Of a stretch of DNA of 12,930 bases, positions 1-12,930 are shown piece by piece (positions within the stretch are counted from its first letter, which is position 1; every line of letters starts with the position of its first letter). Origin of the DNA: a virus. Lineage: Duplodnaviria > Heunggongvirae > Uroviricota > Caudoviricetes. Below the pieces are notes generated by a model, which was given only the letters and a program-made list of their open reading frames with translations, was not told the origin of the DNA and ran no database searches. Both the position numbers and the translations under genes were made by a program. Location: the IMG/VR virus record IMGVR_UViG_2675903661_000019, positions 1 through 12,930 of that record; one strand, written 5' to 3'.

Positions 1-173
1 TGTCAGTTATCATCTTCGGTTACGGTTATCGGCAGAACGCCCTGCCGCTGACAAGAGCTTATTTGCCTGACCAATCTACTCCACATGATAGATAACTATC
101 ATTTATAACATTTCATTGATTAGTCTTTATTTTTCATTGCGTTACAAATAACACCCCAGTCAAAAACAGCGAA

Positions 174-197
174 ATTAACTACACCATTAACTACACC
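174..197. repeat. tandem direct repeat 2 x ATTAACTACACC
   Basis: Perfect 12-bp tandem duplication at 174-185 and 186-197. Confidence 0.6.
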
Positions 198-203
198 GTT
201 TCA

Positions 204-231
204 CGAACAATATCGAACAACCACGAACAAA
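204..231. repeat. three helically phased GAACAA repeats, second copy of the capsid-leader motif
   Basis: GAACAA at 205, 215, 225 (10-bp spacing); 17-bp identity with 7618-7634; preceded by a tandem 12-mer at 174-197. Confidence 0.6.
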
Positions 232-291
232 GATCAACACGCTTTAACCGTTATCATTTTCCGGCTATCCGTTATGAAGCTGGTGGATGTT

Positions 292-319
292 CCCCGATAT
301 GGGGATCCCCATAACGGGG
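292..319. repeat. 28-bp near-perfect palindrome
   Basis: CCCCGATATGGGGATCCCCATAACGGGG, centred on GGATCC, followed by a T7 run at 329-335. Confidence 0.5.
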
Positions 320-580
320 CTACCTGGCTTTTTTTCCGGTTAACCTTTAATCAGGCTGGTGGGCTTTACCTGTTTTGTAGGAGTGGTCATTCTGCCCGAC
401 CGCGCATTTTTGCGCTATCGGGCATATCAAACAGTTACCTCGCCGACTTCCTCAAATTGAGGTTTCCGAAAATATCAGCGGGTTAGCGATTAAGCTGACG
501 AGTAATTAAACTGCGAAAATTTCGTAGTTTGTGAATATATTCCGGCCTGCTGGTTAACAGTCCTCAGATGTGAGGGATGT

Positions 581-626
581 AGCCAGCGCAATTTTGCGCT
601 TTGCTTTAATCTCAGTAAGTTACCGC
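581..626. repeat. 46-bp direct repeat, copy 1 (contains GCGCAATTTTGCGCT hairpin motif)
   Basis: AGCCAGCGCAATTTTGCGCTTTGCTTTAATCTCAGTAAGTTACCGC; 45/46 identical to 717-762. Confidence 0.7.
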
Positions 627-716
627 GCCAATTTCCGCAGTCTGTGTAAATTGGGAAGAATCAACGGGTTAGGCCTTAATCATCTGCGTAAACATAAGTA
701 ATCATAATGATCATTC

Positions 717-762
717 AGCCAGCGCAATTTTGCGCTTTGCTTTAATCTCAGTGAGTTACCGC
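717..762. repeat. 46-bp direct repeat, copy 2 (overlaps 3' end of the 93-aa ORF)
   Basis: AGCCAGCGCAATTTTGCGCTTTGCTTTAATCTCAGTGAGTTACCGC; a third, shorter copy of the GCGCA-N5-TGCGCT core is at 402-416. Confidence 0.7.
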
Positions 763-1037
763 CGCAACCGTTCCGGCTTCTTCCAGTGGTACGTGATTTT
801 CTCCTTCTCCCGATACATCTCCACGCGGCGACGGTATGTCAGCAACTCAAGGACTCTGGTTCGTATGTTGCGCATATCCACGCCGTTAAGCTCAATACCA
901 TCACGGCGCATCACCTCAGCAACAACACGCGCATAATTTTCGGCTGTCACGCTGTCCGGCTGCGTGGTCTGTTCGTCAGCCTGCTGGCTGATTCCAGAGA
1001 CGCGGCGGATTAATCGCAGTATTTCGGCTTCTGTCAT
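756..1037 (-). CDS. hypothetical protein (93 aa) immediately downstream of large terminase
   Basis: Minus-strand ORF; ATG at 1037 lies 14 nt after the terL stop with GAGG about 9 nt upstream; basic C-terminus; last codons overlap the 46-bp direct repeat copy at 717-762. No family recognised. Confidence 0.45.
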   Translation of the reverse strand: MTEAEILRLIRRVSGISQQADEQTTQPDSVTAENYARVVAEVMRRDGIELNGVDMRNIRTRVLELLTYRRRVEMYREKEKITYHWKKPERLRR

Positions 1038-1050
1038 GCTGCTGACCTCA

Positions 1051-2712
1051 TTACACCCCGCTAAATTCTTCCAGTTTCTGGCGGTGGCTGTCGCTTATAT
1101 CAAAAGCAAAATCCTCATGCTCTGCCTGGAATGTACCAAACGCCATCAGCGCCGCTACGCTCGGGTCTATCTTGTTCGGTGATTTTTTCTTGTTCGGCTT
1201 GATATTGGCGTTCGCGTCACTCTGCATCACGACGTTACTCATCGACCAGGACAACACCGGATCGCCACGATGCACAATCACCCTGCGGTTAACAAAAACT
1301 TCGAACGATTTCGCCGCCGGACTGAATCTGAGGTAGGTTTGCGGGAACGGCTCCACCTCAAAACCAGCCCCCTGTAATTGCGTCCTGAGATGCGTGGCGT
1401 TCCACGTATCAAAGCCCACCAGCCTGATATTAAATTTCTCCGCATCCTGCATGATGTCATCTCTGATCCGGTCGTAATCAATGCAGTCACCTGGCGTTGT
1501 GCGTATCCAGCCCGCTTTAGCCCACTGGCGATAGACAGCGCGGTTTTTATTGGCGGGGTTCTGTAGCTGGAACTCCGGCAGATAATGACGGGAAACCAGC
1601 ATGATATTTTTACCGACCGGAAAGGCATAGCACACGCTGGAAATATCGCTGGTTGATGATAAGTCCAGCCCCGCGTAACACTCCTGCCCGTGTAAATCTT
1701 CCTCCGTGAACGTTCCGGCACACTCAGCCCATGCGCCGTTACCCATCCACGGGGTAGCCCCCTGGCACCAGATATTAAATCGCTTTGTCATCATCTCCAC
1801 CCATTGCGACGGAATACCCCGCGCTTTCTGGATGGTTGAGGCCAGTTTTTCACGATCCACGGAAACATCGATGTTAGGGTTAGCCTTTATCCACATCGCC
1901 GGATCATCAACCTCGTTTTCGTCGTCCAGCTCGTAAATCAGCACAAAAATTGAATCGTTGACCTCTTCGCCGTCCAGGATCTGGCAGCAATAATCATAGT
2001 GCTGTTTACAGGTTGAAACGACGTTACTGCCCGATGTGGTAATGGCAAATAACAGCCCTTCGGGACGTGCGCCCATCCCCAGCTCAAGCGCGGAATAAAC
2101 GCCGTTATCGGGGTGTAGGTGGTATTCGTCCACGATGGAAAGGCTGGGGTTTGTTCCCTCGATGGTTGCCGCTTTTGCTGCCAGCGGCTTTAACAGGCTG
2201 TTGCTTTTCGGGTGCATCACCTTGTGGGCCTGAATATTCACCCGCCTGCGTAACGGTCGGGATAAAAGGCACATCTGACGCGCATCATCAAAAACGATCC
2301 GCGCCTGGTCACGGCTCACCGCTGCGGTGTAAATATCCTGCTGCCCGTTCTCCATAATCAGAAACCAGTTAGCCAGAATCGCGGCGGTCGTGGATTTCGC
2401 ATTTTTGCGCGGCACTTCGATAAAGGCGCTCGTGTATTTGCGCCGTCCGGTGGCCTTAACCTTAAAGCCGAGGATGCACGCAAAGGCGAACTGCTGCCAC
2501 GGCTCCAGCTCAATGGGTCTGCCACGCATCGGCCCTTTTACGTGCGGGCACACCCTGGAAAAGGCAATAAACCGCTCCACAACCTCACGATCGAACGTGT
2601 AAAGGGGGCTTTCAAGGTCCGAAAAGTACCGTTTAACGGCCTGTTTCAGCCGTTTACAGGCCGGAATTTTGCCCGTTTTTACGTCTTCTGCGTACTTATT
2701 CCAGGCGGTCAA
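1051..2712 (-). CDS. terL: terminase large subunit (HK97-like, Terminase_1 type)
   Basis: 553-aa ORF; deviant Walker A-like PRKNAKST and Walker B-like LSIVDEYH near the N-terminus, long C-terminal nuclease-size region; apparent TTG start at 2712 with AGAGGA about 5 nt upstream; overlaps terS 3' end by 17 nt. Confidence 0.85.
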   Translation of the reverse strand: MTAWNKYAEDVKTGKIPACKRLKQAVKRYFSDLESPLYTFDREVVERFIAFSRVCPHVKGPMRGRPIELEPWQQFAFACILGFKVKATGRRKYTSAFIEVPRKNAKSTTAAILANWFLIMENGQQDIYTAAVSRDQARIVFDDARQMCLLSRPLRRRVNIQAHKVMHPKSNSLLKPLAAKAATIEGTNPSLSIVDEYHLHPDNGVYSALELGMGARPEGLLFAITTSGSNVVSTCKQHYDYCCQILDGEEVNDSIFVLIYELDDENEVDDPAMWIKANPNIDVSVDREKLASTIQKARGIPSQWVEMMTKRFNIWCQGATPWMGNGAWAECAGTFTEEDLHGQECYAGLDLSSTSDISSVCYAFPVGKNIMLVSRHYLPEFQLQNPANKNRAVYRQWAKAGWIRTTPGDCIDYDRIRDDIMQDAEKFNIRLVGFDTWNATHLRTQLQGAGFEVEPFPQTYLRFSPAAKSFEVFVNRRVIVHRGDPVLSWSMSNVVMQSDANANIKPNKKKSPNKIDPSVAALMAFGTFQAEHEDFAFDISDSHRQKLEEFSGV

Positions 2713-3052
2713 GCTCGTCCTCTTCTTCTGTTTCCGGTGGATTTTTACGGCGGCTTATCGGGTCAAAACCGAGCAAGGAGGCCATTTTTATCATCACTCT
2801 TTCAGCGTCGGATTTTGCGCTTAATGCGGGGTTTCTGCTCTCGCCGCCCTGACTGTTAACAATGATGAACCCGCGCGCCGCAAGGTCTGCAACGGCTTTC
2901 CGGTAAATGGAGTAGTTGACACAATACAGTTCCAGATTGCTCCAGTCGGCGGGGGTCAGGTCTCCCCGTTCCGCAAGCTGCCGCGATTTTTCCCGCCACT
3001 GCTTCACGGCGATATCATCCAGGTAGGCGGGGGCTTTCGGTGGTCTTGCCAT
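2696..3052 (-). CDS. terS: terminase small subunit (P27-like)
   Basis: 118-aa ORF directly upstream of and overlapping terL; N-terminal MARPPKAP and acidic C-terminal tail typical of P27-family small terminases paired with HNH and HK97-type TerL. Confidence 0.75.
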   Translation of the reverse strand: MARPPKAPAYLDDIAVKQWREKSRQLAERGDLTPADWSNLELYCVNYSIYRKAVADLAARGFIIVNSQGGESRNPALSAKSDAERVMIKMASLLGFDPISRRKNPPETEEEDELDRLE

Positions 3053-3120
3053 GCTTATTTTTTCGCCAGATTATTTTTCAAAAAATTCCCGTGCATAAAA
3101 ATTTGAGGAGGCGTTCGGTT

Positions 3121-3170
3121 CTGGGCGGGGTCGGGTTCGTCCTGAAAACTCCCCCCACCCCGTCCGGCTG
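3121..3170. other. candidate cos site region between HNH and terS
   Basis: GC-rich imperfect dyad GGGCGGGGTCGGG ... CCCCCCACCCCG inside the 289-bp non-coding gap between HNH stop (3342) and terS start (3052), the usual cos position in HNH-dependent cos-type HK97-like modules. Confidence 0.3.
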
Positions 3171-3341
3171 CCTCATCAGCGATTGCGGAAACATTCCATA
3201 ACCTCGCGGTCACGGTCGTTTAATCGCGTCGCTGTGATGCGTTCTGCGCGTCCTGATGCTTTATCTTTATGCCCTGTTTCCTGTGCCTTCCATGCGTCAC
3301 GCTGCCTTATAAGTCCACGGATAAGGCGGTTTTGTTCCCGC

Positions 3342-3782
3342 TCATTCATCAGCGCCATACATCCAGTTATTGCGGTTAGCGGCCCGTTCTTCCTCCTCAC
3401 GGAATCCACCCGCAGCACGCTTGTTTTTTGTGGACGGATCAAGCCATTTCGTTTTCTGGTTATGACACGCCTGGCACAATGGCTGATGATTCCACTCAGG
3501 CCAGAAGAGAACATCATTACCGCCATCGATTGGGATAATGTGATCCACCACCACGGCGGGCGTGTATATTCCTTTTTCCAGGCAATGCGCACATAACGGG
3601 TTTTTACTCAGATACATGGCGCGGTATTTCTCCCACTGCCTCGTATACCCTCGCTCCCTGCTGCTGCCTCTCCGGCTGTCCTGCTGCTGGCGTGCGCTGC
3701 GTCTGTGCTCCTCACACTTGCCGGACTTCACGCGCCTGTTGCAGCCTGGTTCTGTACATCGTCTTAATGGTTGCCACGGCAT
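3342..3782 (-). CDS. HNH endonuclease (packaging-associated)
   Basis: 146-aa ORF with Cys-rich N-terminus (CTEPGC, CEEH) and HNH core VVDHIIPIDGGND...LCQACHNQKT; sits upstream of terS as in cos-type HK97-like packaging modules; start overlaps stop of the upstream connector gene. Confidence 0.85.
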   Translation of the reverse strand: MPWQPLRRCTEPGCNRRVKSGKCEEHRRSARQQQDSRRGSSRERGYTRQWEKYRAMYLSKNPLCAHCLEKGIYTPAVVVDHIIPIDGGNDVLFWPEWNHQPLCQACHNQKTKWLDPSTKNKRAAGGFREEEERAANRNNWMYGADE

Positions 3783-4078
3783 CAGTACACCCCCACATCA
3801 CGGTAAGCCGTCCAGAGTGCGCCAATCGTCATGGGTACGTGTGTTTTTGCGTTATCCGCGACAATCTGGCGATTCTCATACAGGTGAGCGATAAACATCA
3901 TGCAGCCAATCTTTATGGCTGGCGTGAACTCCAGCCCGTCATCAAAGCGCCTGCCTATGTGTATCTGGCACGCCTCAAGCGATGCGGCAATGTATCCGCT
4001 GATTAACTGGTCTTCCTCGTCGCCATCGATGCGGCAATGGAGTTTCACTTCTTCCAGGGTGATAAGTTCTTCTGTCAT
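3782..4078 (-). CDS. head-tail connector protein, gp6-like
   Basis: 98-aa ORF beginning MTEELITLEEVKLHCRIDGDEEDQLISGYIAAS, the characteristic N-terminal signature of gp6-like head-tail connector proteins; ATGA start/stop overlap with the upstream gene. Confidence 0.75.
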   Translation of the reverse strand: MTEELITLEEVKLHCRIDGDEEDQLISGYIAASLEACQIHIGRRFDDGLEFTPAIKIGCMMFIAHLYENRQIVADNAKTHVPMTIGALWTAYRDVGVY

Positions 4079-4413
4079 TTTTCCGCGCCCTCACGACAAA
4101 GAATTTCAAGGCGTGTCCTGGCGGCATCCGGCAGCGGCTGCCCGATGATATTCAGTACACGCCCCGCCAGCGGCCCCGTATTGACCTTTATCCGGCTGGT
4201 GGCGTTGATGTCCTTCCGGTACCGTATCCAGATCCTTACGGTACCAATCGCCAGCTCTGCACCCGATGAAATGGCCTCCTTGCTGCTGACCATGTTCACG
4301 CTTGCCCAGAGTGTGTGACCGTCCTCCCACGTTTCGAGTATTTCGCCCGTCATGGCTCTGGTCTGTTTCAGGGTCTGAATCGTTACCCTGTCACGCAGTC
4401 GCCCTATGTTCAT
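4075..4413 (-). CDS. head closure / head-tail joining protein (gp7 or SPP1 gp16-like)
   Basis: ORF extends to 4455, but the internal ATG at 4413 gives MNIGRLRDRVTIQ..., the typical N-terminus for this family, and overlaps the portal stop as ATGA. IRYRKDI and LEILCREG motifs fit head-closure proteins. Start choice is uncertain. Confidence 0.7.
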   Translation of the reverse strand: MNIGRLRDRVTIQTLKQTRAMTGEILETWEDGHTLWASVNMVSSKEAISSGAELAIGTVRIWIRYRKDINATSRIKVNTGPLAGRVLNIIGQPLPDAARTRLEILCREGAEK

Positions 4414-5621
4414 TCCGGTTTTTCTCCCTCGCTGATTTTTACTTCCTGTTTCCATACCTGGCTGAACTCATCACCACCATCACGCGGAGACAACCCTTCT
4501 CGTTCGCGGGCTTCGTTCGGGCACATAACACCGGATTTGATGCCTCGCTCATAGGTGGCAAAGCGTTCGCCAGGTGTGGCCCGTAACAGGTCCGCGCTGT
4601 CAAACTCCACCTGATACCGGATACCAGGTACAGGCGAGACCACCAGCAAGGCGTTTTTTATCTGCTGCTCAAAGTTCGCCAGCCACGGGCGCATCGTCAT
4701 GGTGAGAAATGCGCGGCTTGCCTCGCTGAAATTGCTGTAGGTGCTGTTGCTGTATTCCTGCAGAAAAATCGGCGAGACGTTGAACATTCGGGCGATGTCT
4801 TCAATGGTGAAGCGACGGGAGGCCAGCCATTCGGCGTCCTGGTTACTCATGCCCAGCTGCTGGTAACTCATGCCCCCTTCAAGGATGGGCGTTTTTCCGG
4901 CGTTTCTGGCCCCTTTGTAGCGTTCCAGTGCGGCTAATGCCTGTTTGCCTTTCACGCCGTCCAGCCATTCGCCTGACGTGATAACCCCTGCCGCCATCAT
5001 GCCATCACGCATCACGCTCGCGCCGTGGCGTTGTTGGGCCAGCCCAAGCCCCAGCGATTCGCGGCAGATGGTTACAGGTGAGCGCCCCATAAAGCCGTCA
5101 TCCGTGGAGTAACGAAGGTGAAGTACTTCCCACGGTAAATAGTTGCGGGTGTTTCCGGTGTAGGCGTCAGTGATGCAATAGCGCCAGTTGTGTTCTCCTG
5201 TCTGCTCCACGTTCACCGACTGCGGCGGGTAAGGATGTAAAGCCGCCGGAAAACCATCACGCCCCCACTGAATCACCGCGTAAGCATTACCGTTTAACAG
5301 GCAGTGGCGGATCATCATTCGCTTAAACTGGTAGGGGGTTTGCCATGCGTTCGGGCGCTCGTTGAGGATATGATCGACCGGATGAGAATCAAGCCACTCG
5401 CGGGCCTCCTTCCCCTTCTCATTGCGTACCAGGTACAGGTAGCATGGCATAGTAGCCACCGCCTCAGAGATGACCGTGACGGCGTTCATGACGGCGGGGA
5501 GTGATTCCGCTGTCCCCGATGATACGTACTCACCCGCCCCCGTGTTCGATGTGCCAGCCAGCGCCATAAATTCATCAAGCGTCATGCTGCGCTGCTCTTT
5601 TTTTCTTCTGAAAGGCCACAT
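4410..5621 (-). CDS. portal protein (HK97 family)
   Basis: 403-aa ORF, size and sequence character of HK97-type portals; ATG at 5621 is 1 nt after the protease stop and preceded by GGGGGTG; lies between protease and connector genes. Confidence 0.85.
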   Translation of the reverse strand: MWPFRRKKEQRSMTLDEFMALAGTSNTGAGEYVSSGTAESLPAVMNAVTVISEAVATMPCYLYLVRNEKGKEAREWLDSHPVDHILNERPNAWQTPYQFKRMMIRHCLLNGNAYAVIQWGRDGFPAALHPYPPQSVNVEQTGEHNWRYCITDAYTGNTRNYLPWEVLHLRYSTDDGFMGRSPVTICRESLGLGLAQQRHGASVMRDGMMAAGVITSGEWLDGVKGKQALAALERYKGARNAGKTPILEGGMSYQQLGMSNQDAEWLASRRFTIEDIARMFNVSPIFLQEYSNSTYSNFSEASRAFLTMTMRPWLANFEQQIKNALLVVSPVPGIRYQVEFDSADLLRATPGERFATYERGIKSGVMCPNEAREREGLSPRDGGDEFSQVWKQEVKISEGEKPE

Positions 5622-5622
5622 A

Positions 5623-6180
5623 TCACACCCCCGCTAAATCCGCCCACCAGCGGCGATTATCCGCACGCGGCATTTTTTCGGGGTGCTGCTCATACAGGGA
5701 ACGGCGGGCCAGCTCCACGCCGGAATCGGGGTAAGCCGGTACGGATGTAACGGTAATTTCGTACAGTTCCGCCACCAGCACGGTGCGCACGCATGGATCT
5801 GTTGTGGTATCCCATACATCCTTACGGGAACGAAAGCCAAAGCTCATGCCGGATATATCACCACGTTTAACCAGTTCGATAACGTCACGCCCTGTGCTGG
5901 TATCCGGTGGGGTAAGTTCAAAGCGTAACCCTGTGTCGTCCTCTTCCAGTTTCAGCGTGCCGGAACGGGTGCGCCCCAGTAACATGCTGTGGTCATGCTC
6001 ATACAGGCCGCGAACGTCATTACCCGCCGCAAGCCACTCAGTAAACGCCCCCCGCTGGAATTTTTCGTAAAACTCCCCCCATAACAGTTCCGAAAGGTTA
6101 TCCCAGCGAACAACGTAGCCTGTAAGCGTGTTGCTGGCGCTGGTGGTGATTTCCGATGACCGGATTTCCATACTCTTCAT
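5623..6180 (-). CDS. prohead maturation protease (HK97 gp4-like)
   Basis: ORF is open to 6294, but the ATG at 6180 has GGGTGA about 8 nt upstream and lies after the capsid stop. Protein carries LYEHDHSMLLGRT and GMSFGF motifs typical of HK97-family prohead proteases. Confidence 0.8.
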   Translation of the reverse strand: MKSMEIRSSEITTSASNTLTGYVVRWDNLSELLWGEFYEKFQRGAFTEWLAAGNDVRGLYEHDHSMLLGRTRSGTLKLEEDDTGLRFELTPPDTSTGRDVIELVKRGDISGMSFGFRSRKDVWDTTTDPCVRTVLVAELYEITVTSVPAYPDSGVELARRSLYEQHPEKMPRADNRRWWADLAGV

Positions 6181-6206
6181 AATTTTTTTCACCCATAAAA
6201 CACTAA

Positions 6207-6224
6207 AGGGGCTTTTTAGCCCCT
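6207..6224 (-). promoter_or_regulatory. GC-rich hairpin between capsid and protease genes (possible attenuator)
   Basis: Minus strand AGGGGC-TAAAAA-GCCCCT followed by an interrupted T-rich tract (TTAGTGTTTTA), in the 55-nt gap between capsid stop and protease start. Confidence 0.4.
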
Positions 6225-6235
6225 TCTGTATGCTG

Positions 6236-7393
6236 TTAATCGTCGTCCTGTGGCAGTTCCAGAATCTTGATCGCGTTCGAATCCACCACGCCACCGCCTA
6301 AATATTTTTGCGTGAAAATTTTGATGAATCCTGGTTCTGTCAGGTTGTCCGGTCTGGTGCGAACACCTGTTTCGTGATCAACGATGTAGTAACCGCGTTT
6401 AAAGTCGCCCAGGGCAATAACGTTATCCGGCATAAACTCCAGATATTCGACCGGAAGGCCCAGCAACGTATCAGGATCACCCGCCTGTAAACGGTCACGC
6501 CAGATGTAATCACCGTTCGCGTTCTTCACCTTCTGGAGTTTTGCCGCCGTCGTGGAGTTAACCACCCAGACCGCGTTTTTGCGGTATTTTTTACGTAATG
6601 CAAATTTCAGGTCGATCAGCGGGTCCGCAGATGTCCACGCCAGAGATTCGGAAGGTTTAATTACCTGCAACGTACCAAAATCACGCTCTTTGTCGTTCTT
6701 CTCTGCACGGGGTACGGATAAAAAGCCTTTTGCTTTTTTGTCACCGTCGCCCACAACCAGATCGCTTTCTTCGGTTTCCGTGAAGGTGTCGCCAATCTCG
6801 CCCGTCAGCCATGAAAGGATGTCCACATCGGAAAAATCCACGATTTCCTGCGTGGTGCGCGGGTACGCATAGACCGGATACAGCTTAATGCTCACCTCGT
6901 TAATCTGCGGGGTGCTGGTCTGTTCGCGTGCCTTACCCTCTTCACCGTGGTTAACGGTCGCACCGCCAGCGGAAACAAGCTGCTTAAACTCGTTGCTGCT
7001 GATTTTCTTCACGGTACAGATGCGGCGCATGGTGGATTCATCCGTCAGCATTCGCATGATTTCGGTGTTCAGTTCGGGGATAACGGTATAACCACCATCA
7101 GCGGGAACGCCTGTACTCAATGCGCGGGTTTCACCTGTCAGAATGTAGTGACGTAGTTCGGCGGGGTCAGTGGTCTGGCTGTTTTTGCCTGGTTTACTGC
7201 GCTCTTCGTCAGCAACGGCCTCAAGGCGGGAGATGTCTTTATCGAGTGATTCAGCTTTAGCGCGTAATTCGTCAAATTTTGCGCCCTCAGCATCGTTAAG
7301 ACTGCGGTTTTCTTTTTCCGCGTTCTCCAGCATGTCGCGCATCTGATTTTTAATGGCGGTTTTCTGCTGGCGTAATTCGATTATTCTCGGCAT
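6236..7393 (-). CDS. major capsid protein (HK97 fold) with N-terminal coiled-coil delta/scaffold-like region
   Basis: 385-aa ORF; charged, coiled-coil-like first ~70 aa (EKENRSLNDAEGAKFDELRAKAESLDKDISRLEAVADEE) followed by a capsid-size body; ATG at 7393. Confidence 0.85.
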   Translation of the reverse strand: MPRIIELRQQKTAIKNQMRDMLENAEKENRSLNDAEGAKFDELRAKAESLDKDISRLEAVADEERSKPGKNSQTTDPAELRHYILTGETRALSTGVPADGGYTVIPELNTEIMRMLTDESTMRRICTVKKISSNEFKQLVSAGGATVNHGEEGKAREQTSTPQINEVSIKLYPVYAYPRTTQEIVDFSDVDILSWLTGEIGDTFTETEESDLVVGDGDKKAKGFLSVPRAEKNDKERDFGTLQVIKPSESLAWTSADPLIDLKFALRKKYRKNAVWVVNSTTAAKLQKVKNANGDYIWRDRLQAGDPDTLLGLPVEYLEFMPDNVIALGDFKRGYYIVDHETGVRTRPDNLTEPGFIKIFTQKYLGGGVVDSNAIKILELPQDDD

Positions 7394-7430
7394 AAAAAAA
7401 GTCCTGGGGTTAAGTAAGGAACTCCAGGAC
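7394..7430 (-). promoter_or_regulatory. hairpin plus U7 tract immediately upstream of the capsid start codon, sequestering the SD
   Basis: Minus strand reads GTCCTGG-(16 nt loop)-CCAGGAC-TTTTTTT-ATG; the only SD-like element (AGGA) lies in the 3' arm of the stem. Confidence 0.5.
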
Positions 7431-7483
7431 GCGGCAAAAACTCAACCGTTTTTCATAAGGGAATCAGCAATCGCACCGATCGT

Positions 7484-7531
7484 TTTCCCGCCTGGTAATG
7501 AATATTGGCGAGCACATTAACAGGCGGGAAA
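7484..7531. promoter_or_regulatory. 11-bp perfect inverted repeat with 26-bp spacer in capsid operon leader
   Basis: TTTCCCGCCTG at 7484-7494 and CAGGCGGGAAA at 7521-7531. Confidence 0.45.
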
Positions 7532-7603
7532 GTGGCCCCAGCGTCCTGGCACCACGGGCGAGAATAATCATGATTCAGTTCGGGTAAAATATGCCGATCC
7601 GCT

Positions 7604-7634
7604 CAGTGAACAACGTGGAACAACCACGAACAAA
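7604..7634. repeat. three helically phased GAACAA repeats upstream of capsid operon
   Basis: GAACAA at 7608, 7618, 7628 (exact 10-bp spacing); 17-bp core GAACAACCACGAACAAA (7618-7634) is identical to 215-231. Confidence 0.6.
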
Positions 7635-7640
7635 TAATTT

Positions 7641-7674
7641 ACAAAAAATAACAAAAAGCCGGATTGCTCCGGCT
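7641..7674 (-). terminator. intrinsic terminator after the 74-aa gene
   Basis: On the minus strand: stem AGCCGGA / TCCGGCT with 4-nt loop, followed by TTTTTGTTATTTTTT; lies 10 nt after the stop at 7685. Confidence 0.75.
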
Positions 7675-7684
7675 GTATGGGTGC

Positions 7685-7909
7685 TCAGTCCCTGATCCCT
7701 TTCAGAAATTCTATCAATGCATCTGTCTGTTCAGGATTTACCGCCAGCATTTCACCGGATAGCGCGCAACGAACAAAACCATGATGATCCTTTTCAATCA
7801 GCGCCCCCGTTTCCAGGAATGCGCGGTAATCAGTGATGTTCATCGTCTCCATGTTGTCAGCATGGTATTTATCACGCTGTTTTAATATCTCATCAAATTT
7901 CGTCGGCAT
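7685..7909 (-). CDS. hypothetical acidic protein (74 aa)
   Basis: ORF is open to 7987, but the ATG at 7909 has GAGGA about 7 nt upstream (MPTKFDEILKQ...). Stop at 7685 is followed by an intrinsic terminator. No family recognised. Confidence 0.5.
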   Translation of the reverse strand: MPTKFDEILKQRDKYHADNMETMNITDYRAFLETGALIEKDHHGFVRCALSGEMLAVNPEQTDALIEFLKGIRD

Positions 7910-8003
7910 TGTTTTTTCCTCTGTTGTGTCTGTTTGTTTCAGATAGTAACTATGCCGGACCGTGACGAAAAGCCAGTAGTGCGCCATACCATTTCAAATG
8001 ACG

Positions 8004-8028
8004 CAAAAAAAGCCGGATTGCTCCGGCT
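8004..8028 (-). terminator. intrinsic terminator after the 82-aa gene (near-identical copy of the 7641-7674 terminator)
   Basis: Same AGCCGGA-GCAA-TCCGGCT hairpin followed by a T7 run on the minus strand; about 24 bp identical to the other copy. Confidence 0.75.
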
Positions 8029-8050
8029 GCGTGGTGTGGTTCTGATATTC

Positions 8051-8299
8051 CTACTCAGCTAATTTGCTCAGCCCCATGTCTGCATAAGTGCGATTTACTG
8101 CATTTCTCAGGTCTGCGTAGTTCTCCGTTGGCGGCTCCGGTGGCCTCTGTGCCTTCCTGGAACATTCCAGCCGTCGCATCGTAACCTGATGCCGTTCCTT
8201 GTCTATCTCCACCAGTTGCATGACTTCACCCCATCGCGCCGACGCCCTCCGGTAAAAGCCTTTTGCCTCGAGTTCCTCCGCTATGCGGTCATGTACCAT
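8051..8299 (-). CDS. hypothetical protein (82 aa)
   Basis: ATG at 8299 is preceded by GAGGGGG, which overlaps the SSB stop codon (TGAGGGGGTGACGATG); ORF ends at 8051 and is followed by an intrinsic terminator. The longer track ORF (to 8419) would overlap SSB by 110 nt. No family recognised. Confidence 0.5.
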   Translation of the reverse strand: MVHDRIAEELEAKGFYRRASARWGEVMQLVEIDKERHQVTMRRLECSRKAQRPPEPPTENYADLRNAVNRTYADMGLSKLAE

Positions 8300-8309
8300 C
8301 GTCACCCCC

Positions 8310-8720
8310 TCAGAACGGAATACCGTCACCGTAAGGGTCATCGCCTCCCGCTGGTGGCTGATTACCCTGTGTGCCTGTGGTTTTGCGTCTGTTCCCGCCA
8401 GGACGTGCCGCACGGGCACTGATTACGCTGTCTGCAATAACCTGATAACCCTGCCGCGTTTCCCCGTTCTGTCCGGTCCACTGGCTGACCTGCATCGTGC
8501 CGGATACGCTGGCAACGTCGCCTTTTTGATGTTTAGCCAGGAAGTCGGCCTGCTTACCAAATGCGATGACCGATAGCCATAACGTAGCCTGCCCATCCTG
8601 CGCCTGACTACATGGCAACGATACCGCCATACGTGCCAGCGTCATTGGTGTGCCCTTGCTGGTCTGTTTTACCTGCGGGTCGTCCACCAGCCGCCCGTAA
8701 GCTGCTATCTGTGCTGTCAT
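8310..8720 (-). CDS. ssb: single-stranded DNA-binding protein (SSB-like)
   Basis: 136-aa ORF; OB-fold-like core alignable by eye to E. coli SSB (conserved Trp in SQWTGQNG matching RKWTDQSG), Gly/Pro-rich linker and C-terminal acidic tip DDPYGDGIPF resembling the SSB DDDIPF tail; ATGA overlap with the upstream gene. Confidence 0.75.
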   Translation of the reverse strand: MTAQIAAYGRLVDDPQVKQTSKGTPMTLARMAVSLPCSQAQDGQATLWLSVIAFGKQADFLAKHQKGDVASVSGTMQVSQWTGQNGETRQGYQVIADSVISARAARPGGNRRKTTGTQGNQPPAGGDDPYGDGIPF

Positions 8721-9031
8721 GATTCCACCTCTCCGGTTTTAACGTTGATGGTTGTTACCTGTTCCGCTTCGGCAATCTCCCGTTCTGTCAGCGTGGCAAA
8801 GTTTGCCGCCGCCGTGGTCATGAATGCGCTTATCAGGTCGGGATGTTCCTTCGCGTATCCTTCCCGCGTGTGGCGGTCTATCGTTCTGATTGCCACCTTT
8901 AAGGTGTGCTCAGTCATGTCTAACGCTTTATATTTTGGCTCTGTTCTGTCTCTGCGAATTTTGGTCATTTGTCGCCCCTGATTCATGTTTTCGGCTGGCA
9001 TGTTTGTTAAGTGATTTTGATGTATGCGCAT
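8717..9031 (-). CDS. hypothetical protein (104 aa)
   Basis: ATG at 9031 preceded by GAGGGGG about 9 nt upstream; first gene downstream of the iteron region; translationally coupled to SSB. No family recognised. Confidence 0.5.
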   Translation of the reverse strand: MRIHQNHLTNMPAENMNQGRQMTKIRRDRTEPKYKALDMTEHTLKVAIRTIDRHTREGYAKEHPDLISAFMTTAAANFATLTEREIAEAEQVTTINVKTGEVES

Positions 9032-9078
9032 TTATTTTCACCCCCTCGTTTAAAAAGTTTTTAGTTGTGCCTCCCCCC

Positions 9079-9302
9079 CCTCTACCCATCTACCCGAATG
9101 CTCATCATGTCAGTAATGGCGCGGCTTTCAGCGGGTAGATAGCTTTTTGGGCTCCTCTACCTGCCGTCTACCCTGCTACCTGAAACTGATAAAATCAGGT
9201 AGAAGAGGTAGAGAGCTTTTATTAGCCTTCTACCTGGCCCTCTACCCACTTATCATGTTGAATAATATGTATTTATTTCATTCAGGTAGATGGGGTAGAG
9301 GG
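9079..9302. repeat. iteron array, candidate origin of replication
   Basis: About 12 copies of CCTCTACCC / GGGTAGAGG-type motifs (core TCTACC / GGTAGA) in both orientations within ~220 bp, interspersed with AT-rich stretches (9250-9283), directly downstream of the primase stop at 9316. Confidence 0.7.
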
Positions 9303-9315
9303 CTTTTACAAAAAA

Positions 9316-11070
9316 TTATAAAAACGCGTCGCAATCGTCTGTTGTAATTGCGTTGGTCTGCGTTACTCCCTTAACTTTTCGCGTAATATATTCATGCCCG
9401 TAAACTTTCGCCGCTGGCTTCATGGCCTTGCTGAACTCAGCCACGTTTAGCGGTTTGCTCCTGCCTGCGTATGCCATAAACGCCAGATAGACGCGGTAAA
9501 GGCTGTTCCTGGTCGTGTACTTCACTGAATCGCCACCGCCCCCCATCATCAGGCCGCGCGCTTCCTCCAGAAAATTCAGGAACTGGCAAAACTCAATAAC
9601 CGGATCCGTCTGTTGCTTTATTGCCAGTGCTTCATCACCGTCACGCTGTTCCAGTAGTAAAGCCCGTGCCTTCTCAGGGTCGGTAAAGTTCGCCAGCAAG
9701 CGGCGGATAATAACGGGGATTTCAGCCGCAATCTTTTCCGGTAGTTCCCTGTCTTTTTCGGCCTCACTGACGATATTGTCGAAACGGAAAATCACGCGAC
9801 GACGTGCCACACCTCCGGCCCGTTCGGTGAATATCATCGGGTTATTGTTGGTCGCCAGCACCACCGCCCTGATTACAGCCGTGAAACGCTTTTCGTATTT
9901 CGGGTTAATTTCCACGGGGTCACCGCCCGTGATTTTCTTGATGCCCGTTCCTTCGCCTGTATATTTCGGCTGGTCAGCCAGGACGATAAGACGACTCCCG
10001 ACAACCTGCGCACGTCCACCAGCATCATCAAGCGATGTCATTTCAGCGCTTACCGTGTTCTGTTTCCCTGCCAGAAGGCTGGCTATGTGTGTGAATGTAC
10101 TTTTACCGCTCCCGCCGTCTCCGGTGGCCTCAATAAACATCTGCCAGTCGTACCGGTTCGCCATAATCATGTACAGCGCGGCACATATACGCATCATCTT
10201 GCGCGGGTCTTTTCCGGCTGCGTGCTCAAGCCATTTATGAAAGTTTGGCGCGTTATCGCGGATGTTCTCCCCTGGTGCTGGTGGCGTGTACTCAATACCG
10301 TTGTGCGTGGTGATCCAGTTCTCCGGCGTGTGCGGGGAAAATTCCCCCGTTTTCAGGTCAAGCGCACCATTGGCAAACGGCAGCAAATCGCCGGACGGCT
10401 CGCCCATTGGTTCGGCAATAACTTTTAACGCTTCCACGGCGTTATTGATTACGCGCTTGCTGAAAGTGGCCCTGTGCTCTGAATAGATCGCCACCATTTC
10501 GCGGCTAAGTTCCATTGTACTGACCGGACACCATACCCCGCCGCGCCATACGTGGACGATTTCACTTTCAGGATGTACGCAAATGCCATCAAAGCGCCCG
10601 GCAAGCAGCTGCGCGCGCTCACTGTCCGCCATCTGCGAAAGTTGTGCCTTTTGCTTTACCGGAAGCTCAATGACCAGACCATCAGAAAGATTCTGGCGCT
10701 CACGGGCCAGATATTCGCGCCAGTTCTCCACCTTCTGAACGTGCATTCCCTCAGGGTAAAAATTTGCATCCTGTACGCCTGCCGCCGCCAGTTTCTGACC
10801 AATCGCCTTGATCATTACTGGCTCAAGATGTCCGGCCCTGAATATGCGTACTGATTTTCTGCCTTCCGGCACAATTTGCAGCTTATCCAGTTCGGATAAC
10901 TGCTGCTCCCCAAGCCACACAGGAGGCTCATTATCTCCGGCCATACGCGCGTCATGTTCCTGCCATTGTTTTGCGTGTGACCAGGCATCACTACCCGCAA
11001 AAATAATGACTTCTGTTTCTTTGTGTTTTATGCCGCGTGACTGCTGTTTTACGTTCGGTGCCAGTTTCAT
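9316..11070 (-). CDS. primase/helicase, P4-alpha / D5-like (satellite Pri-Rep type)
   Basis: 584-aa ORF with central P-loop NTPase Walker A GDGGSGKST and Walker B-like LIVLAD, N-terminal primase-like region; ATGA overlap with the upstream 99-aa gene; iteron-rich AT-containing region begins right at its stop. Confidence 0.8.
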   Translation of the reverse strand: MKLAPNVKQQSRGIKHKETEVIIFAGSDAWSHAKQWQEHDARMAGDNEPPVWLGEQQLSELDKLQIVPEGRKSVRIFRAGHLEPVMIKAIGQKLAAAGVQDANFYPEGMHVQKVENWREYLARERQNLSDGLVIELPVKQKAQLSQMADSERAQLLAGRFDGICVHPESEIVHVWRGGVWCPVSTMELSREMVAIYSEHRATFSKRVINNAVEALKVIAEPMGEPSGDLLPFANGALDLKTGEFSPHTPENWITTHNGIEYTPPAPGENIRDNAPNFHKWLEHAAGKDPRKMMRICAALYMIMANRYDWQMFIEATGDGGSGKSTFTHIASLLAGKQNTVSAEMTSLDDAGGRAQVVGSRLIVLADQPKYTGEGTGIKKITGGDPVEINPKYEKRFTAVIRAVVLATNNNPMIFTERAGGVARRRVIFRFDNIVSEAEKDRELPEKIAAEIPVIIRRLLANFTDPEKARALLLEQRDGDEALAIKQQTDPVIEFCQFLNFLEEARGLMMGGGGDSVKYTTRNSLYRVYLAFMAYAGRSKPLNVAEFSKAMKPAAKVYGHEYITRKVKGVTQTNAITTDDCDAFL

Positions 11071-11366
11071 TTTTTACCCCTGAATCCGTTAATCATGGTT
11101 TTCAGCTTCTGGATGTTTTCCCGTGCTCTGGCGTTGCTGGTGGGCACGTTATGCGGCGCGGTCTGTACCAGAGAAAAATCACGCCGGAACTGATAAACAG
11201 GCATCACGCAATCATATTCGTAACCTTCACGGCGGTAAGTTACGCACCGTCCCGCCACACCCTTAATCATTACCGTGCCGCCGTACTGGTCGCGGTAAAT
11301 ATCACCGCGCGTAAATTTAGGGTGAGTGTTGCCACTGGCAGTTAAGCCAGAATATTTAAGTTTCAT
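11067..11366 (-). CDS. hypothetical protein (99 aa)
   Basis: ATG at 11366 with GGAGA about 9 nt upstream; stop overlaps the primase start; position resembles small early genes that precede primase in P4-like elements. No family recognised. Confidence 0.5.
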   Translation of the reverse strand: MKLKYSGLTASGNTHPKFTRGDIYRDQYGGTVMIKGVAGRCVTYRREGYEYDCVMPVYQFRRDFSLVQTAPHNVPTSNARARENIQKLKTMINGFRGKK

Positions 11367-11371
11367 TATTT

Positions 11372-11599
11372 TTATTCTCCGGTGTGGGGCGCTTTATTAT
11401 TTTCGATAATATCCATCGCCTTATCCAGTTCATCAATAACAGGCGATAGTAATGTCTGAATGGCTGCAAACATTAATGACGAAGATTCTTCGCCAGATTC
11501 CGGCGCTTCAATTAATTTGCCTAACAACGCATTCATTTCGCGCGCTTTAATTAATGCGTTTTCAGAATGAATAAGAACATCAAAGGGTATTTTATGCAT
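11372..11599 (-). CDS. hypothetical acidic protein (75 aa)
   Basis: ATG at 11599 preceded by AGGGGGTGA; acidic, helical-looking sequence; first confidently coding gene of the leftward early operon. Confidence 0.5.
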   Translation of the reverse strand: MHKIPFDVLIHSENALIKAREMNALLGKLIEAPESGEESSSLMFAAIQTLLSPVIDELDKAMDIIENNKAPHTGE

Positions 11600-12056
11600 G
11601 ACTCACCCCCTGGCGAATACGGGCGACAAAAATCAGATGTGTGTGCGGCAGCTGGGCGCGTGCTTCGCCTTCTGTTGCTGCCGTGACGGTAAAGAGTGAT
11701 CTTTGTTTTTCCTGGCACTGCATAAAGCGCCAGACAAAGTAAGGGCGTGCGGATACAGCCATGTGAAAGGCTCCCAAAGTGAAATTAAGGAGTCTCGCTA
11801 CTACGCTGCTAAACGGGGTGGCGAGACGTAACAGGGTTAGCAGACTGGCACTTTGGGAACCAGCGAGCGCAAAGGCTCCCCCGTTACGCCCCGCCATAAT
11901 GCGGGTATGGGTAGGCTTACGGACACAAAAAAACCGCATATCGGAATGTAAGCGGCTGTCCGCCAAAGTATTCAGGCTGCTAAACCCGGTCGCCATGTGG
12001 GCGACGGGGGAAGCATACAGCCCCGTTATAATTTTTTGCAAGCGGTTTTTACGCAT
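11592..12056 (-). CDS. candidate ORF (154 aa, very basic), doubtful; may instead be structured leader RNA
   Basis: ATG at 12056 with CAGGGG 8 nt upstream; 3' end overlaps the next start as CATGCATAA. Its last ~50 codons and the downstream junction are duplicated in the preceding segment (12049-12200). Composition (Ala/Arg/Leu/Ser-rich, few acidic residues) is atypical. Confidence 0.25.
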   Translation of the reverse strand: MRKNRLQKIITGLYASPVAHMATGFSSLNTLADSRLHSDMRFFCVRKPTHTRIMAGRNGGAFALAGSQSASLLTLLRLATPFSSVVARLLNFTLGAFHMAVSARPYFVWRFMQCQEKQRSLFTVTAATEGEARAQLPHTHLIFVARIRQGVSHA

Positions 12057-12330
12057 GATGTGACCCCTGACGAATACGGGCGGCAAATACAGCAACACAA
12101 CCAGACGGGCAACGGCTACGCGCTTCGCGTTCCGTCCAGGCGGTTACGTGGATGATTTGAGATTCTCCGGCACTCAGGGCCAGAAAACGCCAGATGTATT
12201 TATTCAGGTTGTGCGAGTCCCGCCCTTGCGGGTGTGTGATATGATTTCTCATAGCTACCTCGATACTTTCGCTATCGTTGGTGGTCAGAGGCTGCGAAAG
12301 GACGGCAATCCTTTTCAGCCTCGTTTGCAT

Positions 12331-12430
12331 TGAGTGATAAACACTCAGCTGGATTCCAGTATAATCACTAAGTGGAATCCACTTCAAGCGTTTTGTTTTG
12401 GTCTTTTTCGTGTATACTGGATTCCAGTAA
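12331..12430. promoter_or_regulatory. divergent overlapping promoters with three TGGAWTCCA palindromic operators
   Basis: TGGATTCCA at 12350-12358 and 12418-12426, TGGAATCCA at 12373-12381; plus-strand -10 TATAAT at 12360-12365 and TATACT at 12413-12418; minus-strand TTGAAG, 18 nt spacer, TATACT (rc of 12358-12387); palindrome GAGTG-ATAAA-CACTC at 12332-12346. Confidence 0.6.
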
Positions 12431-12448
12431 TCACAAAGGGAACCAGAA

Positions 12449-12628
12449 ATGGAAAGAGACCATATCAATAACAAATCACAGAAATTACAGGCTCGCGCCC
12501 CGCATGAAGTTGTTGAGGCTATGGAGCAAGTAAAAGAAACAGGCGAGAGCACTGCGCAATTTATCGTTACAGCCATGCGAGGCGAGATCAAACGCCGCCA
12601 GCGCCGTAAGGCCAAAGAATCAGAATAA
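12449..12628 (+). CDS. small ribbon-helix-helix-like DNA-binding regulator (59 aa)
   Basis: Not in the ORF track (below 60 aa). ATG at 12449 with AAGGGA upstream, TAA at 12626-12628. KLQARAP (beta strand), HEVVEAMEQVKETGESTAQFIVTAM (helix, G-x-S turn, helix) then a basic tail fits the RHH pattern; transcribed divergently from an operator-rich region. Confidence 0.55.
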   Translation: MERDHINNKSQKLQARAPHEVVEAMEQVKETGESTAQFIVTAMRGEIKRRQRRKAKESE

Positions 12629-12685
12629 TCACTATCAGCGCCGTGGTGTGAGGTACTACGGCGCATTGCTTTACAGGGCAGTACC

Positions 12686-12913
12686 ATGACCAACAACACA
12701 CTATCACCAATACAAGACACGCAAACGCAAGATGATGAAATCATCCGGCAAAGGCAGTCAGAAGCCTGCGCCAGAGTTGAGGAAGAACTAACCAGAACAA
12801 AAATACCACCACCAGCGCCGCGCTTAATGCCACCAGAAAAATTTGCCCTTGAAGATTTTGTCGAGAAATACCCACGGCGGTTAAAAGCCACTAAAAACCG
12901 ACCGCCTGGCTGA
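12686..12913 (+). CDS. hypothetical protein (75 aa)
   Basis: ORF downstream of the RHH gene on the same strand; weak SD (AGGG); Pro-rich centre. No family recognised. Confidence 0.4.
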   Translation: MTNNTLSPIQDTQTQDDEIIRQRQSEACARVEEELTRTKIPPPAPRLMPPEKFALEDFVEKYPRRLKATKNRPPG

Positions 12914-12930
12914 TAGCCTTGTCCACCAGC

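Follow-up and report, generated by a model that had tools for sequence, protein, structure and literature searches.

A 12,930-nucleotide sequence very probably carries most of a capsid-forming PICI in the cspD-clpS region of Escherichia coli

The stretch of DNA analysed here (the window, 12,930 nucleotides) is, with high confidence, most of an E. coli capsid-forming PICI (cf-PICI) in the cspD-clpS region, which would work as inferred from EcCIEDL933. EcCIEDL933 is the prototype cf-PICI and comes from E. coli O157:H7 EDL933 (Alqurainy et al., bioRxiv 10.1101/2022.09.08.507074; structure and tail piracy, 10.1101/2025.02.11.637232). Gene content, element boundaries, the lack of tail and lysis genes and the nearly identical match to EcCIEDL933 were observed directly. 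A preliminary description of this DNA had proposed a cf-PICI-like satellite rather than a prophage, and the head and packaging module, which differs little from its EcCIEDL933 counterpart, supports this proposal.

Apart from 2 mismatches in its 12,930 bases, the window is identical to positions 8141-21070 of a public E. coli contig, L014 (GCA_012152415.1). The gene order in L014 is macB-cspD, then int-alpA ... terL-orf93 (the island), then clpS-clpA. Comparison with the empty K-12 site gave an island of 14,984 bp between cspD and clpS. A 21-bp imperfect direct repeat is present at both ends of the island in L014, and alignment of the empty K-12 site (21-bp overlap) identified these repeats as the att pair. 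The attL in L014 is ATAGATGATAGTTATTTATCA and the attB in K-12 is ATAGATGATAGTTATCTATCA; in the intergenic region between cspD and clpS, this 21-bp attB overlaps the yljB stop codon. As in the cf-PICI model, a satellite-sized unit is enclosed by att repeats. The window contains 12.8 kb of this unit and lacks only the integrase/alpA end. Its left end is organized as follows.

1-85, no strand: E. coli chromosome directly upstream of the clpS start codon, outside the island (K-12 and L014)
86-106, no strand: attR core, one copy of the 21-bp imperfect direct repeat; coding strand, ATAAATGATAGTTATCTATCA (K-12/L014 alignment)
107-755, no strand: right arm of the island, non-coding (arm motifs and 46-nt direct repeat)

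Positions 1-106 are 99% identical to K-12 922807-922912, immediately upstream of clpS, and clpS in L014 begins one base past window position 1. The whole window had been described as the element, with the integrase and att sites outside it. This view requires correction: the left 85 bases are chromosomal and one att site lies inside the window at 86-106, although the integrase is indeed beyond position 12930. Two arm-type motifs for the integrase lie in the right arm (plus-strand TTAACTACACC within 173-198), and the motif GGTGTAGTTAA occurs in L014 once near attL, twice near attR and only there. A 46-nt direct repeat is also present (581-626 and 717-762), the second copy of which extends 7 nt into orf93. 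Positions 107-311 are 98% identical to the arm of the classical PICI of strain N10, which shares with the island both attB and these adjoining 205 bp; the remainder of the arm is a patchwork common to other PICI and cf-PICI arms. The integrase and alpA were seen solely in the near-identical contig L014, past position 12930 and outside the window. The integrase, a tyrosine integrase at one end of the island as in the cf-PICI model, has 412 aa with Arm-DNA-bind_3 and Phage_integrase domains, and AlpA (7817-8011 in L014, 64 aa, Phage_AlpA domain) is 130 bp beyond the window edge.

The head and DNA-packaging genes lie at the following positions.

7393-6236, minus strand: HK97-fold major capsid protein (Pfam Phage_capsid, 1.7e-61)
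5623-6180, minus strand: HK97-family prohead serine protease (Pfam Peptidase_S78, 5.8e-48; coordinates from the L014 gene call)
4410-5621, minus strand: portal protein (Pfam Phage_portal, 2.5e-90)
4075-4413, minus strand: head closure protein, that is, the head-tail adaptor (Pfam Phage_HCP; TIGR01563)
3782-4078, minus strand: gp6-like head-tail connector (Pfam Phage_connect_1; TIGR01560)
3342-3782, minus strand: HNH endonuclease, terminase accessory protein (Pfam HNH)
3176-3358, minus strand: 60-aa ORF, homolog of EcCIEDL933 gene 1792 (PHROG 3173)
3053-3175, minus strand: gap between the 1792-like ORF and terS, putative cos location
2696-3052, minus strand: TerS, P27 family (Pfam Terminase_4, 3e-24)
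1051-2712, minus strand: TerL (Pfam TerL_ATPase and TerL_nuclease)
756-1037, minus strand: 93-aa conserved ORF (orf93), last of the operon (PHROG 1561, 1e-55)

Thus the cf-PICI components, namely a major capsid protein, a prohead protease, HNH, TerS and TerL, are all the island's own. A terminator-like hairpin was found directly after the capsid gene (6226-6205, terminator scan). As described previously, terL is followed only by orf93 (1037-756) and then by about 650 bp of repeat-bearing non-coding DNA. The DNA of cf-PICIs has cohesive ends. Because HNH-dependent HK97-type phages have cos just upstream of terS, we placed a putative cos site at 3053-3175.

Positions 754-8971 of the window are 95.35% identical to EcCIEDL933 at the DNA level across 8.2 kb. 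The protein identities are 99.0% for the capsid, 98.9% for the protease, 98.8% for the portal, 96.4% for the adaptor, 99.0% for the connector, 99.2% for TerS, 98.2% for TerL and 100% for SSB; those for HNH, orf93 and the gene 1792 homolog are 88%, 88% and 93%, respectively. Against the T=4 capsid of EcCIEDL933 (PDB 9GYI), 381 of 385 capsid residues are identical. None of the nine packaging genes is disrupted, and their lengths equal those in the functional prototype, where the order is likewise orf83/SSB/PerC, capsid, protease, portal, adaptor, connector, HNH, 1792, TerS, TerL, orf93. The two islands are also similar in size (15.0 kb and 15.4 kb in EcCIEDL933), and both are without tail or lysis genes. 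In contrast, EcCIEDL933 is attached between roxA and phoQ, and the integrase and AlpA in L014 are only 78% and 66% identical to its proteins.

The replication module lies to the right of the head genes.

8310-8720, minus strand: SSB (Pfam SSB)
8717-8968, minus strand: 83-aa conserved ORF (orf83; PHROG 1231, 2e-52; 83 aa in the L014 gene call)
9081-9299, no strand: iteron array, probable replication origin (11 TCTACCY copies)
9316-11070, minus strand: primase-helicase (pri-rep), P4 family/D5-like (Pfam D5_N, DUF5906, Pox_D5)
11067-11366, minus strand: DUF4222 protein (Pfam DUF4222, 2e-23)

The Walker A motif GDGGSGKST is readable in the primase translation. The primase barely passes NCBIfam TIGR01613 ("phage/plasmid primase, P4 family"), with 109.1 bits against a cut-off of 108.7. 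This 584-aa D5_N/DUF5906 protein is replaced in EcCIEDL933 by a 710-aa DUF927 protein, and the resemblance between the two is confined to the N-terminal 163 aa. The iteron array that had been noticed after the primase gene was confirmed: all 11 TCTACCY matches in the window fall inside 9081-9299, although 1.38 are expected over the whole window, and none of 200 shuffles attained 11. The copies are in both orientations and flank an AT-rich stretch. Therefore, a primase-replicase gene (11070-9316) adjoins iterons, as in cf-PICIs, and the array is the probable origin. From an upstream ATG at 9031, orf83 would have 104 aa; the PHROG 1231 match spans the last 83 residues.

Upstream of these genes is a region that resembles a phage antisense-RNA immunity unit.

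11372-11599, minus strand: 75-aa ORF (orf75), whose start overlaps the Icd-like stop codon (PHROG 2196)
11592-11762, minus strand: 56-aa Icd-like ORF (NCBIfam phage_ICD_like, 1.7e-14)
11814-11901, minus strand: C4-type antisense RNA gene (Rfam RF01695)
11969-12018, minus strand: upstream a1/b1-type target sites of the C4 RNA (Rfam RF03163)
12049-12252, minus strand: second Icd-like ORF, 67 aa (NCBIfam phage_ICD_like, 4.5e-18)

The RF01695 match is full length and scores 71.1 bits (gathering score, 45), with E = 1.5e-12. The RF03163 match has 45.5 bits (E = 5.6e-9), slightly below the gathering score of 46.7. A motif search placed the Shine-Dalgarno sequence of the 56-aa Icd-like ORF within a complement of a C4 loop at 11780-11771. 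Whole-molecule duplex energies of the C4 RNA were not better than those of shuffled controls. The island has the same gene order as P1/P7 immI (c4-icd-ant) and the P4 CI RNA immunity system: target sites, antisense RNA, second target sites over the icd ribosome-binding site, and icd coupled to the genes downstream. What follows icd differs: in P1/P7 immI it is the antirepressor, and in the island it is orf75, DUF4222 and the primase. To judge from the Rfam match, the complementary loop motifs and the order of the genes, the replication genes of this island are probably gated additionally by a P1 immI-like C4 antisense RNA. In EcCIEDL933, there was no C4 match at the gathering threshold; its Icd-like protein is 85% identical to the 67-aa Icd-like ORF of the island.

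The remaining genes are small.

7685-7987, minus strand: 100-aa ORF (PHROG 1957)
8051-8299, minus strand: PerC-family regulator (Pfam PerC, 8e-35)
12449-12628, plus strand: YlcI/YnfO-family small protein, divergent transcription (NCBIfam NF041551, 2.4e-20)
12686-12913, plus strand: 75-aa ORF, final gene before alpA (L014 gene call)

Identical terminator-like hairpins (8028-8011 and 7674-7657, terminator scan) enclose the 100-aa ORF. PerC-family regulators are frequent accessory genes of Gram-negative PICIs. Divergent promoter-like sites were found at 12338-12387. The 75-aa ORF at 12686-12913 had no family match in Pfam or PHROGs. All genes named in the preliminary description (primase, SSB, capsid, protease, portal, connectors, HNH, TerS and TerL) were recovered by Pfam on the minus strand. 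However, its single co-directional array holds for these named genes and not for the two small genes at the right end, which are on the plus strand. Pfam and PHROGs scans of the remaining small ORFs gave no match to tail, baseplate, holin, lysin or integrase families, in agreement with the lack of such ORFs reported earlier for the window. The components forbidden in the SatelliteFinder cfPICI model (tail and holin/lysis) were found neither in the window ORFs nor in the att-bounded element.

The classical Gram-negative PICIs of E. coli (EcCICFT073 type; loci L003 and L007-L013) share with the island the layout of the left half, on the integrase side: int, alpA, Icd-like ORF (in some cases accompanied by C4), DUF4222, pri-rep, iterons, orf83 and SSB, to which some add PerC. 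The 93-aa terminal ORF is also common to both; in classical PICIs it follows terS. For heads, these elements rely on a helper; they themselves carry no more than a capsid-remodelling protein of the Phage_cap_E type, a decoration protein and a TerS of the Nu1 type. In contrast to the island, which has all five, they are without portal, adaptor, connector, HNH and TerL. In SatelliteFinder, portal, adaptor and connector are forbidden components of classical PICIs; all three are present here. The HK97-like temperate siphoviruses, including the helper HK106, share with the island the HK97-fold capsid, S78 protease, portal, gp6-like and closure proteins, and the island is predicted to use HNH-dependent cos packaging by TerS/TerL as they do. 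Unlike these phages, the island is without tail, lysis and phage lysogeny genes.

Since the head and packaging genes fall into ordinary phage families and tail and lysis genes are missing, one may ask whether the window is a decayed HK97-like prophage, in other words a dead remnant from which tail, lysis and lysogeny genes were deleted. We consider this very unlikely. The nine packaging genes have not decayed, and an intact integrase with matching att repeats encloses the unit, with chromosome directly on both sides. Neither the window nor either L014 flank has tail, lysis or phage replication/lysogeny modules, and no baseplate genes were found in the flanks at either island end; thus, an ordinary prophage is not supported. 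In place of a phage replication/lysogeny module there are PICI-type alpA, pri-rep and ori. No full-size phage has a capsid more than 40% identical to this one; closer "phage" capsid records come only from genomes of 10-16.5 kb or short unannotated fragments. Moreover, the compact architecture recurs: 129 complete E. coli genomes have islands that cover at least 80% of the window. Two of these were inspected, and they directly abut chromosomal genes at different att sites; the three contexts examined represent three separate att sites.

The window might also be two adjoining elements, a classical PICI or P4-like replication island beside a separate head and packaging cassette. The primase protein is 100% identical in the classical PICIs L007-L013, which have a different morphogenesis module, and identity to EcCIEDL933 ends at the primase. 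These observations show that the modules are exchangeable. However, a single att pair and a single integrase enclose both halves of the 14,984-bp unit, primase/ori and head module alike; therefore, the primase does not come from a separate adjacent element. No second junction or att-like repeat was seen between the halves, the orf83-SSB-PerC block joins them likewise in EcCIEDL933 and in classical PICIs, and published work treats left halves identical to those of classical PICIs as normal for the cf-PICI family. Two elements are thus extremely unlikely. The TIGR01613 match of the primase and the C4/CI-type antisense RNA upstream of the replication genes recall a P4-like satellite, which would remodel the capsids of its helper instead of making its own. 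We assign this reading a negligible probability: no ORF matched the P4-type genes Sid, Psu, Delta and Epsilon in Pfam or PHROGs, the island has a complete head and terminase set whereas P4 has none, and the capsid is 99% identical to that of the cf-PICI prototype. Only the P4-family primase domain is common to both.

The cf-PICI reading implies the following mechanism. A helper siphovirus would activate AlpA, and the island's own integrase would excise it. The P4-family primase-helicase would then replicate the island at the iteron origin, with its own SSB assisting. The C4 loop may pair with the ribosome-binding site of the short Icd-like ORF, which would be translationally coupled to orf75, DUF4222 and the primase. 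Capsid protein, S78 protease and portal would form the island's own small T=4 HK97-fold heads; HNH, TerS, TerL and the gene 1792 homolog would package island DNA at its own cos site. The adaptor and connector would close the head and dock onto helper-made tails, which would be the sole virion part taken from the helper. In EcCIEDL933, the capsid is T=4 and the helper capsid T=7, transfer needs every packaging-module gene, helper tails and alpA, and mutation of gene 1792 severely lowers transfer (10.1101/2022.09.08.507074; 10.1101/2025.02.11.637232). Only for EcCIEDL933 and a few other cf-PICIs have experiments shown AlpA-mediated helper induction, small capsids made by the island and a need for the helper's tails alone. 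For the island described here, these three properties are extrapolated from the 96-99% identity of the head and terminase proteins (88% for HNH).

HK106-type tails are the likely partner, given that the adaptor is 96% and the connector 99% identical to the EcCIEDL933 proteins. The divergence of HNH, orf93, AlpA and integrase, together with the different replication protein, suggests that helper specificity for induction may differ from that of EcCIEDL933. The preliminary description had also considered an undescribed relative of cf-PICIs. With about 99% identity to the published EcCIEDL933, the head and packaging genes place the island in an already described family rather than a new one. The C4/Icd unit, absent from EcCIEDL933, is the only mildly new lead in this island.

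ORFs of the window were listed and scanned with Pfam, and the small ORFs were also scanned with NCBIfam and PHROGs. The genes named in the preliminary description were borne out by these scans, and all of them lie on the minus strand as follows.

11070-9316, minus strand, primase-helicase (Pfam D5_N/DUF5906/Pox_D5; GDGGSGKST in the translation)
8720-8310, minus strand, SSB (Pfam)
7393-6236, minus strand, HK97-type capsid (Pfam)
to 5623, minus strand, S78 prohead protease (Pfam)
5621-4410, minus strand, portal (Pfam)
4413-4075, minus strand, head closure/adaptor protein (Pfam)
4078-3782, minus strand, gp6-like connector (Pfam)
3782-3342, minus strand, HNH (Pfam)
3052-2696, minus strand, P27-family TerS (Pfam)
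2712-1051, minus strand, TerL (Pfam)
1037-756, minus strand, 93-aa ORF (orf93; ORF list)

The single co-directional array that had been described therefore holds for the main genes but not at the right end, where two small genes lie on the plus strand. The primase barely clears the NCBIfam model "phage/plasmid primase, P4 family" (109.1 bits; cut-off, 108.7). The remaining small ORFs belong to the PerC, DUF4222, Icd-like or YlcI/YnfO families or to PHROGs of unknown function, and no tail, lysis or integrase family was found among the small ORFs of the window with Pfam, PHROGs and NCBIfam. The iteron array was upheld statistically. All 11 matches to TCTACCY in the 12.9 kb searched fall within 9081-9299, in both orientations and flanking an AT-rich stretch, whereas 1.38 matches are expected window-wide and none of 200 shuffles gave 11.

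Several ORF calls were rejected. In the right arm, the gene calls of L014, a near-identical public contig, give no support to a plus-strand ORF at 274-486. The minus-strand ORF at 12891-12049 (280 aa) is not credible as called, its family match being confined to the C-terminal Icd-like part. Likewise, only the C-terminal Icd-like part of the minus-strand ORF at 12098-11592 (168 aa) matches, and this ORF spans a C4 RNA gene. A 100-aa ORF is bracketed by two identical terminator-like hairpins on the minus strand (8028-8011 and 7674-7657; AGCCGGAGCAATCCGGCT, then a T run), and the ORF with its hairpins resembles a self-contained inserted cassette. Another terminator-like hairpin is present 3′ of the capsid gene (6226-6205). 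A PerC-family regulator gene is located at 8051-8299 on the minus strand; published findings on the PerC-like proteins of PICIs are either silencing of LEE expression or no effect (PMC11773190).

The boundaries of the island were determined from public contigs that encode an identical primase protein. One of these, L014 (GCA_012152415.1, AARTWS010000001.1), aligns without gaps to the full length of the window, with 2 mismatches. The gene order in L014 is macA-macB-cspD, integrase (412 aa), AlpA (64 aa), two small minus-strand genes, Icd-like genes, orf75, DUF4222, primase, orf83, SSB, PerC, orf100, capsid, protease, portal, closure, connector, HNH, orf60, TerS, TerL, orf93 and clpS-clpA (numbered ORFs are named by length in aa). 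The first 106 bases of the window match the chromosome and are not part of the island. The empty site of K-12 aligns to both junctions of L014 with an overlap of 21 bp, which gives attB as ATAGATGATAGTTATCTATCA (K-12), attL as ATAGATGATAGTTATTTATCA (L014) and attR as ATAAATGATAGTTATCTATCA (window 106-86), and an island length of 14,984 bp. Thus, the integrase is outside the window, as had been supposed, but one of the two att sites is inside it. The 21-bp core (K-12 NC_000913.3, 922807-922827) overlaps the end of the small gene yljB, namely its final codons and TGA stop, and the attL copy leaves this reading frame intact. The consensus core across the att copies is ATA(G/A)ATGATAGTTAT(T/C)TATCA, and, judging by the position of its two mismatches, the crossover lies within ATGATAGTTAT. 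One copy of the motif GGTGTAGTTAA lies near attL and two lie near attR, and the rest of the 21.7-kb locus has none, a distribution that fits candidate integrase arm-type sites. No tRNA or tmRNA gene was found in the window, which excludes a tRNA gene as the att site.

In E. coli N10, the same attB between cspD and clpS is occupied by a classical PICI (L003; NZ_CM165902.1, 9001-19221), the replication protein of which is of the DUF927 type, and the chromosome-proximal 205 bp of its arm are 98% identical to the window. Therefore, this site is used by both satellite families. A literature search for a link between PICIs and cspD or clpS returned nothing relevant from the searchable library, which is incomplete. 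The right arm itself (107-762) is non-coding and is a patchwork common to the arms of classical PICIs and capsid-forming PICIs (cf-PICIs) at several att sites. Within it, a direct repeat of 46 nt is present at 581-626 and 717-762, and both copies contain a palindromic hairpin resembling a plus-strand terminator. About 90 bp between the repeat copies are missing in the classical PICIs L007-L010 and L013.

The window had been read as a cf-PICI-like satellite rather than a complete prophage. If it were part of a prophage, tail or lysis genes would be expected in the flanks, and none is present in those of L014. It could also have been a composite, in which the primase and origin-like region belong to a separate adjacent element. 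However, one att pair and one integrase enclose both this region and the head module. Both observations favor the satellite reading. Moreover, its gene content, its boundaries and the near-identity of its head and packaging module to that of the prototype EcCIEDL933, the island of E. coli O157:H7 EDL933, support the assignment to cf-PICIs. EcCIEDL933 is 15.4 kb in length and carries int, alpA, rep, capsid, protease, portal, connectors, HNH, TerS and TerL, with no tail genes. In a Megablast search of 5,426 complete E. coli genomes, 129 carried islands that cover 80% or more of the window (92-97% identity). Two of these contexts were inspected: they have different att sites (phoQ/roxA and tqsA), and in both an integrase and an HTH regulator mark one end, whereas terL-orf93 at the opposite end is followed immediately by chromosomal genes. 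The preliminary description had left open an undescribed relative. This option fell away because the cf-PICI family was described in 2022-2023 and the head and packaging module is nearly that of the prototype; the SatelliteFinder study lists 969 elements, and detection of cf-PICIs by SatelliteFinder is routine. Thus, the island is not new but belongs to an already described and experimentally characterized family. Unaided reading of the raw sequence can correctly separate a capsid-forming satellite from a prophage.

We compared the window with EcCIEDL933, which was located adjoining roxA in the EDL933 chromosome (NZ_CP008957.1). Window 754-8971 is collinear with the prototype at 95.35% DNA identity. 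The encoded proteins have the same lengths throughout and are 99.0% (capsid), 98.9% (protease), 98.8% (portal), 96.4% (adaptor), 99.0% (connector), 88.4% (HNH), 93.3% (orf60, the gene 1792 homolog), 99.2% (TerS), 98.2% (TerL), 88.2% (orf93) and 100% (SSB) identical. In the deposited model of the EcCIEDL933 capsid (PDB 9GYI), 381 of 385 residues are identical. Identity is patchy inside the shared block: it falls to 83-89% in HNH and part of TerL, and the lowest 200-nt bin (74%) is 8000-8199, which covers the 3′ part of PerC and the downstream spacer. In contrast, the replication proteins are of different types, a P4-family primase of 584 aa here and a DUF927 protein of 710 aa in EcCIEDL933, and the two are alike only over the first 163 residues (82%). 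The integrase and AlpA are 78% and 66% identical, respectively, and attB is different.

Among phage records, capsids more than 40% identical to that of the window came only from genomes of 10-16.5 kb or short unannotated fragments (vB_KppS-Ant, Pasteurella Pmp8 and Pmp7, a Salmonella fragment and the end of a 106-kb Klebsiella record), whereas capsids of full-size phages were at most 40% identical. This distance agrees with the published remoteness of cf-PICI genes from phage genes. The "phage" records closest to the head module are satellite-sized: vB_KppS-Ant (LR881103.1, 16.5 kb), Pmp8 (OR544139.1, 15.3 kb) and Pmp7 (OR544138.1, 10.7 kb). These are probably cf-PICIs deposited as phages.

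In published work (Alqurainy et al., bioRxiv 10.1101/2022.09.08.507074; structure and tail piracy, 10.1101/2025.02.11.637232), EcCIEDL933 is induced via alpA by the helper phages HK106 and HK446. Each gene of its packaging module is required for transfer and none for replication; the exception is gene 1792, loss of which severely reduces but does not abolish transfer. Transfer depends on helper tail genes but does not need helper capsid genes. The EcCIEDL933 capsid, which matures by proteolysis, is a 47.5-nm T=4 shell with the HK97 fold, packaged cf-PICI DNA has cohesive ends, and the usable tails are determined by the adaptor and connector. If these experiments apply to the island in the window, it would be induced by a helper via alpA, form its own T=4 capsid, package its own DNA and use helper tails. 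Because its adaptor and connector are 96% and 99% identical to those of EcCIEDL933, HK106-type tails are the likely partner. A putative cos may be placed in the 123-bp gap between orf60 and terS (3053-3175), by analogy with its position immediately upstream of terS in HNH-dependent HK97-type phages.

In the classical PICIs L007-L013, the primase is 100% identical to that of the window and is located at another chromosomal site; the three islands to which the Rfam scan was applied (L007, L010 and L011) adjoin a tRNA gene there. These classical PICIs carry a Phage_cap_E capsid-like protein and Nu1-type TerS, and most have an HDPD decoration protein. The shared identical primase clearly exemplifies the exchange of replication modules between families of satellites. 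Exchange of modules between PICIs and cf-PICIs is already in the literature.

The only mildly new lead of the window is a C4/Icd unit before the replication genes. A full-length C4 antisense RNA was found by Rfam at 11901-11814 on the coding (minus) strand (71.1 bits; gathering score, 45), and an a1/b1 target motif at 12018-11969 scored slightly below the gathering score (45.5 bits; 46.7). Downstream, a second complement pair is formed by CGUUUAGCAG (11815-11806) and ACUUUGGGAG (11780-11771; strand reading), the latter being complementary to a C4 loop (UUCCCAAAG). ACUUUGGGAG contains the GGGAG Shine-Dalgarno sequence of a 56-aa ORF (11762-11592), which matches the Icd-like family (1.7e-14) and the stop of which overlaps the ATG of orf75; DUF4222 and primase follow. 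This unit (11592-12018, minus strand) resembles the immI region of phage P1 in gene layout, which suggests that the C4 RNA may gate expression of the replication genes. An "Icd-like" ORF of 154 aa, which was called in L014 and is also annotated in the related island L001, is probably over-extended and runs across the RNA gene. An isrK match (11927-12005; 36.4 bits; gathering score, 50) was not accepted as a separate RNA: it overlaps the a1/b1 region and was taken as a C4-related signal. A second Icd-like ORF (67 aa; 12049-12252, minus strand) lies upstream of the unit. Between it and the plus-strand YlcI/YnfO gene, 12338-12430 contains divergent promoter-like sites and two copies of the near-palindrome CTGGAATCCAG, which may be an operator.

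C4 is present in four of six other related islands scanned, cf-PICI and classical alike, and EcCIEDL933 gave no match at the gathering threshold. Because whole-molecule RNA duplex energies of C4 with the proposed targets were no better than those with shuffled targets, we infer its function from the Rfam matches and the loop-motif complements, and duplex energies were left out as evidence. It is possible, though somewhat doubtful, that some PICIs and cf-PICIs of E. coli, including this island but not EcCIEDL933, carry a working P1 immI-like switch, in which C4 would mask the ribosome-binding site of an icd-like ORF translationally coupled to the replication genes. No paper tying C4 or Icd-like genes to PICIs was found in the searchable library, which omits most subscription-journal papers.

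The island illustrates how modules are shuffled: head and packaging genes like those of the prototype are combined with another integrase and attB, and its replication and regulation genes form a module that classical PICIs also carry, with the identical primase protein. The C4/Icd unit offers a small, testable lead on replication control in some PICIs. If the switch works, it would be an RNA-based layer of satellite replication control on top of AlpA, and cross-talk with P1/P7-type phages may be possible.

Follow-up and report, generated by a model that had tools for sequence, protein, structure and literature searches.

Introduction

Capsid-forming PICIs (cf-PICIs) are phage satellites that, by the definition used here, carry their own capsid and packaging genes but neither tail nor lysis genes, have int, an alpA-type regulator and their own replicon, measure 10–15 kb and occupy an att site free of prophages. 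In the published layout, their packaging genes are arranged capsid-protease-portal-connectors-hnh-terS-terL. Helper sensing and helper interference by Gram-negative PICIs are partly known, and in the 2018 PICI paper the activator remained to be identified. The E. coli chromosome carries a described class of palindrome arrays, the REP/BIME-1 (RIB) elements, which are imperfect palindromes of 30–40 nt with a conserved 5' GTAG, arranged as REP/iREP inverted pairs with an IHF linker and present in hundreds of chromosomal copies.

Palindromes next to IHF sites are also met in lambdoid phages, whose Roi and Rha proteins have the Phage_pRha domain in common. Clerget and Boccard are said to have described in 1996 a binding site for HK022 Roi that lies within roi itself and adjoins an IHF site, and, reportedly from the same authors and from Henthorn and Friedman in 1995, the products of lambdoid roi/rha genes block lytic growth in IHF-deficient hosts. 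Here we describe the end of a cf-PICI at which a phage-type attachment arm is followed by an array of such palindromes.

Results

The left end of the window is a satellite-chromosome junction

At the left end of the window, the whole 12.9-kb stretch of DNA analysed here, a capsid-forming phage satellite meets the chromosome of E. coli; from base 103 on the DNA is that of a cf-PICI. Pfam and PHROGs matches show that MCP, protease, portal, connectors, HNH, TerS and TerL are encoded in 1051–7393; the same scan of the remaining window ORFs returned no tail or lysis genes. The further components that define a cf-PICI are also present, a D5_N helicase and an iteron origin (9075–9310, beside the helicase gene) in the window, and int and an HTH regulator in sister islands. 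These islands span ~15 kb between clpS and yljB, a site that was occupied only by satellites in the loci examined. In same-site sister islands a 412-aa tyrosine integrase adjoins attR, its gene lying outside the window.

Comparison of the empty K-12 site (attB) with attL and attR placed the junction at an 11-bp core. The identical 11-mer is found in attB (K-12, L002 1592–1602) and in attR of the N10 island (L009 4183–4193), and the flanks of the core switch partner on either side when the three sites are compared. The mapping pins the insertion precisely to the stop codon of yljB, with 91 bp of host DNA left between it and clpS downstream of that DNA. The first-pass annotation had read this region as the structural end of the element, which is supported. 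Base 1 is not where the element starts, and bases 1–91 are host DNA. In 5425/5426 E. coli genomes, the DNA between clpS and yljB matches bases 1–106 at 99% identity. The features of the junction and the adjoining arm are as follows.

1–91, no strand: host chromosome, the stretch that precedes the start codon of clpS; the gene itself is on the minus strand, immediately to the left of the window (K-12 annotation).
92–102, no strand: att core ATAACTATCAT (attL), 11 bp, overlapping the yljB stop codon of the empty site; from the attL/attB/attR comparison.
103–299, plus strand: island-side att arm, distal to int and integrase-type-specific.
109–121, minus strand: weak IHF-like match read from the sequence, differing from YAANNNNTTGATW at one position and placed between the core and the arm repeats.
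174–197, plus strand: tandem 12-mers ATTAACTACACC (174–185 and 186–197), probable integrase arm-type sites.
203–230, plus strand: three (A/T)CGAACAA heptamer/octamers at 10-bp spacing (starts 203, 213 and 223), probable excisionase (AlpA-like) or second arm-type sites.

The arm from 103 to 299 is kept at 94–98% in all islands at the clpS/yljB site, irrespective of their packaging module, and the block 1–369 shows this level of conservation only among islands at that site. In strain ZH063 the arm was found at 87% identity over window positions 94–299, starting ~340 bp downstream of the bioD stop codon and with a variant core. The other arm contains a 12-mer pair, ATTAACTACACC-ATTGACTACACC, 24 nt from the int start codon (L009 4033–4056), together with several copies of CGAACAA / ACGAACAC in the same orientation as in the window, and the ACTACACC pair is also retained in the arms of phoQ-site and tqsA-site islands. 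The locus has a core, a recombinase gene at the other end and, in both arms and in the same orientation, arm-type repeats distinct from the core (the ATTRACTACACC pair and the CGAACA-type repeats), as expected of a tyrosine-integrase att site. Sister islands repeat the motifs, with orientation kept, in the arm next to int, as arm-type recombinase and excisionase sites should. We therefore take the tandem ACTACACC 12-mers as probable arm-type sites of the island's tyrosine integrase, and the phased ACGAACAA repeats as probable sites for an excisionase-like partner or for the integrase itself. The stretch 103–299 is best explained as an ordinary lambda/P2-type attP arm, and the att part of the locus is unremarkable.

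The tail is an array of palindrome and IHF-consensus modules

The repeats previously noted at this end are all present and non-random. Direct repeats of 51 nt lie at 581–631 and 717–767 (94% identity, including a 46-nt core with one mismatch), and GCGCAWTTTTGCGCT occurs at 402, 586 and 722, the copy at 402 being a third one outside these repeats. The arms of the 28-bp palindrome (292–305 and 306–319) are 93% complementary, and the tandem 12-mers and the three (A/T)CGAACAA repeats of the arm were likewise recovered. A longer degenerate repeat, 402–493 versus 586–679, had not been recorded. The ORF at 274–486 exists as described but is not a conserved coding sequence, because a 7-nt indel in two sister islands (L003 and L004) falls inside it; the coding potential of the left end consists of short, unconserved ORFs only. 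Folding of the left end exceeds that of shuffled sequence on both strands (z = -4.7 for plus and -5.4 for minus). A comparison of G-U with A-C pairs as a guide to the RNA strand gave too few informative cases for a choice. The features between the arm and the first gene are the following.

279–286, plus strand: Chi site GCTGGTGG, conserved in sister tails.
292–319, no strand: 28-bp palindrome with conserved core CGATATGGGGATCCCCAT(A/T) centred on GATC, which opens the block ~290–384.
322–340, plus strand: hairpin with a T7 loop/run, ACCTGGC-T7-CCGGT; in sister tails CCGGAA-T5-TTCCGG.
355–362, plus strand: second Chi site, within an 18-nt stretch that has a perfect inverted copy in terL (1411–1428).
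393–437, plus strand: Module 1, nested hairpin TGCCCGACC-GCGCATTTTTGCGC-TATCGGGCA (393–424) and IHF consensus TATCAAACAGTTA (425–437).
450–485, plus strand: Module 2, roi-type, palindrome CCTCAAATTGAGG (450–462), 10 nt, IHF consensus TATCAGCGGGTTA (473–485).
585–622, plus strand: Module 3, rha-type, hairpin AGCGCAATTTTGCGCT (585–600), 9 nt, one-mismatch IHF motif TCTCAGTAAGTTA (610–622).
628–671, plus strand: Module 4, palindrome CCAATTTCCGCAG-T-CTGTGTAAATTGG (628–654) and IHF consensus AATCAACGGGTTA (659–671).
721–758, plus strand: Module 5, the second 46/51-bp repeat copy, same hairpin (721–736) and a degenerate IHF motif (746–758).
756–1037, minus strand: gene for a 93-aa protein (phrog_1561, no assigned function), the last of the satellite and, in most islands examined, the one ahead of the tail.

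The non-coding tail (~290–755 in the window) is an array of ~48-nt (45–55-nt) modules, each comprised of a variable short palindrome and then the IHF consensus WATCARNNNNTTR, always on the plus strand. There are five modules and at least three palindrome types in the window tail. Module 3 is the core of the first 46/51-bp repeat, and rha-type modules, which are the 46-bp repeats themselves, carry the IHF motif only with one mismatch. Module 5 runs at its end into the stop codon of the 93-aa gene; in many sister tails a perfect IHF consensus precedes the stop codon of this gene by 13 nt. The block ~290–384 is common to tails at all att sites; its 28-bp palindrome is present in three copies in L003, and the 24-nt core of this palindrome is 100% identical to DNA without a listed feature in phage B2 and its relatives.

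The 12.9-kb window contains four matches to the IHF consensus, of which three, all on the plus strand, fall in one 250-nt part of the tail. Across 23 kb of tails, 70 plus-strand matches were found against 0.7 expected, counts that are not independent events because the tails are closely related and recombining. In a scan anchored on the hairpins alone, 88 of 359 hairpins had a consensus that starts 8–10 nt downstream; no consensus began at another offset between 0 and 32 or on the opposite strand, and this geometry is common to seventeen different hairpin sequences. Folding of the 30 nt that precede the consensus is better than that of shuffled sequence (P = 4e-10), and compensatory variants are found in an otherwise conserved context (AGCGCA/TGCGCT to AGCTCA/TGAGCT, and GTGCA/TGCAC).

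An array of hairpins that immediately follows the final gene of the packaging operon could be a boundary element, that is, a REP/BIME-like structure that acts at the RNA or topology level, ends or stabilises late-operon or incoming plus-strand transcripts and, by means of IHF, keeps the island topologically insulated from clpS/int. The strong structure on both strands and the TTT(C/G) that follows each hairpin on the plus strand fit this explanation, and both the roles of REP/BIME and the BIME-1 IHF linker are documented in the literature. We nevertheless consider it improbable. The plus-strand terminators suggested by the first-pass annotation came down to two weak, marginal matches (585–600 and 721–736) against 1.3 expected from shuffles, and none was found on the minus strand, the strand of the operon that ends here, which is without U-tracts. 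A covariance search of Rfam 15 yielded no family match (one hit at chance level, E = 0.44), and the explanation accounts neither for the fixed 8–10-nt IHF coupling nor for the roi/rha homology described below. A sigma-70 promoter scan of 1–1100 found none. Integron attC, CRISPR-like and type III antitoxin arrays were dropped on sequence because their defining motifs or neighbouring genes are absent.

The tail accompanies satellites at several att sites

The tail is present in ~17% of E. coli genomes (949/5426). In the loci examined it separates the last gene of the satellite from att, regardless of which att site or packaging module is present, and its repeats occupy 1–4 places per carrier genome, all of them satellite tails. 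The 46-bp repeats, the GCGCA hairpins and the 28-bp palindrome are also carried by satellites at phoQ, bioD, tqsA and narP. A common host intergenic repeat family, the possibility that would have overturned the first reading, was rejected, as K-12 carries no copy and the repeats are limited to satellite tails in the loci examined. At normal nucleotide thresholds the tail has no similarity to phages. Four plasmid records match it, at least one of which is implausibly large for a plasmid (1.4 Mb).

This distribution bears on the view that the entire 103–762 is an extended att arm in which all repeats serve the island integrase as recombinase or accessory-factor sites. The region adjoins the core, the 174–230 repeats behave as arm-type sites and IHF is a standard att accessory factor; however, no module recurs in the int-proximal arm, the modules are 290–660 bp from the core, far past usual arm lengths, and from ~295 onward they accompany other integrase and att types. 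The distribution largely refutes the view, to which we attach very little probability. The earlier assignment of the repeats as att-proximal recombinase sites is thus retained for the 12-mers and the ACGAACAA triplet, which recur in the int-proximal arm, but not for the 46-bp repeats, the GCGCA-N-TGCGC hairpins and the 28-bp palindrome, which lie outside the att-specific block and occur at other att sites.

No more probable is a tail that serves as the satellite's packaging (cos) site or replication origin. It is non-coding, rich in IHF sites and palindromes and located beside the terminase genes, and related islands contain a complete GCGGGTTAT-iteron origin cassette within the tail, between duplicated palindrome modules. 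Against this, alignments to lambda cos scored within shuffles, the tail is common to satellites with three different TerS types, and copies of the block are duplicated in some tails (it is multi-copy in L003 and downstream of terL). The tail in the window lacks such iteron sets, and the window has its own origin structure, beside the D5_N helicase as published for PICIs. The Module 2 palindrome CCTCAAATTGAGG resembles the lambda ori iteron ITN3 (13/18), but its spacing and context are unfit for an origin. A gap between HNH and TerS is present at 3053–3341, and there, by analogy with HK97-type HNH phages, we would presume cos to lie.

The 93-aa gene at the border of the tail is absent from the O157 PICI (L003), where the tail abuts the capsid gene, and from L103-type loci, which gave no match. 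Its product showed no domain match, its homologues are all annotated 'hypothetical', and the AF2 model (pLDDT 67, three helices) has low confidence and is too weak for a fold search; with neither a domain match nor a strong model, the protein was dropped as a candidate tail-binding protein. GTDB genomes queried with it returned only 2 loci.

The modules match one segment of phage roi/rha genes

The modules are 82–91% identical to a single segment within the Phage_pRha domain of lambdoid-phage roi/rha genes. In HK620, H-19B, HK75 and Stx phages, a segment internal to roi matches the Module 2 region (window positions 443–477) at 91% over 35 nt. Rha-family genes of Stx phages match Module 3 at 82% over 39 nt, and this module shares with rha-family genes a 23-mer that there encodes ERNFALCF. 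The palindrome type of Module 4 occurs inside a roi-like gene in IMG/VR phage contigs (L177, L186 and L168). One roi-like gene scores Phage_pRha below the Pfam threshold. Phage-gene counterparts of the tail palindrome types TTCGCC and CAGCC were sought and not found. In three roi alleles the palindromes differ, encoding different amino acids, and the IHF consensus is the same, at nt offset 152. Within roi the IHF consensus also spells the codons for R/N-I-N-G/N-L, and phages could therefore be conserving it for the sake of the protein.

When Roi and Rha proteins were compared with 72 tails by tblastn, all 116 matches were on the plus strand and were confined to Roi residues ~40–58. Only this segment of 16–20 codons was ever found in tails, in 1–6 copies and one orientation. 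A whole-gene rha/roi pseudogene was therefore rejected, since only one gene segment is present, and the window ORFs scanned against Pfam and PHROGs included no pRha-domain protein. Compared with a Roi/Rha operator coupled to IHF, the modules have the palindrome-IHF spacing and the homology, but not the location inside a cognate pRha gene. We take the roi segment that matches the tail modules, Roi codons ~38–57, to be the place in HK022 where Roi binds its own gene beside an IHF site.

The homology could also have arisen by neutral recombination, the slot between the last gene and att gathering short helper roi/rha fragments as debris at a hairpin- and IHF-bent hotspot for illegitimate or short-homology exchange, with no function for the satellite except perhaps as capsid-size filler. 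This explanation, which we judge unlikely though less so than a boundary element, is favoured by the variation of the tails: their length is ~0.6–1.3 kb, and among near-identical islands the length (720–1320 bp), the number and the order of modules vary, as under neutral shuffling. Junctions are found at the conserved GTTACCGC motif, and other cargo also lands in tails, the iteron origin cassette being an example. Debris would not account for the use of one 16–20-codon segment alone, in up to 6 copies of constant orientation, nor for palindromic symmetry that survives sequence change. The perfect IHF consensus is ~100-fold above expectation, and the tail is kept in all islands examined, none of which has lost it.

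Discussion

Our preferred reading, held tentatively and at somewhat less than an even chance, is that the locus comprises an att arm and a tail, the latter being an array of DNA copies of the roi/rha segment that form putative composite Roi/Rha-operator and IHF sites of several specificities and may act as a decoy or a sensor. From the anatomy, geometry, homology and distribution observed, we infer protein binding and a consequence for the helper. A helper phage would express its Roi/Rha protein, which together with host IHF would assemble on the satellite tail. The replicating satellite could then titrate the helper's regulator, or read the regulator's presence at its att-proximal end. The more general proposal, that the att-side array of E. 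coli PICIs and cf-PICIs captures the anti-repressor-like Roi/Rha of the helper as a DNA decoy or as a signal of helper activity, goes further beyond the sequence and is on the doubtful side, yet possible.

If true, titration of Roi/Rha as the satellite amplifies would be a new, DNA-decoy form of helper interference, and Roi/Rha binding could be the long-sought signal of a suitable active helper phage. Different palindromes would match different helper roi/rha alleles, so the composition of a tail would record helper range. Such a role would give a function to non-coding DNA in roughly one-sixth of E. coli genomes. An array built from one segment of presumed Roi/Rha and IHF action provides a concrete and cheaply testable hypothesis, and the tail may be of use as a sequence marker for satellite ends. 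The array of palindrome and IHF modules in satellite tails is previously undescribed; the cf-PICI and E. coli PICI literature searched contained neither the non-coding tail nor the IHF array nor the link to roi/rha.

Set against known systems, the window agrees with cf-PICI EcCIEDL933 and classical E. coli PICIs in that its cf-PICI gene set and order follow the published layout and its origin adjoins the replication gene. The arm resembles lambda/P2-type attP arms, with a short core shared with attB, direct-repeat arm-type sites in both arms, phased sites for a second protein and an IHF-like site between core and arm sites, but this likeness is confined to 92 to ~299 of the window. With BIME-1/RIB (RIP) the tail shares short GC-rich palindromes coupled to an IHF site, a position after the last gene of an operon and a copy number that differs between strains. 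It is not REP/BIME-1: it lacks both the REP consensus and a conserved 5' GTAG; its palindromes stand alone in direct orientation, not as REP/iREP pairs, and measure 13–28 nt rather than 30–40 nt; and they are absent from K-12, present in 949/5426 genomes and confined to satellites in the loci examined. The closest likeness is to the HK022 Roi site and the rha of phi80 and P22, where the same DNA segment (82–91%) holds a palindrome and an IHF consensus at fixed spacing, at the same Phage_pRha codons in the HK620, JLK-2012, Stx-phage and IMG/VR roi alleles. The phages, however, have this segment as a single copy inside the gene of the binding protein, whereas the satellite tail carries 1–6 tandem copies, of mixed palindrome types and outside any gene.

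Attachment junction and integrase arm

Of 5426 complete E. coli genomes, 5425 match bases 1–106, which correspond to the clpS-yljB interval of K-12. The first-pass annotation had treated 1–762 as the structural end of the element and called for a comparison with an empty chromosomal site. In that comparison attL of the window, attB of K-12 and attR of strain N10 share the core ATAACTATCAT at 92–102, which overlaps the yljB stop codon, and island DNA therefore starts at 103 rather than at base 1. The insertion point (1592–1602 of the K-12 empty site, L002) lies 91 bp upstream of the clpS start codon, so that clpS-clpA is cut off from further-upstream DNA; late-operon read-through would enter clpS.

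The block 1–369 shows 94–98% identity across all islands at the clpS/yljB site, cf-PICI or other PICI type. It contains the tandem 12-mer at 174–197 and the GAACAA triplet, here resolved as three (A/T)CGAACAA copies at 203, 213 and 223. In N10 the arm next to the integrase has ATTAACTACACC-ATTGACTACACC at 24 nt from the start codon of int, together with several CGAACAA / ACGAACAC copies in the same orientation as window 174–230. Judged by sequence, 12-mers and heptamers present on both arms are the signature of arm-type sites. Since related islands at the phoQ and tqsA sites retain the ACTACACC pair in their arms and differ in their heptamers, the 12-mers are probably integrase sites and the heptamers sites for a second factor. 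The earlier proposal of att-proximal recombinase sites thus holds for these repeats and is not supported for the sequence from ~290 on, which is common to satellites at the phoQ, bioD, tqsA and narP att sites.

The arm heptamer/octamer ACGAACAA occurs in four exact copies in the window (~0.4 expected), two of them further + strand copies upstream of the capsid gene (7626–7633 and 7769–7776); one factor might act at both att and the late-operon control region. In E. coli ZH063 the same att arm lies at another chromosomal position, downstream of bioD (87% identity to window 94–299), with the variant core ACTGTCAT; it looks as if an integrase of the same type had used a secondary site.

Gene content, replication origin and Chi sites

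All window genes are on the minus strand, and their order is the published layout of capsid-forming PICIs.

Features of the satellite outside the tail
Minus strand: 93-aa protein, phrog_1561
Minus strand: TerL, TerS (Terminase_4) and HNH
Minus strand: head-tail adaptor and head closure proteins
Minus strand: portal, prohead protease and HK97-type capsid protein
Minus strand: PerC, SSB and D5_N/DUF5906 helicase, after the capsid gene in this order
9075–9310: replication origin, CTCTACC/GGTAGAG-type iterons of both orientations flanking an AT-rich segment

The origin lies directly downstream of the helicase gene (9316–11070). The 289-bp HNH-TerS gap (3053–3341), where relatives have an annotated 60-aa ORF, is likely the cos site by analogy with HK97-type phages. 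Sister islands at the clpS/yljB site have an HTH regulator and a tyrosine integrase at the far end, adjoining yljB/cspD.

The window contains 15 Chi sites (GCTGGTGG), seven on the plus and eight on the minus strand (279, 355, 1416, 4195, 4640, 5644, 5772, 6139, 8350, 8684, 10016, 10277, 11136, 12809 and 12923); shuffled sequences give 0.45. By our estimate E. coli averages about one Chi per 4–5 kb, or ~3 per window. Sister islands are comparably Chi-rich, and a literature search found no report of Chi enrichment in PICIs. This richness suggests that linear or concatemeric satellite DNA is shielded from RecBCD. One Chi lies within an 18-nt perfect inverted match, ATCAGGCTGGTGGGCTTT, between 350–367 and the terL coding sequence (1411–1428).

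The tail is built from hairpin and IHF-consensus modules

Between the 93-aa gene and att lies a non-coding tail (~290–755), and the region 240–760 folds far more stably than dinucleotide shuffles (z = −4.7 and −5.4 on the two strands). The direct repeat annotated at first pass extends to 51 nt (581–631 and 717–767, 94% identity); its core GCGCAWTTTTGCGCT recurs at 402, 586 and 722, and the 28-bp palindrome is at 292–319, as first described. A longer degenerate repeat, 402–493 versus 586–679, had been overlooked. ORF 274–486 is not conserved, as sister islands have a 7-nt indel within it. Within the 28-bp palindrome, the 24-nt core (294–317) is 100% identical to unannotated DNA of phage B2; Gluttony, Lust, Pride and Pubbukkers, related phages of ~44 kb, have it in one to three copies.

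Splitting tails at conserved motifs yielded units of ~48–54 nt, each a short GC-rich hairpin, a spacer of the form TTTCCGAAAA and a conserved 13-mer that is the exact IHF consensus WATCARNNNNTTR. Stems vary by unit (GCGCA, CCTCA, CCCCC, CAGCC, CGCC, CCGCAG and others).

Modules of the tail in the window
393–437: hairpin and IHF-consensus module
450–485: hairpin and IHF-consensus module
585–622: hairpin module with a one-mismatch IHF motif
628–671: hairpin and IHF-consensus module
721–758: hairpin module with a degenerate IHF motif

The window has four IHF-consensus matches in 12.9 kb, three of them at 425, 473 and 659, all on the plus strand. Across 28 distinct tails there are 70 plus-strand matches against 0.7 expected, and distant cf-PICI tails without BLAST similarity to this one also carry the consensus in the same orientation. 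A non-circular test of spacing was anchored on perfect hairpins only: of the 359 cases, 88 had a consensus beginning 8–10 nt past the hairpin, and none had one at another offset within 0–32 or on the other strand; this geometry is common to 17 different hairpin sequences. Folding of the 30-mers upstream of the consensus is more favourable than that of shuffles (P = 4e-10) and of coding DNA, and stems show compensatory variants in otherwise conserved context (AGCTCA/TGAGCT, GTGCA/TGCAC).

Tails are mosaics of 720–1320 bp without annotated genes, in which block number and order vary. Of 5426 E. coli genomes, 949 carry modules, at one to four places each, and all places examined are satellite tails, mostly after the 93-aa gene, which is missing at the O157 PICI and at L103-type loci (IMG/VR). 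K-12 has no modules. The genome-wide search proposed at first pass therefore argues against a host intergenic repeat family, which we rejected. A REP/BIME-like terminator or insulator would agree with the position of the tail and the link to IHF; REP features are absent, however, and terminator signals are at chance level, which leaves the plus-strand terminators first suggested a weak alternative. A cos role was rejected. The tail was rejected as an origin as well, since that of the window lies at 9075–9310.

Some related cf-PICI tails (L096, L098, L124, L130, L142 and L103) contain a complete origin-like cassette, in places bordered by duplicated 'triple palindrome' blocks.

Origin-like cassette of related tails
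Three copies of GCGGGTTAT, an AT-rich segment holding an IHF site, and three copies of ATAACCCGC, in this order

Its iterons also adjoin the DUF927 rep gene of the N10 island (L001, 13604–13917). The cassette is a second origin comparable to P4 crr or else an origin that has been relocated. At L103-type loci, cf-PICI terL is followed by the cassette and then by two ORFs, identified by eye and unscanned: one is similar to the C-terminal part of a large terminase, the other is portal-like and 408 aa long. They suggest an adjoining prophage.

Modules are homologous to one segment of roi and rha genes

Roi and Rha, regulators of lambdoid phages, share the Phage_pRha domain. The 23-mer of the 46-bp repeat lies within rha-family coding sequences, where it encodes ERNFALCF (82% over 39 nt to Rha genes of Stx phages). 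The CCTCA module (443–477) matches an intra-roi segment of HK620, H-19B, HK75, HK633, HK140, P27 and Stx phages (91% over 35 nt), for the CCCCC module the matches are in other roi-like alleles, and the CCGCAG palindrome is found in a further one. Three roi alleles have the IHF consensus at an identical nucleotide offset (152), preceded by palindromes that differ and encode LPQIEV, HPQIED and LPPMGI.

When four Roi/Rha proteins were compared with 72 tails by tblastn, 116 of 116 matches were on the plus strand and limited to Roi residues ~40–58. Tails therefore hold one repeated segment, and decayed roi/rha genes were rejected; no pRha protein was present among the window ORFs scanned. Debris of recombination with helper phages would account for block shuffling and for other cargo such as the GCGGGTTAT-iteron cassette, but leaves unexplained the retention of a single segment, the uniform orientation and the preserved symmetry.

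Two other integrase-bearing IMG/VR islands (L018 and L044) have the rha-type 23-mer in non-coding sequence, with a strong terminator ~100 nt downstream and possibly a small RNA; L044 codes as well for an AlpA-like protein and for a putative replication protein of 585 aa (no family scan).

A model for tail function

The products of HK022 roi and phi80/P22 rha block lytic growth without IHF. Roi reportedly binds a site in its own gene with an IHF site close by, and this binding is stabilised by IHF. If so, each module would comprise a Roi/Rha operator plus an IHF site, and the tail would combine such sites, of several specificities, in one array. We infer that Roi/Rha proteins of the helper would assemble on it with IHF; the complex could titrate the helper regulator during island amplification or signal, at the att-proximal end, that a helper is active. 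In the excised circle the tail separates the late operon from attP-int, on the same strand, so that the complex could also gate read-through into int.

The tail is not described in accessible PICI/cf-PICI papers and was not found by literature searches, so its relation to roi/rha operators appears to be unreported. The att arm is of the ordinary kind; the tail, as we read its sequence, would be a known composite site reused as a satellite array.

Follow-up and report, generated by a model that had tools for sequence, protein, structure and literature searches.

The excisionase of phage lambda binds about three sites (X1, X1.5 and X2) that lie head to tail, about one turn apart, beside the Int arm site P2 and between P2 and the core. 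Apl of phage 186 and Vis of P4 reportedly act both as excision cofactors and as promoter regulators. Cox of phage P2, a winged-helix protein related to the AlpA proteins considered here, polymerizes one per DNA turn into DNA-wrapping filaments; at attP it serves as an excision cofactor and at promoters as a transcription factor, one of its targets being the late promoter of a satellite, which it activates (PMC3936717). RdfS of ICEMlSymR7A and BldC, also related winged-helix proteins, oligomerize on DNA and bind att sites (attP) as well as promoters, and can do so with one monomer per turn (PMC11963761).

Among the phage-inducible chromosomal islands (PICIs) of Gram-negative bacteria, induction requires AlpA, which also activates its own promoter and has at times been termed an excisionase, all of which has been described genetically only. 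Relatives of AlpA function as excisionases (PMC10803314; PMC10111431). Helper-embedded PICIs (HE-PICIs) carry a doubled motif, tgTGTATTGCantgTGTATTGCa, a tandem 11-12-mer in two co-oriented copies ~81 and ~132 bp from the attP centre, which was called unique to these islands and whose binder was left open (PMC10111431). The Pseudomonas aeruginosa protein named AlpA is Q-like and at least 142 residues long; it recognizes one GGGACG element located between -35 and -10 (PMC9371919). Capsid-forming PICIs (cf-PICIs) are reported to produce their capsids without any helper phage. The literature that we searched reported no AlpA operator.

Judged by its sequence, the DNA analysed here, a window of 12,930 nucleotides, is a cf-PICI of the EcCIEDL933/Sp7 type inserted upstream of clpS. 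Over 85-90% of its length it has 92-97% DNA identity to annotated Escherichia coli islands, Sakai Sp7 among them. The first 102 positions are chromosomal and belong to the region upstream of clpS; identity to K-12 stops at ~102, and the island runs from ~103. Pfam matches identify the genes by which a cf-PICI is recognized (primase, capsid, protease, portal, connectors, HNH, TerS and TerL), with no tail or lysis genes among the matches in the window. The island genes lie on the minus strand, and the packaging operon comprises capsid, protease, portal, head completion, connector, HNH, TerS and TerL. The int and alpA genes fall outside the window and are seen in a relative, L001, whose island occupies the same site, between clpS and cspD. 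Repeat arrays at the island end and before the capsid genes suggest that one small island protein, probably AlpA, may link excision to the switching on of capsid production.

Each array contains the 17-mer GAACAACCACGAACAAA, which matches exactly at 215-231 and 7618-7634, both on the plus strand; no third copy exists in the window, even at 3 mismatches. Shuffled sequences give a chance expectation of 0.04, and none of 200 shuffles held two or more matches. GAACAA, which reads TTGTTC on the minus strand, starts at 205, 215 and 225 and again at 7608, 7618 and 7628, in exact 10-bp phase and one orientation. A scan for three phased hexamers (at least 14/18 matches) finds only these two arrays in the window, and the same scan of base shuffles finds a mean of 0.15. 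Exact searching therefore confirms the initial annotation, which had described a 17-bp identity at two loci with three GAACAA units 10 bp apart in the same orientation and had called it very unlikely by chance. Its account of the surroundings also holds when read on the minus strand, where the genes lie: the terminator next to the internal copy is a minus-strand hairpin, the tandem 12-mer stands beside the left copy, and the capsid ATG, placed about 230 bp away, lies at 7393, 215-240 bp downstream of the array (Table 1). Arrays of recombination directionality factors (RDFs) of the Xis/Cox/Apl/Vis type consist of at least two direct repeats phased at roughly one helical turn, and the island arrays have 3-4 units at exactly 10 bp. 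A literature search for the hexamer motif returned no relevant match.

Table 1. Features of the island discussed in the text, in window coordinates.
Feature	Position	Strand	Sequence or composition	Remarks
att core identity block	85..102	none	atgata[g/a]ataactatcat	Repeated at the integrase-side junction of relative L001
Doubled 12-mer	174..197	minus	GGTGTAGTTAAT x2	Putative integrase arm-type sites, integrase-distal arm
Arm array	205-230; fourth unit 235-240	minus	TTGTTC x3 + degenerate GTGTTG	Putative AlpA (RDF) sites
Major capsid gene	6236..7393	minus		First gene of packaging operon; Pfam matches
Structured capsid-operon leader	7394..7556	minus		Fold z-score -4.35; 0/200 shuffles fold as well
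Inferred capsid-operon promoter	7561..7588	minus	TTTACC (7588-7583), 16-nt spacer, TATTCT (7566-7561)
Capsid-upstream array	7608..7633	minus	TTGTTC x3	10-bp phase; putative AlpA activator sites
Conserved box	7634..7646	minus	TTTTGTAAATTAT	Directly upstream of capsid-upstream array
Intrinsic terminator-like hairpin	7657..7674	minus		Ends upstream (replication/accessory) transcription unit

The left array lies on the integrase-distal att arm, ~100-130 bp inside the island end, with all of its units in 10-bp phase. It stands 6-7 bp from the doubled 12-mer, whose nearest edge is ~79 bp away from the centre of the core. All Sp7-type islands examined carry the doubled 12-mer on the two arms and nowhere else, giving four half-sites, and on the integrase-proximal arm of relatives the array lies between the 12-mer and the core, again 6-7 bp from the 12-mer. 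Homologous four-unit arrays on both arms of four islands keep TGT invariant at the 10-bp phase. On both arms, then, the arrays sit where RDF arrays sit, adjacent to putative integrase arm-type sites. We found no promoter-like site near the left copy. The initial annotation had proposed shared sites for one regulator, marking either two co-regulated promoters or a promoter plus an end structure. The first version loses its footing at the left copy, which lies at the island's far end with no promoter-like site nearby; the second appears to hold, with one array on an att arm and the other before a conserved -35/-10-like pair. Its further suggestion of an accessory-factor arm site fits the comparative evidence, the left copy being part of an att-arm module that relatives carry on both arms.

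Measured from the inferred transcription start, the capsid-upstream array occupies about -54 to -79. A promoter scan of 7380-7720 in the window reported nothing, and the putative capsid-operon promoter in Table 1 was assigned by homology to another island, L016, in which the scan found TTTACA-16-TATGTT at the aligned position; the homology-assigned site scores 8/12. Across lineages, conservation covers TATnnT and the TT of TTTAC, and the internal array lies between box TTTTGTAAATTAT and this conserved -35/-10-like pair, at a fixed distance. Eleven of the 13 box positions are invariant across E. coli, Rosenbergiella, Citrobacter and Erwinia islands, and positions 9-10, which were not part of the search pattern, are nearly invariant too. 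In a set of 64 non-redundant capsid-upstream regions whose retrieval made no use of the hexamers, peaks of information content recur with a period of exactly 10 bp, a conserved -35-like element follows 19 nt past the last hexamer, and T4 and C6 are the only strongly conserved hexamer positions. The register of the array is preserved in seven diverged lineages. Farther downstream, the leader contains a hairpin at 7402-7430; the U7 run that follows it overlaps the ribosome-binding site immediately ahead of the ATG.

A search of related genomes, which the initial annotation had proposed as a check, found the arrays at the arms, in the int-alpA region and upstream of the capsid gene. Sp7-type islands have them at four places and no others: on each arm, between int and alpA, and upstream of capsid. 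A scan of viral contigs for TTGTTC x3 returned mostly unrelated repeat families, which have no bearing on this island. The int-alpA array, with as many as 6-7 units, runs opposite to the capsid-upstream array, an orientation that we counted against AlpA as the binder. The classical PICI EcCICFT073 has arrays on its arms and upstream of alpA, with none before its late genes; this, too, was counted against AlpA. The AlpA proteins of relatives match Pfam Phage_AlpA, are 62-74 residues long and are encoded downstream of int, so that a small winged-helix protein of the kind cognate to RDF arrays is present beside int in relatives, from a gene outside the window. A PDB sequence search with AlpA returned a single uncharacterized AlpA-family entry, 8c3t.

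Other lineages carry other hexamers. In Erwinia and Citrobacter islands the hexamers have the form nnnTAC, before the capsid gene as well as on the two arms, and in Erwinia TAC-type hexamers (GTACTT) also precede an excisionase-like gene. In fis-type islands the capsid-upstream hexamers are TAC-class and the arm hexamers are mixed, and the AlpA-like protein resembles that of L017, an island with TTGTTC arrays. Covariation between arm and capsid site in TAC-class islands is therefore mixed, holding in Erwinia and Citrobacter and failing in fis-type islands; arm and capsid site do not match in every type of island, and T and A may not be told apart at that hexamer position.

These patterns are consistent with a model in which the phased hexamers are head-to-tail sites for the Xis-like AlpA, acting as an excision cofactor at the arms and as an activator at the capsid promoter, and we consider the chances that this model is correct to be about even. 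The gene for AlpA, a small winged-helix protein resembling Xis, lies beside int just beyond the window; the protein would bind head to tail with one monomer per helical turn. At both att arms it would serve as the excision cofactor (RDF) and shape the intasome, the doubled 12-mer beside the arm array being the likely integrase arm-type site, and at the capsid-upstream array it would turn on expression of the packaging operon. Excision and capsid production would thus be coupled through a single protein and a single DNA word. We infer both the identity of the binder and promoter activation through its binding. RDF arrays also occur at promoters that the factor regulates; candidate sites of this kind are the array in the region upstream of alpA, which is reported to be AlpA activated, and the capsid array, which lies upstream of a conserved -35/-10-like pair. 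We counted against this model that transcription in Vibrio PICMI is unchanged by AlpA (PMC10803314). A broader proposal, in which a two-function AlpA would use one hexamer code to link excision, its own synthesis and capsid transcription physically, and in which TTC and TAC hexamers could form specificity classes that keep different satellites of one cell independent of each other, is more tentative, and we regard it as somewhat unlikely.

Another binder is improbable but deserves consideration. It could be a host factor that reads phased direct repeats, such as an OmpR/PhoB-type response regulator or a nucleoid protein; it could also be PerC or the small protein encoded at 7685-7987. Strong conservation limited to T4 and C6 across the 64 regions suggests loose specificity. 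This counts in favour of such a binder, as do the unmatched arms and capsid site of fis-type islands. The gene for the small protein lies just upstream of the capsid array and is kept across cf-PICI lineages, and a PerC-family activator is encoded two genes upstream. The presence of PerC does not follow that of the arrays, however, making it an unlikely binder: L016 has all four arrays but no PerC, and EcCICFT073 has PerC but no array at the capsid site. In the annotation of this classical PICI, which nonetheless has arm and alpA arrays, the small upstream protein does not appear, and variation in hexamer type among island lineages argues against a single host factor.

The hexamers might instead be arm-type sites for the N-terminal domain of the integrase, with the internal copy allowing the integrase to control the capsid promoter or to be titrated by it. 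On each arm three direct repeats stand 10 bp apart at a constant distance from the core, which recalls lambda P'1-P'3, and the integrases all carry the Pfam domain Arm-DNA-bind_3. Linkage also makes AlpA and integrase hard to separate: the int-alpA pairing is constant in all 69 and 80 IMG/VR loci found by an AlpA search and an integrase-alignment search, respectively, so that these loci are uninformative for telling the two apart. Because the sampled loci show tight linkage of AlpA to the Sp7-type integrase, separating the two depends on a few recombinants, L399 and L017. Between L001 and L399, AlpA cores are identical at 62/63 residues and the TTGTTC arrays are the same, whereas the integrase arm domains are 62% identical and the doubled motifs differ (GGTGTAGTTAAT versus TGTGTGGTCAG). 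More generally, the doubled 12-mer is replaced by TGTGTGGTCAG or TGTGTATTGC where the integrase arm domain differs. L017 belongs to a third integrase type, and its doubled motif is a third one too; its arms have no TTGTTC arrays, but it retains the capsid-upstream array and an AlpA-family gene. The arrays thus do not go with integrase type; their sequence does not track the arm-binding domain, as that of tyrosine-integrase arm sites would, and they are not confined to the att region, occurring also at the capsid promoter and between int and alpA. Placement on both arms at fixed core distances describes the doubled 12-mer equally well, and its four half-sites already suit an integrase tetramer. 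The initial annotation's mention of integrase arm sites is not supported for the hexamers, and we judge integrase to be a distinctly improbable binder.

Still less probable is that the two copies share no function and reflect duplication, gene conversion, common descent of a 10-bp unit, or chance. Spacer bases (GTGG and CACG) are also common to both copies, as they would be after copying, and the window's own lineage is shallow, so that conservation within it says little. Against this stand the chance expectation of 0.04, the preservation of phased units in deeply diverged lineages with unalignable flanks, and array positions that are fixed relative to the doubled motif and the -35-like element.

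Phased repeats in a helper-dependent satellite, with an internal copy before the packaging operon, could also suggest helper-phage late activator sites, origin iterons or terminase (cos) sites, all of which we consider extremely unlikely: published helper-independent capsid production led us to reject a helper-phage activator as the late activator suggested by the initial annotation, the origin-like iterons in the window (~9040-9300, next to the primase gene) are of the TCTACC type and differ from those of L001, whose arrays are nevertheless the same, and the arrays lie 2.5-4.5 kb from terS, with terminase-less EcCICFT073 retaining arm arrays. Antitermination of the Pseudomonas AlpA type was likewise rejected, that protein being of another class and its site in another position than an array upstream of -35.

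The arrays provide short, mutable targets at four places in the island, making it possible to ask directly whether AlpA is an excision factor, an activator or both. cf-PICIs make their own capsids and thereby spread across species, which is why the switch for capsid production is of interest. A two-function AlpA, if true, would give the master regulator of Gram-negative PICIs its first operator map.

Comparison with described systems places the arrays near several of them. Like P2 Cox, the island AlpA, in the role proposed here from sequence, would be a small Xis-like winged-helix protein acting on arrays of short repeats, although Cox belongs to a family separate from Pfam Phage_AlpA. The cox-boxes are 9-mers in at least six copies of mixed orientation, whereas the island arrays have 3-4 co-oriented units (up to 6-7 between int and alpA) and, unlike cox-boxes, occur on both arms beside a doubled integrase motif. 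RdfS has no recognizable consensus, in contrast to the clear hexamer and exact 10-bp phase found here. With PICI AlpA (62-74 residues), the Pseudomonas aeruginosa AlpA has in common only its name and positive control of lysis or late genes. The Xis sites of lambda share with the island arrays the arrangement of phased head-to-tail repeats directly beside an integrase arm-type site, but they occupy one arm only, whereas the arrays occupy both arms and two regulatory regions; late-promoter activation is not known from the lambda sites. The doubled motif of HE-PICIs differs in sequence from GGTGTAGTTAAT, which has a phased hexamer array alongside as an extra component. Its geometry is nevertheless the same, the island 12-mers lying ~79 and ~130 bp from the core compared with 81/132 bp, and a doubled att motif reported for HE-PICIs only is thereby extended to other PICI integrase types.

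An exact 17-mer, GAACAACCACGAACAAA, occurs in the window at 215-231 and 7618-7634, where shuffled sequences led us to expect 0.04 matches, and no third copy was found in the window even when three mismatches were allowed. Each copy falls within an array of GAACAA hexamers in exact 10-bp phase and in one orientation, with units starting at 205, 215, and 225 at the left locus and at 7608, 7618, and 7628 at the internal locus; a fourth, degenerate unit extends the left array at 235-240. A search of the window for phased hexamer triplets matching at 14 or more of 18 positions returned these two arrays alone (205-230 and 7608-7633), whereas base-shuffled copies of the window gave 0.15 on average. 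The initial annotation's description of an identical 17-bp core and three 10-bp-phased GAACAA hexamers at two loci was accurate, and the repeats are real and non-random.

All substantial genes of the window lie on the minus strand, and the DNA is 92-97% identical to E. coli islands, including Sakai Sp7, across 85-90% of its length. Sp7-like islands match the capsid-forming PICI (cf-PICI) family that has EcCIEDL933 as its type member. Positions 1-102 are the clpS upstream region of the chromosome, and identity with K-12 ends at ~102, within a block (atgata[g/a]ataactatcat) found again at the other junction in relatives; int and alpA lie past the right end. The noncoding stretch from the last gene to the att arm (292-319, 581-631, and 717-767) holds a palindrome, CCCCGATATGGGGAT/ATCCCCATAACGGGG, and a duplicated segment of 51 nt (94% identity) that contains a terminator-like hairpin, AGCGCAATTTTGCGCT. 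A full-length match to the Rfam C4 antisense RNA (RF01695), a P1/P7-type immunity RNA, was found at 11814-11901 (-), with 71 bits versus a gathering score of 45; it sits within a listed ORF (11592-12098), in a zone of Icd-like proteins in relatives. Just downstream of the primase gene, at 9040-9300, several TCTACC/GGTAGA units in both orientations form origin-like iterons around an AT-rich stretch, a position occupied by other iterons, CTGTTCACC, in L001, the related island at clpS. Other cf-PICIs carry GCGGGTTAT/ATAACCCGC iterons near the integrase-distal end (L016, ~4980-5020; L017, ~5480-5700, three per orientation around an AT-rich stretch; L399, 18095-18130), which look like a second origin type placed after terL.

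Features of the window, in the direction of transcription
Feature	Position	Strand	Remark
D5-type primase gene	9316-11070	-	
SSB and PerC-family protein genes		-	
Small ORF	7685-7987	-	phrog_1957, without Pfam match
Terminator hairpin	7657-7674	-	first in order at the internal copy
Box TTTTGTAAATTAT	7634-7646	-	between terminator hairpin and hexamers
Three hexamers, internal copy	7633-7608	-	read TTGTTC in the transcription direction
-35-like TTTACC	7588-7583	-	by homology
-10-like TATTCT	7566-7561	-	by homology; after a 16-nt spacer
Structured capsid leader, ~160 nt	7394-7556	-	putative; fold z = -4.35
Capsid ATG	7393	-	after the leader
Capsid gene, HK97-type	6236-7393	-	
Prohead protease, portal, head completion protein, connector, HNH, and TerS genes		-	
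TerL gene	1051-2712	-	

The promoter of the capsid gene is assigned by homology because the window's own -35/-10-like site scored 8/12 and was not called by the promoter scan; at the matching position of L016, a related island at yifB, the scan tool calls TTTACA-16-TATGTT. Box TTTTGTAAATTAT, absent from the att arms, has 11 of its 13 positions invariant in E. coli, Rosenbergiella, Citrobacter, and Erwinia islands regardless of hexamer type, and in several diverged cf-PICI lineages the phrog_1957 small protein, with conserved C-terminal residues, is encoded directly upstream of it. The putative leader has an unusually stable predicted fold (z = -4.35). At its end, a hairpin (7402-7430) and a U7 run lie over the AGGA ribosome-binding site just before the ATG, in what looks like a terminator or translational block.

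The left copy lies ~100-130 bp inside the integrase-distal island end, 7 bp from a 12-mer, GGTGTAGTTAAT, doubled at 174-197. Among islands with Sp7-type integrase and AlpA (L001; L002, Sakai Sp7 at phoQ; L004, from Shigella; L016; and L208, the classical PICI EcCICFT073), phased TTGTTC-like arrays occupy four places. One lies on each arm, the integrase-proximal array having the orientation of the integrase-distal one and likewise standing against the doubled 12-mer; a third, inverted and of up to 6-7 units, falls in the int-alpA intergenic region (degenerate in L001); and the fourth, restricted to capsid-forming islands, is upstream of the capsid gene. EcCICFT073 lacks an array ahead of its late genes. 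The eight arms aligned have four units with TGT invariant at 10-bp phase and then the doubled 12-mer, which is confined to arms; the alpA upstream region has hexamer arrays and lacks the doubled motif. The two loci had been proposed to mark either two co-regulated promoters or a promoter plus an end structure. No promoter-like site was found near the left copy, and the arm and capsid-upstream arrays best support a promoter plus an end structure, with the left copy as an accessory-factor arm site. In EcCICFT073, a second phased set of ACACAA-type units (5447-5495) lies immediately upstream of alpA, overlapping the sole promoter-like site found there by scan, TTGCCA-17-CACAAT. Unrelated IMG/VR viral contigs (e.g., L018, L020, L022, L029; L026, L054, L100) have their own recurrent 10-bp-phased TTGTTCC arrays, such as tagttgttcccgTTGTTCCCAGTTGTTCCGAGTTGTTCcgggaacaac, which suggests comparable phased-site systems in other elements.

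Hexamer-blind retrieval anchored on the box and conserved leader sequence yielded 64 nonredundant regions, in which information content peaks at T in +17, +27, and +37 and at C in +19, +29, and +39, the base between them being T or A; a -35-like TTTAC, its TT invariant, follows 19 nt past the last hexamer. In capsid-anchored loci of Rosenbergiella, Citrobacter, and Erwinia, the box is followed by three hexamers in unchanged register, of type nnnTAC, and Citrobacter and Erwinia also have two TAC-type hexamers on each arm, next to another doubled motif, GGTATCCTATAGGTATCCT. The fis-type islands have TAC-class hexamers upstream of the capsid gene and mixed hexamers on their arms, and their AlpA-like protein resembles that of L017, an island with TTGTTC arrays. 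Arm and capsid-upstream hexamers thus do not match in every island, and the T/A position may go unread. In an Erwinia island (L007, 4672-4740), four [G/C]TACTT (GTACTT-type) units at exact 20-bp spacing, the hexamer type of its arms and capsid-upstream region, lie upstream of an excisionase-like HTH_17 gene.

Every integrase compared has Arm-DNA-bind_3, and every small regulator beside int is Pfam Phage_AlpA. Three doubled motifs pair with three integrase arm-domain variants: GGTGTAGTTAAT (L001, L002, L016, L208) with the first, TGTGTGGTCAG (L399) with a domain 62-68% identical to those of the same four islands, and TGTGTATTGC (L017, helper-embedded island) with one 47-51% identical. L399 and L001 share 62 of 63 AlpA core residues, and they have the same TTGTTC arrays at the capsid-upstream position and on the two arms, though their integrase arm domains and doubled motifs differ. 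In L017, where int is overlapped by an extra AlpA-family gene and a second AlpA-like gene is also present, the arms are without TTGTTC arrays and the capsid-upstream array is retained. The arrays are independent of integrase type, origin iterons, and terminase genes. On these sequence comparisons, the doubled motif would most simply be assigned to the integrase arm domain, and the hexamers to AlpA or to some other factor independent of integrase variation. The opposite pairing would require that AlpA, though identical, had shifted its specificity and that a diverged integrase domain had retained its own. In all loci sampled (69 and 80), AlpA and Sp7-type integrase were closely linked, and the argument therefore rests on few recombinants. 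A helper-encoded activator is unlikely because cf-PICIs reportedly produce filled capsids lacking tails when no helper phage is present.

AlpA is needed for PICI and cf-PICI induction; EcCICFT073 AlpA is an activator of its own promoter, not of Pint, and AlpA overexpression leads to excision and replication (PMC6092414). AlpA relatives are described as excisionases, and Vibrio PICMI AlpA apparently acts without altering transcription (PMC10803314). Once alpA is expressed, AlpA monomers would bind the arrays head to tail. At the capsid promoter, AlpA at about -54 to -79 would recruit or stabilize RNA polymerase. The distal array abuts the putative integrase sites from outside. The proximal array separates the putative integrase arm sites from the core, and AlpA bound there would contact integrase and bend the DNA, much as lambda Xis does at its X1 site next to P2.

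We found no description of phased-hexamer arrays in PICIs in the literature searched, and we consider the arrays of moderate interest because they supply a testable operator map for AlpA. Measured from the core center, the nearest edges of the doubled 12-mer are at ~79 and 130 bp, closely matching the 81 +/- 2 and 132 +/- 2 bp of the helper-embedded PICI doubled motif tgTGTATTGCantgTGTATTGCa, whose binder was left open (PMC10111431). Pseudomonas "AlpA," which is a Q-like antiterminator that uses one site within the promoter, was ruled out as a model. Conserved in position and phasing, the arrays are putative RDF/regulator site arrays, a known kind for which P2 Cox (PMC3936717) and RdfS/BldC (PMC11963761), small winged-helix proteins that polymerize along phased sites both at att sites and at promoters, provide precedents.

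Follow-up and report, generated by a model that had tools for sequence, protein, structure and literature searches.

Gene content and junctions of the packaging operon

The window, by which we mean the whole 12,930-nt stretch of DNA analysed here, carries between positions 756 and 7393 a block of long open reading frames (ORFs) that all lie on the minus strand (Table 1). In the direction of transcription, these encode the capsid protein, protease, portal, Hc1, Ad1, HNH endonuclease, and a 57-aa ORF, followed by a 123-nt element, terS, terL, and a 93-aa ORF. The capsid, prohead protease, portal, adaptor, connector, HNH, TerS, and TerL genes all gave strong Pfam and PHROGs matches (8/8), and the same searches bear out the order that an earlier note had read from the sequence: capsid, protease, portal, head-closure, gp6-like protein, HNH, a gap, terS, and terL. 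The note's placement of terL as the last gene was mistaken, since the 93-aa ORF comes 13 nt later; this ORF was found in only 16 of 129 loci and is therefore probably accessory rather than core. For the protease, the position of the Pfam match, the length of RefSeq homologues (558-573 nt), and full-length 99.5% identity to the EcCIEDL933 protein all indicate a start at ATG 6180 and not at GTG 6294.

Table 1. Features of the packaging operon and its flanks, in order of transcription (window coordinates).
Feature	Position	Strand	Evidence or remarks
Untranslated leader, probably with the operon promoter	7394..7656	-	263 nt between terminator-like hairpin 7674..7657 and capsid ATG; promoter role inferred
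Major capsid protein, 385 aa, first operon gene	6236..7393	-	PF05065 Phage_capsid, E=1.7e-61; phrog_10, 1.2e-88
GC-rich hairpin and short T-run	6205..6226	-	Terminator-like; 9 nt past capsid stop, inside the 55-nt capsid-protease spacer
Prohead serine protease, 185 aa	5623..6180	-	PF04586 Peptidase_S78, 5.8e-48; phrog_80
Portal, 403 aa	4410..5621	-	PF04860 Phage_portal, 2.5e-90; phrog_12
Head closure Hc1, 112 aa	4075..4413	-	PF05521 Phage_HCP, 1e-22; phrog_25
gp6-like head-tail adaptor Ad1, 98 aa	3782..4078	-	PF05135, 3.2e-12; phrog_40, 2.8e-35
HNH endonuclease, 146 aa	3342..3782	-	PF01844, 9.4e-8; phrog_144, 4.4e-43
Small ORF, 57 aa (60 aa if start 3358)	3176..3349	-	Read from sequence; overlaps HNH stop by 8 nt
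Conserved non-coding element, probable cos and TerS recognition region	3053..3175 (123 nt)	-	Conserved blocks and position
Small terminase TerS, P27/Terminase_4, 118 aa	2696..3052	-	PF05119, 3.4e-24; phrog_83
Large terminase TerL, 553 aa, ATPase and nuclease domains	1051..2712	-	PF03354 and PF20441; phrog_9, 5.9e-179
93-aa ORF, function unassigned	756..1037	-	phrog_1561, 1.1e-55, full length; 13 nt past terL
Palindromic hairpin just past the 93-aa ORF, probable operon end	721..736	not assigned	Terminator-like match

The genes share one strand, as the earlier note had it, but not all of them overlap: a 55-nt spacer separates capsid from protease and a single nucleotide separates protease from portal, while the remaining junctions through terS-terL overlap by 1-17 nt. 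The portal and Hc1 genes meet in an ATGA overlap that is kept in 100 of 107 loci, Hc1 and Ad1 likewise share an ATGA, and Ad1 and HNH overlap by 1 nt. The terL gene starts with TTG and overlaps terS by 17 nt, a configuration present in 67/129 loci (ATG with a 4-nt overlap in 32/129).

The hairpin in the capsid-protease spacer has a minimum free energy of -17.6 kcal/mol (z=-2.89), and 139 of 155 loci have a hairpin in this spacer; as the stem hardly varies, covariation gives only a weak signal. A putative terminator is annotated at the corresponding position after the HK97 capsid gene, so a hairpin here is not specific to the rearranged order. Upstream of the capsid gene, an alignment of about 37 diverse loci revealed at the 5' end of the leader a partly conserved block, TTTG...TAAAT..T..GT followed by GTTT...TG.T; a sigma-70 consensus scan found no promoter match on the minus strand of the window. 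The hairpin at the far end of the operon belongs to a direct repeat some 45 nt long.

Identity of the element

We assign this region, with a probability of about 0.9, to a phage satellite, as the operon for capsid formation and DNA packaging in a capsid-forming phage-inducible chromosomal island (cf-PICI) of EcCIEDL933 type, with its arrangement conserved. The gene order fits that published for Proteobacterial cf-PICIs, whose conserved organisation the 2022 cf-PICI paper defines as running from capsid to terL; the unusual order of the window is real and strongly conserved, but already in the literature. Pairwise identities place the proteins in the cf-PICI clade (capsid 99.0% and TerL 98.0% identical to EcCIEDL933, against at most 40% for the best true-phage capsid). 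Tail and lysis families were without a match among those long ORFs of the window, itself part of an island, that were submitted to Pfam, and without a PHROGs match among the nine ORFs of 756-7393, and the full islands L001 and EcCIEDL933 have no tail or lysis genes either.

A D5_N/DUF5906 primase is encoded at 11070..9316. Elements of this kind are about 10-18 kb in size; the 12.9-kb window is cut at the integrase end of the island, and relatives measure about 14.5-15.4 kb, related IMG/VR contigs being mostly 14-18 kb. The integrase and alpA genes, expected past 12930, occur in the closest full-length relatives, so that membership of a full element rests on those relatives. In experiments by others, EcCIEDL933 was shown to be helper-induced and to have cohesive ends; every core packaging gene was mutated and found necessary for transfer of the satellite and not for transfer of the helper phage. 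It assembles a small capsid of its own from 240 subunits and fills it with its own cos DNA alone; tails are all that it takes from the helper. Given 95% identity to EcCIEDL933, the island in the window would likewise be induced by a helper, form its own small capsids, package its own DNA, and need only tails from the helper.

Conservation of the gene order

The synteny comparison that the earlier note had recommended shows the collinear, same-strand order in 127 of the 129 loci having all six large markers and in all 62 Pasteurellaceae-type loci, or 189/191 related loci in total, which is not a matter of chance. Order and tight junctions alike are maintained in more than 20 genera, in keeping with the note's view that the arrangement is stable and not a recent inversion. 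Only the connector pair has proved movable: in Symbiopectobacterium copies, the Hc1-like gene has been relocated to after HNH, and the pair is also the variable cassette described in the literature.

The window lacks the canonical HK97 synteny (terS-terL-portal-protease-capsid-Ad1-Hc1, then tail genes). All 80 of the nearest phage-type (YeP1-like) viral contigs and 14 deposited phages have the order terS-terL-portal-protease-capsid. Capsid identity to records of the phage collection jumps from at least 59% (satellite-like) to at most 40% (phages), and the four records at or above 59%, which comprise two satellite-sized genomes, one 3.8-kb fragment, and one chimeric 106-kb assembly, all place capsid before portal. 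The order is a fixed trait of the Gammaproteobacterial cf-PICI clade that its nearest phage relatives do not share. The earlier note took the HK97-like order as canonical, which describes these nearest phages but is not universal, since the tailed prophage CP-933N differs. Its suggestion that the order is diagnostic of a satellite lineage likewise holds for the full arrangement, which tracks the lineage, and not for capsid-before-portal alone, which CP-933N also has; only the full arrangement marks the cf-PICI lineage.

The HNH-terS interval

The interval 3341..3053 had been described as non-coding, which is correct only for its last 123 nt (3175..3053), the remainder being occupied by the 57-aa ORF. 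This ORF has no family match in Pfam, is annotated as a hypothetical gene in RefSeq relatives and EcCIEDL933, and may be the published 'hypothetical gene 1792'. It can be recognised in 70 of 129 loci, matched by a bimodal distribution of HNH-terS distances.

Within the non-coding element, the blocks GGGTGGGGG and CCTCAAATTTTTACGCACGG..TTTTTTTGAAAAT are at least 80% conserved over about 60 loci, although the proteins of these loci share only 63-70% identity, and the element carries a 13-nt imperfect inverted repeat. The deposited linear record LR881103 has its ends within this element, though some 65 nt of the conserved block are missing from it and the ends may have arisen in assembly. In HK97, the HNH gene is followed by 319 nt, cos (the genome end), 49 nt, and terS, matching the position of the element between HNH and terS, and HNH genes adjoining cos and terminase genes are a general feature of phages (PMC3592412). 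From its conservation and position, the 123-nt element is probably cos. Because the TerS sequences of the window and HK97 show no detectable similarity, homology gives no basis for transferring the recognition model of HK97. In a decayed Shigella copy, a 91-nt deletion has taken out this element together with the start of terS.

On a circular genome, the window shares with HK97 the position of HNH directly upstream of terS-terL and next to cos, or in the window to the probable cos. The note's placing of HNH-terS-terL last is partly an effect of prophage coordinates, since HNH-cos-terS-terL is the HK97 layout once the DNA is circular.

Origin and possible function of the gene order

The most fitting interpretation of the gene order is an old rearrangement that defines the lineage and is held by tight gene packing. 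A canonical order hidden by wrong gene calls or a misread strand has a negligible probability; it is ruled out by strong, full-length Pfam and PHROG matches on the minus strand, with which the RefSeq annotation of relatives independently agrees, and the protease, portal, and connector calls that the earlier note had named as a possible error are upheld by these searches. It is also highly improbable that the region is a decayed and scrambled remnant of an HK97-like prophage, as in the older view of 'cryptic prophage CP-933C', which was once described as an unusual, highly degraded prophage consisting mainly of P4 remnants. The element does lack tail and lysis genes, but its nine genes are all intact with full-length family matches, the arrangement is kept in 189/191 loci from many genera, the prototype EcCIEDL933 is functional in published transfer experiments, and truly decayed copies, such as that from Shigella, look different.

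For the rearrangement itself, we give even odds to a frozen accident, in which the order arose once in an ancestral satellite module and the overlaps then made reshuffling deleterious, with no effect on expression. Near-total conservation together with the 1-17 nt overlaps at most junctions would be expected from such a history, as would the mobility of the connector pair alone, the differing orders of three independently arisen cf-PICI groups (2022 cf-PICI paper), and yet another order in CP-933N. However, two of the three cf-PICI groups have independently put morphogenesis genes before hnh-terS-terL, hinting at selection on the layout. An adaptive order, as the earlier note envisaged, is possible though rather doubtful: with the capsid gene first and a hairpin behind it that acts as partial terminator or stabiliser, expression could descend in a gradient that matches need, from about 235 capsid subunits through the protease and 12 copies each of portal, Hc1, and Ad1 to catalytic HNH and terminase. 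The reported 240 copies of the major capsid protein per capsid, the hairpin straight after the capsid stop, junction geometry that would couple translation of the genes downstream of capsid, and the frequent TTG start of terL are consistent with this gradient, and the order would run from high to low expected copy number. Yet the hairpin came with the capsid gene, as HK97 has one too, and is missing from about 10% of loci; the TTG start is not universal; phages of canonical order attain the same stoichiometry; and one Firmicute cf-PICI group starts its operon with portal, protease, and capsid in that sequence (2022 cf-PICI paper).

The rearranged packaging genes would form a single transcription unit driven by a promoter ahead of the capsid gene, with transcription passing through cos into terS-terL as in phage late operons on circular or concatemeric DNA. 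The short overlaps could couple translation of the low-copy proteins, and the 123-nt element may serve TerS, TerL, and HNH as their recognition and cutting site on the concatemer.

Comparison with known systems

The closest known system is EcCIEDL933 (CP-933C, O-island 51) of E. coli O157:H7 EDL933, the prototype cf-PICI, whose DNA is 95.4% identical over 754-8971 of the window and which has the same genes in the same order, starting at the SSB and PerC genes and continuing past capsid to terL and the 93-aa ORF. Protein identities are 99.0% for capsid, 99.5% for protease, 98.8% for portal, 96.4% for Hc1, 99.0% for Ad1, 94.7% for the small ORF, 99.2% for TerS, and 98.0% for TerL, with HNH (88.4%) and the 93-aa ORF (88%) most diverged. 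The two islands differ in their replication modules, with a DUF927 protein in EcCIEDL933 and the D5_N/DUF5906 primase in the window; the nearest E. coli relatives are integrated at tqsA and not at the site beside roxA and phoQ. Other Gammaproteobacterial cf-PICIs, some of them deposited as phages (vB_KppS-Ant, LR881103; Pasteurella Pmp8, OR544139), are 15-17 kb long and share the module order and the conserved HNH-terS element, with capsids 59-75% identical to that of the window; many are without the small ORF, and Pmp8-type elements often have an extra gene upstream of capsid.

Among tailed phages, HK97-like members (HK97, YeP1, VW-6S, ST64B, SfIV) share the PF05065 capsid, S78 protease, PF04860 portal, Ad1, Hc1, and two-domain TerL, and HK97 and its relatives also have the hairpin after the capsid gene and the circular HNH-cos-terS-terL layout, but their genes are ordered terS-terL-portal-protease-capsid-Ad1-Hc1 before the tail genes and their capsids are at most 40% identical to that of the window. 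The CP-933N-type lambdoid prophage of EDL933 (L171, 19209-27565), which is tailed, resembles the window in having capsid before portal and HNH-terS-terL adjacent, but its order is HNH-terS-terL-[protease-capsid fusion]-portal-Ad1-Hc1-tail, with the protease N-terminal to the capsid, terminase first, and Ad1 before Hc1, and the relationship is distant (portal 25%, TerL 23%, with capsids that can barely be aligned). Firmicute cf-PICIs have the satellite lifestyle in common with the window but other gene orders and an independent origin (2022 cf-PICI paper). Classical PICIs (EcCICFT073, SaPIs) are satellites without capsid, portal, or terL genes that remodel the helper capsid instead, and the left half of the Proteobacterial cf-PICI (int, alpA, rep) is common to the classical E. 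coli PICIs (2022 cf-PICI paper).

Gene content of the packaging operon

All long ORFs within 756-7393 lie on the minus strand, and the eight genes named from capsid to terL are assigned unambiguously by Pfam and PHROGs (see table), including the protease, portal and connectors, whose miscalling could have concealed a canonical order; the calls hold, and the gene order proposed from the sequence in an earlier note is borne out by them. Several details of that note change. The large terminase gene (terL) had been placed last in the operon and is instead followed by a 93-aa ORF (orf93). The gap between the HNH and small terminase (terS) genes had been called non-coding, which is true of only 123 nt (3175..3053), the remainder being a 57-aa ORF that overlaps the HNH stop. 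Overlapping stops and starts describe most junctions, but not that of capsid and protease, where a 55-nt spacer carries a GC-rich hairpin together with a short T-run; the other operon junctions in the window are overlaps of 1-17 nt or, in one case, a 1-nt spacer. A longer protease ORF with a GTG start was rejected as an artefact on reading the junction, the actual start being ATG 6180. A sigma-70 promoter scan of the window gave no match on the operon's coding strand.

Features of the window, with gene spacing across homologous loci
Feature	Position	Strand	Assignment or remark	Spacing to next gene across loci
Major capsid protein	7393..6236	-	Pfam, PHROGs	median +45
S78 prohead protease	6180..5623	-	Pfam, PHROGs	+1 or +2
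Portal	5621..4410	-	Pfam, PHROGs	-4 in 100/107 loci
Head-closure protein Hc1	4413..4075	-	Pfam, PHROGs	-4 or -8
gp6-like adaptor Ad1	4078..3782	-	Pfam, PHROGs	-1
HNH endonuclease	3782..3342	-	Pfam, PHROGs	
57-aa ORF	3349..3176	-	annotated by RefSeq in relatives	
P27-family small terminase (terS)	3052..2696	-	Pfam, PHROGs	-17 or -4
Large terminase (terL)	2712..1051	-	Pfam, PHROGs	
93-aa ORF (orf93)	1037..756	-	phrog_1561	
C4 antisense RNA	11814-11901	-	Rfam RF01695, 71.1 bits, E=1.5e-12	
DUF4222 ORF, 99 aa	11067-11366	-	RgdR homologue	
Replication module	8972-11070		EDL933 counterpart, L173 4038-6540	
PerC-family transcriptional activator	8051-8419	-	PF06069, 2.5e-34	
Terminator-like hairpins	7657-7674, 8011-8028	-	identical; AGCCGGAGCAATCCGGCT then T-runs	
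Small ORF between the hairpins	7987..7685		probably 74 aa from ATG 7909	
Direct repeat, ~45 nt	585-633, 717-766		GGTAACT[C/T]ACTGAGATTAAAGCAAAGCGCAAAATTGCGCTGGCT; copies 133 nt apart	

The window element is an EcCIEDL933-type satellite

Islands of 15 kb in E. coli match the window at 92-97% identity and carry an integrase, a small HTH regulator, a primase and the same packaging module; no tail or lysis genes are found in them. For direct comparison we located EcCIEDL933, the prototype capsid-forming phage-inducible chromosomal island (cf-PICI), as cryptic prophage CP-933C in the EDL933 chromosome; OR845787 had been tried as a stand-in and was rejected when it proved to be a different cf-PICI. 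EcCIEDL933 has the same module architecture as the window, small ORF and 93-aa ORF included, with 95.4% DNA identity over window positions 754-8971 and 88-99% identity among the module proteins. Judged by these figures, the window element is a close variant of this experimentally characterised prototype. Only the replication module differs: the window encodes a 584-aa primase-helicase (D5_N/DUF5906/Pox_D5) and EDL933 a 710-aa DUF927 protein, with RgdR and SSB genes still flanking the module in both, a pattern indicating that the left half of the island undergoes modular exchange.

Several features outside the packaging operon deserve description. At the island's regulatory end, a C4 antisense RNA lies where relatives have Icd-like cell-division-inhibitor genes annotated beside it, an indication that a cf-PICI may use antisense immunity of the P1/P4 type. 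The DUF4222 ORF shares 77% identity with an EcCIEDL933 protein matching RgdR (ECs1581), for which activation of the LEE type III secretion system has been published. Its RGD motif is intact at residues 20-22, and it has A10 and R45, the pair of changes described in the commensal ED1a variant (of these, D10A is also described in UPEC CFT073). A PerC-family gene, common to EcCIEDL933, adjoins the SSB gene 5' of the packaging operon, so that the element carries two host-relevant regulators. In the interval from the PerC gene to the capsid operon, two identical terminator-like hairpins flank a small ORF with no family match; together they look like an insulated moron-type cassette. Just after orf93, a direct repeat containing a palindromic hairpin may represent either a terminator or a duplicated end of the island, and this region is also repeated in EcCIEDL933.

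The gene order is conserved among satellites

To compare synteny we fetched three sets of 80 loci each and placed genes by tblastn: one genome per species at 63-98% capsid identity, from more than 20 genera (including Shigella, Proteus, Xenorhabdus, Photorhabdus, Serratia, Erwinia, Gilliamella and Kosakonia), with about 220 more distant genome hits lying beyond this set; IMG/VR loci; and Pasteurellaceae-type loci. Among loci having all six large markers, the order is collinear and on one strand in 127 of 129, and in all 62 of the Pasteurellaceae type, together 189 of 191 satellite loci. Junction spacing is likewise kept across loci (see table). The arrangement is old and stable, and the claim of a stable rearrangement, not a recent inversion, is upheld.

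Both exceptions are duplicate copies in Symbiopectobacterium sp. RP (L075 7407-8532 and L076 12913-14038), the sole order variants found: portal leads directly to Ad1, and HNH is followed by a divergent Hc1-like gene (27% identity over its full length) at the position of the window's small ORF, which fits the published cassette-like variability of connector genes. An extra gene immediately 5' of the capsid gene is present in 25 of 80 Pasteurellaceae-type loci (L254-L333) and absent from the window and EcCIEDL933; it is annotated 'tail terminator' in Pasteurella Pmp8 (L003 14914-15321), and if that annotation is right, some cf-PICIs have one further head-tail joining component.

Phages present a different picture. 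Portal precedes capsid in the 11 true phages with comparable coordinates for both genes and, by annotation, in YeP1, VW-6S and HK97; YeP1-like viral contigs, mostly 25-60 kb, have the canonical order in 80 of 80. Capsid identity in the phage collection shows a gap between a group at 59-66% and the rest at 40% or below. The four records in the 59-66% group all place capsid before portal: two genomes are of satellite size, one record is a fragment of 3.8 kb, and the fourth is a chimeric 106-kb assembly, PQ569648. Although deposited as a 'phage' with the satellite order, this last was rejected as a counterexample, being sparsely annotated and apparently chimeric. Titled 'Klebsiella phage, complete genome' (PQ569648.1, 106.5 kb; L086, L087), it holds P2-like baseplate genes and then a circularly permuted cf-PICI extending past the record end (the 3' part of terL, integrase, DUF927, capsid, protease, portal).

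The tailed lambdoid EDL933 prophage CP-933N, only distantly related to the window module, reads HNH, terS, terL, S78-protease/capsid fusion (645 aa), small ORF, portal (833 aa, with a long C-terminal extension), Ad1, Hc1 and tail genes (L171 19209-27565). The portal-protease-capsid order is therefore not universal among E. coli phages, and capsid before portal is not by itself exclusive to satellites. The proposal that the order is diagnostic of the satellite lineage thus holds for the full arrangement (189/191 against 0/80 YeP1-like contigs), which on synteny is a mark of the satellite clade, but not for capsid before portal alone.

The terminase end and a probable cos element

The HNH-terS-terL genes keep their internal order, as the earlier note stated, but their position at the end partly reflects prophage coordinates: HK97 has its HNH gene 319 nt short of the right genome end and the start of terS 49 nt in from the left, giving HNH-cos-terS-terL on circular or concatemeric DNA, as in the window. 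In phages generally, HNH genes adjoin cos and terminase genes (PMC3592412). The terminase end of the module is canonical.

The 123-nt element between the 57-aa ORF and terS is conserved far above its flanking genes and contains a GGGTGGGGG box and a complementary C-rich stretch as well as a CCTCAAATTTTTACGCACGG..TTTTTTTGAAAAT block. It is probably the cos region, with the cut site predicted only as within it. LR881103 (vB_KppS-Ant, a satellite deposited as a linear phage) starts 22 nt before terS and has its right end in the conserved GGGTGGGGG..TTTTCAGGAC box; these record ends are suggestive only, as the record is short of the conserved element by about 65 nt. Among IMG/VR contigs, none broke within the HNH-terS gap, so their ends are no guide to cos. 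The HK97 TerS-binding model was not transferred to the window: the two TerS proteins have no detectable similarity, and a T-tract resemblance is analogy only. A Shigella flexneri SFBU1023 copy (L006, ~14263-14269; 96-98% identical) lacks window positions 3033-3123, a deletion that takes out the cos-like element and the terS start codon; this copy, a picture of real decay, is probably immobilised.

Gene order and expression

The meaning of the gene order for expression is not taken up in the cf-PICI papers we consulted. A frozen historical arrangement is the reading we favor, at a probability of roughly 0.5. That the order tunes expression, as the earlier note proposed, is plausible but less probable, and a more specific functional design is slightly less probable again: with the capsid gene first and the conserved hairpin behind it acting as partial terminator or transcript stabiliser, one promoter would set up graded copy numbers (capsid >> protease > portal = Hc1 = Ad1 > HNH, TerS, TerL) without helper-style antitermination or multiple signals. 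If true, this would be a compact expression logic specific to tail-less satellites.

A hairpin follows the capsid gene in 139 of 155 loci, with a few alternative stems at its position, and folds better than shuffled sequences (z=-2.89). Covariation is weak, with one double-change pair only; the stem is nearly invariant, and loop lengths disturb the alignment. The putative hairpin is thus argued for by presence and position, and covariation gives it no support. In satellites every low-copy gene comes after it, an arrangement that would be compatible with a simple polarity gradient. HK97 also has a putative terminator annotated immediately after its capsid gene, so the hairpin accompanies the capsid gene and did not arise from the rearrangement. 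Farther along the operon, terL starts with TTG in 67 of 129 loci.

Comparison with known cf-PICIs

The layout, ending in hnh-terS-terL, is already known: it was described in the 2022 cf-PICI paper, which says that the packaging modules of phages and PICIs 'have different genetic organisations', and a 2025 preprint uses the same ordered gene list as a search criterion. Because of this, and because the prototype is 95% identical, nothing about the element's identity is new. Our additions are quantitative: synteny counts, the definition of a probable cos element, and the observation that capsid before portal alone is not satellite-specific. As a signature of cf-PICIs, the layout helps to separate them from prophage remnants in genome annotation, where the EcCIEDL933 family was long listed as "cryptic prophage" CP-933C. 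These satellites make their own capsids, take only tails and transfer between species. In EcCIEDL933, mutation of each module gene abolished satellite transfer, except that of the hypothetical gene '1792', which severely reduced it, and the helper phage's transfer did not change; the satellite's capsid is built from 240 subunits and lacks a decoration protein, and packaged cf-PICI DNA has cohesive ends.

Follow-up and report, generated by a model that had tools for sequence, protein, structure and literature searches.

A candidate HNH-dependent cos site in the HNH-terS interval of an Escherichia coli capsid-forming PICI

Capsid-forming PICIs (cf-PICIs) fill their own small capsids with no DNA but their own and take their tails from unrelated phages. 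The stretch of DNA analysed here (12,930 nt, hereafter the window) raises the question of which of its nucleotides form the site from which such an element is packaged. The original prediction placed a cos site in what it took to be a 289-bp non-coding gap between the HNH endonuclease gene and terS, and drew attention to a GC-rich dyad within this gap.

The window is an E. coli cf-PICI. Its packaging genes all lie on the minus strand, where capsid, protease, portal and connector genes precede HNH, a small ORF, terS and terL. Pfam matches identify the genes for the major capsid protein (7393–6236), the prohead protease (6294–5623), the portal (5621–4410), a head-completion protein (4455–4075) and a gp6-like connector (4078–3782), as well as those for an HNH endonuclease of 146 aa (3782–3342; Pfam HNH, E 9.4e-08; PHROG 144, E 4.4e-43), a P27-family small terminase of 118 aa (terS, 3052–2696; Pfam Terminase_4, E 3.4e-24) and a large terminase of 553 aa (terL, 2712–1051; Pfam TerL_ATPase and TerL_nuclease), all on the minus strand. 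The HNH protein, which is 38% identical to gp74 of HK97 (E 1e-18), is by homology the nuclease cofactor of the packaging system, and TerL is 27% identical to HK97 TerL (E 5e-47). TerS is 36% identical to the TerS of SfV (E 9e-21) and has no similarity to HK97 gp1 that is detectable by BLASTP; we therefore dropped HK97 TerS as a template for the cf-PICI TerS and regarded SfV and ST64B as the proper comparators. The gene order agrees with the published Proteobacteria cf-PICI type, in which hnh-terS-terL belong to one packaging operon (bioRxiv 10.1101/2022.09.08.507074). In that type, morphogenesis genes are followed by hnh-terS-terL, tail genes are lacking and the replication module is of the PICI kind. 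The element is a 15-kb satellite without tail genes, unlike a phage. Its integrase lies outside the window, and a 584-aa ORF (11070–9316, minus strand) corresponds, in position only, to the gene annotated as a DNA primase in relatives. Among 5,426 complete E. coli genomes, 530 have matches to region 2600–3900, the O157:H7 copies being 93.6% identical to it. Two further observations concern the rest of the window. Directly downstream of terL, a 93-aa ORF (756–1037, minus strand) matches PHROG 1561 (E 1.1e-55), carries no Pfam domain and is possibly another conserved member of the packaging operon of cf-PICIs. Within 11592–12891 the sole long ORFs, of 168 and 280 aa, have GTG starts, lie on the minus strand and are of odd composition, and both GC and AT skew flip sign at about 11500–12900; genes on the plus strand, or the island's regulatory end, may lie in this region.

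The interval 3053–3341 does separate the HNH stop (3342) from the terS start (3052) on the minus strand, but only 3053–3175 of it is non-coding. The remainder is occupied by a small conserved gene encoding 57 aa (3349–3176, minus strand), which aligns along its entire length with PHROG 3173 (E 7.9e-35), whose ATG overlaps the HNH stop codon and whose 174 nt take up more than half (about 60%) of the supposed gap. PGAP annotated this ORF as a hypothetical protein in six of the six E. coli copies that we fetched, starting it at an upstream ATG that yields 60–61 aa. Among 101 unique variants the frame is open in nearly all, the C-terminus is conserved as RDRE[VL][MR]ECFRNR, and the median pN is 0.11 as against a pS of 0.33, from which we conclude that the ORF is under purifying selection. 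The PGAP calls, the PHROG 3173 match, the open frame in the variants and the excess of pS over pN together identify it as a real gene. Its product is a basic protein of 57–61 aa; neither it nor its homologues, every one of which is named 'hypothetical protein', contained a Pfam domain, and an AlphaFold2 model built on a shallow alignment is a single long helix (pLDDT 76). The gene is not present in the relatives from Xenorhabdus and Pasteurellaceae, where the HNH stop abuts a G-run described below, so that it does not belong to the core site. In the Acinetobacter phage AbIPP1, a small ORF stands at the equivalent position (L378:142–360). On the basis of the ORF map and near-gapless conservation, we consider the 123-bp true intergenic region (3053–3175) to be the candidate cos region.

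To describe the conserved anatomy of this region we used two sets of relatives. The first was collected with a DNA pattern taken from the G-run block, so that conservation of this block is circular within that set. The second was collected through the TerS protein, with one genome per species, and is independent of the DNA; 38 of its loci, drawn from Enterobacterales, Aeromonas and Pasteurellaceae, were usable. Our alignment of 35 sequences comprises 30 distinct loci of this second set, four E. coli copies and the element itself, and it reveals about 100 nt of non-coding DNA that is highly conserved and almost free of gaps. Read along the minus strand, a G-run is followed after 33 nt by a C-rich 10-mer and then by CTCAAATTTTT, a GC core and a T-tract. 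Even in the most distant loci, in which TerS identity falls to about 63–69%, the G-run and the sequence that follows the 10-mer (block B) are nearly unchanged.

The first conserved element, block A (3161–3139, minus strand), would belong to the end packaged last; it consists of the G-run GGGGTGGGGGG (3161–3151), an A, and the semi-conserved GTTTTCAGGAC (3149–3139). The G-run, which has the form GGGGTGGGGG(G), is invariant or nearly so in the TerS-anchored loci. It is followed by a spacer (3138–3118, minus strand) of almost fixed length and hypervariable sequence: its columns (approximately 33–50 of the alignment) are the least conserved, and its length is almost constant from E. coli to Haemophilus. 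Many different spacer versions occur among IMG/VR copies, and an identical TerS protein (WP_000113645.1) is found together with different spacers; the spacer diverges much faster than both of its flanks. Next comes the predicted 10-nt cohesive end (3117–3108, minus strand), which is moderately conserved, reading CGAACGCCTC here and CACCCGCCCC in most relatives, two sequences that match at only six of 10 positions. Block B (3107–3071, minus strand), which would belong to the end packaged first, contains the most conserved non-coding columns of the alignment, a result that holds without the DNA pattern first used for collecting loci. It is made up of the highly conserved CTCAAATTTTT (3107–3097), a conserved GC core (3096–3087; ATGCACGGGA here, ACGCACGGTG in relatives), an A and a T-tract (3086–3080) and GAAAAATAA (3079–3071), the last two being conserved and appearing in the alignment as the T-tract plus GAAAATAA (3086–3071).

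The ends of assembled contigs point to the same 10-mer. The metagenomic contig IMGVR_UViG_3300022664_000095 (15,518 bp) contains a whole cf-PICI, from terS to HNH and the small ORF; it comprises two stretches, L242 (nt 1–14263) and L090 (nt 14264–15518), whose outer ends are both true contig ends. The contig opens with CTCAAATTTTTACGCACGG, with the ATG of terS at nt 61, and closes with GTTTTCAGGACAAAACCCAAGCCGCAAGGCAC, so that it begins at CTCAAATTTTT and stops 10 nt upstream of CTCAAATTTTT. When it is aligned to the window, its first nucleotide corresponds to 3107, its last to 3118, and the missing 10 nt to 3117–3108. In integrated relatives, CACCCGCCCC lies between the sequences that form the two ends of this contig. 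The chance of a contig terminus at that position alone is roughly 1 in 15,000, and we had recorded these ends before the cohesive-end result for SfI discussed below was known to us. That the 10-mer is missing rather than duplicated would fit the removal of 3' overhangs by end repair. Three other records agree with the site less precisely: an E. coli-type isolate contig (L067) with a true end stops 1 nt into the 10-mer (3108–3117), LR881103.1 lacks 69 nt centred on the border of the 10-mer, and the cf-PICI part of PQ569648.1 lacks the whole gap. Both of the latter are filed as phages. LR881103.1 ('Escherichia phage vB_KppS-Ant') is a 16.5-kb cf-PICI-like element, and PQ569648.1 ('Klebsiella phage P12620-1') is a 106.5-kb record whose last approximately 15.9 kb are a cf-PICI; the fusion of this part with unrelated DNA at the third nucleotide of terS suggests a chimeric assembly.

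The mapping of the cut draws on one complete contig, metagenomic and from a relative, and one further contig end. Searches for additional cos-terminated contigs with an E. coli-type spacer pattern (32 stretches) and a Klebsiella-type block B pattern (81 stretches) produced no new example, and a metagenome scan found a real contig end at the site in none of 86 stretches. Several apparent ends were rejected. Those of L026, L113, L053, L101, L174, L264 and L358 are storage-chunk boundaries and not contig ends; the only real contig ends are those of L242/L090, L067 and L126, the last of which ends elsewhere, 67 nt after block A. We also rejected as a cut site the break that immediately follows block A in a Shigella flexneri SFBU1023 copy (L133; CP182556.1:1161608–1164940). 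Here a deletion has occurred between a CCCCGCC repeat in the spacer and another in terS codons 6–8, which marks the copy as decayed. The 10-mer and block B are lost together with the first part of terS, and this copy should be unable to package.

Joining the record ends of HK97, SfV, ST64B and AbIPP1 gave phage junctions that we compared with our alignment. The junction of SfV reads GGGGAGGGGCGGG-N31-TGCCCGCCCC-ATCGTTTTTTT and that of ST64B reads GGGAAGGGGCGGG-N31-TGCCCGCCCC-CTCGAATTTTTATACCCGCGAAAAAT, giving the common pattern GGGGCGGG-N31-TGCCCGCCCC-(A/C)TCG(A)ATTTTT; a typical cf-PICI reads GGGGTGGGGG-N33-CACCCGCCCC-CTCAAATTTTTACGCACGGTGATTTTTTT. In HK97 a G-run stands 32 nt ahead of the last 10 nt of the record, after which comes GTTTGAATTTAACGCTAACCCGATTTTTTT. 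Indeed, in all of the HNH-dependent cos phages that we compared (SfV, HK97, ST64B and AbIPP1) a G-run precedes the C-rich run or cohesive end by 29–33 nt, on the last-packaged side; we found no description of a role for it in the HK97 literature that we searched. For SfI, whose terminases are >90% identical to those of SfV (PMC3851460), the virion DNA ends were sequenced directly, and comparison with the prophage identified a 10-nt gap, 5'-TGCCCGCCCC-3', as the cohesive end (PMC3636060). This cohesive end falls at the position homologous to 3108–3117; the polarity of the overhang is not stated in the SfI paper (PMC3636060). The joined ends of HK97 and SfV, and also of ST64B, bear out the rule on which the original prediction relied, that cos lies between hnh and terS.

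The dyad itself fared less well. It exists, with GGGCGGGGTCGGG at 3123–3135 and CCCCCCACCCCG at 3151–3162 on the plus strand, and a repeat search delimits arms of 13 nt (3123–3135 and 3153–3165) that are 85% complementary and 17 nt apart, but it is not conserved as it was drawn. Only the arm that coincides with the G-run (3161–3151) is kept; the C-rich arm (CCCGACCCCGCCC at 3135–3123, minus strand) is lineage-specific and sits inside the hypervariable spacer of fixed length, and the predicted cut (3108–3117) lies beside the dyad, 6–15 nt past its C-rich arm on the terS side. It could be argued that the dyad forms a hairpin in RNA and, as an intrinsic terminator or attenuator, divides the morphogenesis genes and small ORF from terS-terL. 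The element's own sequence does fold with the dyad as a stem (–43 kcal/mol for the 128-nt gap, z –2.3), only modestly beyond chance, 3 of 200 shuffles folding as well, and for the G-run and the conserved C-rich 10-mer the share of cells that could pair is 87%, as against 57–71% in slid controls, a figure that is uninformative on structure because neither side varies. Against such a hairpin, the dyad lacks a downstream U-run, 17 nt separate its arms where a loop of 3–8 nt would be expected, and a scan of the minus strand of the gap found neither a terminator-like nor a sigma-70-like promoter site. Across the 35 aligned sequences the dyad can pair in only 60% of cells, compared with 42–55% when the partner columns are slid, and neither the dyad pairing nor the pairing of the G-run with the 10-mer shows covariation. 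RNAalifold gave a consensus of –1.9 kcal/mol with 5 pairs and no compensatory pairs, Rfam had no match at E <= 1, and the published cf-PICI gene order is that of a single packaging operon (bioRxiv 10.1101/2022.09.08.507074). We consider an RNA hairpin very improbable. Conserved sequence and strict spacing, together with the absence of covariation, argue instead for a protein–DNA site.

The AT-rich sequence at 3071–3107 might instead be mainly a promoter or operator for terS-terL, with packaging directed from elsewhere. This sequence is conserved and directly upstream of terS, and conservation alone cannot separate a regulatory from a packaging site. However, the blank sigma-70 scan, the occurrence of the same motif order at the genome ends of SfV, ST64B and HK97, and the contig termini at the border of block B all speak against this explanation, which we judge very improbable; a dual role of the AT-rich part of block B, as promoter and in packaging, is possible. 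The dyad might also be a chance GC-rich inverted repeat without function, or packaging might be headful (pac). In keeping with chance, the 9-mer GGGGTGGGG, with one mismatch allowed, has 4 matches in the whole window against 3.5 expected and is not over-represented, and the C-rich arm is restricted to its own lineage. Yet the G-run and block B are kept across bacterial families at nearly fixed spacing, an HNH protein and a TerL of the HK97 type are present, the relative's contig has defined ends with a 10-nt gap, and cohesive cos ends have been reported in packaged cf-PICI DNA (bioRxiv 10.1101/2025.02.11.637232). An origin by chance, or a pac mechanism, appears to us extremely improbable.

Taken together, the gene homologies, the conservation, the motif layout common to SfV, ST64B and HK97, the mapped end of SfI and the contig termini support the placement of a cos site in the HNH-terS interval, and indicate that 3053–3175 is very probably the cos site of the E. 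coli cf-PICI, of the HNH-dependent kind found in SfV, ST64B and HK97. Within it we predict, from sequence comparison, a 10-nt cohesive end at 3108–3117 (minus strand CGAACGCCTC) with staggered nicks at both of its borders. In HK97 the stretch bound by TerS, a GC core and then an A-tract, extends from +15 to +29, the DNA has 10-nt 3' overhangs (PMC11331095), and cleavage is stimulated by the HNH protein gp74 (PMC11331095, PMC9410871). By analogy, the TerS-binding region of the satellite is predicted at approximately 3093–3079; this prediction is one by analogy only, since the two TerS proteins have no detectable similarity. We propose that after induction and replication the satellite's TerS would bind the GC core and T-tract just within the left end (about +15 to +29 relative to the cut, approximately 3093–3079), and that TerL, with the HNH protein, would nick one strand at each border of the 10-mer (3117–3108), the nicks being 10 nt apart, and so generate 10-nt cohesive ends, probably with 3'-protruding overhangs. 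Packaging would then start at the terS side and stop at the next cos. On the last-packaged end, the G-run precedes the cut by about three helical turns; it probably helps termination or positions the nuclease, and the spacer would act as a ruler.

These observations also raise a broader idea, which we put forward as an unlikely one: that the G-run and the C-rich 10-mer, with a spacer of about 30 nt between them, form a common and so far undescribed core of HNH-dependent cos sites, in which the G-run would serve in docking or termination, the spacer would be no more than a ruler, and the PHROG 3173 protein of enterobacterial cf-PICIs would be an accessory factor specific to the satellites. Such a core may span HK97, SfV, ST64B, an Acinetobacter phage and cf-PICIs of several bacterial families. 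Its G-run may, by analogy, be the counterpart of lambda cosQ, perhaps positioning HNH or TerL, and the PHROG 3173 protein, encoded beside the G-run, may aid the exclusive packaging of satellite over helper DNA.

The literature that we searched, in which subscription papers were not covered, contained no mapped cf-PICI cos site, and the coordinates proposed here make such mapping directly testable. Because cos defines what is packaged, the site offers a handle for engineering cf-PICIs: the 123-bp cassette might render a plasmid transducible, and a mutated site should leave the island immobile. The conserved motif can also serve as a marker for cos sites of the cf-PICI type in genomes, and identifies LR881103.1, together with part of PQ569648.1, as cf-PICI sequence in records filed as phages. 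Since an expected site was found in the expected place, the result is confirmatory rather than surprising; the kind of site is already known and the biology ordinary, and its main use lies in engineering.

The closest counterparts of the candidate site are the cos sites of the Shigella and Salmonella phages SfI, SfV and ST64B, which combine an HNH protein with a P27-family TerS. TerS is homologous (36% identity to that of SfV), the site lies between hnh and terS, and a G-run is followed after 31–33 nt by a C-rich 10-mer (xxCCCGCCCC in most cf-PICIs) and then by CTCGAATTTTT or CTCAAATTTTT, a GC core and an A/T tract. They differ in that the element's CGAACGCCTC has CGCC as the only exact run in common with the SfI 10-mer, in that the downstream A/T tract consists of T's in cf-PICIs and of A's in SfV and ST64B, and in that enterobacterial cf-PICIs carry a small gene between HNH and cos. 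The likeness to HK97 is looser. TerL and HNH are homologous, a G-run precedes the C-rich 10-nt overhang by 32 nt, and the left ends run in parallel when numbered from the cut: ACGC occupies +12 to +15 in both HK97 and the cf-PICI contig, and G-A-T7 begins at +22 in the former and at +21 in the latter. However, the TerS proteins are without detectable similarity, the sequence of the 10-mer differs, and the distance from HNH to cos is 319 nt in HK97. The cos site of lambda (cosQ-cosN-cosB) combines a nicking site with a terminase-binding region on the first-packaged end and a termination element a few helical turns off on the last-packaged end. The G-run would be the counterpart of cosQ in such an arrangement. 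Lambda differs in its 12-nt 5' overhangs, its IHF site and its lack of an HNH protein; its small terminase, gpNu1, is unrelated and comes with R-sites. Among staphylococcal systems, bioRxiv 10.1101/2022.09.08.507074 cites a requirement for HNH, TerS and TerL in the packaging of phi12 and phiSLT, and describes cos SaPIs as carrying a copy of the helper's cos and using the helper's terminase. Unlike the cos SaPIs, the satellite studied here has its own terminase, its own HNH protein and, as we propose, its own cos.

Follow-up and report, generated by a model that had tools for sequence, protein, structure and literature searches.

The stretch of viral DNA analyzed here (the window; 12,930 nt) carries its genes on the minus strand, and all features described below also lie on that strand. 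Open reading frames and Pfam matches identify an HK97-type capsid protein, a protease, a portal, connectors, an HNH protein, TerS, and TerL; thus, head and packaging genes are present, and tail and lysis genes are absent. The gene order agrees with the published description of capsid-forming PICIs (cf-PICIs) and, judged from this gene content, the window is a cf-PICI near E. coli CP-933C/EcCIEDL933. Satellites of this kind are widespread; they make capsids of their own and obtain only the tails from helper phages. No similar DNA was found in true phages, the matches being cf-PICI-like records only.

The window matches an island annotated in RefSeq between roxA and phoQ. In a sister island, int, alpA, and the packaging module are annotated; int and alpA lie outside the window. 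The alpA product is a 62-aa protein of the PF05930 (Phage_AlpA) family, and the integrase has an arm-binding domain. The O157 islands are 98% identical to the window, and the island is presumably OI-51/CP-933C of E. coli O157:H7. The virulence regulator RgdR is encoded there too, which gives the regulatory circuitry of OI-51/CP-933C some medical interest. Induction of EcCIEDL933 requires alpA (bioRxiv 10.1101/2022.09.08.507074). However, there is no published description of the timing of cf-PICI capsid production: the founding cf-PICI paper gives no promoter, terminator, or leader, and the published EHEC transcriptome papers hold no start-site data for the island.

Transcription signals upstream of the capsid gene

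The late operon has the capsid gene at its start and the terminase gene at its end. The capsid start codon and codons 2-5 (ATG CCG AGA ATA ATC) occupy positions 7379-7393, and the RefSeq capsid CDS begins at the identical ATG (7393). A terminator-like hairpin (6205-6226; -15.1 kcal/mol) lies directly 3' of the capsid stop codon and provides the context for read-through within the operon. An earlier note on this DNA treated the 290 nt preceding the capsid ATG as a single leader. A structured leader is indeed present, but only ~160 nt (from about 7555 to 7394) are likely to be transcribed as such; the upstream 130 nt consist of a terminator, a repeat array, and a promoter. Thus, the order before the ATG is the early-operon terminator, a TTGTTC array, a weak promoter, and a ~160-nt structured 5'UTR, the last two being predicted. 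This architecture is shared by 80 capsid-homologue loci of other genera, and the capsid leader region is present at 95-100% identity in ~360 complete E. coli genomes.

The intrinsic terminator that closes the early (replication/regulator) genes was found by a terminator scan at 7650-7674 and, as the earlier note had proposed, is real: it consists of AGCCGGAGCAATCCGGCT plus a T run at 7674-7657. A second, identical copy (8004-8028, with the copied sequence at 8028-8011) was found by the same scan. The two copies, each folding at -12.6 kcal/mol, bracket a gene for a 74-aa protein (7909-7685). Homologues of this phrog_1957 protein are encoded just upstream of the leader in 26 loci; in sister islands without the 74-aa gene (L084, L087, and L089), the order is PerC, terminator, leader. 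Other functions considered for the region were rejected. A packaged relative is linearized between HNH and terS, not at a cos site in the leader, and an iteron-rich origin of replication lies elsewhere, at 9071-9308. Two mini-ORFs in the leader (one from 7571 onward, of 35 codons; the other at 7456-7442, of 4 codons) have no Shine-Dalgarno (SD) sequence and show no variation.

Downstream of the early terminator, a conserved box, TTTGTAAATTATT, is followed by three TTGTTC units with a 10-bp period (7608-7645; four TTGTnn units in all). A second copy of the array, with four units, is present at the att arm of the island (205-240) and is followed by two copies of GGTGTAGTTAAT. The related island L001 has 5 hits to the array (0.03 expected), which are distributed over the region upstream of int, the int-alpA spacer, the leader, and attR, and the box and repeats are kept upstream of capsid genes in other genera. 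From this distribution we read the array as the operator of the island's AlpA-type excisionase/activator. With one array at the att sites, in the alpA region, and at the capsid promoter, excision and the making of heads would both answer to a single small regulator. PerC is an unlikely box-binding factor, as L082 and the type A islands (one of several leader types among the relatives) keep the box and have no PerC gene. In another island, L231, the two arrays, one near the regulator gene and one in the leader, do not clearly share a motif.

P4 Vis and P2 Cox are excisionase-regulators that act on satellite late promoters. Like them, the island has a small protein of the winged helix-turn-helix excisionase family, here Phage_AlpA, tied to phased direct repeats, and in both cases the repeats are present at att arms and before the late or structural operons of a P4-like satellite. 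However, the motif and geometry in the island differ from those of cox boxes, the binding of AlpA is putative, and the repeats may alternatively be an arm-type site for Int.

The predicted late promoter (7561-7588) is a weak σ70 promoter with a -35 element of TTTACC (7588-7583), a 16-nt spacer, and a -10 element of TATTCT (7566-7561). It matches the consensus at 8 of 12 positions, so that the promoter scan, whose threshold is higher, does not report it in the window. The scan does report the homologous sites of L082 (TTTACA-16-TATGTT) and L083 (TTGCGA-16-TATAAT). The window and 24 of 26 type A relatives have a TAnnnT hexamer at a distance of 76-78 nt from the box and 5 nt from the first leader hairpin (hairpin 1); types B/C lack hairpin 1, and in 13 of their loci TTAAAT is found 77 nt from the box. 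This distance is constant although the intervening sequence is unrelated among the leader types, and every variant without a hairpin there has a -35-like TTTAC(A/T/G/C) 16 nt before the hexamer. The predicted transcription start is at about 7555 ± 2.

The earlier note proposed that expression of the head genes is gated after transcription, keeping capsid synthesis off until induction. Because the 290 nt contain both a repeat array and a promoter, most of this "off" control is probably transcriptional. The post-transcriptional part of the proposal retains its basis in the last hairpin of the leader, which buries the sole SD-like motif and, together with a U tract, has the anatomy of an intrinsic terminator.

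Structure of the capsid leader

The predicted 5'UTR (7554-7391) folds with a z-score of -4.36, and none of 200 shuffled sequences folds as well. Hairpin 1 (7532-7555; GTGG-TG-CCAG-GACG-CTGG-GG-CCAC) would form the 5' end of the late mRNA. It is homologous to the type A hairpin GTGGCACTCAGACGTGAGCCGCCAC, with a GACG loop in both and compensatory changes in the stem. Hairpin 2 (7484-7531) corresponds to a repeat that had been described as an 11-bp inverted repeat and proves to be larger: its 17-nt arms are 94% complementary (one mismatch), are separated by a 14-nt loop, and contain the perfect 11-bp core. Perfect inverted repeats of 11 nt or more arise in 2 of 1000 dinucleotide-preserving shuffles of 7684-7391. 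Hairpin 2 is the counterpart of the second type A hairpin, in which 9 of 10 pairs have changes on both sides. In 27 relatives, hairpins 1 and 2 covary, with 58 double-change cells versus 15 ± 3 after shuffling (0 of 500 shuffles as high). The best match in the window to R1, a covariance model built from the relatives, is 7558-7445 (15.8 bits), which aligns hairpins 1 and 2. At E ≤ 1, neither the window nor 7 relatives gave an Rfam match in the leader; thus, this family of structured leaders is absent from Rfam. Pairing of a C4 immunity RNA with the capsid leader was rejected, since 210 of 300 shuffles were as good or better.

Hairpin 3 (7401-7430; GTCCTGGAGTT/AACCCCAGGAC) is 30 nt long and folds at -14.1 kcal/mol. 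As first described, the minus strand reads GTCCTGGaGTT-CCTTACTT-AACcCCAGGAC (7430-7401), followed directly by TTTTTTT (7394-7400) and the ATG (7393-7391). The stem has 7 bp, an A.C mismatch, and 3 bp, and the loop is 8 nt. The sole SD-like motif, AGGA (7405-7402), is located within the 3' arm, with a predicted unpaired probability of ≤0.03 in every transcript model; that of the AUG is 0.45-0.57. In the minimum-energy and centroid structures, TATGAAAAA (7449-7457) pairs with TTTTTTATG (7399-7391), forming a predicted helix that encloses hairpin 3 in a three-way junction and leaves the start codon half masked.

The T tract contains 7 or 8 residues in all 66 full-length copies of the leader, and never fewer. 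The 5' arm of hairpin 3 is invariant in 67 copies, and in the natural variants CTTC, TCCC, and CTGC the pairing is retained or strengthened; no compensatory double changes were found in this hairpin within the E. coli lineage. A hairpin of at least -10 kcal/mol strength abutting a run of at least 6 T's is found in 51 of 1000 dinucleotide-preserving shuffles of 7684-7391, and one of -14 kcal/mol or better in 10 of 1000. With its stable, G-C-closed stem (-14.1 versus -12.6 kcal/mol for the terminators flanking the 74-aa gene) and U7 tract, hairpin 3 resembles an intrinsic terminator. Because of the A.C mismatch it is missed in the window by the terminator scan, which calls the L083 variant, with an uninterrupted stem, terminator-like.

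The earlier note had given absence of the pairing in relatives as one ground for rejecting its claim, and the comparison does not reject it. In relatives from other genera, a hairpin of unrelated sequence lies 5-8 nt before the capsid ATG, and the counterpart of the 11-bp repeat covaries strongly. The start-proximal hairpin is at the matching place in types A and B, and within each type its stem is invariant or changed on one side only. In type A, the stem (GGUUUC/GAAACC) is invariant in 27 sequences, which suggests a specific binder. Leaders of type C and of Gilliamella are devoid of hairpins. Of all the leader types, only that of this E. coli lineage has the U tract; thus, termination is not a family-wide function of the start-proximal hairpin, and attenuation cannot be its ancestral role. 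Occlusion of an SD sequence, one of the gating mechanisms proposed earlier, is probably not the essential point, since 61 of 68 related capsid start regions do not contain any 4-nt SD core. In the window, the capsid SD hybrid reaches only -4.0 kcal/mol versus -8 to -12 kcal/mol for neighboring genes.

Both of the elements first described are present; an additional long-range pairing had been overlooked. An anti-start element, GATTATTCTCG (7559-7569), located just upstream of the predicted start site, is a perfect complement (11/11) of capsid codons 2-5 (7389-7379), a match of the length that, as noted for hairpin 2, is reached in 2 of 1000 shuffles. Because it overlaps the -10 hexamer, it is predicted only in transcripts that read through from upstream, and in models of such RNA its pairing probability is 0.78-0.96. 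The modeled pairing suggests silencing of read-through transcripts. Analogous complementarity is present in types A, B/C, and Gilliamella, with a different sequence in each, so that a complementarity that would silence read-through transcripts is recurrent. Within type B/C, however, no covariation of this pairing was found (observed values equal those of shuffles), and 11-13 of 37 sequences have central mismatches; in the O157 islands the element has one mismatch (GAGTATTCTCG). Another complementarity, between TCGGCATA (7597-7590) and the start codon, was rejected: it cannot nest with the 11-nt pairing, and a Shigella change of ATGCCG to ATGCAG is uncompensated.

The arrangement resembles the fold-back of IS10 and IS50, in which a segment just upstream of the element's own start site, overlapping the -10 element, is complementary to the translation start region, and only transcripts entering from outside are silenced (in the island, as predicted). 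Unlike in IS10/IS50, the start site of the island is a predicted one, the paired segment is codons 2-5, not the SD and AUG, and the complementarity recurs across four leader types without covariation within a type.

Proposed control of the late operon

The reading we prefer, to which we give slightly less than an even chance, is that the region is a default-off control region for the late operon, in which the last hairpin is both an attenuator and a mask of the initiation site, its gating role being predicted. After helper induction, AlpA would activate the weak promoter (TTTACC-16-TATTCT), and transcription would start at ~7555. Transcripts leaking past the early terminator would carry 7569-7559, fold back on codons 2-5, and be untranslatable. 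Late transcripts would begin at hairpin 1, without the anti-start segment. On these transcripts, hairpin 3 and the U7 tract would act as a leader attenuator, with some polymerases stopping just before the ATG and leaving a ~160-nt leader RNA, and hairpin 3 would additionally mask the initiation region. We propose that basal promoter activity would therefore yield little capsid, and that strong AlpA-driven transcription would give enough read-through mRNA. Initiation on this mRNA is probably SD-independent, at a U/A-rich start region, as in the mostly SD-less relatives.

A strong terminator before the most abundantly needed protein is costly, which counts against an attenuator. EcCIEDL933, which has the T8 version of the tract, makes capsids efficiently (bioRxiv 10.1101/2022.09.08.507074); with an attenuator, this implies either high read-through or some step of antitermination.

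Alternative readings of the leader

Hairpin 3 and the A-run/U-run helix might instead block ribosomes only, with a trans-acting factor or RNA remodeling opening the start region after induction and the U tract serving, without termination, as a spacer or a platform for ribosomal protein S1. Such a purely translational gate is unlikely, if worth serious consideration. It would account for the predicted pairing of AGGA (always) and of the AUG (about half), for the start-proximal hairpins kept without a U tract in types A and B, and for the invariant GGUUUC/GAAACC stem. Candidate factors are the 74-aa phrog_1957 protein, PerC, a chaperone of the ProQ/FinO type, or a helper product; a ProQ/FinO gene adjoins the leader in L082, and the 26 loci that encode a homologue of the 74-aa protein next to the leader also point this way. 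However, no anti-terminator, RNA switch, or helper factor of the kind that the earlier note invoked was identified. The 74-aa gene is missing from islands that share this leader, and in most relatives there is no SD that a hairpin could hide. A stable hairpin directly before 7-8 U's is expected to cause intrinsic termination by E. coli RNA polymerase, and this would hold for the -14 kcal/mol hairpin here whether or not ribosomes are blocked. Like the riboswitch and attenuator platforms that combine terminator and sequestor, the leader has a single hairpin with the SD-like motif inside it and a U tract directly behind it, and a 9-nt upstream segment (7549-7541) could pair with the 5' arm of hairpin 3. 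This alternative pairing is not thermodynamically favored and could be due to chance (~0.16 expected, as estimated from sequence length). Unlike those platforms, the leader has no aptamer, leader peptide logic, or Rfam match.

We assign a similarly low probability to a leader that promotes expression, with hairpins that shield an abundant mRNA from 5'-end-dependent RNase E, a U tract that aids SD-independent initiation, and a resemblance to a terminator that is incidental or leaky. Stabilizing hairpins at +1 are known from ompA and T7 phi10, and hairpin 1 likewise starts at the predicted +1. SD-less, A/U-rich start regions are the norm in the family, and the island is known to produce capsids efficiently. 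Nevertheless, stabilization must be dispensable, since leaders of type C and Gilliamella are free of hairpins. Moreover, this reading leaves the burial of the start region and the fold-back complementarity unexplained, and a tract of 7-8 U's right after a GC-closed stem is a strong termination signal.

Obligatory processive antitermination is quite improbable. Here, hairpin 3-U7 would be an efficient, tR'-like terminator bypassed only by polymerases modified at the late promoter, either by a protein or, as with HK022 put, by the nascent RNA of hairpins 1 and 2 in cis. The late leader of lambdoid phages consists of PR', the 6S RNA, and tR', which is read through by Q. The island resembles it in having an inducible late promoter (here predicted), a short structured leader of ~160 nt, a hairpin and U tract just before the head genes, and further terminators within the operon, such as the terminator-like hairpin after the capsid gene. 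However, no Q-binding element was found, the first 30 transcribed bases (7555-7525) do not contain a -10-like pause element (TAnnnT), and no Q-like gene was seen in the island. Instead of lying between the -35 and -10 elements, the putative activator sites are found at about -54 to -91. Unlike tR', the putative terminator of the island directly adjoins the start codon and includes the SD-like motif, and the U tract is missing in sister leader types. In relatives with hairpins 1 and 2, hairpin 3 is not followed by a terminator. The antiterminator AlpA of P. aeruginosa is a different, larger, Q-like protein whose site lies between -35 and -10 (PMC9371919); since the island AlpA is a 62-aa PF05930 protein, this mechanism does not transfer, and we reject it for the island.

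It is a long shot that hairpins 1 and 2, which form a ~70-nt module that covaries across genera, confer put-like processive antitermination in cis, or serve as the place where an antiterminator encoded by the satellite docks. Their size and placement, directly downstream of the predicted start and upstream of terminators, match those of the two-hairpin put RNA of HK022 (PMC9378689). However, no similarity to put in sequence or structure was detected, the R1 model scoring at most 4.1 bits across the HK022 immunity region (27.6-30.1 kb), and the second hairpin of the island module is variable, with loops of 14 to about 46 nt in relatives. If this reading were true, only polymerases from the AlpA-dependent promoter would ignore hairpin 3-U7 and the post-capsid terminator, and the island would be a phage satellite with promoter-specific antitermination of its own capsid operon.

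A functionless chance structure is scarcely credible: being T-rich, the region yields a hairpin with a T run in 1-5% of its shuffles, but the stem and the U tract are intact at 95-100% conservation in the ~360 genomes, the folding z-score is -4.4, and the same architecture is present in other genera.

A proposed late control region in a capsid-forming satellite

All of the long ORFs surrounding the 290-nt interval lie on the minus strand: the genes for primase (11070-9316), SSB (8720-8310), a PerC-family protein (8299-8051), which adjoins the late control region upstream in the E. coli lineage, and a 74-aa protein (phrog_1957, no known function; 7909-7685) directly before the interval. The HK97-type major capsid gene (7393-6236) directly follows it and precedes genes for prohead protease, portal, head closure, connector, HNH, TerS, and TerL, in that order. 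In RefSeq the same DNA is an annotated island, with roxA and phoQ on either side, that also encodes a tyrosine integrase and a 62-aa Phage_AlpA protein; copies in E. coli O157:H7 are ~98% identical. The island is a capsid-forming PICI (cf-PICI), a phage satellite of the type described for EcCIEDL933/CP-933C. Induction of EcCIEDL933 requires alpA, and the paper describing cf-PICIs names a "packaging operon" and gives no promoter, terminator, or leader (bioRxiv 10.1101/2022.09.08.507074).

The interval, taken by the earlier note as a single leader, is instead composed of a terminator, a repeat array, a predicted promoter, and then a predicted transcribed leader. After the terminator (7674-7650) come a box, TTTGTAAATTATT, and three TTGTTC units at 10-bp spacing (7645-7608). 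A near-identical four-unit array is found at 240-205, close to the island end, beside two copies of GGTGTAGTTAAT at the att arm (170-240, minus strand). In L001, a fully annotated sister island, array sites are present just upstream of int at attL, in the int-alpA gap (five units), in the leader, and at attR (five matches vs 0.03 expected), and both att arms (1375-1440 and 16522-16580) again carry the array with two GGTGTAGTTAAT copies adjacent. For regulators of the excisionase type, P2 Cox and P4 Vis among them, phased direct repeats common to att arms and promoter regions are typical. Since the island AlpA belongs to this class (PF05930; PHROG "excisionase and transcriptional regulator") and the array occurs at att arms and promoter regions, we infer that the array is a putative AlpA operator, comparable to a Cox/Vis-type operator. 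At the att arms, AlpA presumably binds either the TTGTTC array or GGTGTAGTTAAT, leaving the other motif as an arm-type site for Int, which has an arm-binding domain.

The promoter is predicted from 80 loci with capsid homologues (63-98% identity) in other genera, including Proteus, Providencia, Xenorhabdus, Photorhabdus, Serratia, Erwinia, Citrobacter, and Gilliamella, whose leaders fall into several types (A, B, C, and E). In most of them, the capsid gene is preceded by the box and TGTTY repeats. Box and TAnnnT hexamer are separated by 78 nt in the window (TATTCT), by 76-77 nt in 24 of 26 loci of type A (TATCTT, TATATT, or TATGTT), and by 77 nt in 13 loci of type B/C (TTAAAT). The sequence between them is unrelated and frequently consists of a terminator-like hairpin whose length does not vary; nonetheless, the spacing is fixed. 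All variants that lack this hairpin, the window included, have a -35-like TTTAC(A/T/G/C) 16 nt upstream of the hexamer. The window version, TTTACC-16-TATTCT (7588-7561), agrees with the consensus at only 8 of 12 positions and is passed over by a consensus promoter scan, which does call the homologous site (TTTACA-16-TATGTT) in L082, a related E. coli cf-PICI. In the E. coli island L083, a near-consensus TTGCGA-16-TATAAT (2967-2994), also called, replaces the array and weak promoter and keeps the usual spacing to hairpin 1, the first leader hairpin. The weak match in the window fits an activator-dependent promoter. Given these fixed distances, transcription is predicted to start at ~7555, where hairpin 1 begins; start-site data for this island were not found in the published EHEC transcriptomes consulted.

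The PerC gene, of a "transcriptional activator" family, is missing from other-genus islands that retain the same box and array. Two identical terminators flank the 74-aa gene (7685-8028, minus strand), and in sister islands without this gene, PerC is joined straight to the terminator and leader. In 26 other-genus loci, homologues of the 74-aa protein are encoded right before the capsid leader, a position that makes it a candidate leader-acting factor. In L082, a gene for a ProQ/FinO-domain RNA chaperone (5191-5721) precedes the structured capsid leader by two genes.

The predicted leader and its family

The 11-bp inverted repeat reported previously (7484-7531) is present and larger than was noted: its arms are 17 nt, 94% complementary, and separated by 14 nt. 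Of 1000 dinucleotide-preserving shuffles, 2 produced a perfect inverted repeat with arms of 11 nt or more; for folding, the predicted 5'UTR scores z = -4.36. The 27 distinct type A leaders contain a 5' hairpin, GTGGCACTCAGACGTGAGCCGCCAC, a long second hairpin, and a third ending 5 nt before the ATG. Covariation within their hairpins 1 and 2 is strong: two-sided changes affect 15 pairs (9.3 +/- 1.7 in shuffles) and 58 cells (15.0 +/- 3.1; 0 of 500 shuffles as high), and pairing is 91.7%, vs at most 44% when partners are slid. Hairpin 1 of the window (7555-7532), GTGG-TG-CCAG-GACG-CTGG-GG-CCAC, has the type A architecture and GACG loop. The type A covariance model aligns window hairpins 1 and 2, the latter being the inverted repeat noted earlier, with its best match at 7558-7445 (15.8 bits, E ~0.005; runner-up 10.4 bits). 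No Rfam family matched the leaders of the window and seven relatives, and this family was found only in cf-PICI-like records, not in true phage genomes. By these comparisons, the predicted leader is a member of a wider, previously undescribed family, and the interval is best filed as putative leader control specific to cf-PICI satellites, outside any curated RNA family.

Leader positions 7457-7449 (UAUGAAAAA) can pair with U6AUG (7399-7391), leaving the start codon about half paired in the predicted fold. At 7442-7460 (minus strand), CCCTTATGAAAAACGGTTGA resembles the capsid start taken as ancestral (..CATGAAAAAA..), to which it was aligned by the covariance model; it may be a relic of a rearrangement that made the MPRII start of the window capsid.

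Possible control at the capsid start

The element GATTATTCTCG (7569-7559), which overlaps the -10 hexamer upstream of the predicted start site, is a perfect complement of capsid codons 2-5 (7389-7379). This second layer, overlooked by the earlier note, pairs with a probability of ~0.95 in models of read-through RNA and resembles the IS10-type fold-back inhibition of read-through transcripts. Equivalent complementarity is seen in types B/C (UUUUUCAUGGUGUU with AACACCAUGAAAAA), type A (UUUUUCAUG with CAUGAAAAA), and Gilliamella (UUUCAUAUCU with AGAUAUGAAA), in each case just upstream of the TAnnnT hexamer and with a sequence that differs by type. The window capsid starts with MPRII rather than MKKLL, and the upstream element is changed to match. 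Within type B/C, covariation equals that of shuffles, and 11-13 of 37 sequences have central mismatches. The proposed pairing is backed by recurrence across types, without compensatory change.

Hairpin 3 (7430-7401), GTCCTGGaGTT-CCTTACTT-AACcCCAGGAC, is followed by TTTTTTT (7400-7394) and the ATG at 7393. As claimed earlier, the sole SD-like motif, AGGA (7405-7402), is buried in the stem (predicted unpaired probability <=0.03); the fold is -14.1 kcal/mol, vs -12.6 for two nearby bona fide-looking terminators. In 10 of 1000 dinucleotide-preserving shuffles, a hairpin of <=-14 kcal/mol abutted a T run. The leader is present at 95-100% identity in ~360 complete E. coli genomes. Three leader types form, from unrelated sequences, a hairpin with its base 5-8 nt ahead of the capsid ATG: GUCCUGG/CCAGGAC in the window lineage, an invariant GGUUUC/GAAACC in type A, and CUGCAUG/CAUGCAG in type B. 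Leaders of types C and E are short and unstructured. Among the leader types compared, a U tract follows the start-proximal hairpin only in the window lineage. Across 67 window-lineage copies from genomes, metagenomes, and viral contigs, the 5' arm does not vary, variants of the 3' arm (CTTC, TCCC, CTGC) retain or improve pairing, and the U tract measures 7 or 8 nt throughout; these copies contain no compensatory double changes because their diversity is low. L083 also carries a fully paired hairpin 3.

We tentatively favor, at somewhat less than an even chance, a control region that is off by default. The early terminator and fold-back pairing would mute transcription arriving from the early genes, and once the helper is induced, AlpA on the array would turn on the weak late promoter. 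On the late transcript, hairpin 3 and its U7-8 tract would attenuate transcription within the leader and also mask the initiation region, thereby holding down basal expression, and capsid initiation would probably be SD-independent, through the U/A-rich start region. The proposed layout would work like a lambdoid PR'-6S-tR' leader to which IS10-type fold-back protection and a Cox/Vis-type operator have been added.

A purely translational gate, opened by some factor, is unlikely. Among the leader types compared, a U tract follows the start-proximal hairpin only in the window lineage. The occlusion of an SD, which the earlier note proposed, finds little echo in relatives: 61 of 68 distinct family capsid start regions have no AGGA, GGAG, or GAGG at -20 to -3, unlike the window's neighboring genes, which have strong SDs. 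Since the family is largely SD-less, hiding an SD is unlikely to be the core function of this hairpin. That the leader is instead stabilizing and promotes expression is equally improbable. Obligatory processive antitermination, possibly through an HK022 put-like module of hairpins 1 and 2, is more doubtful still: no Q-type elements were found, the tested defining features of Q sites and put RNA are absent here, and no similarity of the leader to the HK022 immunity region was found. Chance structure is very improbable.

Directly after the capsid stop codon, a terminator-like hairpin with a weak U tract (6205-6226, minus strand; -15.1 kcal/mol) could set capsid excess over protease and portal.

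Other elements of the satellite

Ahead of the early operon, 11814-12018 (minus strand) matches the C4 antisense RNA (RF01695, 71 bits), its a1/b1 target sites (RF03163; 45.5 bits, slightly below the 46.7-bit gathering score), and an isrK-like RNA. These matches suggest P1/P4-type RNA immunity in the satellite. A 99-aa DUF4222 ORF (11067-11366, minus strand), with RGD at residues 20-22, is apparently RgdR/ECs1581, which is encoded in O-island 51 and has been published as a regulator of LEE and motility (PMC3378721). Directly 3' of the primase gene, 9071-9308 contains at least 10 GGTAGAGGG/CCCTCTACC iterons in both orientations and is probably the replication origin. Finally, the deposited 16.5-kb "phage" vB_KppS-Ant (LR881103.1) is a cf-PICI-like genome whose linear ends fall between HNH and terS, which places cos in the HNH-terS gap, corresponding to 3053-3341.

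Follow-up and report, generated by a model that had tools for sequence, protein, structure and literature searches.

A predicted PerC/PchE-family regulator and an optional orf74-terminator unit at the border of the early and capsid operons in a putative capsid-forming satellite of Escherichia coli

Here we analyse a 12,930-nt stretch of viral DNA (the window) and focus on two small genes that lie between its replication genes and its head genes. This interval separates the early transcription unit, which carries the replication genes, from the capsid/packaging operon. Our results suggest, with a probability that we put at about 60%, that the early operon ends with a PerC-family gene and a terminator (T1), that an optional unit consisting of a 74-aa gene (orf74) and a second terminator (T2) follows, that the terminator serves as a joint between modules, and that PerC and orf74 are accessory genes.

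Results

Gene content of the host element

As judged from its gene content, the element is a capsid-forming PICI (cf-PICI) satellite of E. coli, in keeping with the initial annotation, which had taken it for a satellite. Positions 1-106 are K-12 sequence directly upstream of clpS, and this copy of the satellite is therefore inserted there, with the chromosomal junction at position 106. Every gene in the window lies on the minus strand (Table 1). An annotated E. coli locus that is 95% identical (L001) carries the same genes together with an integrase and an HTH regulator (RefSeq); these two genes are known from L001, and the integrase end of the present copy lies beyond the window.

No tail or lysis genes are present in the RefSeq annotation of L001, to which the window was matched by tblastn, and the capsid/packaging set is complete. 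The remaining hallmarks of a cf-PICI, a length of 10-15 kb with integrase, regulators and a primase module, were found as well, with primase, ssb and RgdR inside the window. The same gene content has been described for capsid-forming PICIs, whose helper-dependent induction and transfer by helper tails only are experimental properties (10.1101/2022.09.08.507074). With primase and ssb on one side and the major capsid gene on the other, the slot occupied by the two small genes is where it had been placed at the outset, between the replication genes and the head module.

Table 1 Features of the window in order of transcription
Feature	Position in the window	Strand	Remarks
P1-like c4/icd region	first in transcription order	(-)	
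RgdR/DUF4222, 99 aa	11067-11366	(-)	RGD motif at residues 20-22
Primase	9316-11070	(-)	
104-aa ORF	between primase and ssb	(-)	
ssb, penultimate gene of the early/replication operon	8310-8720	(-)	Pfam SSB, E = 4e-17; RefSeq annotation of the homologous locus
82-aa PerC/PchE-family regulator (predicted), short C-terminal allele	8051-8299	(-)	PF06069; phrog_994; RefSeq name
T1, predicted intrinsic terminator, hairpin then T7, end of the early operon	hairpin 8028->8011, whole 8004-8028	(-)	
Optional 'orf74 + terminator' cassette	7653-8006	(-)	one 354-bp repeat period
orf74 leader, 94 nt	7910-8003	(-)	conserved along with the cassette
orf74, 74 aa, acidic (pI 5.0)	7685-7909	(-)	phrog_1957, E = 1.5e-39
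T2, predicted intrinsic terminator, same hairpin then T-rich tail	hairpin 7674->7657, whole 7641-7674	(-)	
Three TTGTTC hexamers with 10-bp phasing, candidate regulator-binding/promoter region	7608-7634	(-)	20 nt downstream of T2
17-bp inverted repeat/stem (I13)	7484-7531	(-)	76-nt stretch 7470-7545 folds at -29.1 kcal/mol
Terminator-like hairpin then U7, abutting the capsid AUG	7394-7431	(-)	-14.1 kcal/mol, z = -3.5
Major capsid protein, HK97-type, opens the capsid/packaging operon	6236-7393	(-)	
Rest of the capsid/packaging operon: protease, portal, connectors, HNH, TerS, TerL	after the capsid gene	(-)	

The 82-aa gene belongs by sequence to the PerC/PchE family

Both small genes had been regarded as members of no recognised family. 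This holds for orf74 insofar as the family that it matches, phrog_1957, has no assigned function. The 82-aa protein, on the other hand, matches PF06069 with 119.4 bits (cut-off 22.6; E = 7.9e-35; profile positions 1-77 of 90), and its orthologues are named 'PerC family transcriptional regulator' in RefSeq. The ORF has an ATG start and the ribosome-binding site GAGGGGG, and a dN/dS of 0.17, compared with 0.16 for ssb, indicates purifying selection on a real gene. It begins 10 nt past the ssb stop, so that the early operon ends with it and it is not a free-standing cassette. We thus assign the 82-aa gene, on sequence grounds, as a PerC/PchE-family regulator (hereafter PerC) that is the final gene of the primase-ssb operon and is closed by the predicted terminator T1.

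The C-terminal tail of PerC exists in two allelic forms, of which the window has the shorter one (...GLSKLAE). Compared with the 90-aa OI-51-type PerC, which sits in O157:H7-type elements between phoQ and roxA, the 82-aa protein shows 78-80% identity, with residues 1-57 nearly invariant. Among complete E. coli genomes, this PerC was found at 864 places in 762 genomes. Proteins of the PerC/Pch group are small, of about 80-100 aa, and encoded by prophage-like elements or plasmids of Enterobacteriaceae; the window protein conforms to this with its 82 aa and its place on a PICI.

The PerC homologue of the O157 island OI-51/CP-933C is PchE (PMC3378721). PchE acts as a repressor of csgD/curli and adhesion and increases the expression of flagellar genes; its own expression is reportedly low and steady without induction and drops upon SOS/prophage induction (PMC7369912). 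PerC alleles in E. coli PICIs have already been described (PMC6092414). The PerC-like genes of the PICIs EcCIEDL933 and EcCICFT073 reportedly give no activation of LEE1 (cited in PMC11773190), and the PerC-like gene of another PICI is described as repressing LEE1.

The same hairpin follows both genes

The near-identical terminators first noticed behind the 82-aa and 74-aa ORFs proved to share an identical 18-nt hairpin, AGCCGGAGCAATCCGGCT, followed in each case by a T-run. The window contains exactly two copies of it, both on the minus strand, whereas 0.01 copies are expected from 200 shuffles. The hairpin (AGCCGGA-GCAA-TCCGGCT) is made of a 7-bp stem with five GC pairs and a GNRA-type GCAA loop. 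T1 starts 22 nt past the stop of the 82-aa ORF and has a T7 tail, and T2 starts 10 nt past the orf74 stop and has the tail T5-G-TT-A-T6.

At both sites, a GC-rich stem-loop is thus followed by a U-tract on the transcribed strand, as defined for intrinsic terminators, and both are detected by a terminator scan. The RNA folding energies are about -12.6 to -15.7 kcal/mol, with z = -2.6 and -3.4. The repeat around the hairpin (repeat D10) extends over 28 nt, of which 26 are identical, and has a period of 354 nt. In sibling elements, a T1-type terminator stands after the last early gene, whichever gene comes last.

orf74 and T2 form an optional unit

The leader, orf74 and T2 together are an optional unit that is present in roughly 40-50% of siblings. 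A scan of IMG/VR for the exact hairpin gave 80 loci, 73 of them with both sides of the terminator visible. Because these loci were picked by the hairpin itself, its ubiquity among them is partly circular and its universality is not provable from them, a circularity that is mitigated by the break points seen in an independent search of E. coli genomes. The unit is present in 31 of the 73 sibling elements; elsewhere it is missing exactly at the terminator. Sorted by late module, it accompanies 14 of the 34 HK97-type, 17 of the 33 lambda-like and 0 of the 6 ClpP-MCP-type loci. All orf74-positive IMG/VR elements have exactly one extra terminator copy, and the terminator spacing is 353-355 bp wherever both flanking copies are visible. 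The GC content of the cassette is 45.5%; PerC has 55%, ssb has 58% and the element has 52%.

A clear example is L014 from E. coli O157:H16, in which orf74 is missing and one terminator joins PerC to the capsid leader. The 5' side of this single terminator is of the T1 type and is joined to a T2-type 3' flank, and the capsid, protease and portal of L014 are 97-99% identical to those of the window. The PerC found here is itself missing from 5 of the 73 IMG/VR elements. One of them, L056, lacks ssb, PerC and orf74, and the terminator still stands after the last early gene.

The duplicated terminator had been taken as a sign of modular cassettes. This proved right for the orf74 block, which measures 354 bp and has its junction inside the terminator, and wrong for the 82-aa gene, which is packed behind ssb. 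A promoter scan of the minus strand between T1 and orf74 found no sigma-70-like promoter. Expression of orf74 may therefore need read-through of T1, in which case T1 would be leaky and not an insulator.

orf74 encodes a small acidic protein of a widespread family

The orf74 gene has an ATG start and the ribosome-binding site GAGGAA, and its dN/dS of 0.14, compared with 0.16 for ssb, again indicates purifying selection on a real gene. The match to phrog_1957 covers the full length of the protein (positions 1-74 of 82). An exhaustive search among 1.84 billion proteins gave 23 cluster representatives at E <= 0.001. About 21 of these appear to belong to the family; the other two, P0024 and P0029, are long repeat proteins and were rejected as spurious. 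The residues Y28, D41, A56, Q61 and L69 are conserved in the family alignment. Complete E. coli genomes carry orf74 at 592 places, in 539 of 5426 genomes (~10%), O157:H7 OI-51 included, and homologues also occur outside satellites, e.g. adjoining an Hcp-Tlde1 locus.

Structure prediction, which the initial annotation had recommended for both genes, gave for orf74 an alpha-alpha-beta3-alpha fold (AF2 with the alignment, pLDDT 83.8) that returned no fold match; AF2 on the single sequence performed poorly (pLDDT 60). Searches with orf74 gave only sub-threshold matches in Pfam (DUF1398 and PDF2_C, E about 0.03-0.1), nothing in NCBIfam and no tblastn match in 50,697 phage records, and 5 of 22 family members have a sub-threshold match to DUF7002 (Pfam). 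In a comparison of the orf74 profile with PDB sequences, residues 82-121 of N.BspD6I appeared at E = 0.005, a marginal hit that we take as chance. Equating orf74 with RgdR was also rejected, since RgdR is the separate 99-aa DUF4222 protein listed in Table 1 (PMC3378721).

Homology between elements breaks at the terminator

Homology between elements with three unrelated morphogenesis modules breaks at the terminator. In L015 (O157:H7), the order PerC-T1-orf74-T2 is kept and divergence is complete right past the T-run, where a different late module with capsid, decoration protein and TerS follows. In the genome-wide search of E. coli, the alignments of O157:H7-type elements start at window position 7653 (query position 454), exactly where the T2 repeat begins. 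L016 has PerC and the terminator, followed by a third late module with a ClpP-protease/capsid fusion. The lambda-like late module has a near-consensus promoter of its own, accompanied by a palindromic operator, and reuses the same hairpin once more, before terS. As the terminator is short and common to otherwise different modules, it may act as a recombination joint, a role that we did not find in the cf-PICI literature considered.

Distant cf-PICIs carry orf74 homologues and variable cargo

Distant relatives were anchored by the capsid protein. Homologues of orf74 with 31-44% identity were found in cf-PICIs of Rosenbergiella, Citrobacter amalonaticus and Gilliamella and on a metagenomic contig. 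In these four, the homologue comes after ssb, primase or origin iterons, and no other forward gene stands between it and the capsid operon. Neither orf74 nor PerC was found in an Erwinia element, and tblastn found no PerC in the distant genome loci L003-L006. Kept in four of the five distant cf-PICIs examined, orf74 is commoner than random cargo would be.

In L003 and L020, an intrinsic terminator whose sequence is unrelated comes after the orf74 homologue on the coding strand; L004 has a hairpin between convergent genes only, and no evident hairpin was seen past the homologue in L006. Variable cargo lies between orf74 and the capsid gene of the distant elements, mostly on the opposite strand: a 136-aa repeat protein in L004, proteins of 230 and 139 aa in L005, and proteins of 246 and 169 aa in L020. 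The cargo proteins of L004 and L020 have no Pfam match. Homologous slots in distant relatives do hold different cargo, as the initial annotation had thought worth checking. Their position agrees with the flanks of the cf-PICI packaging module, which are described as variable and 'expected to encode immune systems' (He et al. 2025 preprint, 10.1101/2025.02.11.637232).

The capsid operon has a structured leader

The capsid operon appears to be under separate control. Its leader is 258 nt long and the RNA is unusually structured (z = -5.06 for a 216-nt leader), and the capsid Shine-Dalgarno sequence, AGGA, lies in the 3' arm of the hairpin that abuts the capsid AUG. A promoter scan found no consensus sigma-70 promoter in the late leader, and inspection by eye found no TGGCAC-N5-TTGC match for a sigma-54 promoter there. 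The TTGTTC array recurs near the end of the element (205-241); in L001 and L015, each att arm has a copy, and a further one separates int from the HTH gene.

AlpA is a helper-dependent activator of the PICI cycle (PMC6092414), and reproduction of EcCIEDL933 is promoted by overexpression of alpA (10.1101/2025.02.11.637232). Given this role of AlpA and the presence of the TTGTTC arrays, it is plausible that an AlpA- or Int-type protein acts at these candidate sites as the late switch, and we regard this as a lead.

Discussion

Together, these data lead us to propose a model for the border between the two operons. The predicted terminators T1 and T2 would stop early transcription that runs into the capsid operon, which would have its own structured and regulated leader. 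The hairpin may provide a short shared crossover sequence for the gain, loss or exchange of the orf74 unit and of entire late modules. By analogy with the reported effects of PchE on curli, adhesion and flagella, PerC may be a host-directed accessory regulator and not part of the capsid machinery. For orf74, we propose an accessory role in the early programme as a small acidic factor that would bind a protein target, judging from its charge, size, position and absence of matches. The earlier view that both genes are non-structural accessory genes is supported by the analysis.

One possible alternative, which was also the role first suggested, is that both genes are independently acquired gene-plus-terminator cassettes for helper-phage interference or anti-phage defence. 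The unit of orf74 and T2 does behave as a cassette with a GC content below that of its neighbours, the slot before the packaging genes has been called variable and a likely home of immune systems (10.1101/2025.02.11.637232), and distant elements hold other cargo in it. However, neither orf74 nor PerC has a match in PADLOC-DB at E <= 0.01, and no Pfam or fold match points to interference or defence. PerC is a member of a known regulator family placed 10 nt behind ssb and is not free-standing. The cargo genes of the distant elements are much larger and lie past orf74 on the opposite strand, and orf74 itself is retained among distant cf-PICIs in a way unlike random cargo. We therefore consider this alternative unlikely.

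PerC, with or without orf74, could also be the late regulator of the satellite, activating the capsid-operon promoter or permitting read-through of T1, T2 and the leader hairpin. PerC belongs to a family of transcription activators and lies directly upstream of the morphogenesis module across three module types, and the late leader combines the lack of a consensus sigma-70 promoter with a third terminator-like hairpin ahead of the capsid AUG. However, the five siblings without this PerC, L056 among them, have capsid genes that are ~99% identical, and the distant loci L003-L006 have no PerC by tblastn. About half of the elements are without orf74, and the late leader is unchanged with or without it; the lambda-like late module even brings its own promoter and operator. 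In addition, PchE is reportedly expressed without induction and reduced on prophage induction (PMC7369912), and AlpA is already known as the activator of the cycle (PMC6092414). A late regulator of this kind is thus improbable, and an obligatory one was rejected, as elements without PerC or orf74 keep near-identical capsid operons.

Since it adjoins the capsid gene in distant relatives, orf74 was further considered as a core assembly factor of the capsid module, such as a scaffold, chaperone or decoration helper. The synteny with the capsid gene in the Rosenbergiella, Citrobacter, Gilliamella and metagenomic cf-PICIs fits this idea, but orf74 is missing from elements whose capsid, protease and portal are 96-100% identical to those of the window (L014, L023, L029 and others), and it also stands beside another kind of capsid module, the lambda-like one. 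A terminator, and in some relatives also reverse-strand cargo, separates it from the capsid operon, and its occurrence outside satellites, near the Hcp-Tlde1 locus, argues in the same direction, which leaves a role in assembly very improbable. Finally, we dismiss the duplicated hairpin as a coincidence or a generic repeat irrelevant to gene organisation: short GC-rich hairpins are common, and the terminator scan gave 25 terminator-like sites in the whole window compared with 15.4 expected, but an exact 18-nt match occurs twice against an expectation of 0.01, and dozens of IMG/VR loci have the hairpin at both of these positions, with a third copy in the lambda-like module.

The reading that we prefer, an early operon closed by PerC and T1 and followed by an optional orf74-T2 unit, has several consequences. 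It corrects the annotation of an 'unknown' gene to a putative PchE-type regulator, a type whose effects on curli, adhesion and motility have been published for EHEC, here carried by a mobile capsid-forming satellite that would be able to move between strains. It also delimits orf74 as a compact, well-defined and widespread orphan. The shared terminator at the junctions offers a concrete account of how E. coli PICIs came to be mosaics that combine one early module with three capsid modules. A broader claim is tempting, namely that orf74 is the founding member of a new family of early proteins by which satellites act on the helper or on capsid timing and that the hairpin is a universal portable crossover joint, but we hold it to be doubtful. 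If it were true, E. coli PICIs would shuffle small cassettes and whole capsid modules by means of a conserved terminator hairpin.

The presence of PerC on PICIs and the variable accessory slots of cf-PICIs are already known, and our findings leave current views of satellites standing. A cassette bounded by terminators, together with the terminator as module joint, is a small new structural observation, for which the nearest known case is that of the phage morons.

Among known systems, PchE of O157:H7 OI-51 (CP-933C) resembles the window protein in its strong PF06069 match, in the 78-80% identity and in its slot, after ssb and before the morphogenesis genes of a P4-integrase-type satellite. It differs in its length of 90 aa, the 82-aa window allele having another, shorter C-terminal tail.

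In the satellite P4, Vis/AlpA-type control relies on one protein that binds both att and late promoters. The TTGTTC arrays at the att arms, in the int/HTH intergenic region and in the capsid leader may be an analogous arrangement; a difference is that the alpA-like gene is outside the window, and AlpA and P4 Vis are reported to have different roles (PMC6092414). With the variable accessory regions of cf-PICIs (10.1101/2025.02.11.637232), the slot shares its position directly before the capsid/packaging operon and a content that varies among related islands. It differs from them in holding a regulator and a 74-aa orphan, with no recognisable immune system.

The phage morons of Juhala and Hendrix (2000) are reportedly extra gene units, with a terminator of their own, between conserved genes of lambdoid and HK97-like phages. 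Like them, the orf74 unit combines one small gene with an intrinsic terminator behind it; some genomes carry it and close relatives lack it precisely, and its base composition is unlike that of its flanks. Of the promoter and terminator that a moron has of its own, the unit has the terminator, whereas no sigma-70-like promoter was detected upstream. It further differs from morons in that its host is a satellite and not a phage, and in having the same terminator on both sides, which goes beyond the definition of a moron.

Control of the capsid operon

The leader RNA of the capsid operon (window 7394-7600, minus strand) is predicted to fold into a strong structure, with an MFE of -78.6 kcal/mol and a z of -5.06. 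A long stem and a terminator-like hairpin lie within it, and in the predicted RNA structure the hairpin sequesters the Shine-Dalgarno sequence of the capsid gene. This may point to attenuation, antitermination or translational control.

A phased TTGTTC-N4 direct-repeat array is found in the capsid-operon leader and another close to the element end. In related loci such arrays lie at each of the two att arms as well as in the interval separating int from the HTH gene. The arrays look like candidate sites for the binding of arm-type Int or of an AlpA/Xis-type protein; they suggest that excision and capsid-operon expression may have one regulator in common.

Coordinates of repeats, RNA elements and cargo genes in the window and related loci
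Feature	Locus	Position	Strand	Context
Phased TTGTTC-N4 array	Window	7608-7634		Capsid-operon leader, just past terminator T2
Phased TTGTTC-N4 array	Window	205-241		Close to element end
Phased TTGTTC-N4 arrays	L001 (E. coli)	13142-13190, about 14552, 7234
Phased TTGTTC-N4 arrays	L015 (O157:H7)	11585, 12995, 2007
17-bp stem	Window	7484-7531	Minus	Capsid-operon leader
Terminator-like hairpin, then U7	Window	7431->7394	Minus	Capsid-operon leader
51-nt direct repeat	Window	581-631, 717-767		94% identical, 136 nt apart
Further bidirectional-looking terminator, then promoter with palindrome	L015	About 5800-5990	Minus	Directly past T2, lambda-like late module
Cargo gene(s)	L004	5307-5717	Reverse	Ahead of capsid operon
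Cargo gene(s)	L005	4577-5685		Ahead of capsid operon
Cargo gene(s)	L020	6164-7470		Ahead of capsid operon

Insertion site and variable genes

Window 1-106 matches K-12 sequence directly upstream of clpS, up to the 3' end of yljB, and therefore this satellite copy is inserted between cspD/yljB and clpS, whereas OI-51-type relatives sit at phoQ-roxA. The 51-nt direct repeat lies in the stretch that runs from the last satellite gene to the element end; it contains a terminator-like hairpin on the plus strand, AGCGCAATTTTGCGCT, with T-rich sequence after it.

In distant cf-PICIs, cargo genes without assigned function fill the slot ahead of the capsid operon. One 136-aa cargo protein is made up of TSRQGTDGRV-type repeats, and a Pfam scan of the L004 and L020 cargo proteins gave no match. 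In a Shigella flexneri locus (L002 5173-5331), an in-frame deletion joins ssb residues 1-25 to PerC residues 54-82; the locus nevertheless retains orf74, the two terminators and its capsid operon.

Comparison with known regulatory systems

The regulatory region carries a putative P1/P7-type c4/icd immunity module, recognized through a C4 antisense RNA (Rfam RF01695) at window 11814-11901 on the minus strand (71 bits, E = 1.5e-12), with which P1 DNA matches at 11804-11993 and 'Icd-like' annotations in related loci agree. Upstream of the primase, a 99-aa DUF4222 ORF (11067-11366, minus strand; RGD at residues 20-22) corresponds to RgdR (ECs1581); this OI-51 protein regulates type III secretion as well as motility (PMC3378721).

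In L015, a near-consensus promoter of the lambda-like late module (TTGCAT-16-TATAAT) lies downstream of the further terminator. Because the palindrome TTGCATAAAATGCAA overlaps this promoter, repressor-type control is implied for the lambda-like module; the HK97-type leader of the window differs.

Follow-up and report, generated by a model that had tools for sequence, protein, structure and literature searches.

An array of short repeats directly 3′ of the 'primase' gene of a capsid-forming phage-inducible chromosomal island (cf-PICI) is very probably the replication origin of that island, the plasmid tests behind this reading having been performed by others on the CFT073 allele. The array lies in a window of 12,930 bp, by which we mean the whole stretch of DNA analyzed. 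A first-pass annotation had proposed that an iteron array following the primase gene serves as its origin, and the proposal is well supported: the array aligns with the experimentally tested origin of the island EcCICFT073, whose initiator protein, Pri-Rep, is 98% identical to that of the window (573 of 584 residues). Fillol-Salom et al. (2018; PMC6092414) have already described and tested an origin that shares this motif and layout and has a near-identical initiator, and the reading is not new. Our results confirm that a satellite origin can be recognized correctly by reading nothing but the sequence, and provide exact origin coordinates for this island, with little added biologically. Beyond the 2018 description are a conserved block that is not an iteron, a replicon common to a cf-PICI and the classical PICI EcCICFT073, and a TOPRIM-like N-terminal domain of Pri-Rep in which conserved acidic residues are missing. 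Possible uses lie in the design of satellite-based vectors and in predicting the replicon compatibility of co-resident islands.

The gene content of the window is that of a cf-PICI (bioRxiv 10.1101/2022.09.08.507074), consisting of satellite genes and an operon for the island's own capsid and packaging, tail and lysis genes being absent; all of the large genes are carried on the minus strand (Table 1). Related full islands carry an integrase and an HTH regulator beyond their pri-rep side, and the integrase of the present island would fall outside the window or at its edge. At least 80% of the window is present in 129 E. coli genomes. The gap that follows the primase, put at 285 bp by the first-pass annotation, measures 284 bp from the primase stop codon (9316–9318) to the ATG at 9031 of the next small ORF, both genes being on the minus strand. 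Open reading frames predicted within the array had been dismissed as implausible, which fits the absence of any annotated feature from the homologous stretch in 30 of 30 RefSeq E. coli genomes among the matches listed.

The small ORF downstream of the origin (8717–9031, minus strand; PHROG 1231) has an inconsistent start in RefSeq. It begins at the equivalent of window position 9031 in CFT073, 2014C-4135, and KY203, and 63 nt further in (8968) in ST130 and O157, so that the apparent intergenic length is 284 bp in the former and 347 bp in the latter. The E. coli ST130 locus (L001) has the origin closest to that of the window (99.6%), and its primase gene (11285–13040) is annotated as a frameshifted pseudogene; this island may therefore be unable to replicate despite an intact origin.

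Table 1. Features of the window, in order of position. On the plus strand, '>' denotes TCTACC and '<' denotes GGTAGA.
Feature	Position	Strand	Remarks
TerL	1051–2712	−	
TerS	2696–3052	−	
HNH endonuclease	3342–3782	−	
Head-tail connector and head completion proteins	3782–4455	−	
Portal	4410–5621	−	
Prohead protease	5623–6294	−	
HK97-type major capsid protein	6236–7393	−	
PerC	8051–8419	−	
SSB	8310–8720	−	
Whole intergenic origin region	9032–9315		From primase stop to next gene start; matches the EcCICFT073 delta-ori deletion
Distal group	'>>' 9081, 9089; '<' 9134		Spacer 39 bp, 46% A+T
Iteron pair 1, primase-distal end	9081–9094 (GGTAGA 9081–9086, 9089–9094)	−	Present in 6 of 6 origin variants
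Non-iteron block CAGTAATGGCGCGGCTTTCAG	9111–9131		Follows iteron pair 1, precedes the single inverted iteron
Single inverted iteron, closing the distal group	9134–9139	+	Invariant across origin variants
Middle group	'>>>' 9156, 9167, 9175; '<<' 9198, 9207		Spacer 17 bp, 76% A+T
Iteron triplet	9156–9180 (GGTAGA 9156, 9167; GGTAGC 9175)	−	First two invariant; third of the window type only
Short spacer of the middle dyad	9181–9197		76% A+T
Iteron pair opposite the triplet	9198–9212 (9198–9203, 9207–9212)	+	Invariant across origin variants
Proximal group, by the primase stop	'>>' 9229, 9241; '<<' 9285, 9294		Spacer 37 bp, 78% A+T
Iteron pair left of the AT-rich spacer	9229–9246 (9229–9234, 9241–9246)	−	
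AT-rich spacer	9247–9283		37 bp, 78% A+T; candidate DNA-unwinding element
Iteron pair by the primase stop, opposite the 9229/9241 pair	9285–9299 (9285–9290, 9294–9299)	+	Invariant
Pri-Rep ('primase')	9316–11070	−	
DUF4222 protein	11067–11366	−	

On the two strands of the 12,930-bp window together, the hexamer GGTAGA/TCTACC has 11 exact copies, all of them within 9081–9299, in good agreement with the 9079–9302 originally assigned to the array. The original count of about 12 copies likewise stands, as a GGTAGC variant at 9175–9180 makes a twelfth iteron. Including its flanks, the iteron has the consensus ~RGGTAGAnGG, and the array starts 17 bp past the primase stop codon. Dinucleotide-preserving shuffles of the whole window contain 2.96 ± 1.6 copies of GGTAGA, with none of 200 shuffles reaching 11, and the Poisson probability of encountering at least 11 copies within 224 bp is ~1.5e-22. 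Readings in which the repeats represent a chance cluster, a REP/BIME-like host repeat, or a cos/pac packaging site deserve almost no credence; the presence of short inverted repeats is all that speaks for them, and they are contradicted by the shuffles, by a context in which the element always follows the initiator gene, and by its distribution. Of 5426 E. coli genomes, only 131 contain the 284-bp intergenic sequence; the median copy number is one, every copy is chromosomal with none on plasmids, and the phage collection yields no match. At the loci inspected it is always placed between the primase gene and the small ORF followed by ssb, within an integrase-bearing satellite island. Chance and a host repeat are rejected on the grounds of shuffles, copy number, and context, and the circumstance that the first-pass annotation had named as fatal to its proposal, a widespread host repetitive element, is not what these genomes contain.

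The iterons are organized as three adjacent convergent dyad groups, distal, middle, and proximal to the primase stop, and the initial description of a motif in both orientations is therefore correct. That description also spoke of nested dyads. Dyads are indeed present, together with numerous additional long-range inverted iteron pairs, but three adjacent dyads fit the arrangement better than nesting does. The AT-rich stretches noted at the outset correspond to the proximal and middle spacers, whose A+T contents of 78% and 76%, respectively, compare with 48% for the window as a whole; 30-mers that start at ~9240–9260 and span most of the proximal spacer rank within the 40 least stable of the 12.9-kb window. 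The region thus displays the attributes of a Gram-negative PICI origin, namely, a location directly 3′ of pri-rep, iterons that face each other across an AT-rich spacer, and homology to an origin that has been tested. Because its iterons are inverted, the dyad at 9152–9214 can fold into a hairpin far beyond what shuffles achieve (z −5.1 and −4.1). A structured RNA was considered and rejected: nothing reached the Rfam gathering score, and two sub-threshold matches to miRNA families arise artefactually from the hairpin that the inverted iterons form.

In the work on EcCICFT073, the region directly 3′ of the PICI initiator gene was identified as the origin, with two sets of iterons around an AT-rich region (PMC6092414). 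The pri-ori segment of this island keeps a temperature-sensitive plasmid at 44 °C, and a rep mutant yields zero colonies; deletion of the origin reduces colony numbers significantly without abolishing them, an incomplete effect that counts against the origin reading (PMC6092414). The published primers allow these constructs to be placed on the sequence. Primer EcoCFT073-pri-4c, which reads ...TCAGGTAGACAGGGTAGACAGCC...ATTATAAAAACGC (PMC6092414), is the counterpart of window 9282–9328 and contains the 9285/9294 iteron pair. On the CFT073 locus that was compared with the window (L003), primer rep-3cNotI maps to 9045–9065, rep-2cNotI to 8741–8758, and rep-1m upstream of the gene, while the CFT073 iterons, 11 in number, are all located at 8811–9032. 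From these primer positions, the published origin deletion therefore comprises exactly the intergenic region with all 11 CFT073 iterons, equivalent to approximately 9030–9311 of the window.

The origins of the window and CFT073 are 66% identical with the order of iterons kept, compared with 98% for their initiator proteins. When six origin variants are aligned, invariant columns make up 52 of 72 iteron-core positions versus 61 of 152 others (Fisher p = 8e-6); the former figure is too low, as the alignment places one iteron a base out of register. The two origins have in common their position directly 3′ of pri-rep, the GGTAGA iteron (present in the paper's own primer), the order of the iteron groups, and an AT-rich spacer between facing iterons. 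They differ close to that spacer, where the window has two '>' iterons and CFT073 has one, preceded by an extra GGTAGA in the opposite orientation, as well as in the middle group, where the GGTAGC third copy is of the window type and unlike CFT073. The identity of 66% and the differences in iteron number and orientation near the AT-rich spacer count against equating the window's origin with the tested one. The window island is capsid-forming (TerL, TerS, HNH, portal, protease, and HK97-type capsid), whereas EcCICFT073 is a classical PICI; that a cf-PICI and a classical PICI share a near-identical initiator suggests, on comparison of their sequences, that the replication module has been exchanged between satellite families. 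The morphogenesis modules themselves (window 1051–7393 and L003 4390–7582) differ, with Pri-Rep nonetheless 98% identical.

Pri-Rep is a protein of 584 aa (gene 9316–11070, minus strand) with a TOPRIM-like N-terminal region (residues 1–135), a D5_N and SF3 helicase core (~154–470), and a C-terminal origin-binding region (~488–576). Pfam assigns D5_N to residues 154–282, DUF5906 (SF3 P-loop) to 316–417, and, at its cutoff score, Pox_D5 to 487–575. Among PDB sequences, residues 195–432 match 7OLA (E = 3.6e-15), an entry confirmed to be the cryo-EM structure of SaPI5 PriRep5. The same entry is the best structural match found by Foldseek (E = 8e-19) for a full-length AlphaFold (AF2) model of mean pLDDT 89, and is followed by the poxvirus D5/E5 helicases. 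Pfam, the sequence match to 7OLA, and Foldseek concur in identifying an SF3 (D5-like) helicase. Residues 488–576 match PDB 1KA8 (E = 8e-6), which was deposited as a "putative P4-specific DNA primase" and which we take as the P4 alpha origin-binding domain; this match, Pfam Pox_D5, and co-variation with the class of iteron, described below, all indicate a C-terminal winged-helix origin-binding domain. At the sequence level, no catalytic domain of a primase could be detected in Pri-Rep, and searches with the N-terminal 160 residues gave no match. A weak TOPRIM lead for the N-terminal domain comes from fold comparison only, and the conserved acidic residues are missing. Catalytically, the 'primase' portion of Pri-Rep may have degenerated, and the tie between protein and DNA most likely consists of the C-terminal origin-binding domain and the SF3 helicase rather than primase chemistry.

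The association between initiator and array was examined across a broader range of relatives. The top 120 proteins listed in the search for homologs were all near-identical E. coli sequences, and the diversity alignment was drawn from a 50%-representative search instead. A profile of 23 diverse relatives led to 80 loci from other species, 77 of which had a readable stop and enough downstream DNA. In the 400 bp that follow the stop, 42 of these 77 loci repeat a hexamer 6–13 times, compared with at most 5 in control 400-bp windows inside the genes. The remaining 35 have no hexamer repeated at least six times within 400 bp after the gene, so that a gene-adjacent position is not universal in the family, which counts against the origin reading; these loci may have their origin elsewhere, or may employ different, longer degenerate sites. 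The array-less loci are mostly from Xenorhabdus, Photorhabdus, Proteus, and Yersinia (L037–L050, L052–L058, L061–L070, L073–L079, L084).

Several classes of motif can be distinguished among the loci with arrays. A GGTAGA class accounts for 15 loci (Shigella, Rosenbergiella, Xenorhabdus, Symbiopectobacterium, Tolumonas, Yersinia, Raoultella, Kluyvera, E. ruysiae), a GGTAGG class for 5, and a TGAACA/GGTGAACA class for 18, with singleton motifs (GGTATAC, CAGTGC, and others) in a few more; GGTGAACA is the complement of TGTTCACC, annotated as the "ori type 1 repeat" in the record of phage P4. All motif classes have a common layout. Read in the orientation of the gene, the stop is followed by '<<', a spacer, '>', ~20 nt, '<<<', and a second spacer, and then by '>>>', ~20 nt, '<', a block of ~37 nt, '>>', and finally AAAACTTT. 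The C-terminal domain (488–576) has a median identity of 51% in pairs of the same class and 34% in pairs of different classes, a large contrast, for which p-values are indicative only because locus pairs are not independent; identity in the helicase core is 63% both within and between classes. As judged from these identities, motif class (GGTAGA, GGTAGG, and the P4-type TGTTCACC) tracks the C-terminal domain and not the helicase domain. Such co-variation is expected if the domain reads the iteron, and if domain and origin are inherited or exchanged as a unit. It suggests that the C-terminal domain of the initiator determines iteron specificity, and the domain-plus-origin unit appears to be interchangeable among classical PICIs, capsid-forming PICIs, and P4-like elements.

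The Reps of the SaPIs provide the closest parallel at the level of the helicase, PriRep5 (7OLA) being the best match to the helicase region of Pri-Rep in both sequence and fold. They are self-loading helicases whose C-terminal winged-helix domain recognizes iterons of 5–6 nt located just after the rep ORF, and in their origins at least two iterons per side flank a central AT-rich region in opposite directions, where two hexamers are proposed to load, one per side (PMC9371898). Both systems thus combine 6–12 short iterons after the rep ORF with an initiator composed of a helicase and a C-terminal winged-helix domain (PMC9371898), and by this analogy the anatomy of the array fits the two-sided loading model directly. 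Differences are nevertheless apparent: identity in the structural alignment is ~17%, the iteron sequence is another one, and a single pair of iteron sets in the SaPIs contrasts with three dyad groups plus a conserved non-iteron block here.

A plausible course of initiation can be outlined. A helper phage would induce the island, leading to expression of the upstream Pri-Rep gene. The product, in all likelihood a hexameric helicase of the SF3 (D5-like) type that carries the winged-helix origin-binding domain at its C terminus, would read the ~9-bp iteron RGGTAGAnGG through that domain. As the iterons form convergent groups, Pri-Rep assemblies are proposed on both sides of a spacer; in the proximal group, the 37-bp spacer (9247–9283) would melt first, and the helicase would load itself there from two sides without a separate loader, whereupon the host replisome would copy the excised circle. 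The binding of GGTAGA by the C-terminal domain, the two-sided loading, and the melting at 9247–9283 are steps that we infer by analogy with SaPI Rep and P4 alpha.

In iteron plasmids such as pSC101, R6K, and RK2, the sites for the initiator also adjoin an AT-rich unwinding element and the initiator gene, and the array has in common with them repeated sites next to both. Plasmid Rep proteins are not helicases, relying instead on the host DnaA, DnaB, and DnaC for loading, and their iterons are usually direct repeats of 17–22 bp; here, by contrast, an SF3 helicase serves as the initiator, and the convergent iterons measure ~9 bp.

Phage P4 offers a second parallel, and with it the most serious rival to the origin reading. 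P4 alpha, of 777 aa, is described as an active primase, and the C-terminal domain of Pri-Rep is homologous to 1KA8, with the E value given above. No citable source for the P4 iteron sequence was found in the literature search, and the annotated GenBank record of P4 (NC_001609) was used. It has iteron clusters at 4291–4590 and 9310–9413, and its short iterons, in both orientations, likewise come directly after the initiator gene. Many relatives of Pri-Rep carry the P4 motif TGTTCACC in the layout of the array; the motif in the window is GGTAGA, and the C-terminal domain is 28–35% identical to those of TGTTCACC-type relatives. The type-1 iterons that cluster right behind the alpha stop are crr according to the P4 record, which places the origin 4.5 kb away. 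The array could on this precedent be a crr-like auxiliary cis element that binds the initiator and stimulates replication initiated elsewhere in the island, the more so as one P4 crr repeat partly resembles the array in having two iterons, a T-rich spacer, and inverted iterons. P4, however, needs two separate cis elements, ori and crr, and the islands studied here have one cluster. Each of three full-length islands contains a single GGTAGA cluster, with 2–3 scattered single copies per 18–22 kb, and the window is devoid of GGTAGA outside 9081–9299, that is, of a second crr-like cluster; a bipartite origin of the P4 type was accordingly found neither in the window nor in the three complete islands. 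Furthermore, the pri-ori fragment of EcCICFT073 by itself maintained a plasmid (PMC6092414). An auxiliary role with initiation elsewhere is thus very unlikely, and the array is better regarded as the origin itself.

The array is also directly upstream of the next gene and is followed by an element, AAAACTTTT with a run of G, that is conserved in many loci. Since plasmid iterons often autoregulate transcription as well, the repeats might conceivably act mainly as an operator or promoter for the downstream operon (small ORF, ssb, perC, and capsid genes), under the initiator or another regulator. Consensus scans of both strands of 8700–9500 revealed no sigma-70-like promoter and no intrinsic terminator, and the iteron motif co-varies with the origin-binding domain of the initiator, neither of which would favor such a function. 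Islands of this type have moreover been described as transcribed in one direction, and deletion of the homologous region impairs plasmid maintenance (PMC6092414). A mainly transcriptional role is on this evidence most improbable, although a secondary regulatory function alongside replication is possible.

Returning to the origin itself, the distal group encloses the non-iteron block CAGTAATGGCGCGGCTTTCAG, which is identical in five E. coli origin variants and has one mismatch in a Shigella locus (L006), even though the overall identity of the variants to the window is only 66–79%. The core of the block, GCCGCGCCATTACTG, recurs with position and orientation preserved in eight loci from other genera, including Raoultella, Yersinia, Symbiopectobacterium, and Buttiauxella, 192–258 nt after the primase stop. 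One of the eight, an Aeromonas tecta locus (L085), has an exact 15/15 match to GCCGCGCCATTACTG, though its iteron is CAGTGC. Promoter and terminator signals were looked for in the 9111–9131 block and none was found; nor is there a sign of an extra hairpin at this position, the single-strand fold of 9079–9141 being no better than those of shuffles (z −1.5 and −0.5). We tentatively raise the possibility, itself somewhat doubtful, that the block with its core GCCGCGCCATTACTG constitutes a second, iteron-independent recognition element of the origin. Were this the case, the element might be bound by a factor from the host or the helper phage, or might serve as a signal for priming; the latter would be required if Pri-Rep's degenerate TOPRIM domain has no activity. 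The block and the swappable pair of C-terminal domain and iteron would then together define replication-specificity groups among PICIs, cf-PICIs, and P4-like satellites.

The array is in turn bracketed by inverted elements in many related loci (L012, L013, L022, L031, L032, L066, L071, and L075; window 9040–9078 and 9303–9315). A run of C with AAAGTTTT near the primase stop and AAAACTTTT with the run of G at the far end form an inverted pair, and the whole origin therefore has the appearance of a symmetric cassette. The far-end copy in the window, GTTTAAAAAGTTTT at 9048–9061, is invariant among the E. coli variants.

What the first reader, a model, noticed from the sequence alone, without database searches (positions are those of the whole stretch)
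11600..12330. About 730 bp between the switch and the first clear gene: duplicated 3' end-plus-junction module, doubtful basic ORFs, possible structured leader RNA
Seen: the segment around 12049-12200 and the segment around 11592-11700 are diverged copies. Each ends in a conserved junction CGCCCGTATTCG-CAGGGG-N5-CATGC-TAA that provides the SD and start for the next gene while closing a minus-strand frame whose translation ends ARIRQG-x-SHA. Comparing the two copies codon by codon gives a mix of synonymous and non-synonymous changes plus a 3-nt indel. The minus-strand ORFs are very basic and Ala/Arg/Ser-rich; the plus strand has nested inverted repeats (CCCAAAGTG at 11775 with CACTTTGGG at 11849; AGTCTCGC with GCGAGAC) and repeated GCTGCTAAAC and AAAGGCTCCC motifs. 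Inference: either two diverged paralogous small genes or a long structured leader, in a position that in P4 holds an RNA-based immunity region.
Basis: partly seen in the sequence, partly recalled or inferred. Interest (0 to 1): 0.55.

Follow-up and report, generated by a model that had tools for sequence, protein, structure and literature searches.

The report
P4/P1-type antisense-RNA immunity module
The 730 bp hold a known kind of phage regulatory module, a small antisense RNA (C4/CI family) flanked by two copies of a small Icd/Kil-like gene, which probably keeps the replication genes of a capsid-encoding phage satellite silent; it is a new example of a known system, not a new one.

Summary
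All features lie on the minus strand. From right to left they are:
- Icd-like gene 1 (12252..12049).
- A promoter-like site (12041..12012).
- The target sites b1/a1 (11985..11963).
- A hairpin followed by a U7 run.
- A C4 antisense RNA (11901..11814; Rfam 71 bits, gathering score 45).
- The target sites b2/a2 (11814..11772), where a2 covers the Shine-Dalgarno (SD) sequence of the next gene.
- Icd-like gene 2 (11762..11592), whose stop overlaps the start of a 75-aa gene.
- DUF4222 and a P4-family primase.

The layout is colinear with the P7 immI region (c4-icd) and with the P4 immunity region (seqA-CI-seqC-kil).

Among 20 C4 loop variants from about 115 loci, each locus's own a1 and a2 sites match its loop: a1 has 7 nt or more in 18/20, a2 in 20/20. 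Foreign pairings reach 7 nt in 0-2 of 380. The pairing is therefore selected, and this window carries its own specificity.

Both Icd-like ORFs hit NF033153, show third-position variation and have dN/dS of about 0.35. The stretch between them shows no codon periodicity.

As with the P4 eta/kil pair, a frame that starts at the icd-1 stop stays open through the RNA into icd-2.

This is a known kind of system, already noted computationally in PICIs. Interest is low to moderate.

The parts
12358..12387 (-). Promoter-like site TTGAAG-18-TATACT in the switch. It is the candidate upstream promoter for icd-1.
   Evidence: Consensus scan, 9 of 12 matches. It is a consensus match only.
12049..12252 (-). 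icd-1, an Icd/Kil-like gene (67 aa plus stop). The SD is GAGG, 5 nt before the ATG at 12252.
   Evidence: NF033153 at 65 bits, cutoff 25. It is 38% identical to P7 Icd. The ORF is intact in 9 related loci, with pooled dN/dS of 0.37 and variable sites of 10/12/19 by codon position.
11592..12056 (-). eta-like nested frame of 154 codons. Its ATG (12056) overlaps the icd-1 stop, is preceded by AGGGG, and reads through b1/a1, C4 and b2/a2 in phase into icd-2.
   Evidence: There are 0 stops in this phase, against 4-8 in each other phase, in 16 satellite-type loci. P1-type loci have 3-8 stops in the same phase. There is no codon periodicity: 12/12/15. PGAP annotates this frame as a CDS in H1. The P4 eta frame behaves the same way.
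12012..12041 (-). Promoter-like site TTGCAA-18-TATGCT for the immunity transcript. The predicted start is near 12005.
   Evidence: It aligns with P7 TTGACC-17-TATAGT, with group B TTGACT-18-TATCGT and with P4 TTGCCT-18-TATAGT. It matches 8 of 12 positions, which is below the scan threshold. The Rfam isrK alignment starts at 12005.
11963..11985 (-). Upstream target b1 (GTTTAGCAGC, 11985..11976) plus a1 (ACTTTGG, 11969..11963). This is the seqA equivalent.
   Evidence: Rfam c4-a1b1 at 45.5 bits, gathering score 46.7. It is the best duplex site for the C4 loop probe, at -34.7 kcal/mol. a1 co-varies with the a' loop across loci.
11927..11957 (-). Hairpin followed by a U7 run (GCCGC...GCGGTTTTTTT), terminator-like.
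   Evidence: It matches the terminator part of the Rfam isrK model (36.4 bits, below the gathering score of 50). It is conserved in P7 and P4. It folds. The simple terminator scan misses it because the loop is 14 nt.
11814..11901 (-). C4/CI-family antisense RNA. The predicted mature form is 11895..11817 (79 nt, ending GCCACC). The a' loop CCCAAAGTG is at 11857..11849 and b' CTGCTAA is at 11843..11837.
   Evidence: RF01695 at 71.1 bits, gathering score 45, E = 1.5e-12. MFE is -45.4 kcal/mol with z = -5.4. The 27-pair consensus has 8 pairs with compensatory changes. The ends are inferred from the annotated 77-nt P7 c4.
11772..11814 (-). Downstream target b2 (GTTTAGCAGC, 11814..11805) plus a2 (CACTTTGGGA, 11781..11772). 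a2 overlaps the icd-2 SD GGGAG (11775..11771). This is the seqC equivalent.
   Evidence: Duplex energy is -31.9 kcal/mol. Each locus's own a2 has a 7-10 nt complement in 20/20 loop types, against 2/380 for foreign pairings. The arrangement is the same at P4 kil.
11592..11762 (-). icd-2, an Icd/Kil-like gene (56 aa plus stop). It is the positional orthologue of P1/P7 icd and P4 kil.
   Evidence: NF033153 at 53.5 bits. It is 51% identical to P7 Icd, E = 1e-12. dN/dS is 0.33 and variable sites are 10/10/24 by codon position.
11372..11599 (-). 75-aa acidic gene whose ATG (11599) overlaps the icd-2 stop (ATGCATAA). [quoted passage not shown]
   Evidence: ORF list. phrog_2196, function unknown. DUF4222 and P4-family primase hits. 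The gene in this slot differs among relatives.

Best explanation
The segment is the immunity region of a capsid-forming phage satellite (cf-PICI-like island). It is built like the P4 left-operon immunity region and uses a P1/P7-type c4 RNA.

Proposed mechanism, with each step marked as inferred or shown:
- A weak internal promoter (12041..12012) transcribes leftwards through b1/a1, a hairpin-U7, the C4 RNA, b2/a2 and icd-2. Transcription then continues into the 75-aa gene, DUF4222 and the primase. (Inferred.)
- The roughly 79-nt C4 RNA is cut out of this transcript, by RNase P as in P1 and P4. (Inferred.)
- The C4 a' loop and b' segment pair with b1/a1 and b2/a2 on further transcripts. (Complementarity and co-variation shown; pairing in vivo inferred.)
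- Pairing at a2 covers the SD of icd-2, so icd-2 is not translated. (Overlap shown; translation block inferred.)
- The untranslated RNA is then terminated prematurely, and the replication genes stay off. (Inferred.)
- The 7-10 nt a' loop sets the immunity specificity. (Inferred from the co-variation.)
- icd-1 is a second, upstream Icd/Kil-like paralogue that C4 does not control.
- The stop of icd-1 overlaps an SD-ATG that opens a frame through the whole RNA region into icd-2. (Open frame shown.)
- By analogy with P4 eta/kil, ribosomes arriving from an upstream, induced promoter would read through this frame and override the RNA block. (Inferred.)
For: RNA identity.
- RF01695 scores 71.1 bits against a gathering score of 45.
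- The consensus structure has 8 compensatory pairs.
- The fold z-score is -5.4.

Colinearity with known systems.
- The region aligns nucleotide by nucleotide with the P7 promoter-a1b1-hairpin-c4-a2b2-icd region. a', a1 and a2 all differ from P7 in a matching way, while b', b1 and b2 are identical.
- The P7 record annotates c4 as an antisense RNA acting on icd and ant.

Target sites.
- The two best duplex sites for the C4 loop probe along the transcript are b1/a1 and b2/a2.
- For 20 loop types, each locus's own a1 has 7 nt or more of complement in 18/20, and its own a2 in 20/20. Foreign combinations reach this in 0/380 and 2/380.

Protein genes.
- Both ORFs hit NF033153.
- Both show third-position excess and dN/dS of about 0.35.

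P4 parallel.
- P4 has C4, isrK and a1b1 hits inside a 214-codon frame whose last 65 codons (kil) are Icd-like. The start of epsilon overlaps the kil stop.
- The mechanism is summarised in PMC10111431 (section 20) and PMC4825925 (section 21).
- RNase P processing of CI and C4 is cited in PMC5499578.

Context.
- The downstream operon holds a P4-family primase.
- The island carries TerL, TerS, HNH, connector, portal, protease, capsid and SSB genes, and no tail genes are found in the window.
Against: - No expression data exist. The promoter, processing, pairing in vivo and termination are all inferred.
- The internal promoter matches only 8 of 12 consensus positions and is not called by the scan.
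- The c4-a1b1 and isrK hits fall below their Rfam gathering scores: 45.5 against 46.7, and 36.4 against 50.
- icd-2 and P4 Kil give no BLASTP alignment. They are linked only through the HMM.
- The role of icd-1 and of Icd-like proteins in satellites is unknown.
Confidence: 0.85

Rival explanations
1. The long minus-strand ORF through the region is an ordinary protein gene: 154 aa from ATG 12056, or 168 aa from GTG 12098. On this view it is an Icd-like protein with an N-terminal extension, and there is no functional RNA.
For: PGAP annotates exactly this CDS in the closest E. coli relative. The frame is open in all 16 satellite-type loci. The Pfam family Phage_ASH matches the equivalent part of P4 eta.
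Against: The linker shows no codon periodicity (12/12/15), and its variation sits in three co-varying blocks, a1, a' and a2. The same DNA scores 71 bits as C4 and has compensatory pairs. It is about 80% identical in nucleotides to P1/P7 c4, where the frame is closed by 3-8 stops.
Confidence: 0.03
2. The control acts mainly as in P4, not as in P1. Pairing of C4 with b1/a1 and b2/a2 on the nascent RNA would cause early transcription termination at or near the hairpin-U7 or a Rho site. Blocking the icd-2 SD would be secondary.
For: b1/a1 is the strongest predicted duplex, at -34.7 kcal/mol. A conserved hairpin-U7 lies between a1 and C4. The P4 mechanism is described this way in PMC4825925 and PMC10111431. 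The downstream genes are replication genes, as in P4.
Against: a2 is the longer complement (10 nt against 7 nt) and overlaps the SD in every locus. This fits the P1-type translational block. The two modes are not exclusive.
Confidence: 0.35
3. The region is a decaying duplication: a pseudogene copy of icd plus a relic RNA, with no current function.
For: The icd-1 N-terminus is mosaic among relatives. The C4-module hits other than C4 itself are sub-threshold in Rfam.
Against: Both ORFs are intact with SD and ATG in all 9 two-copy loci and are under purifying selection. The window's a' loop is unique in the sample, yet it is perfectly matched by its own a1 and a2. That requires recent selection on all three sites.
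Confidence: 0.02

Closest known systems
Satellite phage P4 immunity region (PLE, seqA, CI RNA with seqB, seqC, nested eta/kil genes, then epsilon ... alpha primase)
   Same: The order of elements is the same: promoter, b1/a1 (seqA), hairpin-U run, C4-family RNA, b2/a2 (seqC) over the SD of an Icd-like gene that begins ATGGCT. A long frame from upstream of the promoter ends in that gene. The next gene's start overlaps its stop. A P4-family primase lies downstream.
   Different: The RNA is much closer in sequence to P1/P7 c4, and b' is CUGCUAA against P4 UUCUCAC. The eta-like frame is coupled to an extra Icd-like gene (icd-1), whereas in P4 eta is coupled to vis/alpA. There is no Phage_ASH hit for the eta-like frame of relative H1/L001, which is the frame that was scanned. 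The host element carries its own capsid and terminase genes, and the primase is 584 aa against 777 aa in P4.
Phage P1/P7 immI operon (P51, a1b1, c4, a2b2, icd, ant1/2)
   Same: Nucleotide identity is about 80% over 11804-11993. b', b1 and b2 are identical. a2 sits on the icd SD. icd-2 is 51% identical to P7 Icd. The downstream gene is translationally coupled.
   Different: The controlled genes are a 75-aa protein, DUF4222 and a primase, not the antirepressor Ant. A second icd lies upstream. The frame through c4 is open here but closed in P1-type loci. The a' specificity is different.
C4/isrK hits in Gram-negative PICIs and helper-embedded PICIs ('Bro zone' immunity RNAs; PMC10111431)
   Same: The element class and position are the same, between alpA and the replication genes. 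The same two Rfam models hit.
   Different: That paper reports the hits only in passing. The two-icd arrangement, the a'/a1/a2 specificity types and the open-frame statistics are worked out here. The window is a capsid-forming island.
Gifsy-1 IsrK-orf45-anrP module of Salmonella (PMC4825925)
   Same: A short leader RNA with two hairpins and a terminator, structurally homologous to P4 seqA, is followed by a processed downstream RNA and a controlled small ORF.
   Different: The isrK model scores only 36.4 bits here, against a gathering score of 50. In Gifsy-1, IsrK activates translation of an antirepressor operon in trans.

Membership tests
C4 antisense RNA (Rfam RF01695; P1/P7 c4, P4 CI) | Covariance-model score at or above the gathering score | tested here: met
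   71.1 bits against 45, E = 1.5e-12, full-length model match 1-87.
C4 antisense RNA (Rfam RF01695; P1/P7 c4, P4 CI) | Long basal stem with two internal hairpins, supported by compensatory changes | tested here: met
   27 consensus pairs, 8 of them with double changes, over 26 sequences including P4. MFE z = -5.4.
C4 antisense RNA (Rfam RF01695; P1/P7 c4, P4 CI) | Loop a' and segment b' are complementary to sites upstream (a1/b1) and downstream (a2/b2) on the same transcript, with a2 at the ribosome-binding site of icd | tested here: met
   a2 CACTTTGGGA overlaps the SD GGGAG, 8 nt before the ATG at 11762.
C4 antisense RNA (Rfam RF01695; P1/P7 c4, P4 CI) | Processed from a longer transcript by RNase P, and represses downstream genes | not testable with these tools
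   Only the tRNA-like 3' GCCACC and homology to the annotated 77-nt P7 c4 can be shown. Processing is cited from PMC5499578.
c4-a1b1 target motif (Rfam RF03163) | Covariance-model score at or above the gathering score | tested here: inconclusive
   45.5 bits against 46.7, E = 5.6e-09. P4's own seqA scores 44.1. The positional alignment with P7 is clear.
isrK (Rfam RF01394) | Covariance-model score at or above the gathering score | tested here: not met
   36.4 bits against 50. P4 reaches 60.8. The region is not filed as isrK; only the shape (two hairpins plus a terminator) is shared.
Icd-like protein (NCBIfam NF033153; P1 Icd, P4 Kil) | HMM score above the curated cutoff | tested here: met
   icd-1 scores 65 bits and icd-2 53.5 bits, against a cutoff of 25. 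P4 kil scores 73.9.
Icd-like protein (NCBIfam NF033153; P1 Icd, P4 Kil) | Inhibits cell division or kills the cell when expressed | not testable with these tools
   Stated for P7 Icd in the record and for P4 Kil in PMC10111431. Untested for these proteins.
P4-type immunity region (eta/kil nested genes) | The small gene is the terminal part of a longer frame that starts upstream of the internal promoter and contains the immunity RNA | tested here: met
   The ATG at 12056 lies upstream of the promoter-like site 12041..12012. The frame has 0 stops down to 11592 and is open in all 16 satellite-type loci.
P4-type immunity region (eta/kil nested genes) | Constitutive internal promoter (PLE equivalent) | tested here: inconclusive
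   TTGCAA-18-TATGCT is positionally homologous to the P7 and P4 hexamers. It matches only 8 of 12 positions and is not called by the scan.
P4-type immunity region (eta/kil nested genes) | Rho-dependent termination relieved by translation of eta from an upstream late promoter | not testable with these tools
   Requires transcript mapping and genetics.
Capsid-forming PICI | Own capsid, protease, portal, connector and terminase genes, no tail genes, plus a primase | tested here: met
   Pfam hits for TerL, TerS, HNH, connector, head completion, portal, protease, capsid and SSB, and for the primase.
Capsid-forming PICI | Integrase and alpA at one end; induction by a helper phage | not testable with these tools
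   These genes lie beyond the window's right end. They are present in relative H1/L001, which has int and an AlpA Pfam hit.

The most novel reading that the evidence does not exclude
In this island family the immunity region may be one link of a translational relay.
- A long frame that starts just after alpA runs antisense through the divergent YlcI/YnfO cassette and the switch.
- That frame ends in icd-1, or stops 4-12 nt before the icd-1 ATG.
- The icd-1 stop overlaps the ATG of the eta-like frame, which carries ribosomes across b1/a1, the terminator, C4 and b2/a2 into icd-2 and on to the replication genes.
- This would extend the P4 vis-eta-kil principle to a chain of two Icd-ended frames, one of them kept open antisense to real genes.
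Probability: 0.3. Interest if true: 0.5.

Novelty: new member of a known kind. Interest (0 to 1): 0.3.

Why it matters
- It shows that a capsid-forming satellite carries the RNA-based immunity system of P4 and P1, placed in front of its replication genes. Experimental work on cf-PICIs has described induction through alpA, and the cf-PICI preprint checked here does not mention this RNA.
- The a' loop is a compact, hypervariable specificity determinant, with at least 20 types in the sample. This predicts which islands and P1-like phages cross-repress one another.
- It corrects annotation. The 154-aa 'Icd-like' CDS, the Pfam Phage_ASH family and the PHROG 'transcriptional repressor' labels largely reflect translation of an RNA gene.
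- None of this is new in kind.

Tried and rejected
I switched to an exact C4 core pattern in viral contigs.
- Pfam finds nothing for either Icd-like ORF or for the 75-aa ORF.
- tblastn of icd-1 against phage records found a single hit.
- The 75-aa protein is not similar to P4 epsilon.
- icd-2 gives no BLASTP alignment with P4 Kil.
- Inverted repeat I1 (icd-1 translation start against b1/a1; 21 nt, 76%): L040 and L083 carry the same sequence that lies just upstream of icd-1 in the window but have a different a1, so it does not co-vary. Treated as chance.
- Inverted repeat I7 (AAAAACCGC after the icd-1 stop against GCGGTTTTT of the terminator): it is invariant in group A and absent elsewhere, so it cannot be tested.
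- The idea that C4 also controls icd-1: no a/b-type site is found near its start in the window or in relatives.
Full report
**Orientation**

The genes from 9316 to 12252 all lie on the minus strand, so the region is read from right to left. The window is a capsid-forming, PICI-like island.
- Pfam finds TerL, TerS, HNH, head-tail connector, head completion, portal, prohead protease, major capsid and SSB.
- It also finds a P4-family primase and a DUF4222 protein.
- No tail genes are found in the window.
- The closest E. coli relative that covers the whole immunity region is 87% identical (H1, locus L001). There the same gene order continues to alpA and int, between phoQ and roxA.

**Check of the observation**

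The two 'copies' are the minus-strand ORFs 12252..12049 (67 aa) and 11762..11592 (56 aa).
- They align over 49 residues with a score 18.6 standard deviations above shuffles.
- At codon level there are 12 identical codons, 9 synonymous differences, 27 non-synonymous differences and one 3-nt gap.
- The junction CGCCCGTATTCG-N-CAGGGG-N6-CATGC-N-TAA is present in both copies (D1).
- The inverted repeats and the repeated motifs are present at the stated places (I3, I6, D3-D5).
- A 9-nt inverted repeat is expected about once by chance in 781 bp (my own estimate). The weight of evidence therefore comes from comparison with other loci.

**What the RNA part is**

Rfam gives three hits on the minus strand:

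| Model | Coordinates | Score | Gathering score |
|---|---|---|---|
| C4 antisense RNA (RF01695) | 11901..11814 | 71.1 bits | 45 |
| c4-a1b1 target motif | 12018..11969 | 45.5 bits | 46.7 |
| isrK | 12005..11927 | 36.4 bits | 50 |

- The C4 fold has an MFE of -45.4 kcal/mol, z = -5.4.
- In an alignment of 26 different C4 sequences, including P4 CI, 8 of the 27 consensus pairs show compensatory double changes.
- blastn finds about 80% identity between 11804-11993 and the c4 region of P1, P7, D6, SJ46 and related phages.
- The pairwise alignment with P7 is colinear from the promoter hexamers through a1b1, a hairpin-U run, c4 and a2b2 to the icd start.
- The P7 record annotates c4 as 'antisense RNA acting on targets icd and ant' and Icd as a reversible inhibitor of cell division.
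- By homology with the annotated 77-nt P7 c4, the mature RNA here would be 11895..11817: 79 nt, ending in GCCACC.

- The C4 hairpin loop a' (CCCAAAGUG, 11857..11849) is complementary to a2 (CACUUUGGGA, 11781..11772). a2 overlaps the SD GGGAG, 8 nt before the ATG of the downstream ORF.
- The same loop is complementary to a1 (ACUUUGG, 11969..11963).
- The single-stranded b' (CUGCUAA, 11843..11837) is complementary to b1 and b2. These are the repeated GUUUAGCAGC at 11985..11976 and 11814..11805.
- I scanned the whole transcript with the a'-b' probe. The two best duplex sites are exactly these, at -34.7 and -31.9 kcal/mol.
- GTCTCGC/GCGAGAC is an alternative hairpin that presents b2 in a loop in the unprocessed RNA. 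Its arms change together between this window and P7: TCTCGC/GCGAGA here, CCTGC/GCAGG in P7.

**Co-variation across loci**

An exact-match scan of viral contigs with the conserved C4 core (GCCAGTCTGCTAACCC) returned about 115 C4 loci.
- They carry 20 different a' loops in an otherwise conserved RNA.
- In each locus the complement of its own loop is found at fixed positions upstream (a1) and downstream (a2). a1 has 7 nt or more in 18/20 loop types, and a2 in 20/20.
- Pairing a loop with the sites of another locus reaches 7 nt in 0/380 cases for a1 and 2/380 for a2.
- The three sites therefore evolve together, which is direct evidence that the pairing is selected. The a' loop acts as the specificity determinant.
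- The window's loop does not occur elsewhere in this sample.

**What the protein part is**

- Both small ORFs hit NCBIfam NF033153, 'host cell division inhibitor Icd-like protein', at 65 and 53.5 bits against a cutoff of 25.
- icd-2 is 51% identical to P7 Icd and occupies the same position. icd-1 is 38% identical.
- In the 9 loci that have both copies, the two ORFs are intact with SD and ATG.
- Pooled dN/dS is 0.37 for icd-1 (last 50 codons) and 0.33 for icd-2.
- Variable columns by codon position are 10/12/19 for icd-1 and 10/10/24 for icd-2. For the 294 nt between them the counts are 12/12/15, and the variation is concentrated at a1, a' and a2.
The flanks behave as genes and the middle behaves as RNA.

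**Comparison with P4**

- In P4 (NC_001609), Rfam finds C4 at 8507..8420 (74.9 bits), isrK at 8692..8615 and a1b1 at 8705..8653.
- A 214-codon frame (8812..8168) runs through all of them. Its last 65 codons begin with ATGGCT and are preceded by UUCACAGGAGG. They hit the Icd-like model at 73.9 bits.
- This is the kil gene nested in eta, and the start of epsilon overlaps its stop.
- PMC10111431 (section 20) and PMC4825925 (section 21) summarise the mechanism:
  - a constitutive promoter inside eta gives a transcript that is terminated early through CI pairing with seqA and seqC;
  - that transcript is processed into CI;
  - Kil is translated on read-through;
  - full-length Eta is translated only from an upstream late promoter, coupled to the alpA homologue;
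  - translation of Eta prevents termination.
- PMC5499578 cites RNase P processing of both CI and C4.

**The same nested arrangement here**

- The ATG at 12056 overlaps the icd-1 stop (CATGCGTAA), with AGGGG 7 nt upstream. It opens a 154-codon frame that runs in phase into icd-2.
- That ATG lies upstream of the promoter-like TTGCAA-18-TATGCT at 12041..12012. This site aligns with P7 TTGACC-17-TATAGT, with P4 TTGCCT-18-TATAGT and with TTGACT-18-TATCGT in a second satellite group.
- In 16 satellite-type loci the phase has 0 stops in the 294 nt before icd-2, while the other two phases have 4-8 each. Nine of these loci have icd-1 and seven do not. In P1-type phages the same phase has 3-8 stops.
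- The frame is therefore kept open in satellites, without constraint on its amino-acid sequence. This fits a role for translation itself, as with eta.
- PGAP annotates this frame as an 'Icd-like protein' of 154 aa in H1.

**Most likely mechanism, and what is shown**

Shown:
- the identity of the RNA and of both genes;
- the target sites and their co-evolution;
- the overlap of a2 with the SD;
- the overlapping stop/start junctions;
- the open nested frame;
- the downstream replication genes.

Inferred from P1 and P4:
- transcription from the internal promoter;
- RNase P processing;
- a block of icd-2 translation, followed by premature termination;
- release of the block by translation from an upstream promoter.

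One open point is whether the main effect is the P1-type translational block at a2 or P4-type termination near b1/a1 and the hairpin-U7. The two are not exclusive.

**Novelty**

- C4 and c4-a1b1 were defined as RNA motifs of Proteobacteria and phages in PMC2864571.
- PMC10111431 already reports that the Rfam C4 and isrK models hit several Gram-negative PICIs and suggests an immunity function.
- PMC13612085 notes Icd-like proteins in most Enterobacter satellites.
- The cf-PICI preprint I checked does not mention the RNA.
- The window is therefore a new member of a known kind. It has its own a' specificity and an extra upstream Icd-like copy, which was seen in 9 of about 115 sampled loci.

**Beyond the finding**

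- The phase of icd-1 is itself open for at least 293 codons, up to the window end. It runs antisense through the YlcI/YnfO gene, a second plus-strand ORF and the switch.
- The other two minus phases have 18 and 12 stops in the same stretch. A simulation that keeps the plus-strand proteins gives P = 0.0036 for zero stops.
- In H1 this is a 352-codon ORF starting 57 nt after alpA.
- In all 10 two-copy loci, a 200-460-codon open stretch runs from alpA to icd-1. It is either fused in phase (window, L001, L040) or ends 4-12 nt before the icd-1 ATG (five loci: L021, L023, L045, L058, L104). In the other two, L105 and L083, it ends further upstream.
- This suggests a chain of coupled translation from alpA to the replication genes. 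It remains a hypothesis.

Noticed in passing
window 12049-12930, minus strand; L001 12750-13808: The reading phase of icd-1 has no stop for at least 293 codons, up to the window end. It runs antisense through the YlcI/YnfO gene, the 75-aa plus-strand ORF and the switch. The other two minus phases have 18 and 12 stops, and the simulated P of zero stops is 0.0036. In all 10 two-copy loci a 200-460-codon open stretch runs from alpA to icd-1. It is fused in phase in three loci and ends 4-12 nt before the icd-1 ATG in five; in the other two it ends further upstream.
   Followed up: partly
window 12330-12450: The switch holds three near-palindromes, CTGGATTCCAG twice and GTGGAATCCAC once. It also holds overlapping divergent promoter-like sites: plus strand 12338..12365 (TAAACA-16-TATAAT) and minus strand 12387..12358. 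The adjacent plus-strand gene 12449..12628 belongs to the YlcI/YnfO family (72 bits). Its role as the repressor acting on these sites is my guess.
   Followed up: no
L130 (P4) 8168-8812; L001 12293-12757: The Pfam family Phage_ASH (PF10554) matches residues 37-161 of the P4 eta frame, which is the translation of the seqA-CI-seqC RNA region. The PHROG 'transcriptional repressor' labels for Icd-like proteins probably derive from the old P4 'cI gene product' CDS. PGAP calls the 154-aa frame through C4 an 'Icd-like protein'. These annotations describe an RNA gene as protein.
   Followed up: partly
window 11372-11599 and the equivalent position in L021, L023, L045, L058, L104, L040, L083: The gene whose start overlaps the icd-2 stop differs from locus to locus. 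It occupies the slot held by ant in P1 and by epsilon in P4. Here it is an acidic 75-aa protein (pI 4.7) with only a PHROG of unknown function and no similarity to epsilon. It may be the helper-directed effector.
   Followed up: partly
window 12042-12050 and 11929-11937: A perfect 9-nt complement exists on the transcript. AAAAACCGC lies just after the icd-1 stop, and GCGGUUUUU is the 3' half of the terminator-like hairpin (I7). Only transcripts coming from upstream of the internal promoter would contain the first arm, so it could act as an antiterminator. It is invariant in the two-copy loci and absent elsewhere, so it cannot be tested by co-variation.
   Followed up: partly
L021, L040, L083 (upstream of icd-1); L061: Some related islands carry a third Icd-like segment in tandem upstream of icd-1. 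One P1-type locus has two icd copies downstream of c4. Icd-like modules therefore seem to duplicate repeatedly.
   Followed up: no
L023, L045, L058, L104, L105, about 60-100 nt upstream of the icd-1 ATG: A conserved G+C-rich hairpin of variable sequence, followed by TCTAACC (for example AAGCCCCGCA...GGGGCTTCTAACC), precedes icd-1 in relatives but not in the window. Its function is unknown.
   Followed up: no
window 1-~570: 5425 of 5426 complete E. coli genomes match some part of the window, and 3346 records match at 99% identity or more. The island-wide matches begin only at query positions 295-769. The left end of the window is therefore probably conserved chromosomal DNA next to the island boundary.
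   Followed up: no

What the first reader, a model, noticed from the sequence alone, without database searches (positions are those of the whole stretch)
12331..12628. Genetic-switch architecture: overlapping divergent promoters, three TGGAWTCCA palindromes, and an RHH-like regulator
Seen: three 9-bp palindromes at 12350, 12373 and 12418 overlap the -10 and start regions of back-to-back promoters whose -10 hexamers overlap on opposite strands (12358-12363 minus, 12360-12365 plus). A 59-aa ORF missed by the 60-aa ORF track (12449-12628) has a ribbon-helix-helix-like layout. Inference: the small protein binds the palindromes and controls the leftward replication and packaging operon, in the role of a satellite master repressor or a Cro-like factor.
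Basis: partly seen in the sequence, partly recalled or inferred. Interest (0 to 1): 0.6.

Follow-up and report, generated by a model that had tools for sequence, protein, structure and literature searches.

The report
Small satellite repressor with three operators
A 59-residue DNA-binding protein of the ribbon-helix-helix type, annotated so far only as "YlcI/YnfO family", sits beside three copies of its probable binding site on the promoter of the replication-and-packaging operon of a capsid-forming phage satellite, which makes it a concrete candidate for the repressor that Gram-negative satellites of this kind were not known to have.

Summary
The three TGGAWTCCA palindromes and the 59-aa ORF are real. 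The window is a capsid-forming PICI satellite. The ORF is a conserved gene that RefSeq calls "YlcI/YnfO family protein", with no known function. About 170 related loci carry three copies of an 11-bp site (S-TG-N5-CA-S) at fixed positions. The TG/CA frame never changes. The central 5 bp is about 90% identical within a locus but only 35% between types. It tracks YlcI residues 12 and 14 (AMI 0.85). It does not track the flanking Icd-like gene, the downstream ORF or AlpA (AMI 0.04-0.16). A weak alignment to Arc places residues 12 and 14 at its base-contacting ribbon positions. Fold and profile evidence for a ribbon-helix-helix fold is weak but consistent. O1 and O2 bracket the -10 element of a conserved leftward promoter, and O3 abuts the -10 of the ylcI promoter. 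The most likely function is an island-specific repressor and autoregulator. It acts alongside a P1/P4-like C4 antisense-RNA lock, and AlpA can bypass or override it. The prototype PICI EcCICFT073 carries the same cassette. No binding experiment exists. I rate it a new member of a known kind, with interest 0.6.

The parts
12349..12359 (.). Operator O1, CTGGATTCCAG (core palindrome 12350-12358). It overlaps the last bases of the P_L -10 and covers the predicted start point of leftward transcription.
   Evidence: homologous site present and co-varying in relatives
12372..12382 (.). Operator O2, GTGGAATCCAC (core 12373-12381). It lies in the P_L spacer, directly against the -35 hexamer.
12417..12427 (.). 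Operator O3, CTGGATTCCAG (core 12418-12426). It overlaps the last bases of the ylcI promoter -10 and its predicted start point. In many relatives O3 is a degenerate copy of O1/O2.
12358..12387 (-). P_L, the leftward promoter: -35 TTGAAG (12387..12382), 18-nt spacer, -10 TATACT (12363..12358).
   Evidence: In 85 distinct relatives the -35 is TTGAAG/TTGACG in 70 and matches at 4 of 6 or better in 96%; the -10 is TATAGT/TATACT in 60.
12413..12418 (+). -10 hexamer TATACT of the conserved rightward (ylcI) promoter P_R. The -35 region (about 12390-12395) is poor.
   Evidence: TATACT in 72 of 85 and -10-like in 100%; the best -35 match is only 2 of 6 in 64 of 85
12338..12365 (+). It is present here but not conserved.
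   Evidence: -10-like in only 25% of relatives
12449..12628 (+). ylcI: a 59-aa YlcI/YnfO-family, RHH-like protein. Predicted ribbon is about residues 9-17 (KSQKLQARA), helix A 19-28, G-E-S turn 32-34, helix B 35-58 with a basic tail.
   Evidence: (NF041551, 72 bits against a cut-off of 30)
12638..12664 (+). G+C-rich hairpin after ylcI, terminator-like with a weak T tail. Read as protein it recurs downstream of ylcI in relatives of other site classes.
12686..12913 (+). Downstream 75-aa ORF of unknown function with a C-terminal motif KFALEDFVEKYPRRLK..KNRPPG. It is not coupled to the operator type.
12253..12349 (-). Structured 5' leader of the P_L transcript: a 5' hairpin (12347..12331), a long hairpin (12322..12288) and a hairpin next to the Shine-Dalgarno sequence (12277..12261).
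   Evidence: (11 of 13 predicted pairs keep pairing through compensatory changes in 22 loci), no Rfam match
12049..12252 (-). First gene of the leftward operon: a 67-aa Icd-like protein.
   Evidence: (NF033153, 65 bits)
11814..12018 (-). RNA immunity cassette: c4-a1b1 target element (12018..11969), isrK-like element with a terminator (12005..11927), and C4 antisense RNA (11901..11814).
   Evidence: C4 71 bits against GA 45; a1b1 45.5 bits against GA 46.7; isrK 36 bits against GA 50
11592..11790 (-). Second Icd-like coding region. It is the C-terminal part of ORF 11592-12098, preceded at 11781..11772 by a 10-nt exact complement of the C4 loop.
   Evidence: (49.6 bits)
1051..11366 (-). Rest of the leftward operon: DUF4222, D5-type primase, SSB, capsid, protease, portal, head completion protein, connector, HNH, TerS and TerL. 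This is the capsid-forming PICI gene set.

Best explanation
The region 12349-12628 is a self-contained specificity cassette. It holds a small ribbon-helix-helix-type repressor gene (ylcI) and three operators for its product. Inferred mechanism: YlcI dimers insert their two-stranded ribbon (residues about 9-17) into the major groove of each 11-bp site S-TG-N5-CA-S. Residues 12 and 14 read the variable central base pairs. Invariant residues, probably R16, S10/K9 and the start of helix B, hold the invariant TG/CA frame. O2 lies in the spacer next to the -35 of P_L, and O1 runs from the -10 across the start point. Their centres are 23 bp apart. Together they would keep RNA polymerase off P_L, the promoter of the Icd-like / C4 RNA / primase / capsid / terminase operon. 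O3 sits in the same place relative to the -10 of the ylcI promoter, so the protein would also limit its own synthesis. In many relatives O3 is a weaker copy, so P_L would be shut at lower protein levels than P_R. This protein lock acts on top of a P1/P4-type C4 antisense-RNA lock inside the operon. Induction needs AlpA, whose gene lies to the right and points leftward, converging on ylcI. The most economical link is that AlpA-dependent transcription reads antisense through ylcI and on into the operon, bypassing P_L and lowering YlcI. That link is speculation. What is shown: the sites, their positions, the conservation of the gene and promoters, the co-variation and the module boundaries. What is inferred: binding, repression, autoregulation and the route of de-repression.
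Against: No experiment shows binding or repression. The AlphaFold monomer did not form the N-terminal strand, which is expected without the partner chain but is still not a positive result. Foldseek found nothing. No RHH Pfam model reaches its curated threshold. The Arc alignment has only 20% hhalign probability. The operators and ylcI are less than 100 bp apart, so some co-inheritance is expected without any function; the case rests on the three sites changing together and on where the variable residues lie. P_R has a poor -35, so when ylcI is expressed is unknown. AlpA alone induces EcCICFT073, which has this cassette (PMC6092414), so YlcI cannot be an unbreakable master lock.
Confidence: 0.65

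Rival explanations
1. YlcI binds the same sites but works as a Cro-like or late regulator. On this view it is made only after induction, to turn early leftward transcription down or to time it, and it does not keep the island silent.
For: The ylcI promoter has a weak -35 in most relatives and could need activation. AlpA is necessary for induction and, when cloned, sufficient to trigger excision and replication (PMC6092414). The C4 RNA cassette could supply the quiescent-state lock on its own, as in P4 (PMC10111431).
Against: ylcI sits where maintenance repressors of PICIs sit: divergent from the replication operon, on the int side (PMC6092414). No second protein co-varies with the operators, so there is no partner repressor for a two-protein switch. 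The design fits a homeostatic repressor: two good operators on the target promoter and one, often weaker, on the protein's own promoter.
Confidence: 0.2
2. ylcI and the downstream ORF form a toxin-antitoxin-like pair. The RHH protein is an antitoxin that autoregulates its own operon, and the overlap with P_L is incidental.
Against: The downstream ORF is not conserved with ylcI: 28 clusters at 50% identity, many loci with no credible ORF, and AMI about 0.1. It matches no Pfam, PHROG or NCBIfam family and has only a chance-level PADLOC hit. YlcI has no toxin-binding extension beyond helix B, only about 10 basic residues. Two of the three operators lie on P_L, not on the ylcI promoter.
Confidence: 0.04
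3. Another factor reads the sites (AlpA, the Icd-like protein, the primase/initiator as iterons, or a helper-phage or host protein), and YlcI does something else.
For: PHROGs labels the Icd-like families 'transcriptional repressor'. AlpA is a DNA-binding regulator of these islands (PMC6092414).
Against: Site class is independent of the Icd-like cluster (AMI 0.15) and of AlpA (AMI 0.04-0.07). A host or helper factor could not explain at least 15 island-specific site types that stay identical in three copies within each island. The sites lie on promoter cores, not next to the primase gene, where PICI origins are found (PMC6092414).
Confidence: 0.08
4. The palindromes are chance repeats or by-products of promoter sequence and have no binding function.
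For: With one mismatch allowed, the motif is no more frequent in the window than in shuffles: 5 found against 2.9 expected.
Against: There are three exact copies within 77 bp against 0.10 expected in 12.9 kb. The positions are conserved and the three sites change together across genera.
Confidence: 0.01

Closest known systems
Phage P22 immI region: RHH repressors Mnt and Arc at the divergent promoters Pmnt / Pant (from established knowledge, not re-tested here)
   Same: A small RHH repressor gene is transcribed divergently from the operon it controls. The promoters are back to back, and short symmetric operators overlap their core elements. The ribbon aligns in register with Arc.
   Different: There is no second RHH gene (Arc equivalent) at the head of the controlled operon; the first gene is Icd-like. 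There are three separate single-dimer-sized sites 23 and 45 bp apart rather than one 21-bp operator bound by a tetramer. The element is a satellite, and the controlled operon carries replication and packaging genes.
Stl / Rpr master repressors of Gram-positive PICIs (SaPIs)
   Same: The position in the island matches: on the int side, divergent from the replication/packaging operon. So does the expected role of holding that operon off (PMC6092414).
   Different: From my own knowledge, Stl proteins are much larger helix-turn-helix repressors; the literature read here says they are inactivated by binding a helper-phage protein. YlcI is 59 aa and RHH-like, no antirepressor is known, and induction in these islands runs through AlpA.
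P1 immI (c4 - icd - ant) and P4 CI RNA immunity
   Same: The controlled operon contains a C4 RNA, its a1b1 target element, an isrK-like terminator element and Icd-like ORFs. Immunity RNAs of this kind have been noted in Gram-negative PICIs (PMC10111431).
   Different: From established knowledge, the corresponding promoter is under the C1 repressor in P1 and is constitutive in P4. Here a dedicated RHH cassette sits on the promoter. This protein layer is not mentioned in the PICI literature I could search.
Plasmid RHH regulators CopG, omega, ParG, and engineered ribbon-swap RHH factors
   Same: A constant helical scaffold carries a short ribbon that sets specificity. The YlcI family looks like a natural series of ribbon variants on one scaffold, with helix B nearly invariant (PMC3413123).
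   Different: From established knowledge, those proteins bind arrays of contiguous 4-7-bp boxes. Here the sites are isolated 11-bp units at promoter elements.
Heteroimmune repressor/operator cassettes of lambdoid phages
   Same: The regulator and its operators are exchanged as one unit between otherwise similar backbones. The flanks recombine freely, and there are many specificity types.
   Different: The fold is RHH, not helix-turn-helix. There is one protein rather than a CI/Cro pair. The elements are satellites.

Membership tests
NCBIfam NF041551 YlcI/YnfO family | Score above the curated cut-off of the family model | tested here: met
   72.3 bits against a cut-off of 30, E 2.4e-20, residues 9-50. 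RefSeq names the identical protein WP_000439004.1 'YlcI/YnfO family protein'. The name carries no function. K-12 YlcI itself is a distant relative in a different context, next to a lambda-like cos with no triple site.
Ribbon-helix-helix (Arc/MetJ/CopG) superfamily | Beta-alpha-alpha topology | tested here: inconclusive
Ribbon-helix-helix (Arc/MetJ/CopG) superfamily | Sequence signature: alternating polar/hydrophobic ribbon ending in R-x-P, and a G-x-S/T/N turn before helix B | tested here: met
   K9-S-Q-K-L-Q-A-R16-A-P18 and G32-E-S34. R16 and E33 are invariant and P18 nearly so. hhalign aligns residues 9-32 to Arc 6-29, with E 0.0011 but only 20% probability.
Ribbon-helix-helix (Arc/MetJ/CopG) superfamily | Profile match to a curated RHH family | tested here: not met
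   The best hit is PSK_trans_fac at 16 bits against a cut-off of 28.3. Distant relatives reach RHH_1 at E 4.5e-4 and PSK_trans_fac at 2.9e-4, still sub-threshold. The PDB profile search gives RHH ParB 3NO7 at E 0.19. I therefore write 'RHH-like' rather than claiming membership of a named Pfam family.
Ribbon-helix-helix (Arc/MetJ/CopG) superfamily | Obligate dimer whose paired strands read the major groove | not testable with these tools
Indirect support: the sites have a symmetric frame, their orientation can flip, and specificity co-varies with ribbon residues 12 and 14.
P22 immI-type Mnt/Arc switch | Second RHH repressor (Arc) encoded as the first gene of the controlled operon | tested here: not met
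   The first leftward gene is Icd-like (NF033153, 65 bits), not RHH.
P22 immI-type Mnt/Arc switch | RHH repressor gene divergent from the target operon, with operators on the promoter cores | tested here: met
   Coordinates; conservation.
PICI master repressor (Stl/Rpr) | Deleting it de-represses the island, and a helper-phage protein lifts repression | not testable with these tools
   Needs genetics. [quoted passage not shown]
Type II toxin-antitoxin module (RHH antitoxin) | A conserved, co-inherited downstream toxin gene and a toxin-binding C-terminal extension | tested here: not met
   The downstream ORF varies (28 clusters, AMI about 0.1) and hits no toxin family. The YlcI C-terminus is a short basic tail.
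Capsid-forming PICI (context of the window) | PICI-type primase module plus its own capsid, protease, portal, connectors, HNH, TerS and TerL, without tail or lysis genes | tested here: met
   Pfam hits. int and alpA lie beyond the window end but are present in relatives with the identical cassette.
Rfam RF01695 C4 antisense RNA (context) | Score above the gathering threshold | tested here: met
   71.1 bits against 45. The a1b1 target element scores 45.5 against 46.7, just below threshold.

The most novel reading that the evidence does not exclude
YlcI is the missing global repressor of Gram-negative PICIs and cf-PICIs. Its 15 or more ribbon/operator types would be immunity groups that let several satellites in one cell be controlled independently and let a resident satellite shut down an incoming one of the same type. 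De-repression would need no antirepressor protein. Instead, AlpA-driven transcription converging on ylcI would both silence the repressor gene and read through into the operon. Two same-genome pairs in my sample do carry different types: Xenorhabdus innexi L005/L008 and IMG genome 2630968576 L032/L089.
Probability: 0.3. Interest if true: 0.75.

Novelty: new member of a known kind. Interest (0 to 1): 0.6.

Why it matters
[quoted passage not shown] Later surveys describe the integration, Bro/immunity-RNA, replication and late zones without this cassette (PMC10111431). The cassette is present in the prototype EcCICFT073, and part or all of this variant's right-hand region (12253-12930) matches 665 of 5,426 complete E. 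coli genomes. The question can therefore be tested at once in existing strains. Separately, the family supplies a natural table of ribbon sequences paired with DNA sites on a constant scaffold. That is useful for working out, or engineering, RHH recognition rules, and for designing PICI-based delivery vehicles that do not cross-talk.

Tried and rejected
1. Foldseek of the monomer model against the PDB gave nothing useful.
2. Profile searches of PDB sequences with the close and distant alignments gave only E 0.19 or worse.
4. A C4-to-transcript duplex scan was dominated by self-pairing. The best non-self windows (-44 and -42 kcal/mol) lie within about 2 SD of shuffles. Only the 10-nt exact complement at 11781..11772 is reported.
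5. I looked for the same cassette at K-12 ylcI in DLP12. The protein there is RHH-like but distant, lies next to a lambda-like cos and has no triple site, so it is not the same module.
6. A PADLOC scan for a defence or toxin role gave only chance-level hits.
7. Literature searches on YlcI, YnfO and DUF3950, on PICI with ribbon-helix-helix, on PICI with AlpA and repressor, and on satellites with CopG, Arc or RHH found no paper on the function of this protein or on a protein repressor in Gram-negative PICIs.
8. The Icd-like protein, the downstream ORF and AlpA were each rejected as the site reader by the co-variation controls.
9. No record in the E. coli collection matches the whole window. The cassette is 100% identical in strains 2014C-3307 and RM9245, but their left-hand sequence differs, so the window is a mosaic relative to them.

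Full report

The sequence holds exact TGGATTCCA, TGGAATCCA and TGGATTCCA at 12350, 12373 and 12418. Allowing no mismatch, these are the only copies in the window. Dinucleotide-preserving shuffles expect 0.10 copies, and none of 200 shuffles reached three. Each core sits in a longer palindrome (CTGGATTCCAG, AAGTGGAATCCACTT, TACTGGATTCCAGTA). Sites 1 and 3 also share a longer direct repeat, CTGGATTCCAGTA.

The ORF at 12449-12628 encodes MERDHINNKSQKLQARAPHEVVEAMEQVKETGESTAQFIVTAMRGEIKRRQRRKAKESE, with an AAGGGA ribosome-binding site 7 nt upstream. The plus-strand site is TAAACA-16-TATAAT (12338-12365). The minus-strand site is TTGAAG-18-TATACT (12387..12358).

**2. Context**

The minus strand of the window carries the following genes:
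- TerL (1051-2712) and TerS (2696-3052)
- HNH (3342-3782)
- a gp6-like connector and a head-completion protein
- portal (4410-5621), prohead protease (5623-6294) and major capsid protein (6236-7393)
- SSB (8310-8720)
- a D5-type primase (9316-11070)
- DUF4222 (11067-11366)

This is the gene set of a capsid-forming PICI as described in bioRxiv 10.1101/2022.09.08.507074.

Relatives with the same right-hand sequence continue beyond the window end with a co-oriented alpA-type HTH gene and an integrase. The only genes pointing the other way are the 59-aa ORF and the small ORF after it.

The first leftward gene is a 67-aa Icd-like protein at 12252..12049 (NF033153, 65 bits). It is followed by a c4-a1b1 target element (12018..11969), an isrK-like element with a terminator (12005..11927) and a C4 antisense RNA (11901..11814, 71 bits against a gathering score of 45). 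A second Icd-like coding region comes next. The leftward operon therefore already carries a P1 immI / P4 CI-type RNA lock. Such RNAs have been noted before in Gram-negative PICIs (PMC10111431).

**3. The ORF is a real, already annotated gene of unknown function**

RefSeq annotates the identical protein as WP_000439004.1, "YlcI/YnfO family protein". It scores 72 bits against NCBIfam NF041551 (cut-off 30) and matches phrog_949, "unknown function".

A search of 5.8 billion proteins returned 108 clusters from Escherichia, Salmonella, Klebsiella, Serratia, Yersinia, Xenorhabdus, Pantoea, Pectobacterium, Citrobacter and other genera. An exhaustive profile search found only 94 representatives at 50% identity, so the family is small.

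In 146 loci there is no stop codon in the ORF, and pairwise differences per codon position are 0.235, 0.143 and 0.53.

I found no paper on the function of YlcI or YnfO.

**4. Is it ribbon-helix-helix?**

The evidence is weak taken one piece at a time, but it agrees.

- The AlphaFold monomer (pLDDT 85) has helices at 19-28 and 35-58. It does not form the N-terminal strand, which in this fold exists only in the dimer.
- No Pfam RHH model reaches its threshold. The most frequent sub-threshold hits, for this protein and its distant relatives, are to families I know as RHH-type (PSK_trans_fac, CB_ParB_C, HicB-type), with single hits to RHH_1 (E 4.5e-4), TacA1 and RHH_8 among other scattered single hits.
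- The best PDB profile hit is 3NO7 at E 0.19. That entry is the RHH domain of pCXC100 ParB (PMC3074162).
- hhalign aligns residues 9-32 to P22 Arc 6-29, using the Arc sequence from memory (E 0.0011, probability 20%). This places K12, Q14 and R16 on Arc Q9, N11 and R13. By established knowledge those are the base-contacting ribbon residues of Arc.
- The alignment shows the expected alternation, R-x-P and a G-E-S turn before helix B.

I therefore call the protein RHH-like and do not assign it to a named RHH Pfam family.

**5. The decisive evidence is comparative**

I collected about 170 loci encoding relatives from species genomes, IMG/VR and metagenomes. Nearly all have three copies of an 11-bp element, S-TG-N5-CA-S, at fixed offsets upstream of the gene. 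Site 2 to site 3 is 45 bp in 80 of 85 distinct intergenic sequences. Site 1 to site 2 is 23 bp in 53 of 85 and 22-35 bp in the rest.

The TG and CA frame is kept in 120 of 120 sites. The central 5 nt is 90% identical among the three sites of one locus but only 35% identical between loci of different type. In some types site 1 is the exact reverse complement of site 2, for example GTGTAAGACAC / GTGTCTTACAC, as expected for a symmetric dimer on a pseudo-palindrome.

Each site type goes with its own ribbon sequence:

| YlcI residues 9-16 | Site |
|---|---|
| KSQK[LVI]QAR | TGGAWTCCA or GTGGACTCCAC |
| KSQKMSAR | TGGCACCCA |
| KSQQLNAR | GTGAATCGCAC |
| KSQALKAR | GTGTGGCCCAC |
| KSKKLEAR | GTGTCAGCCAC |
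| KST-Q[LI]ASR | GTGCTWASCAC |
| KSQTIAAR | GTGTTGAACAC |
| KSQSVTAR | GTGTCTTACAC |
| KSQKISVR | GTGACGGACAC |
| KSQMTTVR | GTGAAATACAC |

The adjusted mutual information (AMI) between site class and residues 12+14 is 0.85.

**6. Controls for simple linkage**

- The Icd-like gene on the other side of the sites is not coupled to site class (AMI 0.15). One Icd cluster at 80% identity or more is joined to six site classes.
- The ORF downstream of ylcI is not coupled (AMI 0.09-0.16). One downstream-ORF cluster is joined to six classes.
- AlpA is not coupled (AMI 0.04-0.07). The ribbon scores 0.74 in the same subset.

The co-inherited unit is therefore the operators plus ylcI and nothing else.

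Neutral co-inheritance cannot explain why three separate short sites stay alike within an island while differing between islands. That pattern needs a reader encoded inside the unit. The variable protein positions are the predicted groove-facing ribbon residues, while helix B (AQFIVTAMxGEIKRRQR) is almost invariant. Experimental work shows that RHH ribbons are portable specificity elements on a constant helical scaffold (PMC3413123).

**7. Promoters**

Across 85 distinct relatives:
- The minus-strand -35 next to site 2 is TTGAAG or TTGACG in 70, and matches the consensus at 4 of 6 or better in 96%.
- The minus-strand -10 next to site 1 is TATAGT or TATACT in 60.
- A plus-strand TATACT overlapping the first base of the 9-bp core of site 3 (12413-12418 here) is -10-like in 100%, though its -35 is poor (2 of 6 in 64 of 85).

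In window coordinates, O2 (12372-12382) fills the -35-proximal part of the P_L spacer. O1 (12349-12359) runs from the last bases of the P_L -10 over the predicted start point. O3 (12417-12427) has the same relation to the P_R -10.

The P_L transcript would begin at about 12350. The sequence downstream of that point forms a leader with three hairpins, supported by compensatory changes in 11 of 13 predicted pairs across 22 loci and by G-U pairs that work only on the minus-strand reading. This independently argues that leftward transcription starts there.

**8. Most likely mechanism and its limits**

YlcI dimers on O1 and O2 would occlude P_L, and a dimer on O3 would limit ylcI transcription. O3 is often a degenerate copy, for example CTGTCCCCCAC against GTGTGGCCCAC, which fits autoregulation at higher protein levels. 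A complete island with a 100% identical cassette has no further site, so the regulon is this intergenic region alone.

Binding, repression and timing are inferred, not shown.

Published genetics limit the role. Mutation of alpA abolishes induction and transfer of EcCICFT073 and of the cf-PICI EcCIEDL933. Cloned alpA alone triggers excision and replication of EcCICFT073 (PMC6092414). EcCICFT073 carries this cassette: WP_000190587.1, ribbon KSQALKAR, sites GTGTGGCCCAC twice plus CTGTCCCCCAC.

YlcI is therefore a lock that AlpA can bypass or remove, not an independent master switch. Because alpA converges on ylcI and is co-oriented with the operon, read-through from the alpA promoter is an attractive route, but it is speculation.

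**9. Comparison with what is known, and novelty**

The design works like the Mnt side of the P22 immI region, with an RHH repressor divergent from its target and operators on the promoter cores. It occupies the position of Stl/Rpr in Gram-positive PICIs and is combined with a P1/P4-type C4 RNA lock.

It fails the test for a full Mnt/Arc switch, because there is no Arc-like first gene. It also fails the test for a toxin-antitoxin pair.

[quoted passage not shown] The zone model of PMC10111431 does not mention this gene. None of my literature searches found it.

The RefSeq locus tags of ylcI and its small neighbours in CFT073 (C_RS30120, C_RS30125, C_RS30800) are out of series with their neighbours (C_RS06940, C_RS06960). 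This suggests they were added in a later re-annotation, which could explain the oversight. That is an inference.

The kind of system, an RHH repressor with operators, is well known. The family, its role in these satellites and its many specificity types appear to be undescribed.

**10. Verdict**

- Observation: partly confirmed. The sites and the gene are real. The overlapping -10 hexamers are present in this window but not conserved.
- Interpretation: partly supported. Binding and control of the leftward promoter are strongly indicated by co-variation. "Master repressor" is not established and is constrained by the AlpA data.
- Novelty: new member of a known kind.
- Interest: 0.6.

Noticed in passing
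window 11814-12018 (-) and 11772-11781: A complete P1 immI / P4 CI-like RNA cassette lies inside the leftward operon. It has a c4-a1b1 target element (45.5 bits, just under GA 46.7), an isrK-like element ending in a terminator, and a C4 RNA (71 bits). A 10-nt exact complement of the C4 loop sits just before a second Icd-like ORF.
   Followed up: partly
window 12253-12349 (-): The 5' leader of the Icd-like gene folds into three hairpins (12347..12331, 12322..12288, 12277..12261). Compensatory changes occur in 11 of 13 predicted pairs over 22 diverse loci. No Rfam family matches. It may be an undescribed cis-regulatory leader or a stabilising 5' structure.
   Followed up: partly
L178 (E. coli CFT073, NC_004431.1) 8474-8653, record 1380473-1380652: The prototype Gram-negative PICI EcCICFT073 carries a ylcI cassette of a different specificity type (ribbon KSQALKAR; sites GTGTGGCCCAC twice plus CTGTCCCCCAC). 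Its locus tags are out of series with those of its neighbours, as if added in a later re-annotation.
   Followed up: yes
L174 (E. coli W24) 10120-10560: A second, unrelated Arc-like RHH ORF (..PPFQFRLDPDLREKMEKAQQQDGDDSLAAWIKRIIRKEL..) with its own upstream palindrome TGTGTATACACA and a downstream ORF sharing the FAPCAF..F motif lies in tandem with the ylcI cassette. It suggests that different RHH modules are interchangeable at this position.
   Followed up: no
L001 (E. coli 2013C-3342) about 8400-18300: A PICI with a 99.6% identical cassette is inserted inside the terminase large-subunit gene of a lambdoid prophage. This is the helper-embedded PICI configuration described in PMC10111431.
   Followed up: no
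L005 / L008 (Xenorhabdus innexi DSM 16336); L032 / L089 (IMG genome 2630968576): Both pairs of cassettes found in one genome are of different specificity types: TGGAGTACA with TGGCACCCA, and TGGATTCCA with GTGTCAGCCAC. This fits heteroimmunity, but there are only two cases.
   Followed up: no
window 12686-12913 (+): The 75-aa ORF after ylcI has no family match. Otherwise unrelated downstream ORFs in other loci share its C-terminal motif KFALEDFVEKYPRRLK..KNRPPG. Its function is unknown and it is not coupled to operator type.
   Followed up: partly
window 12362-12372 and 12428-12438: A second short direct repeat, TAATCAC(T/A)AAG, follows sites 1 and 3. Sites 1 and 3 are thus part of a longer duplicated segment with a 2-bp indel.
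   Followed up: no
L176 (E. coli K-12 MG1655, DLP12) 4252-4446: The K-12 protein that names the family (YlcI, b4589) is also RHH-like (..RNIRFPNQMIEQINIALEQKGSGNFSAWVIEACRRRL..). It lies next to a lambda-like cos site and has no triple operator, so the family name covers at least two different contexts.
   Followed up: partly
window 11804-11993: This stretch, which covers the C4 RNA and much of the isrK-like element, is 82% identical to unannotated DNA of phage P1 and Salmonella phage SJ46. It is the only part of the window with a P1 match.
   Followed up: partly
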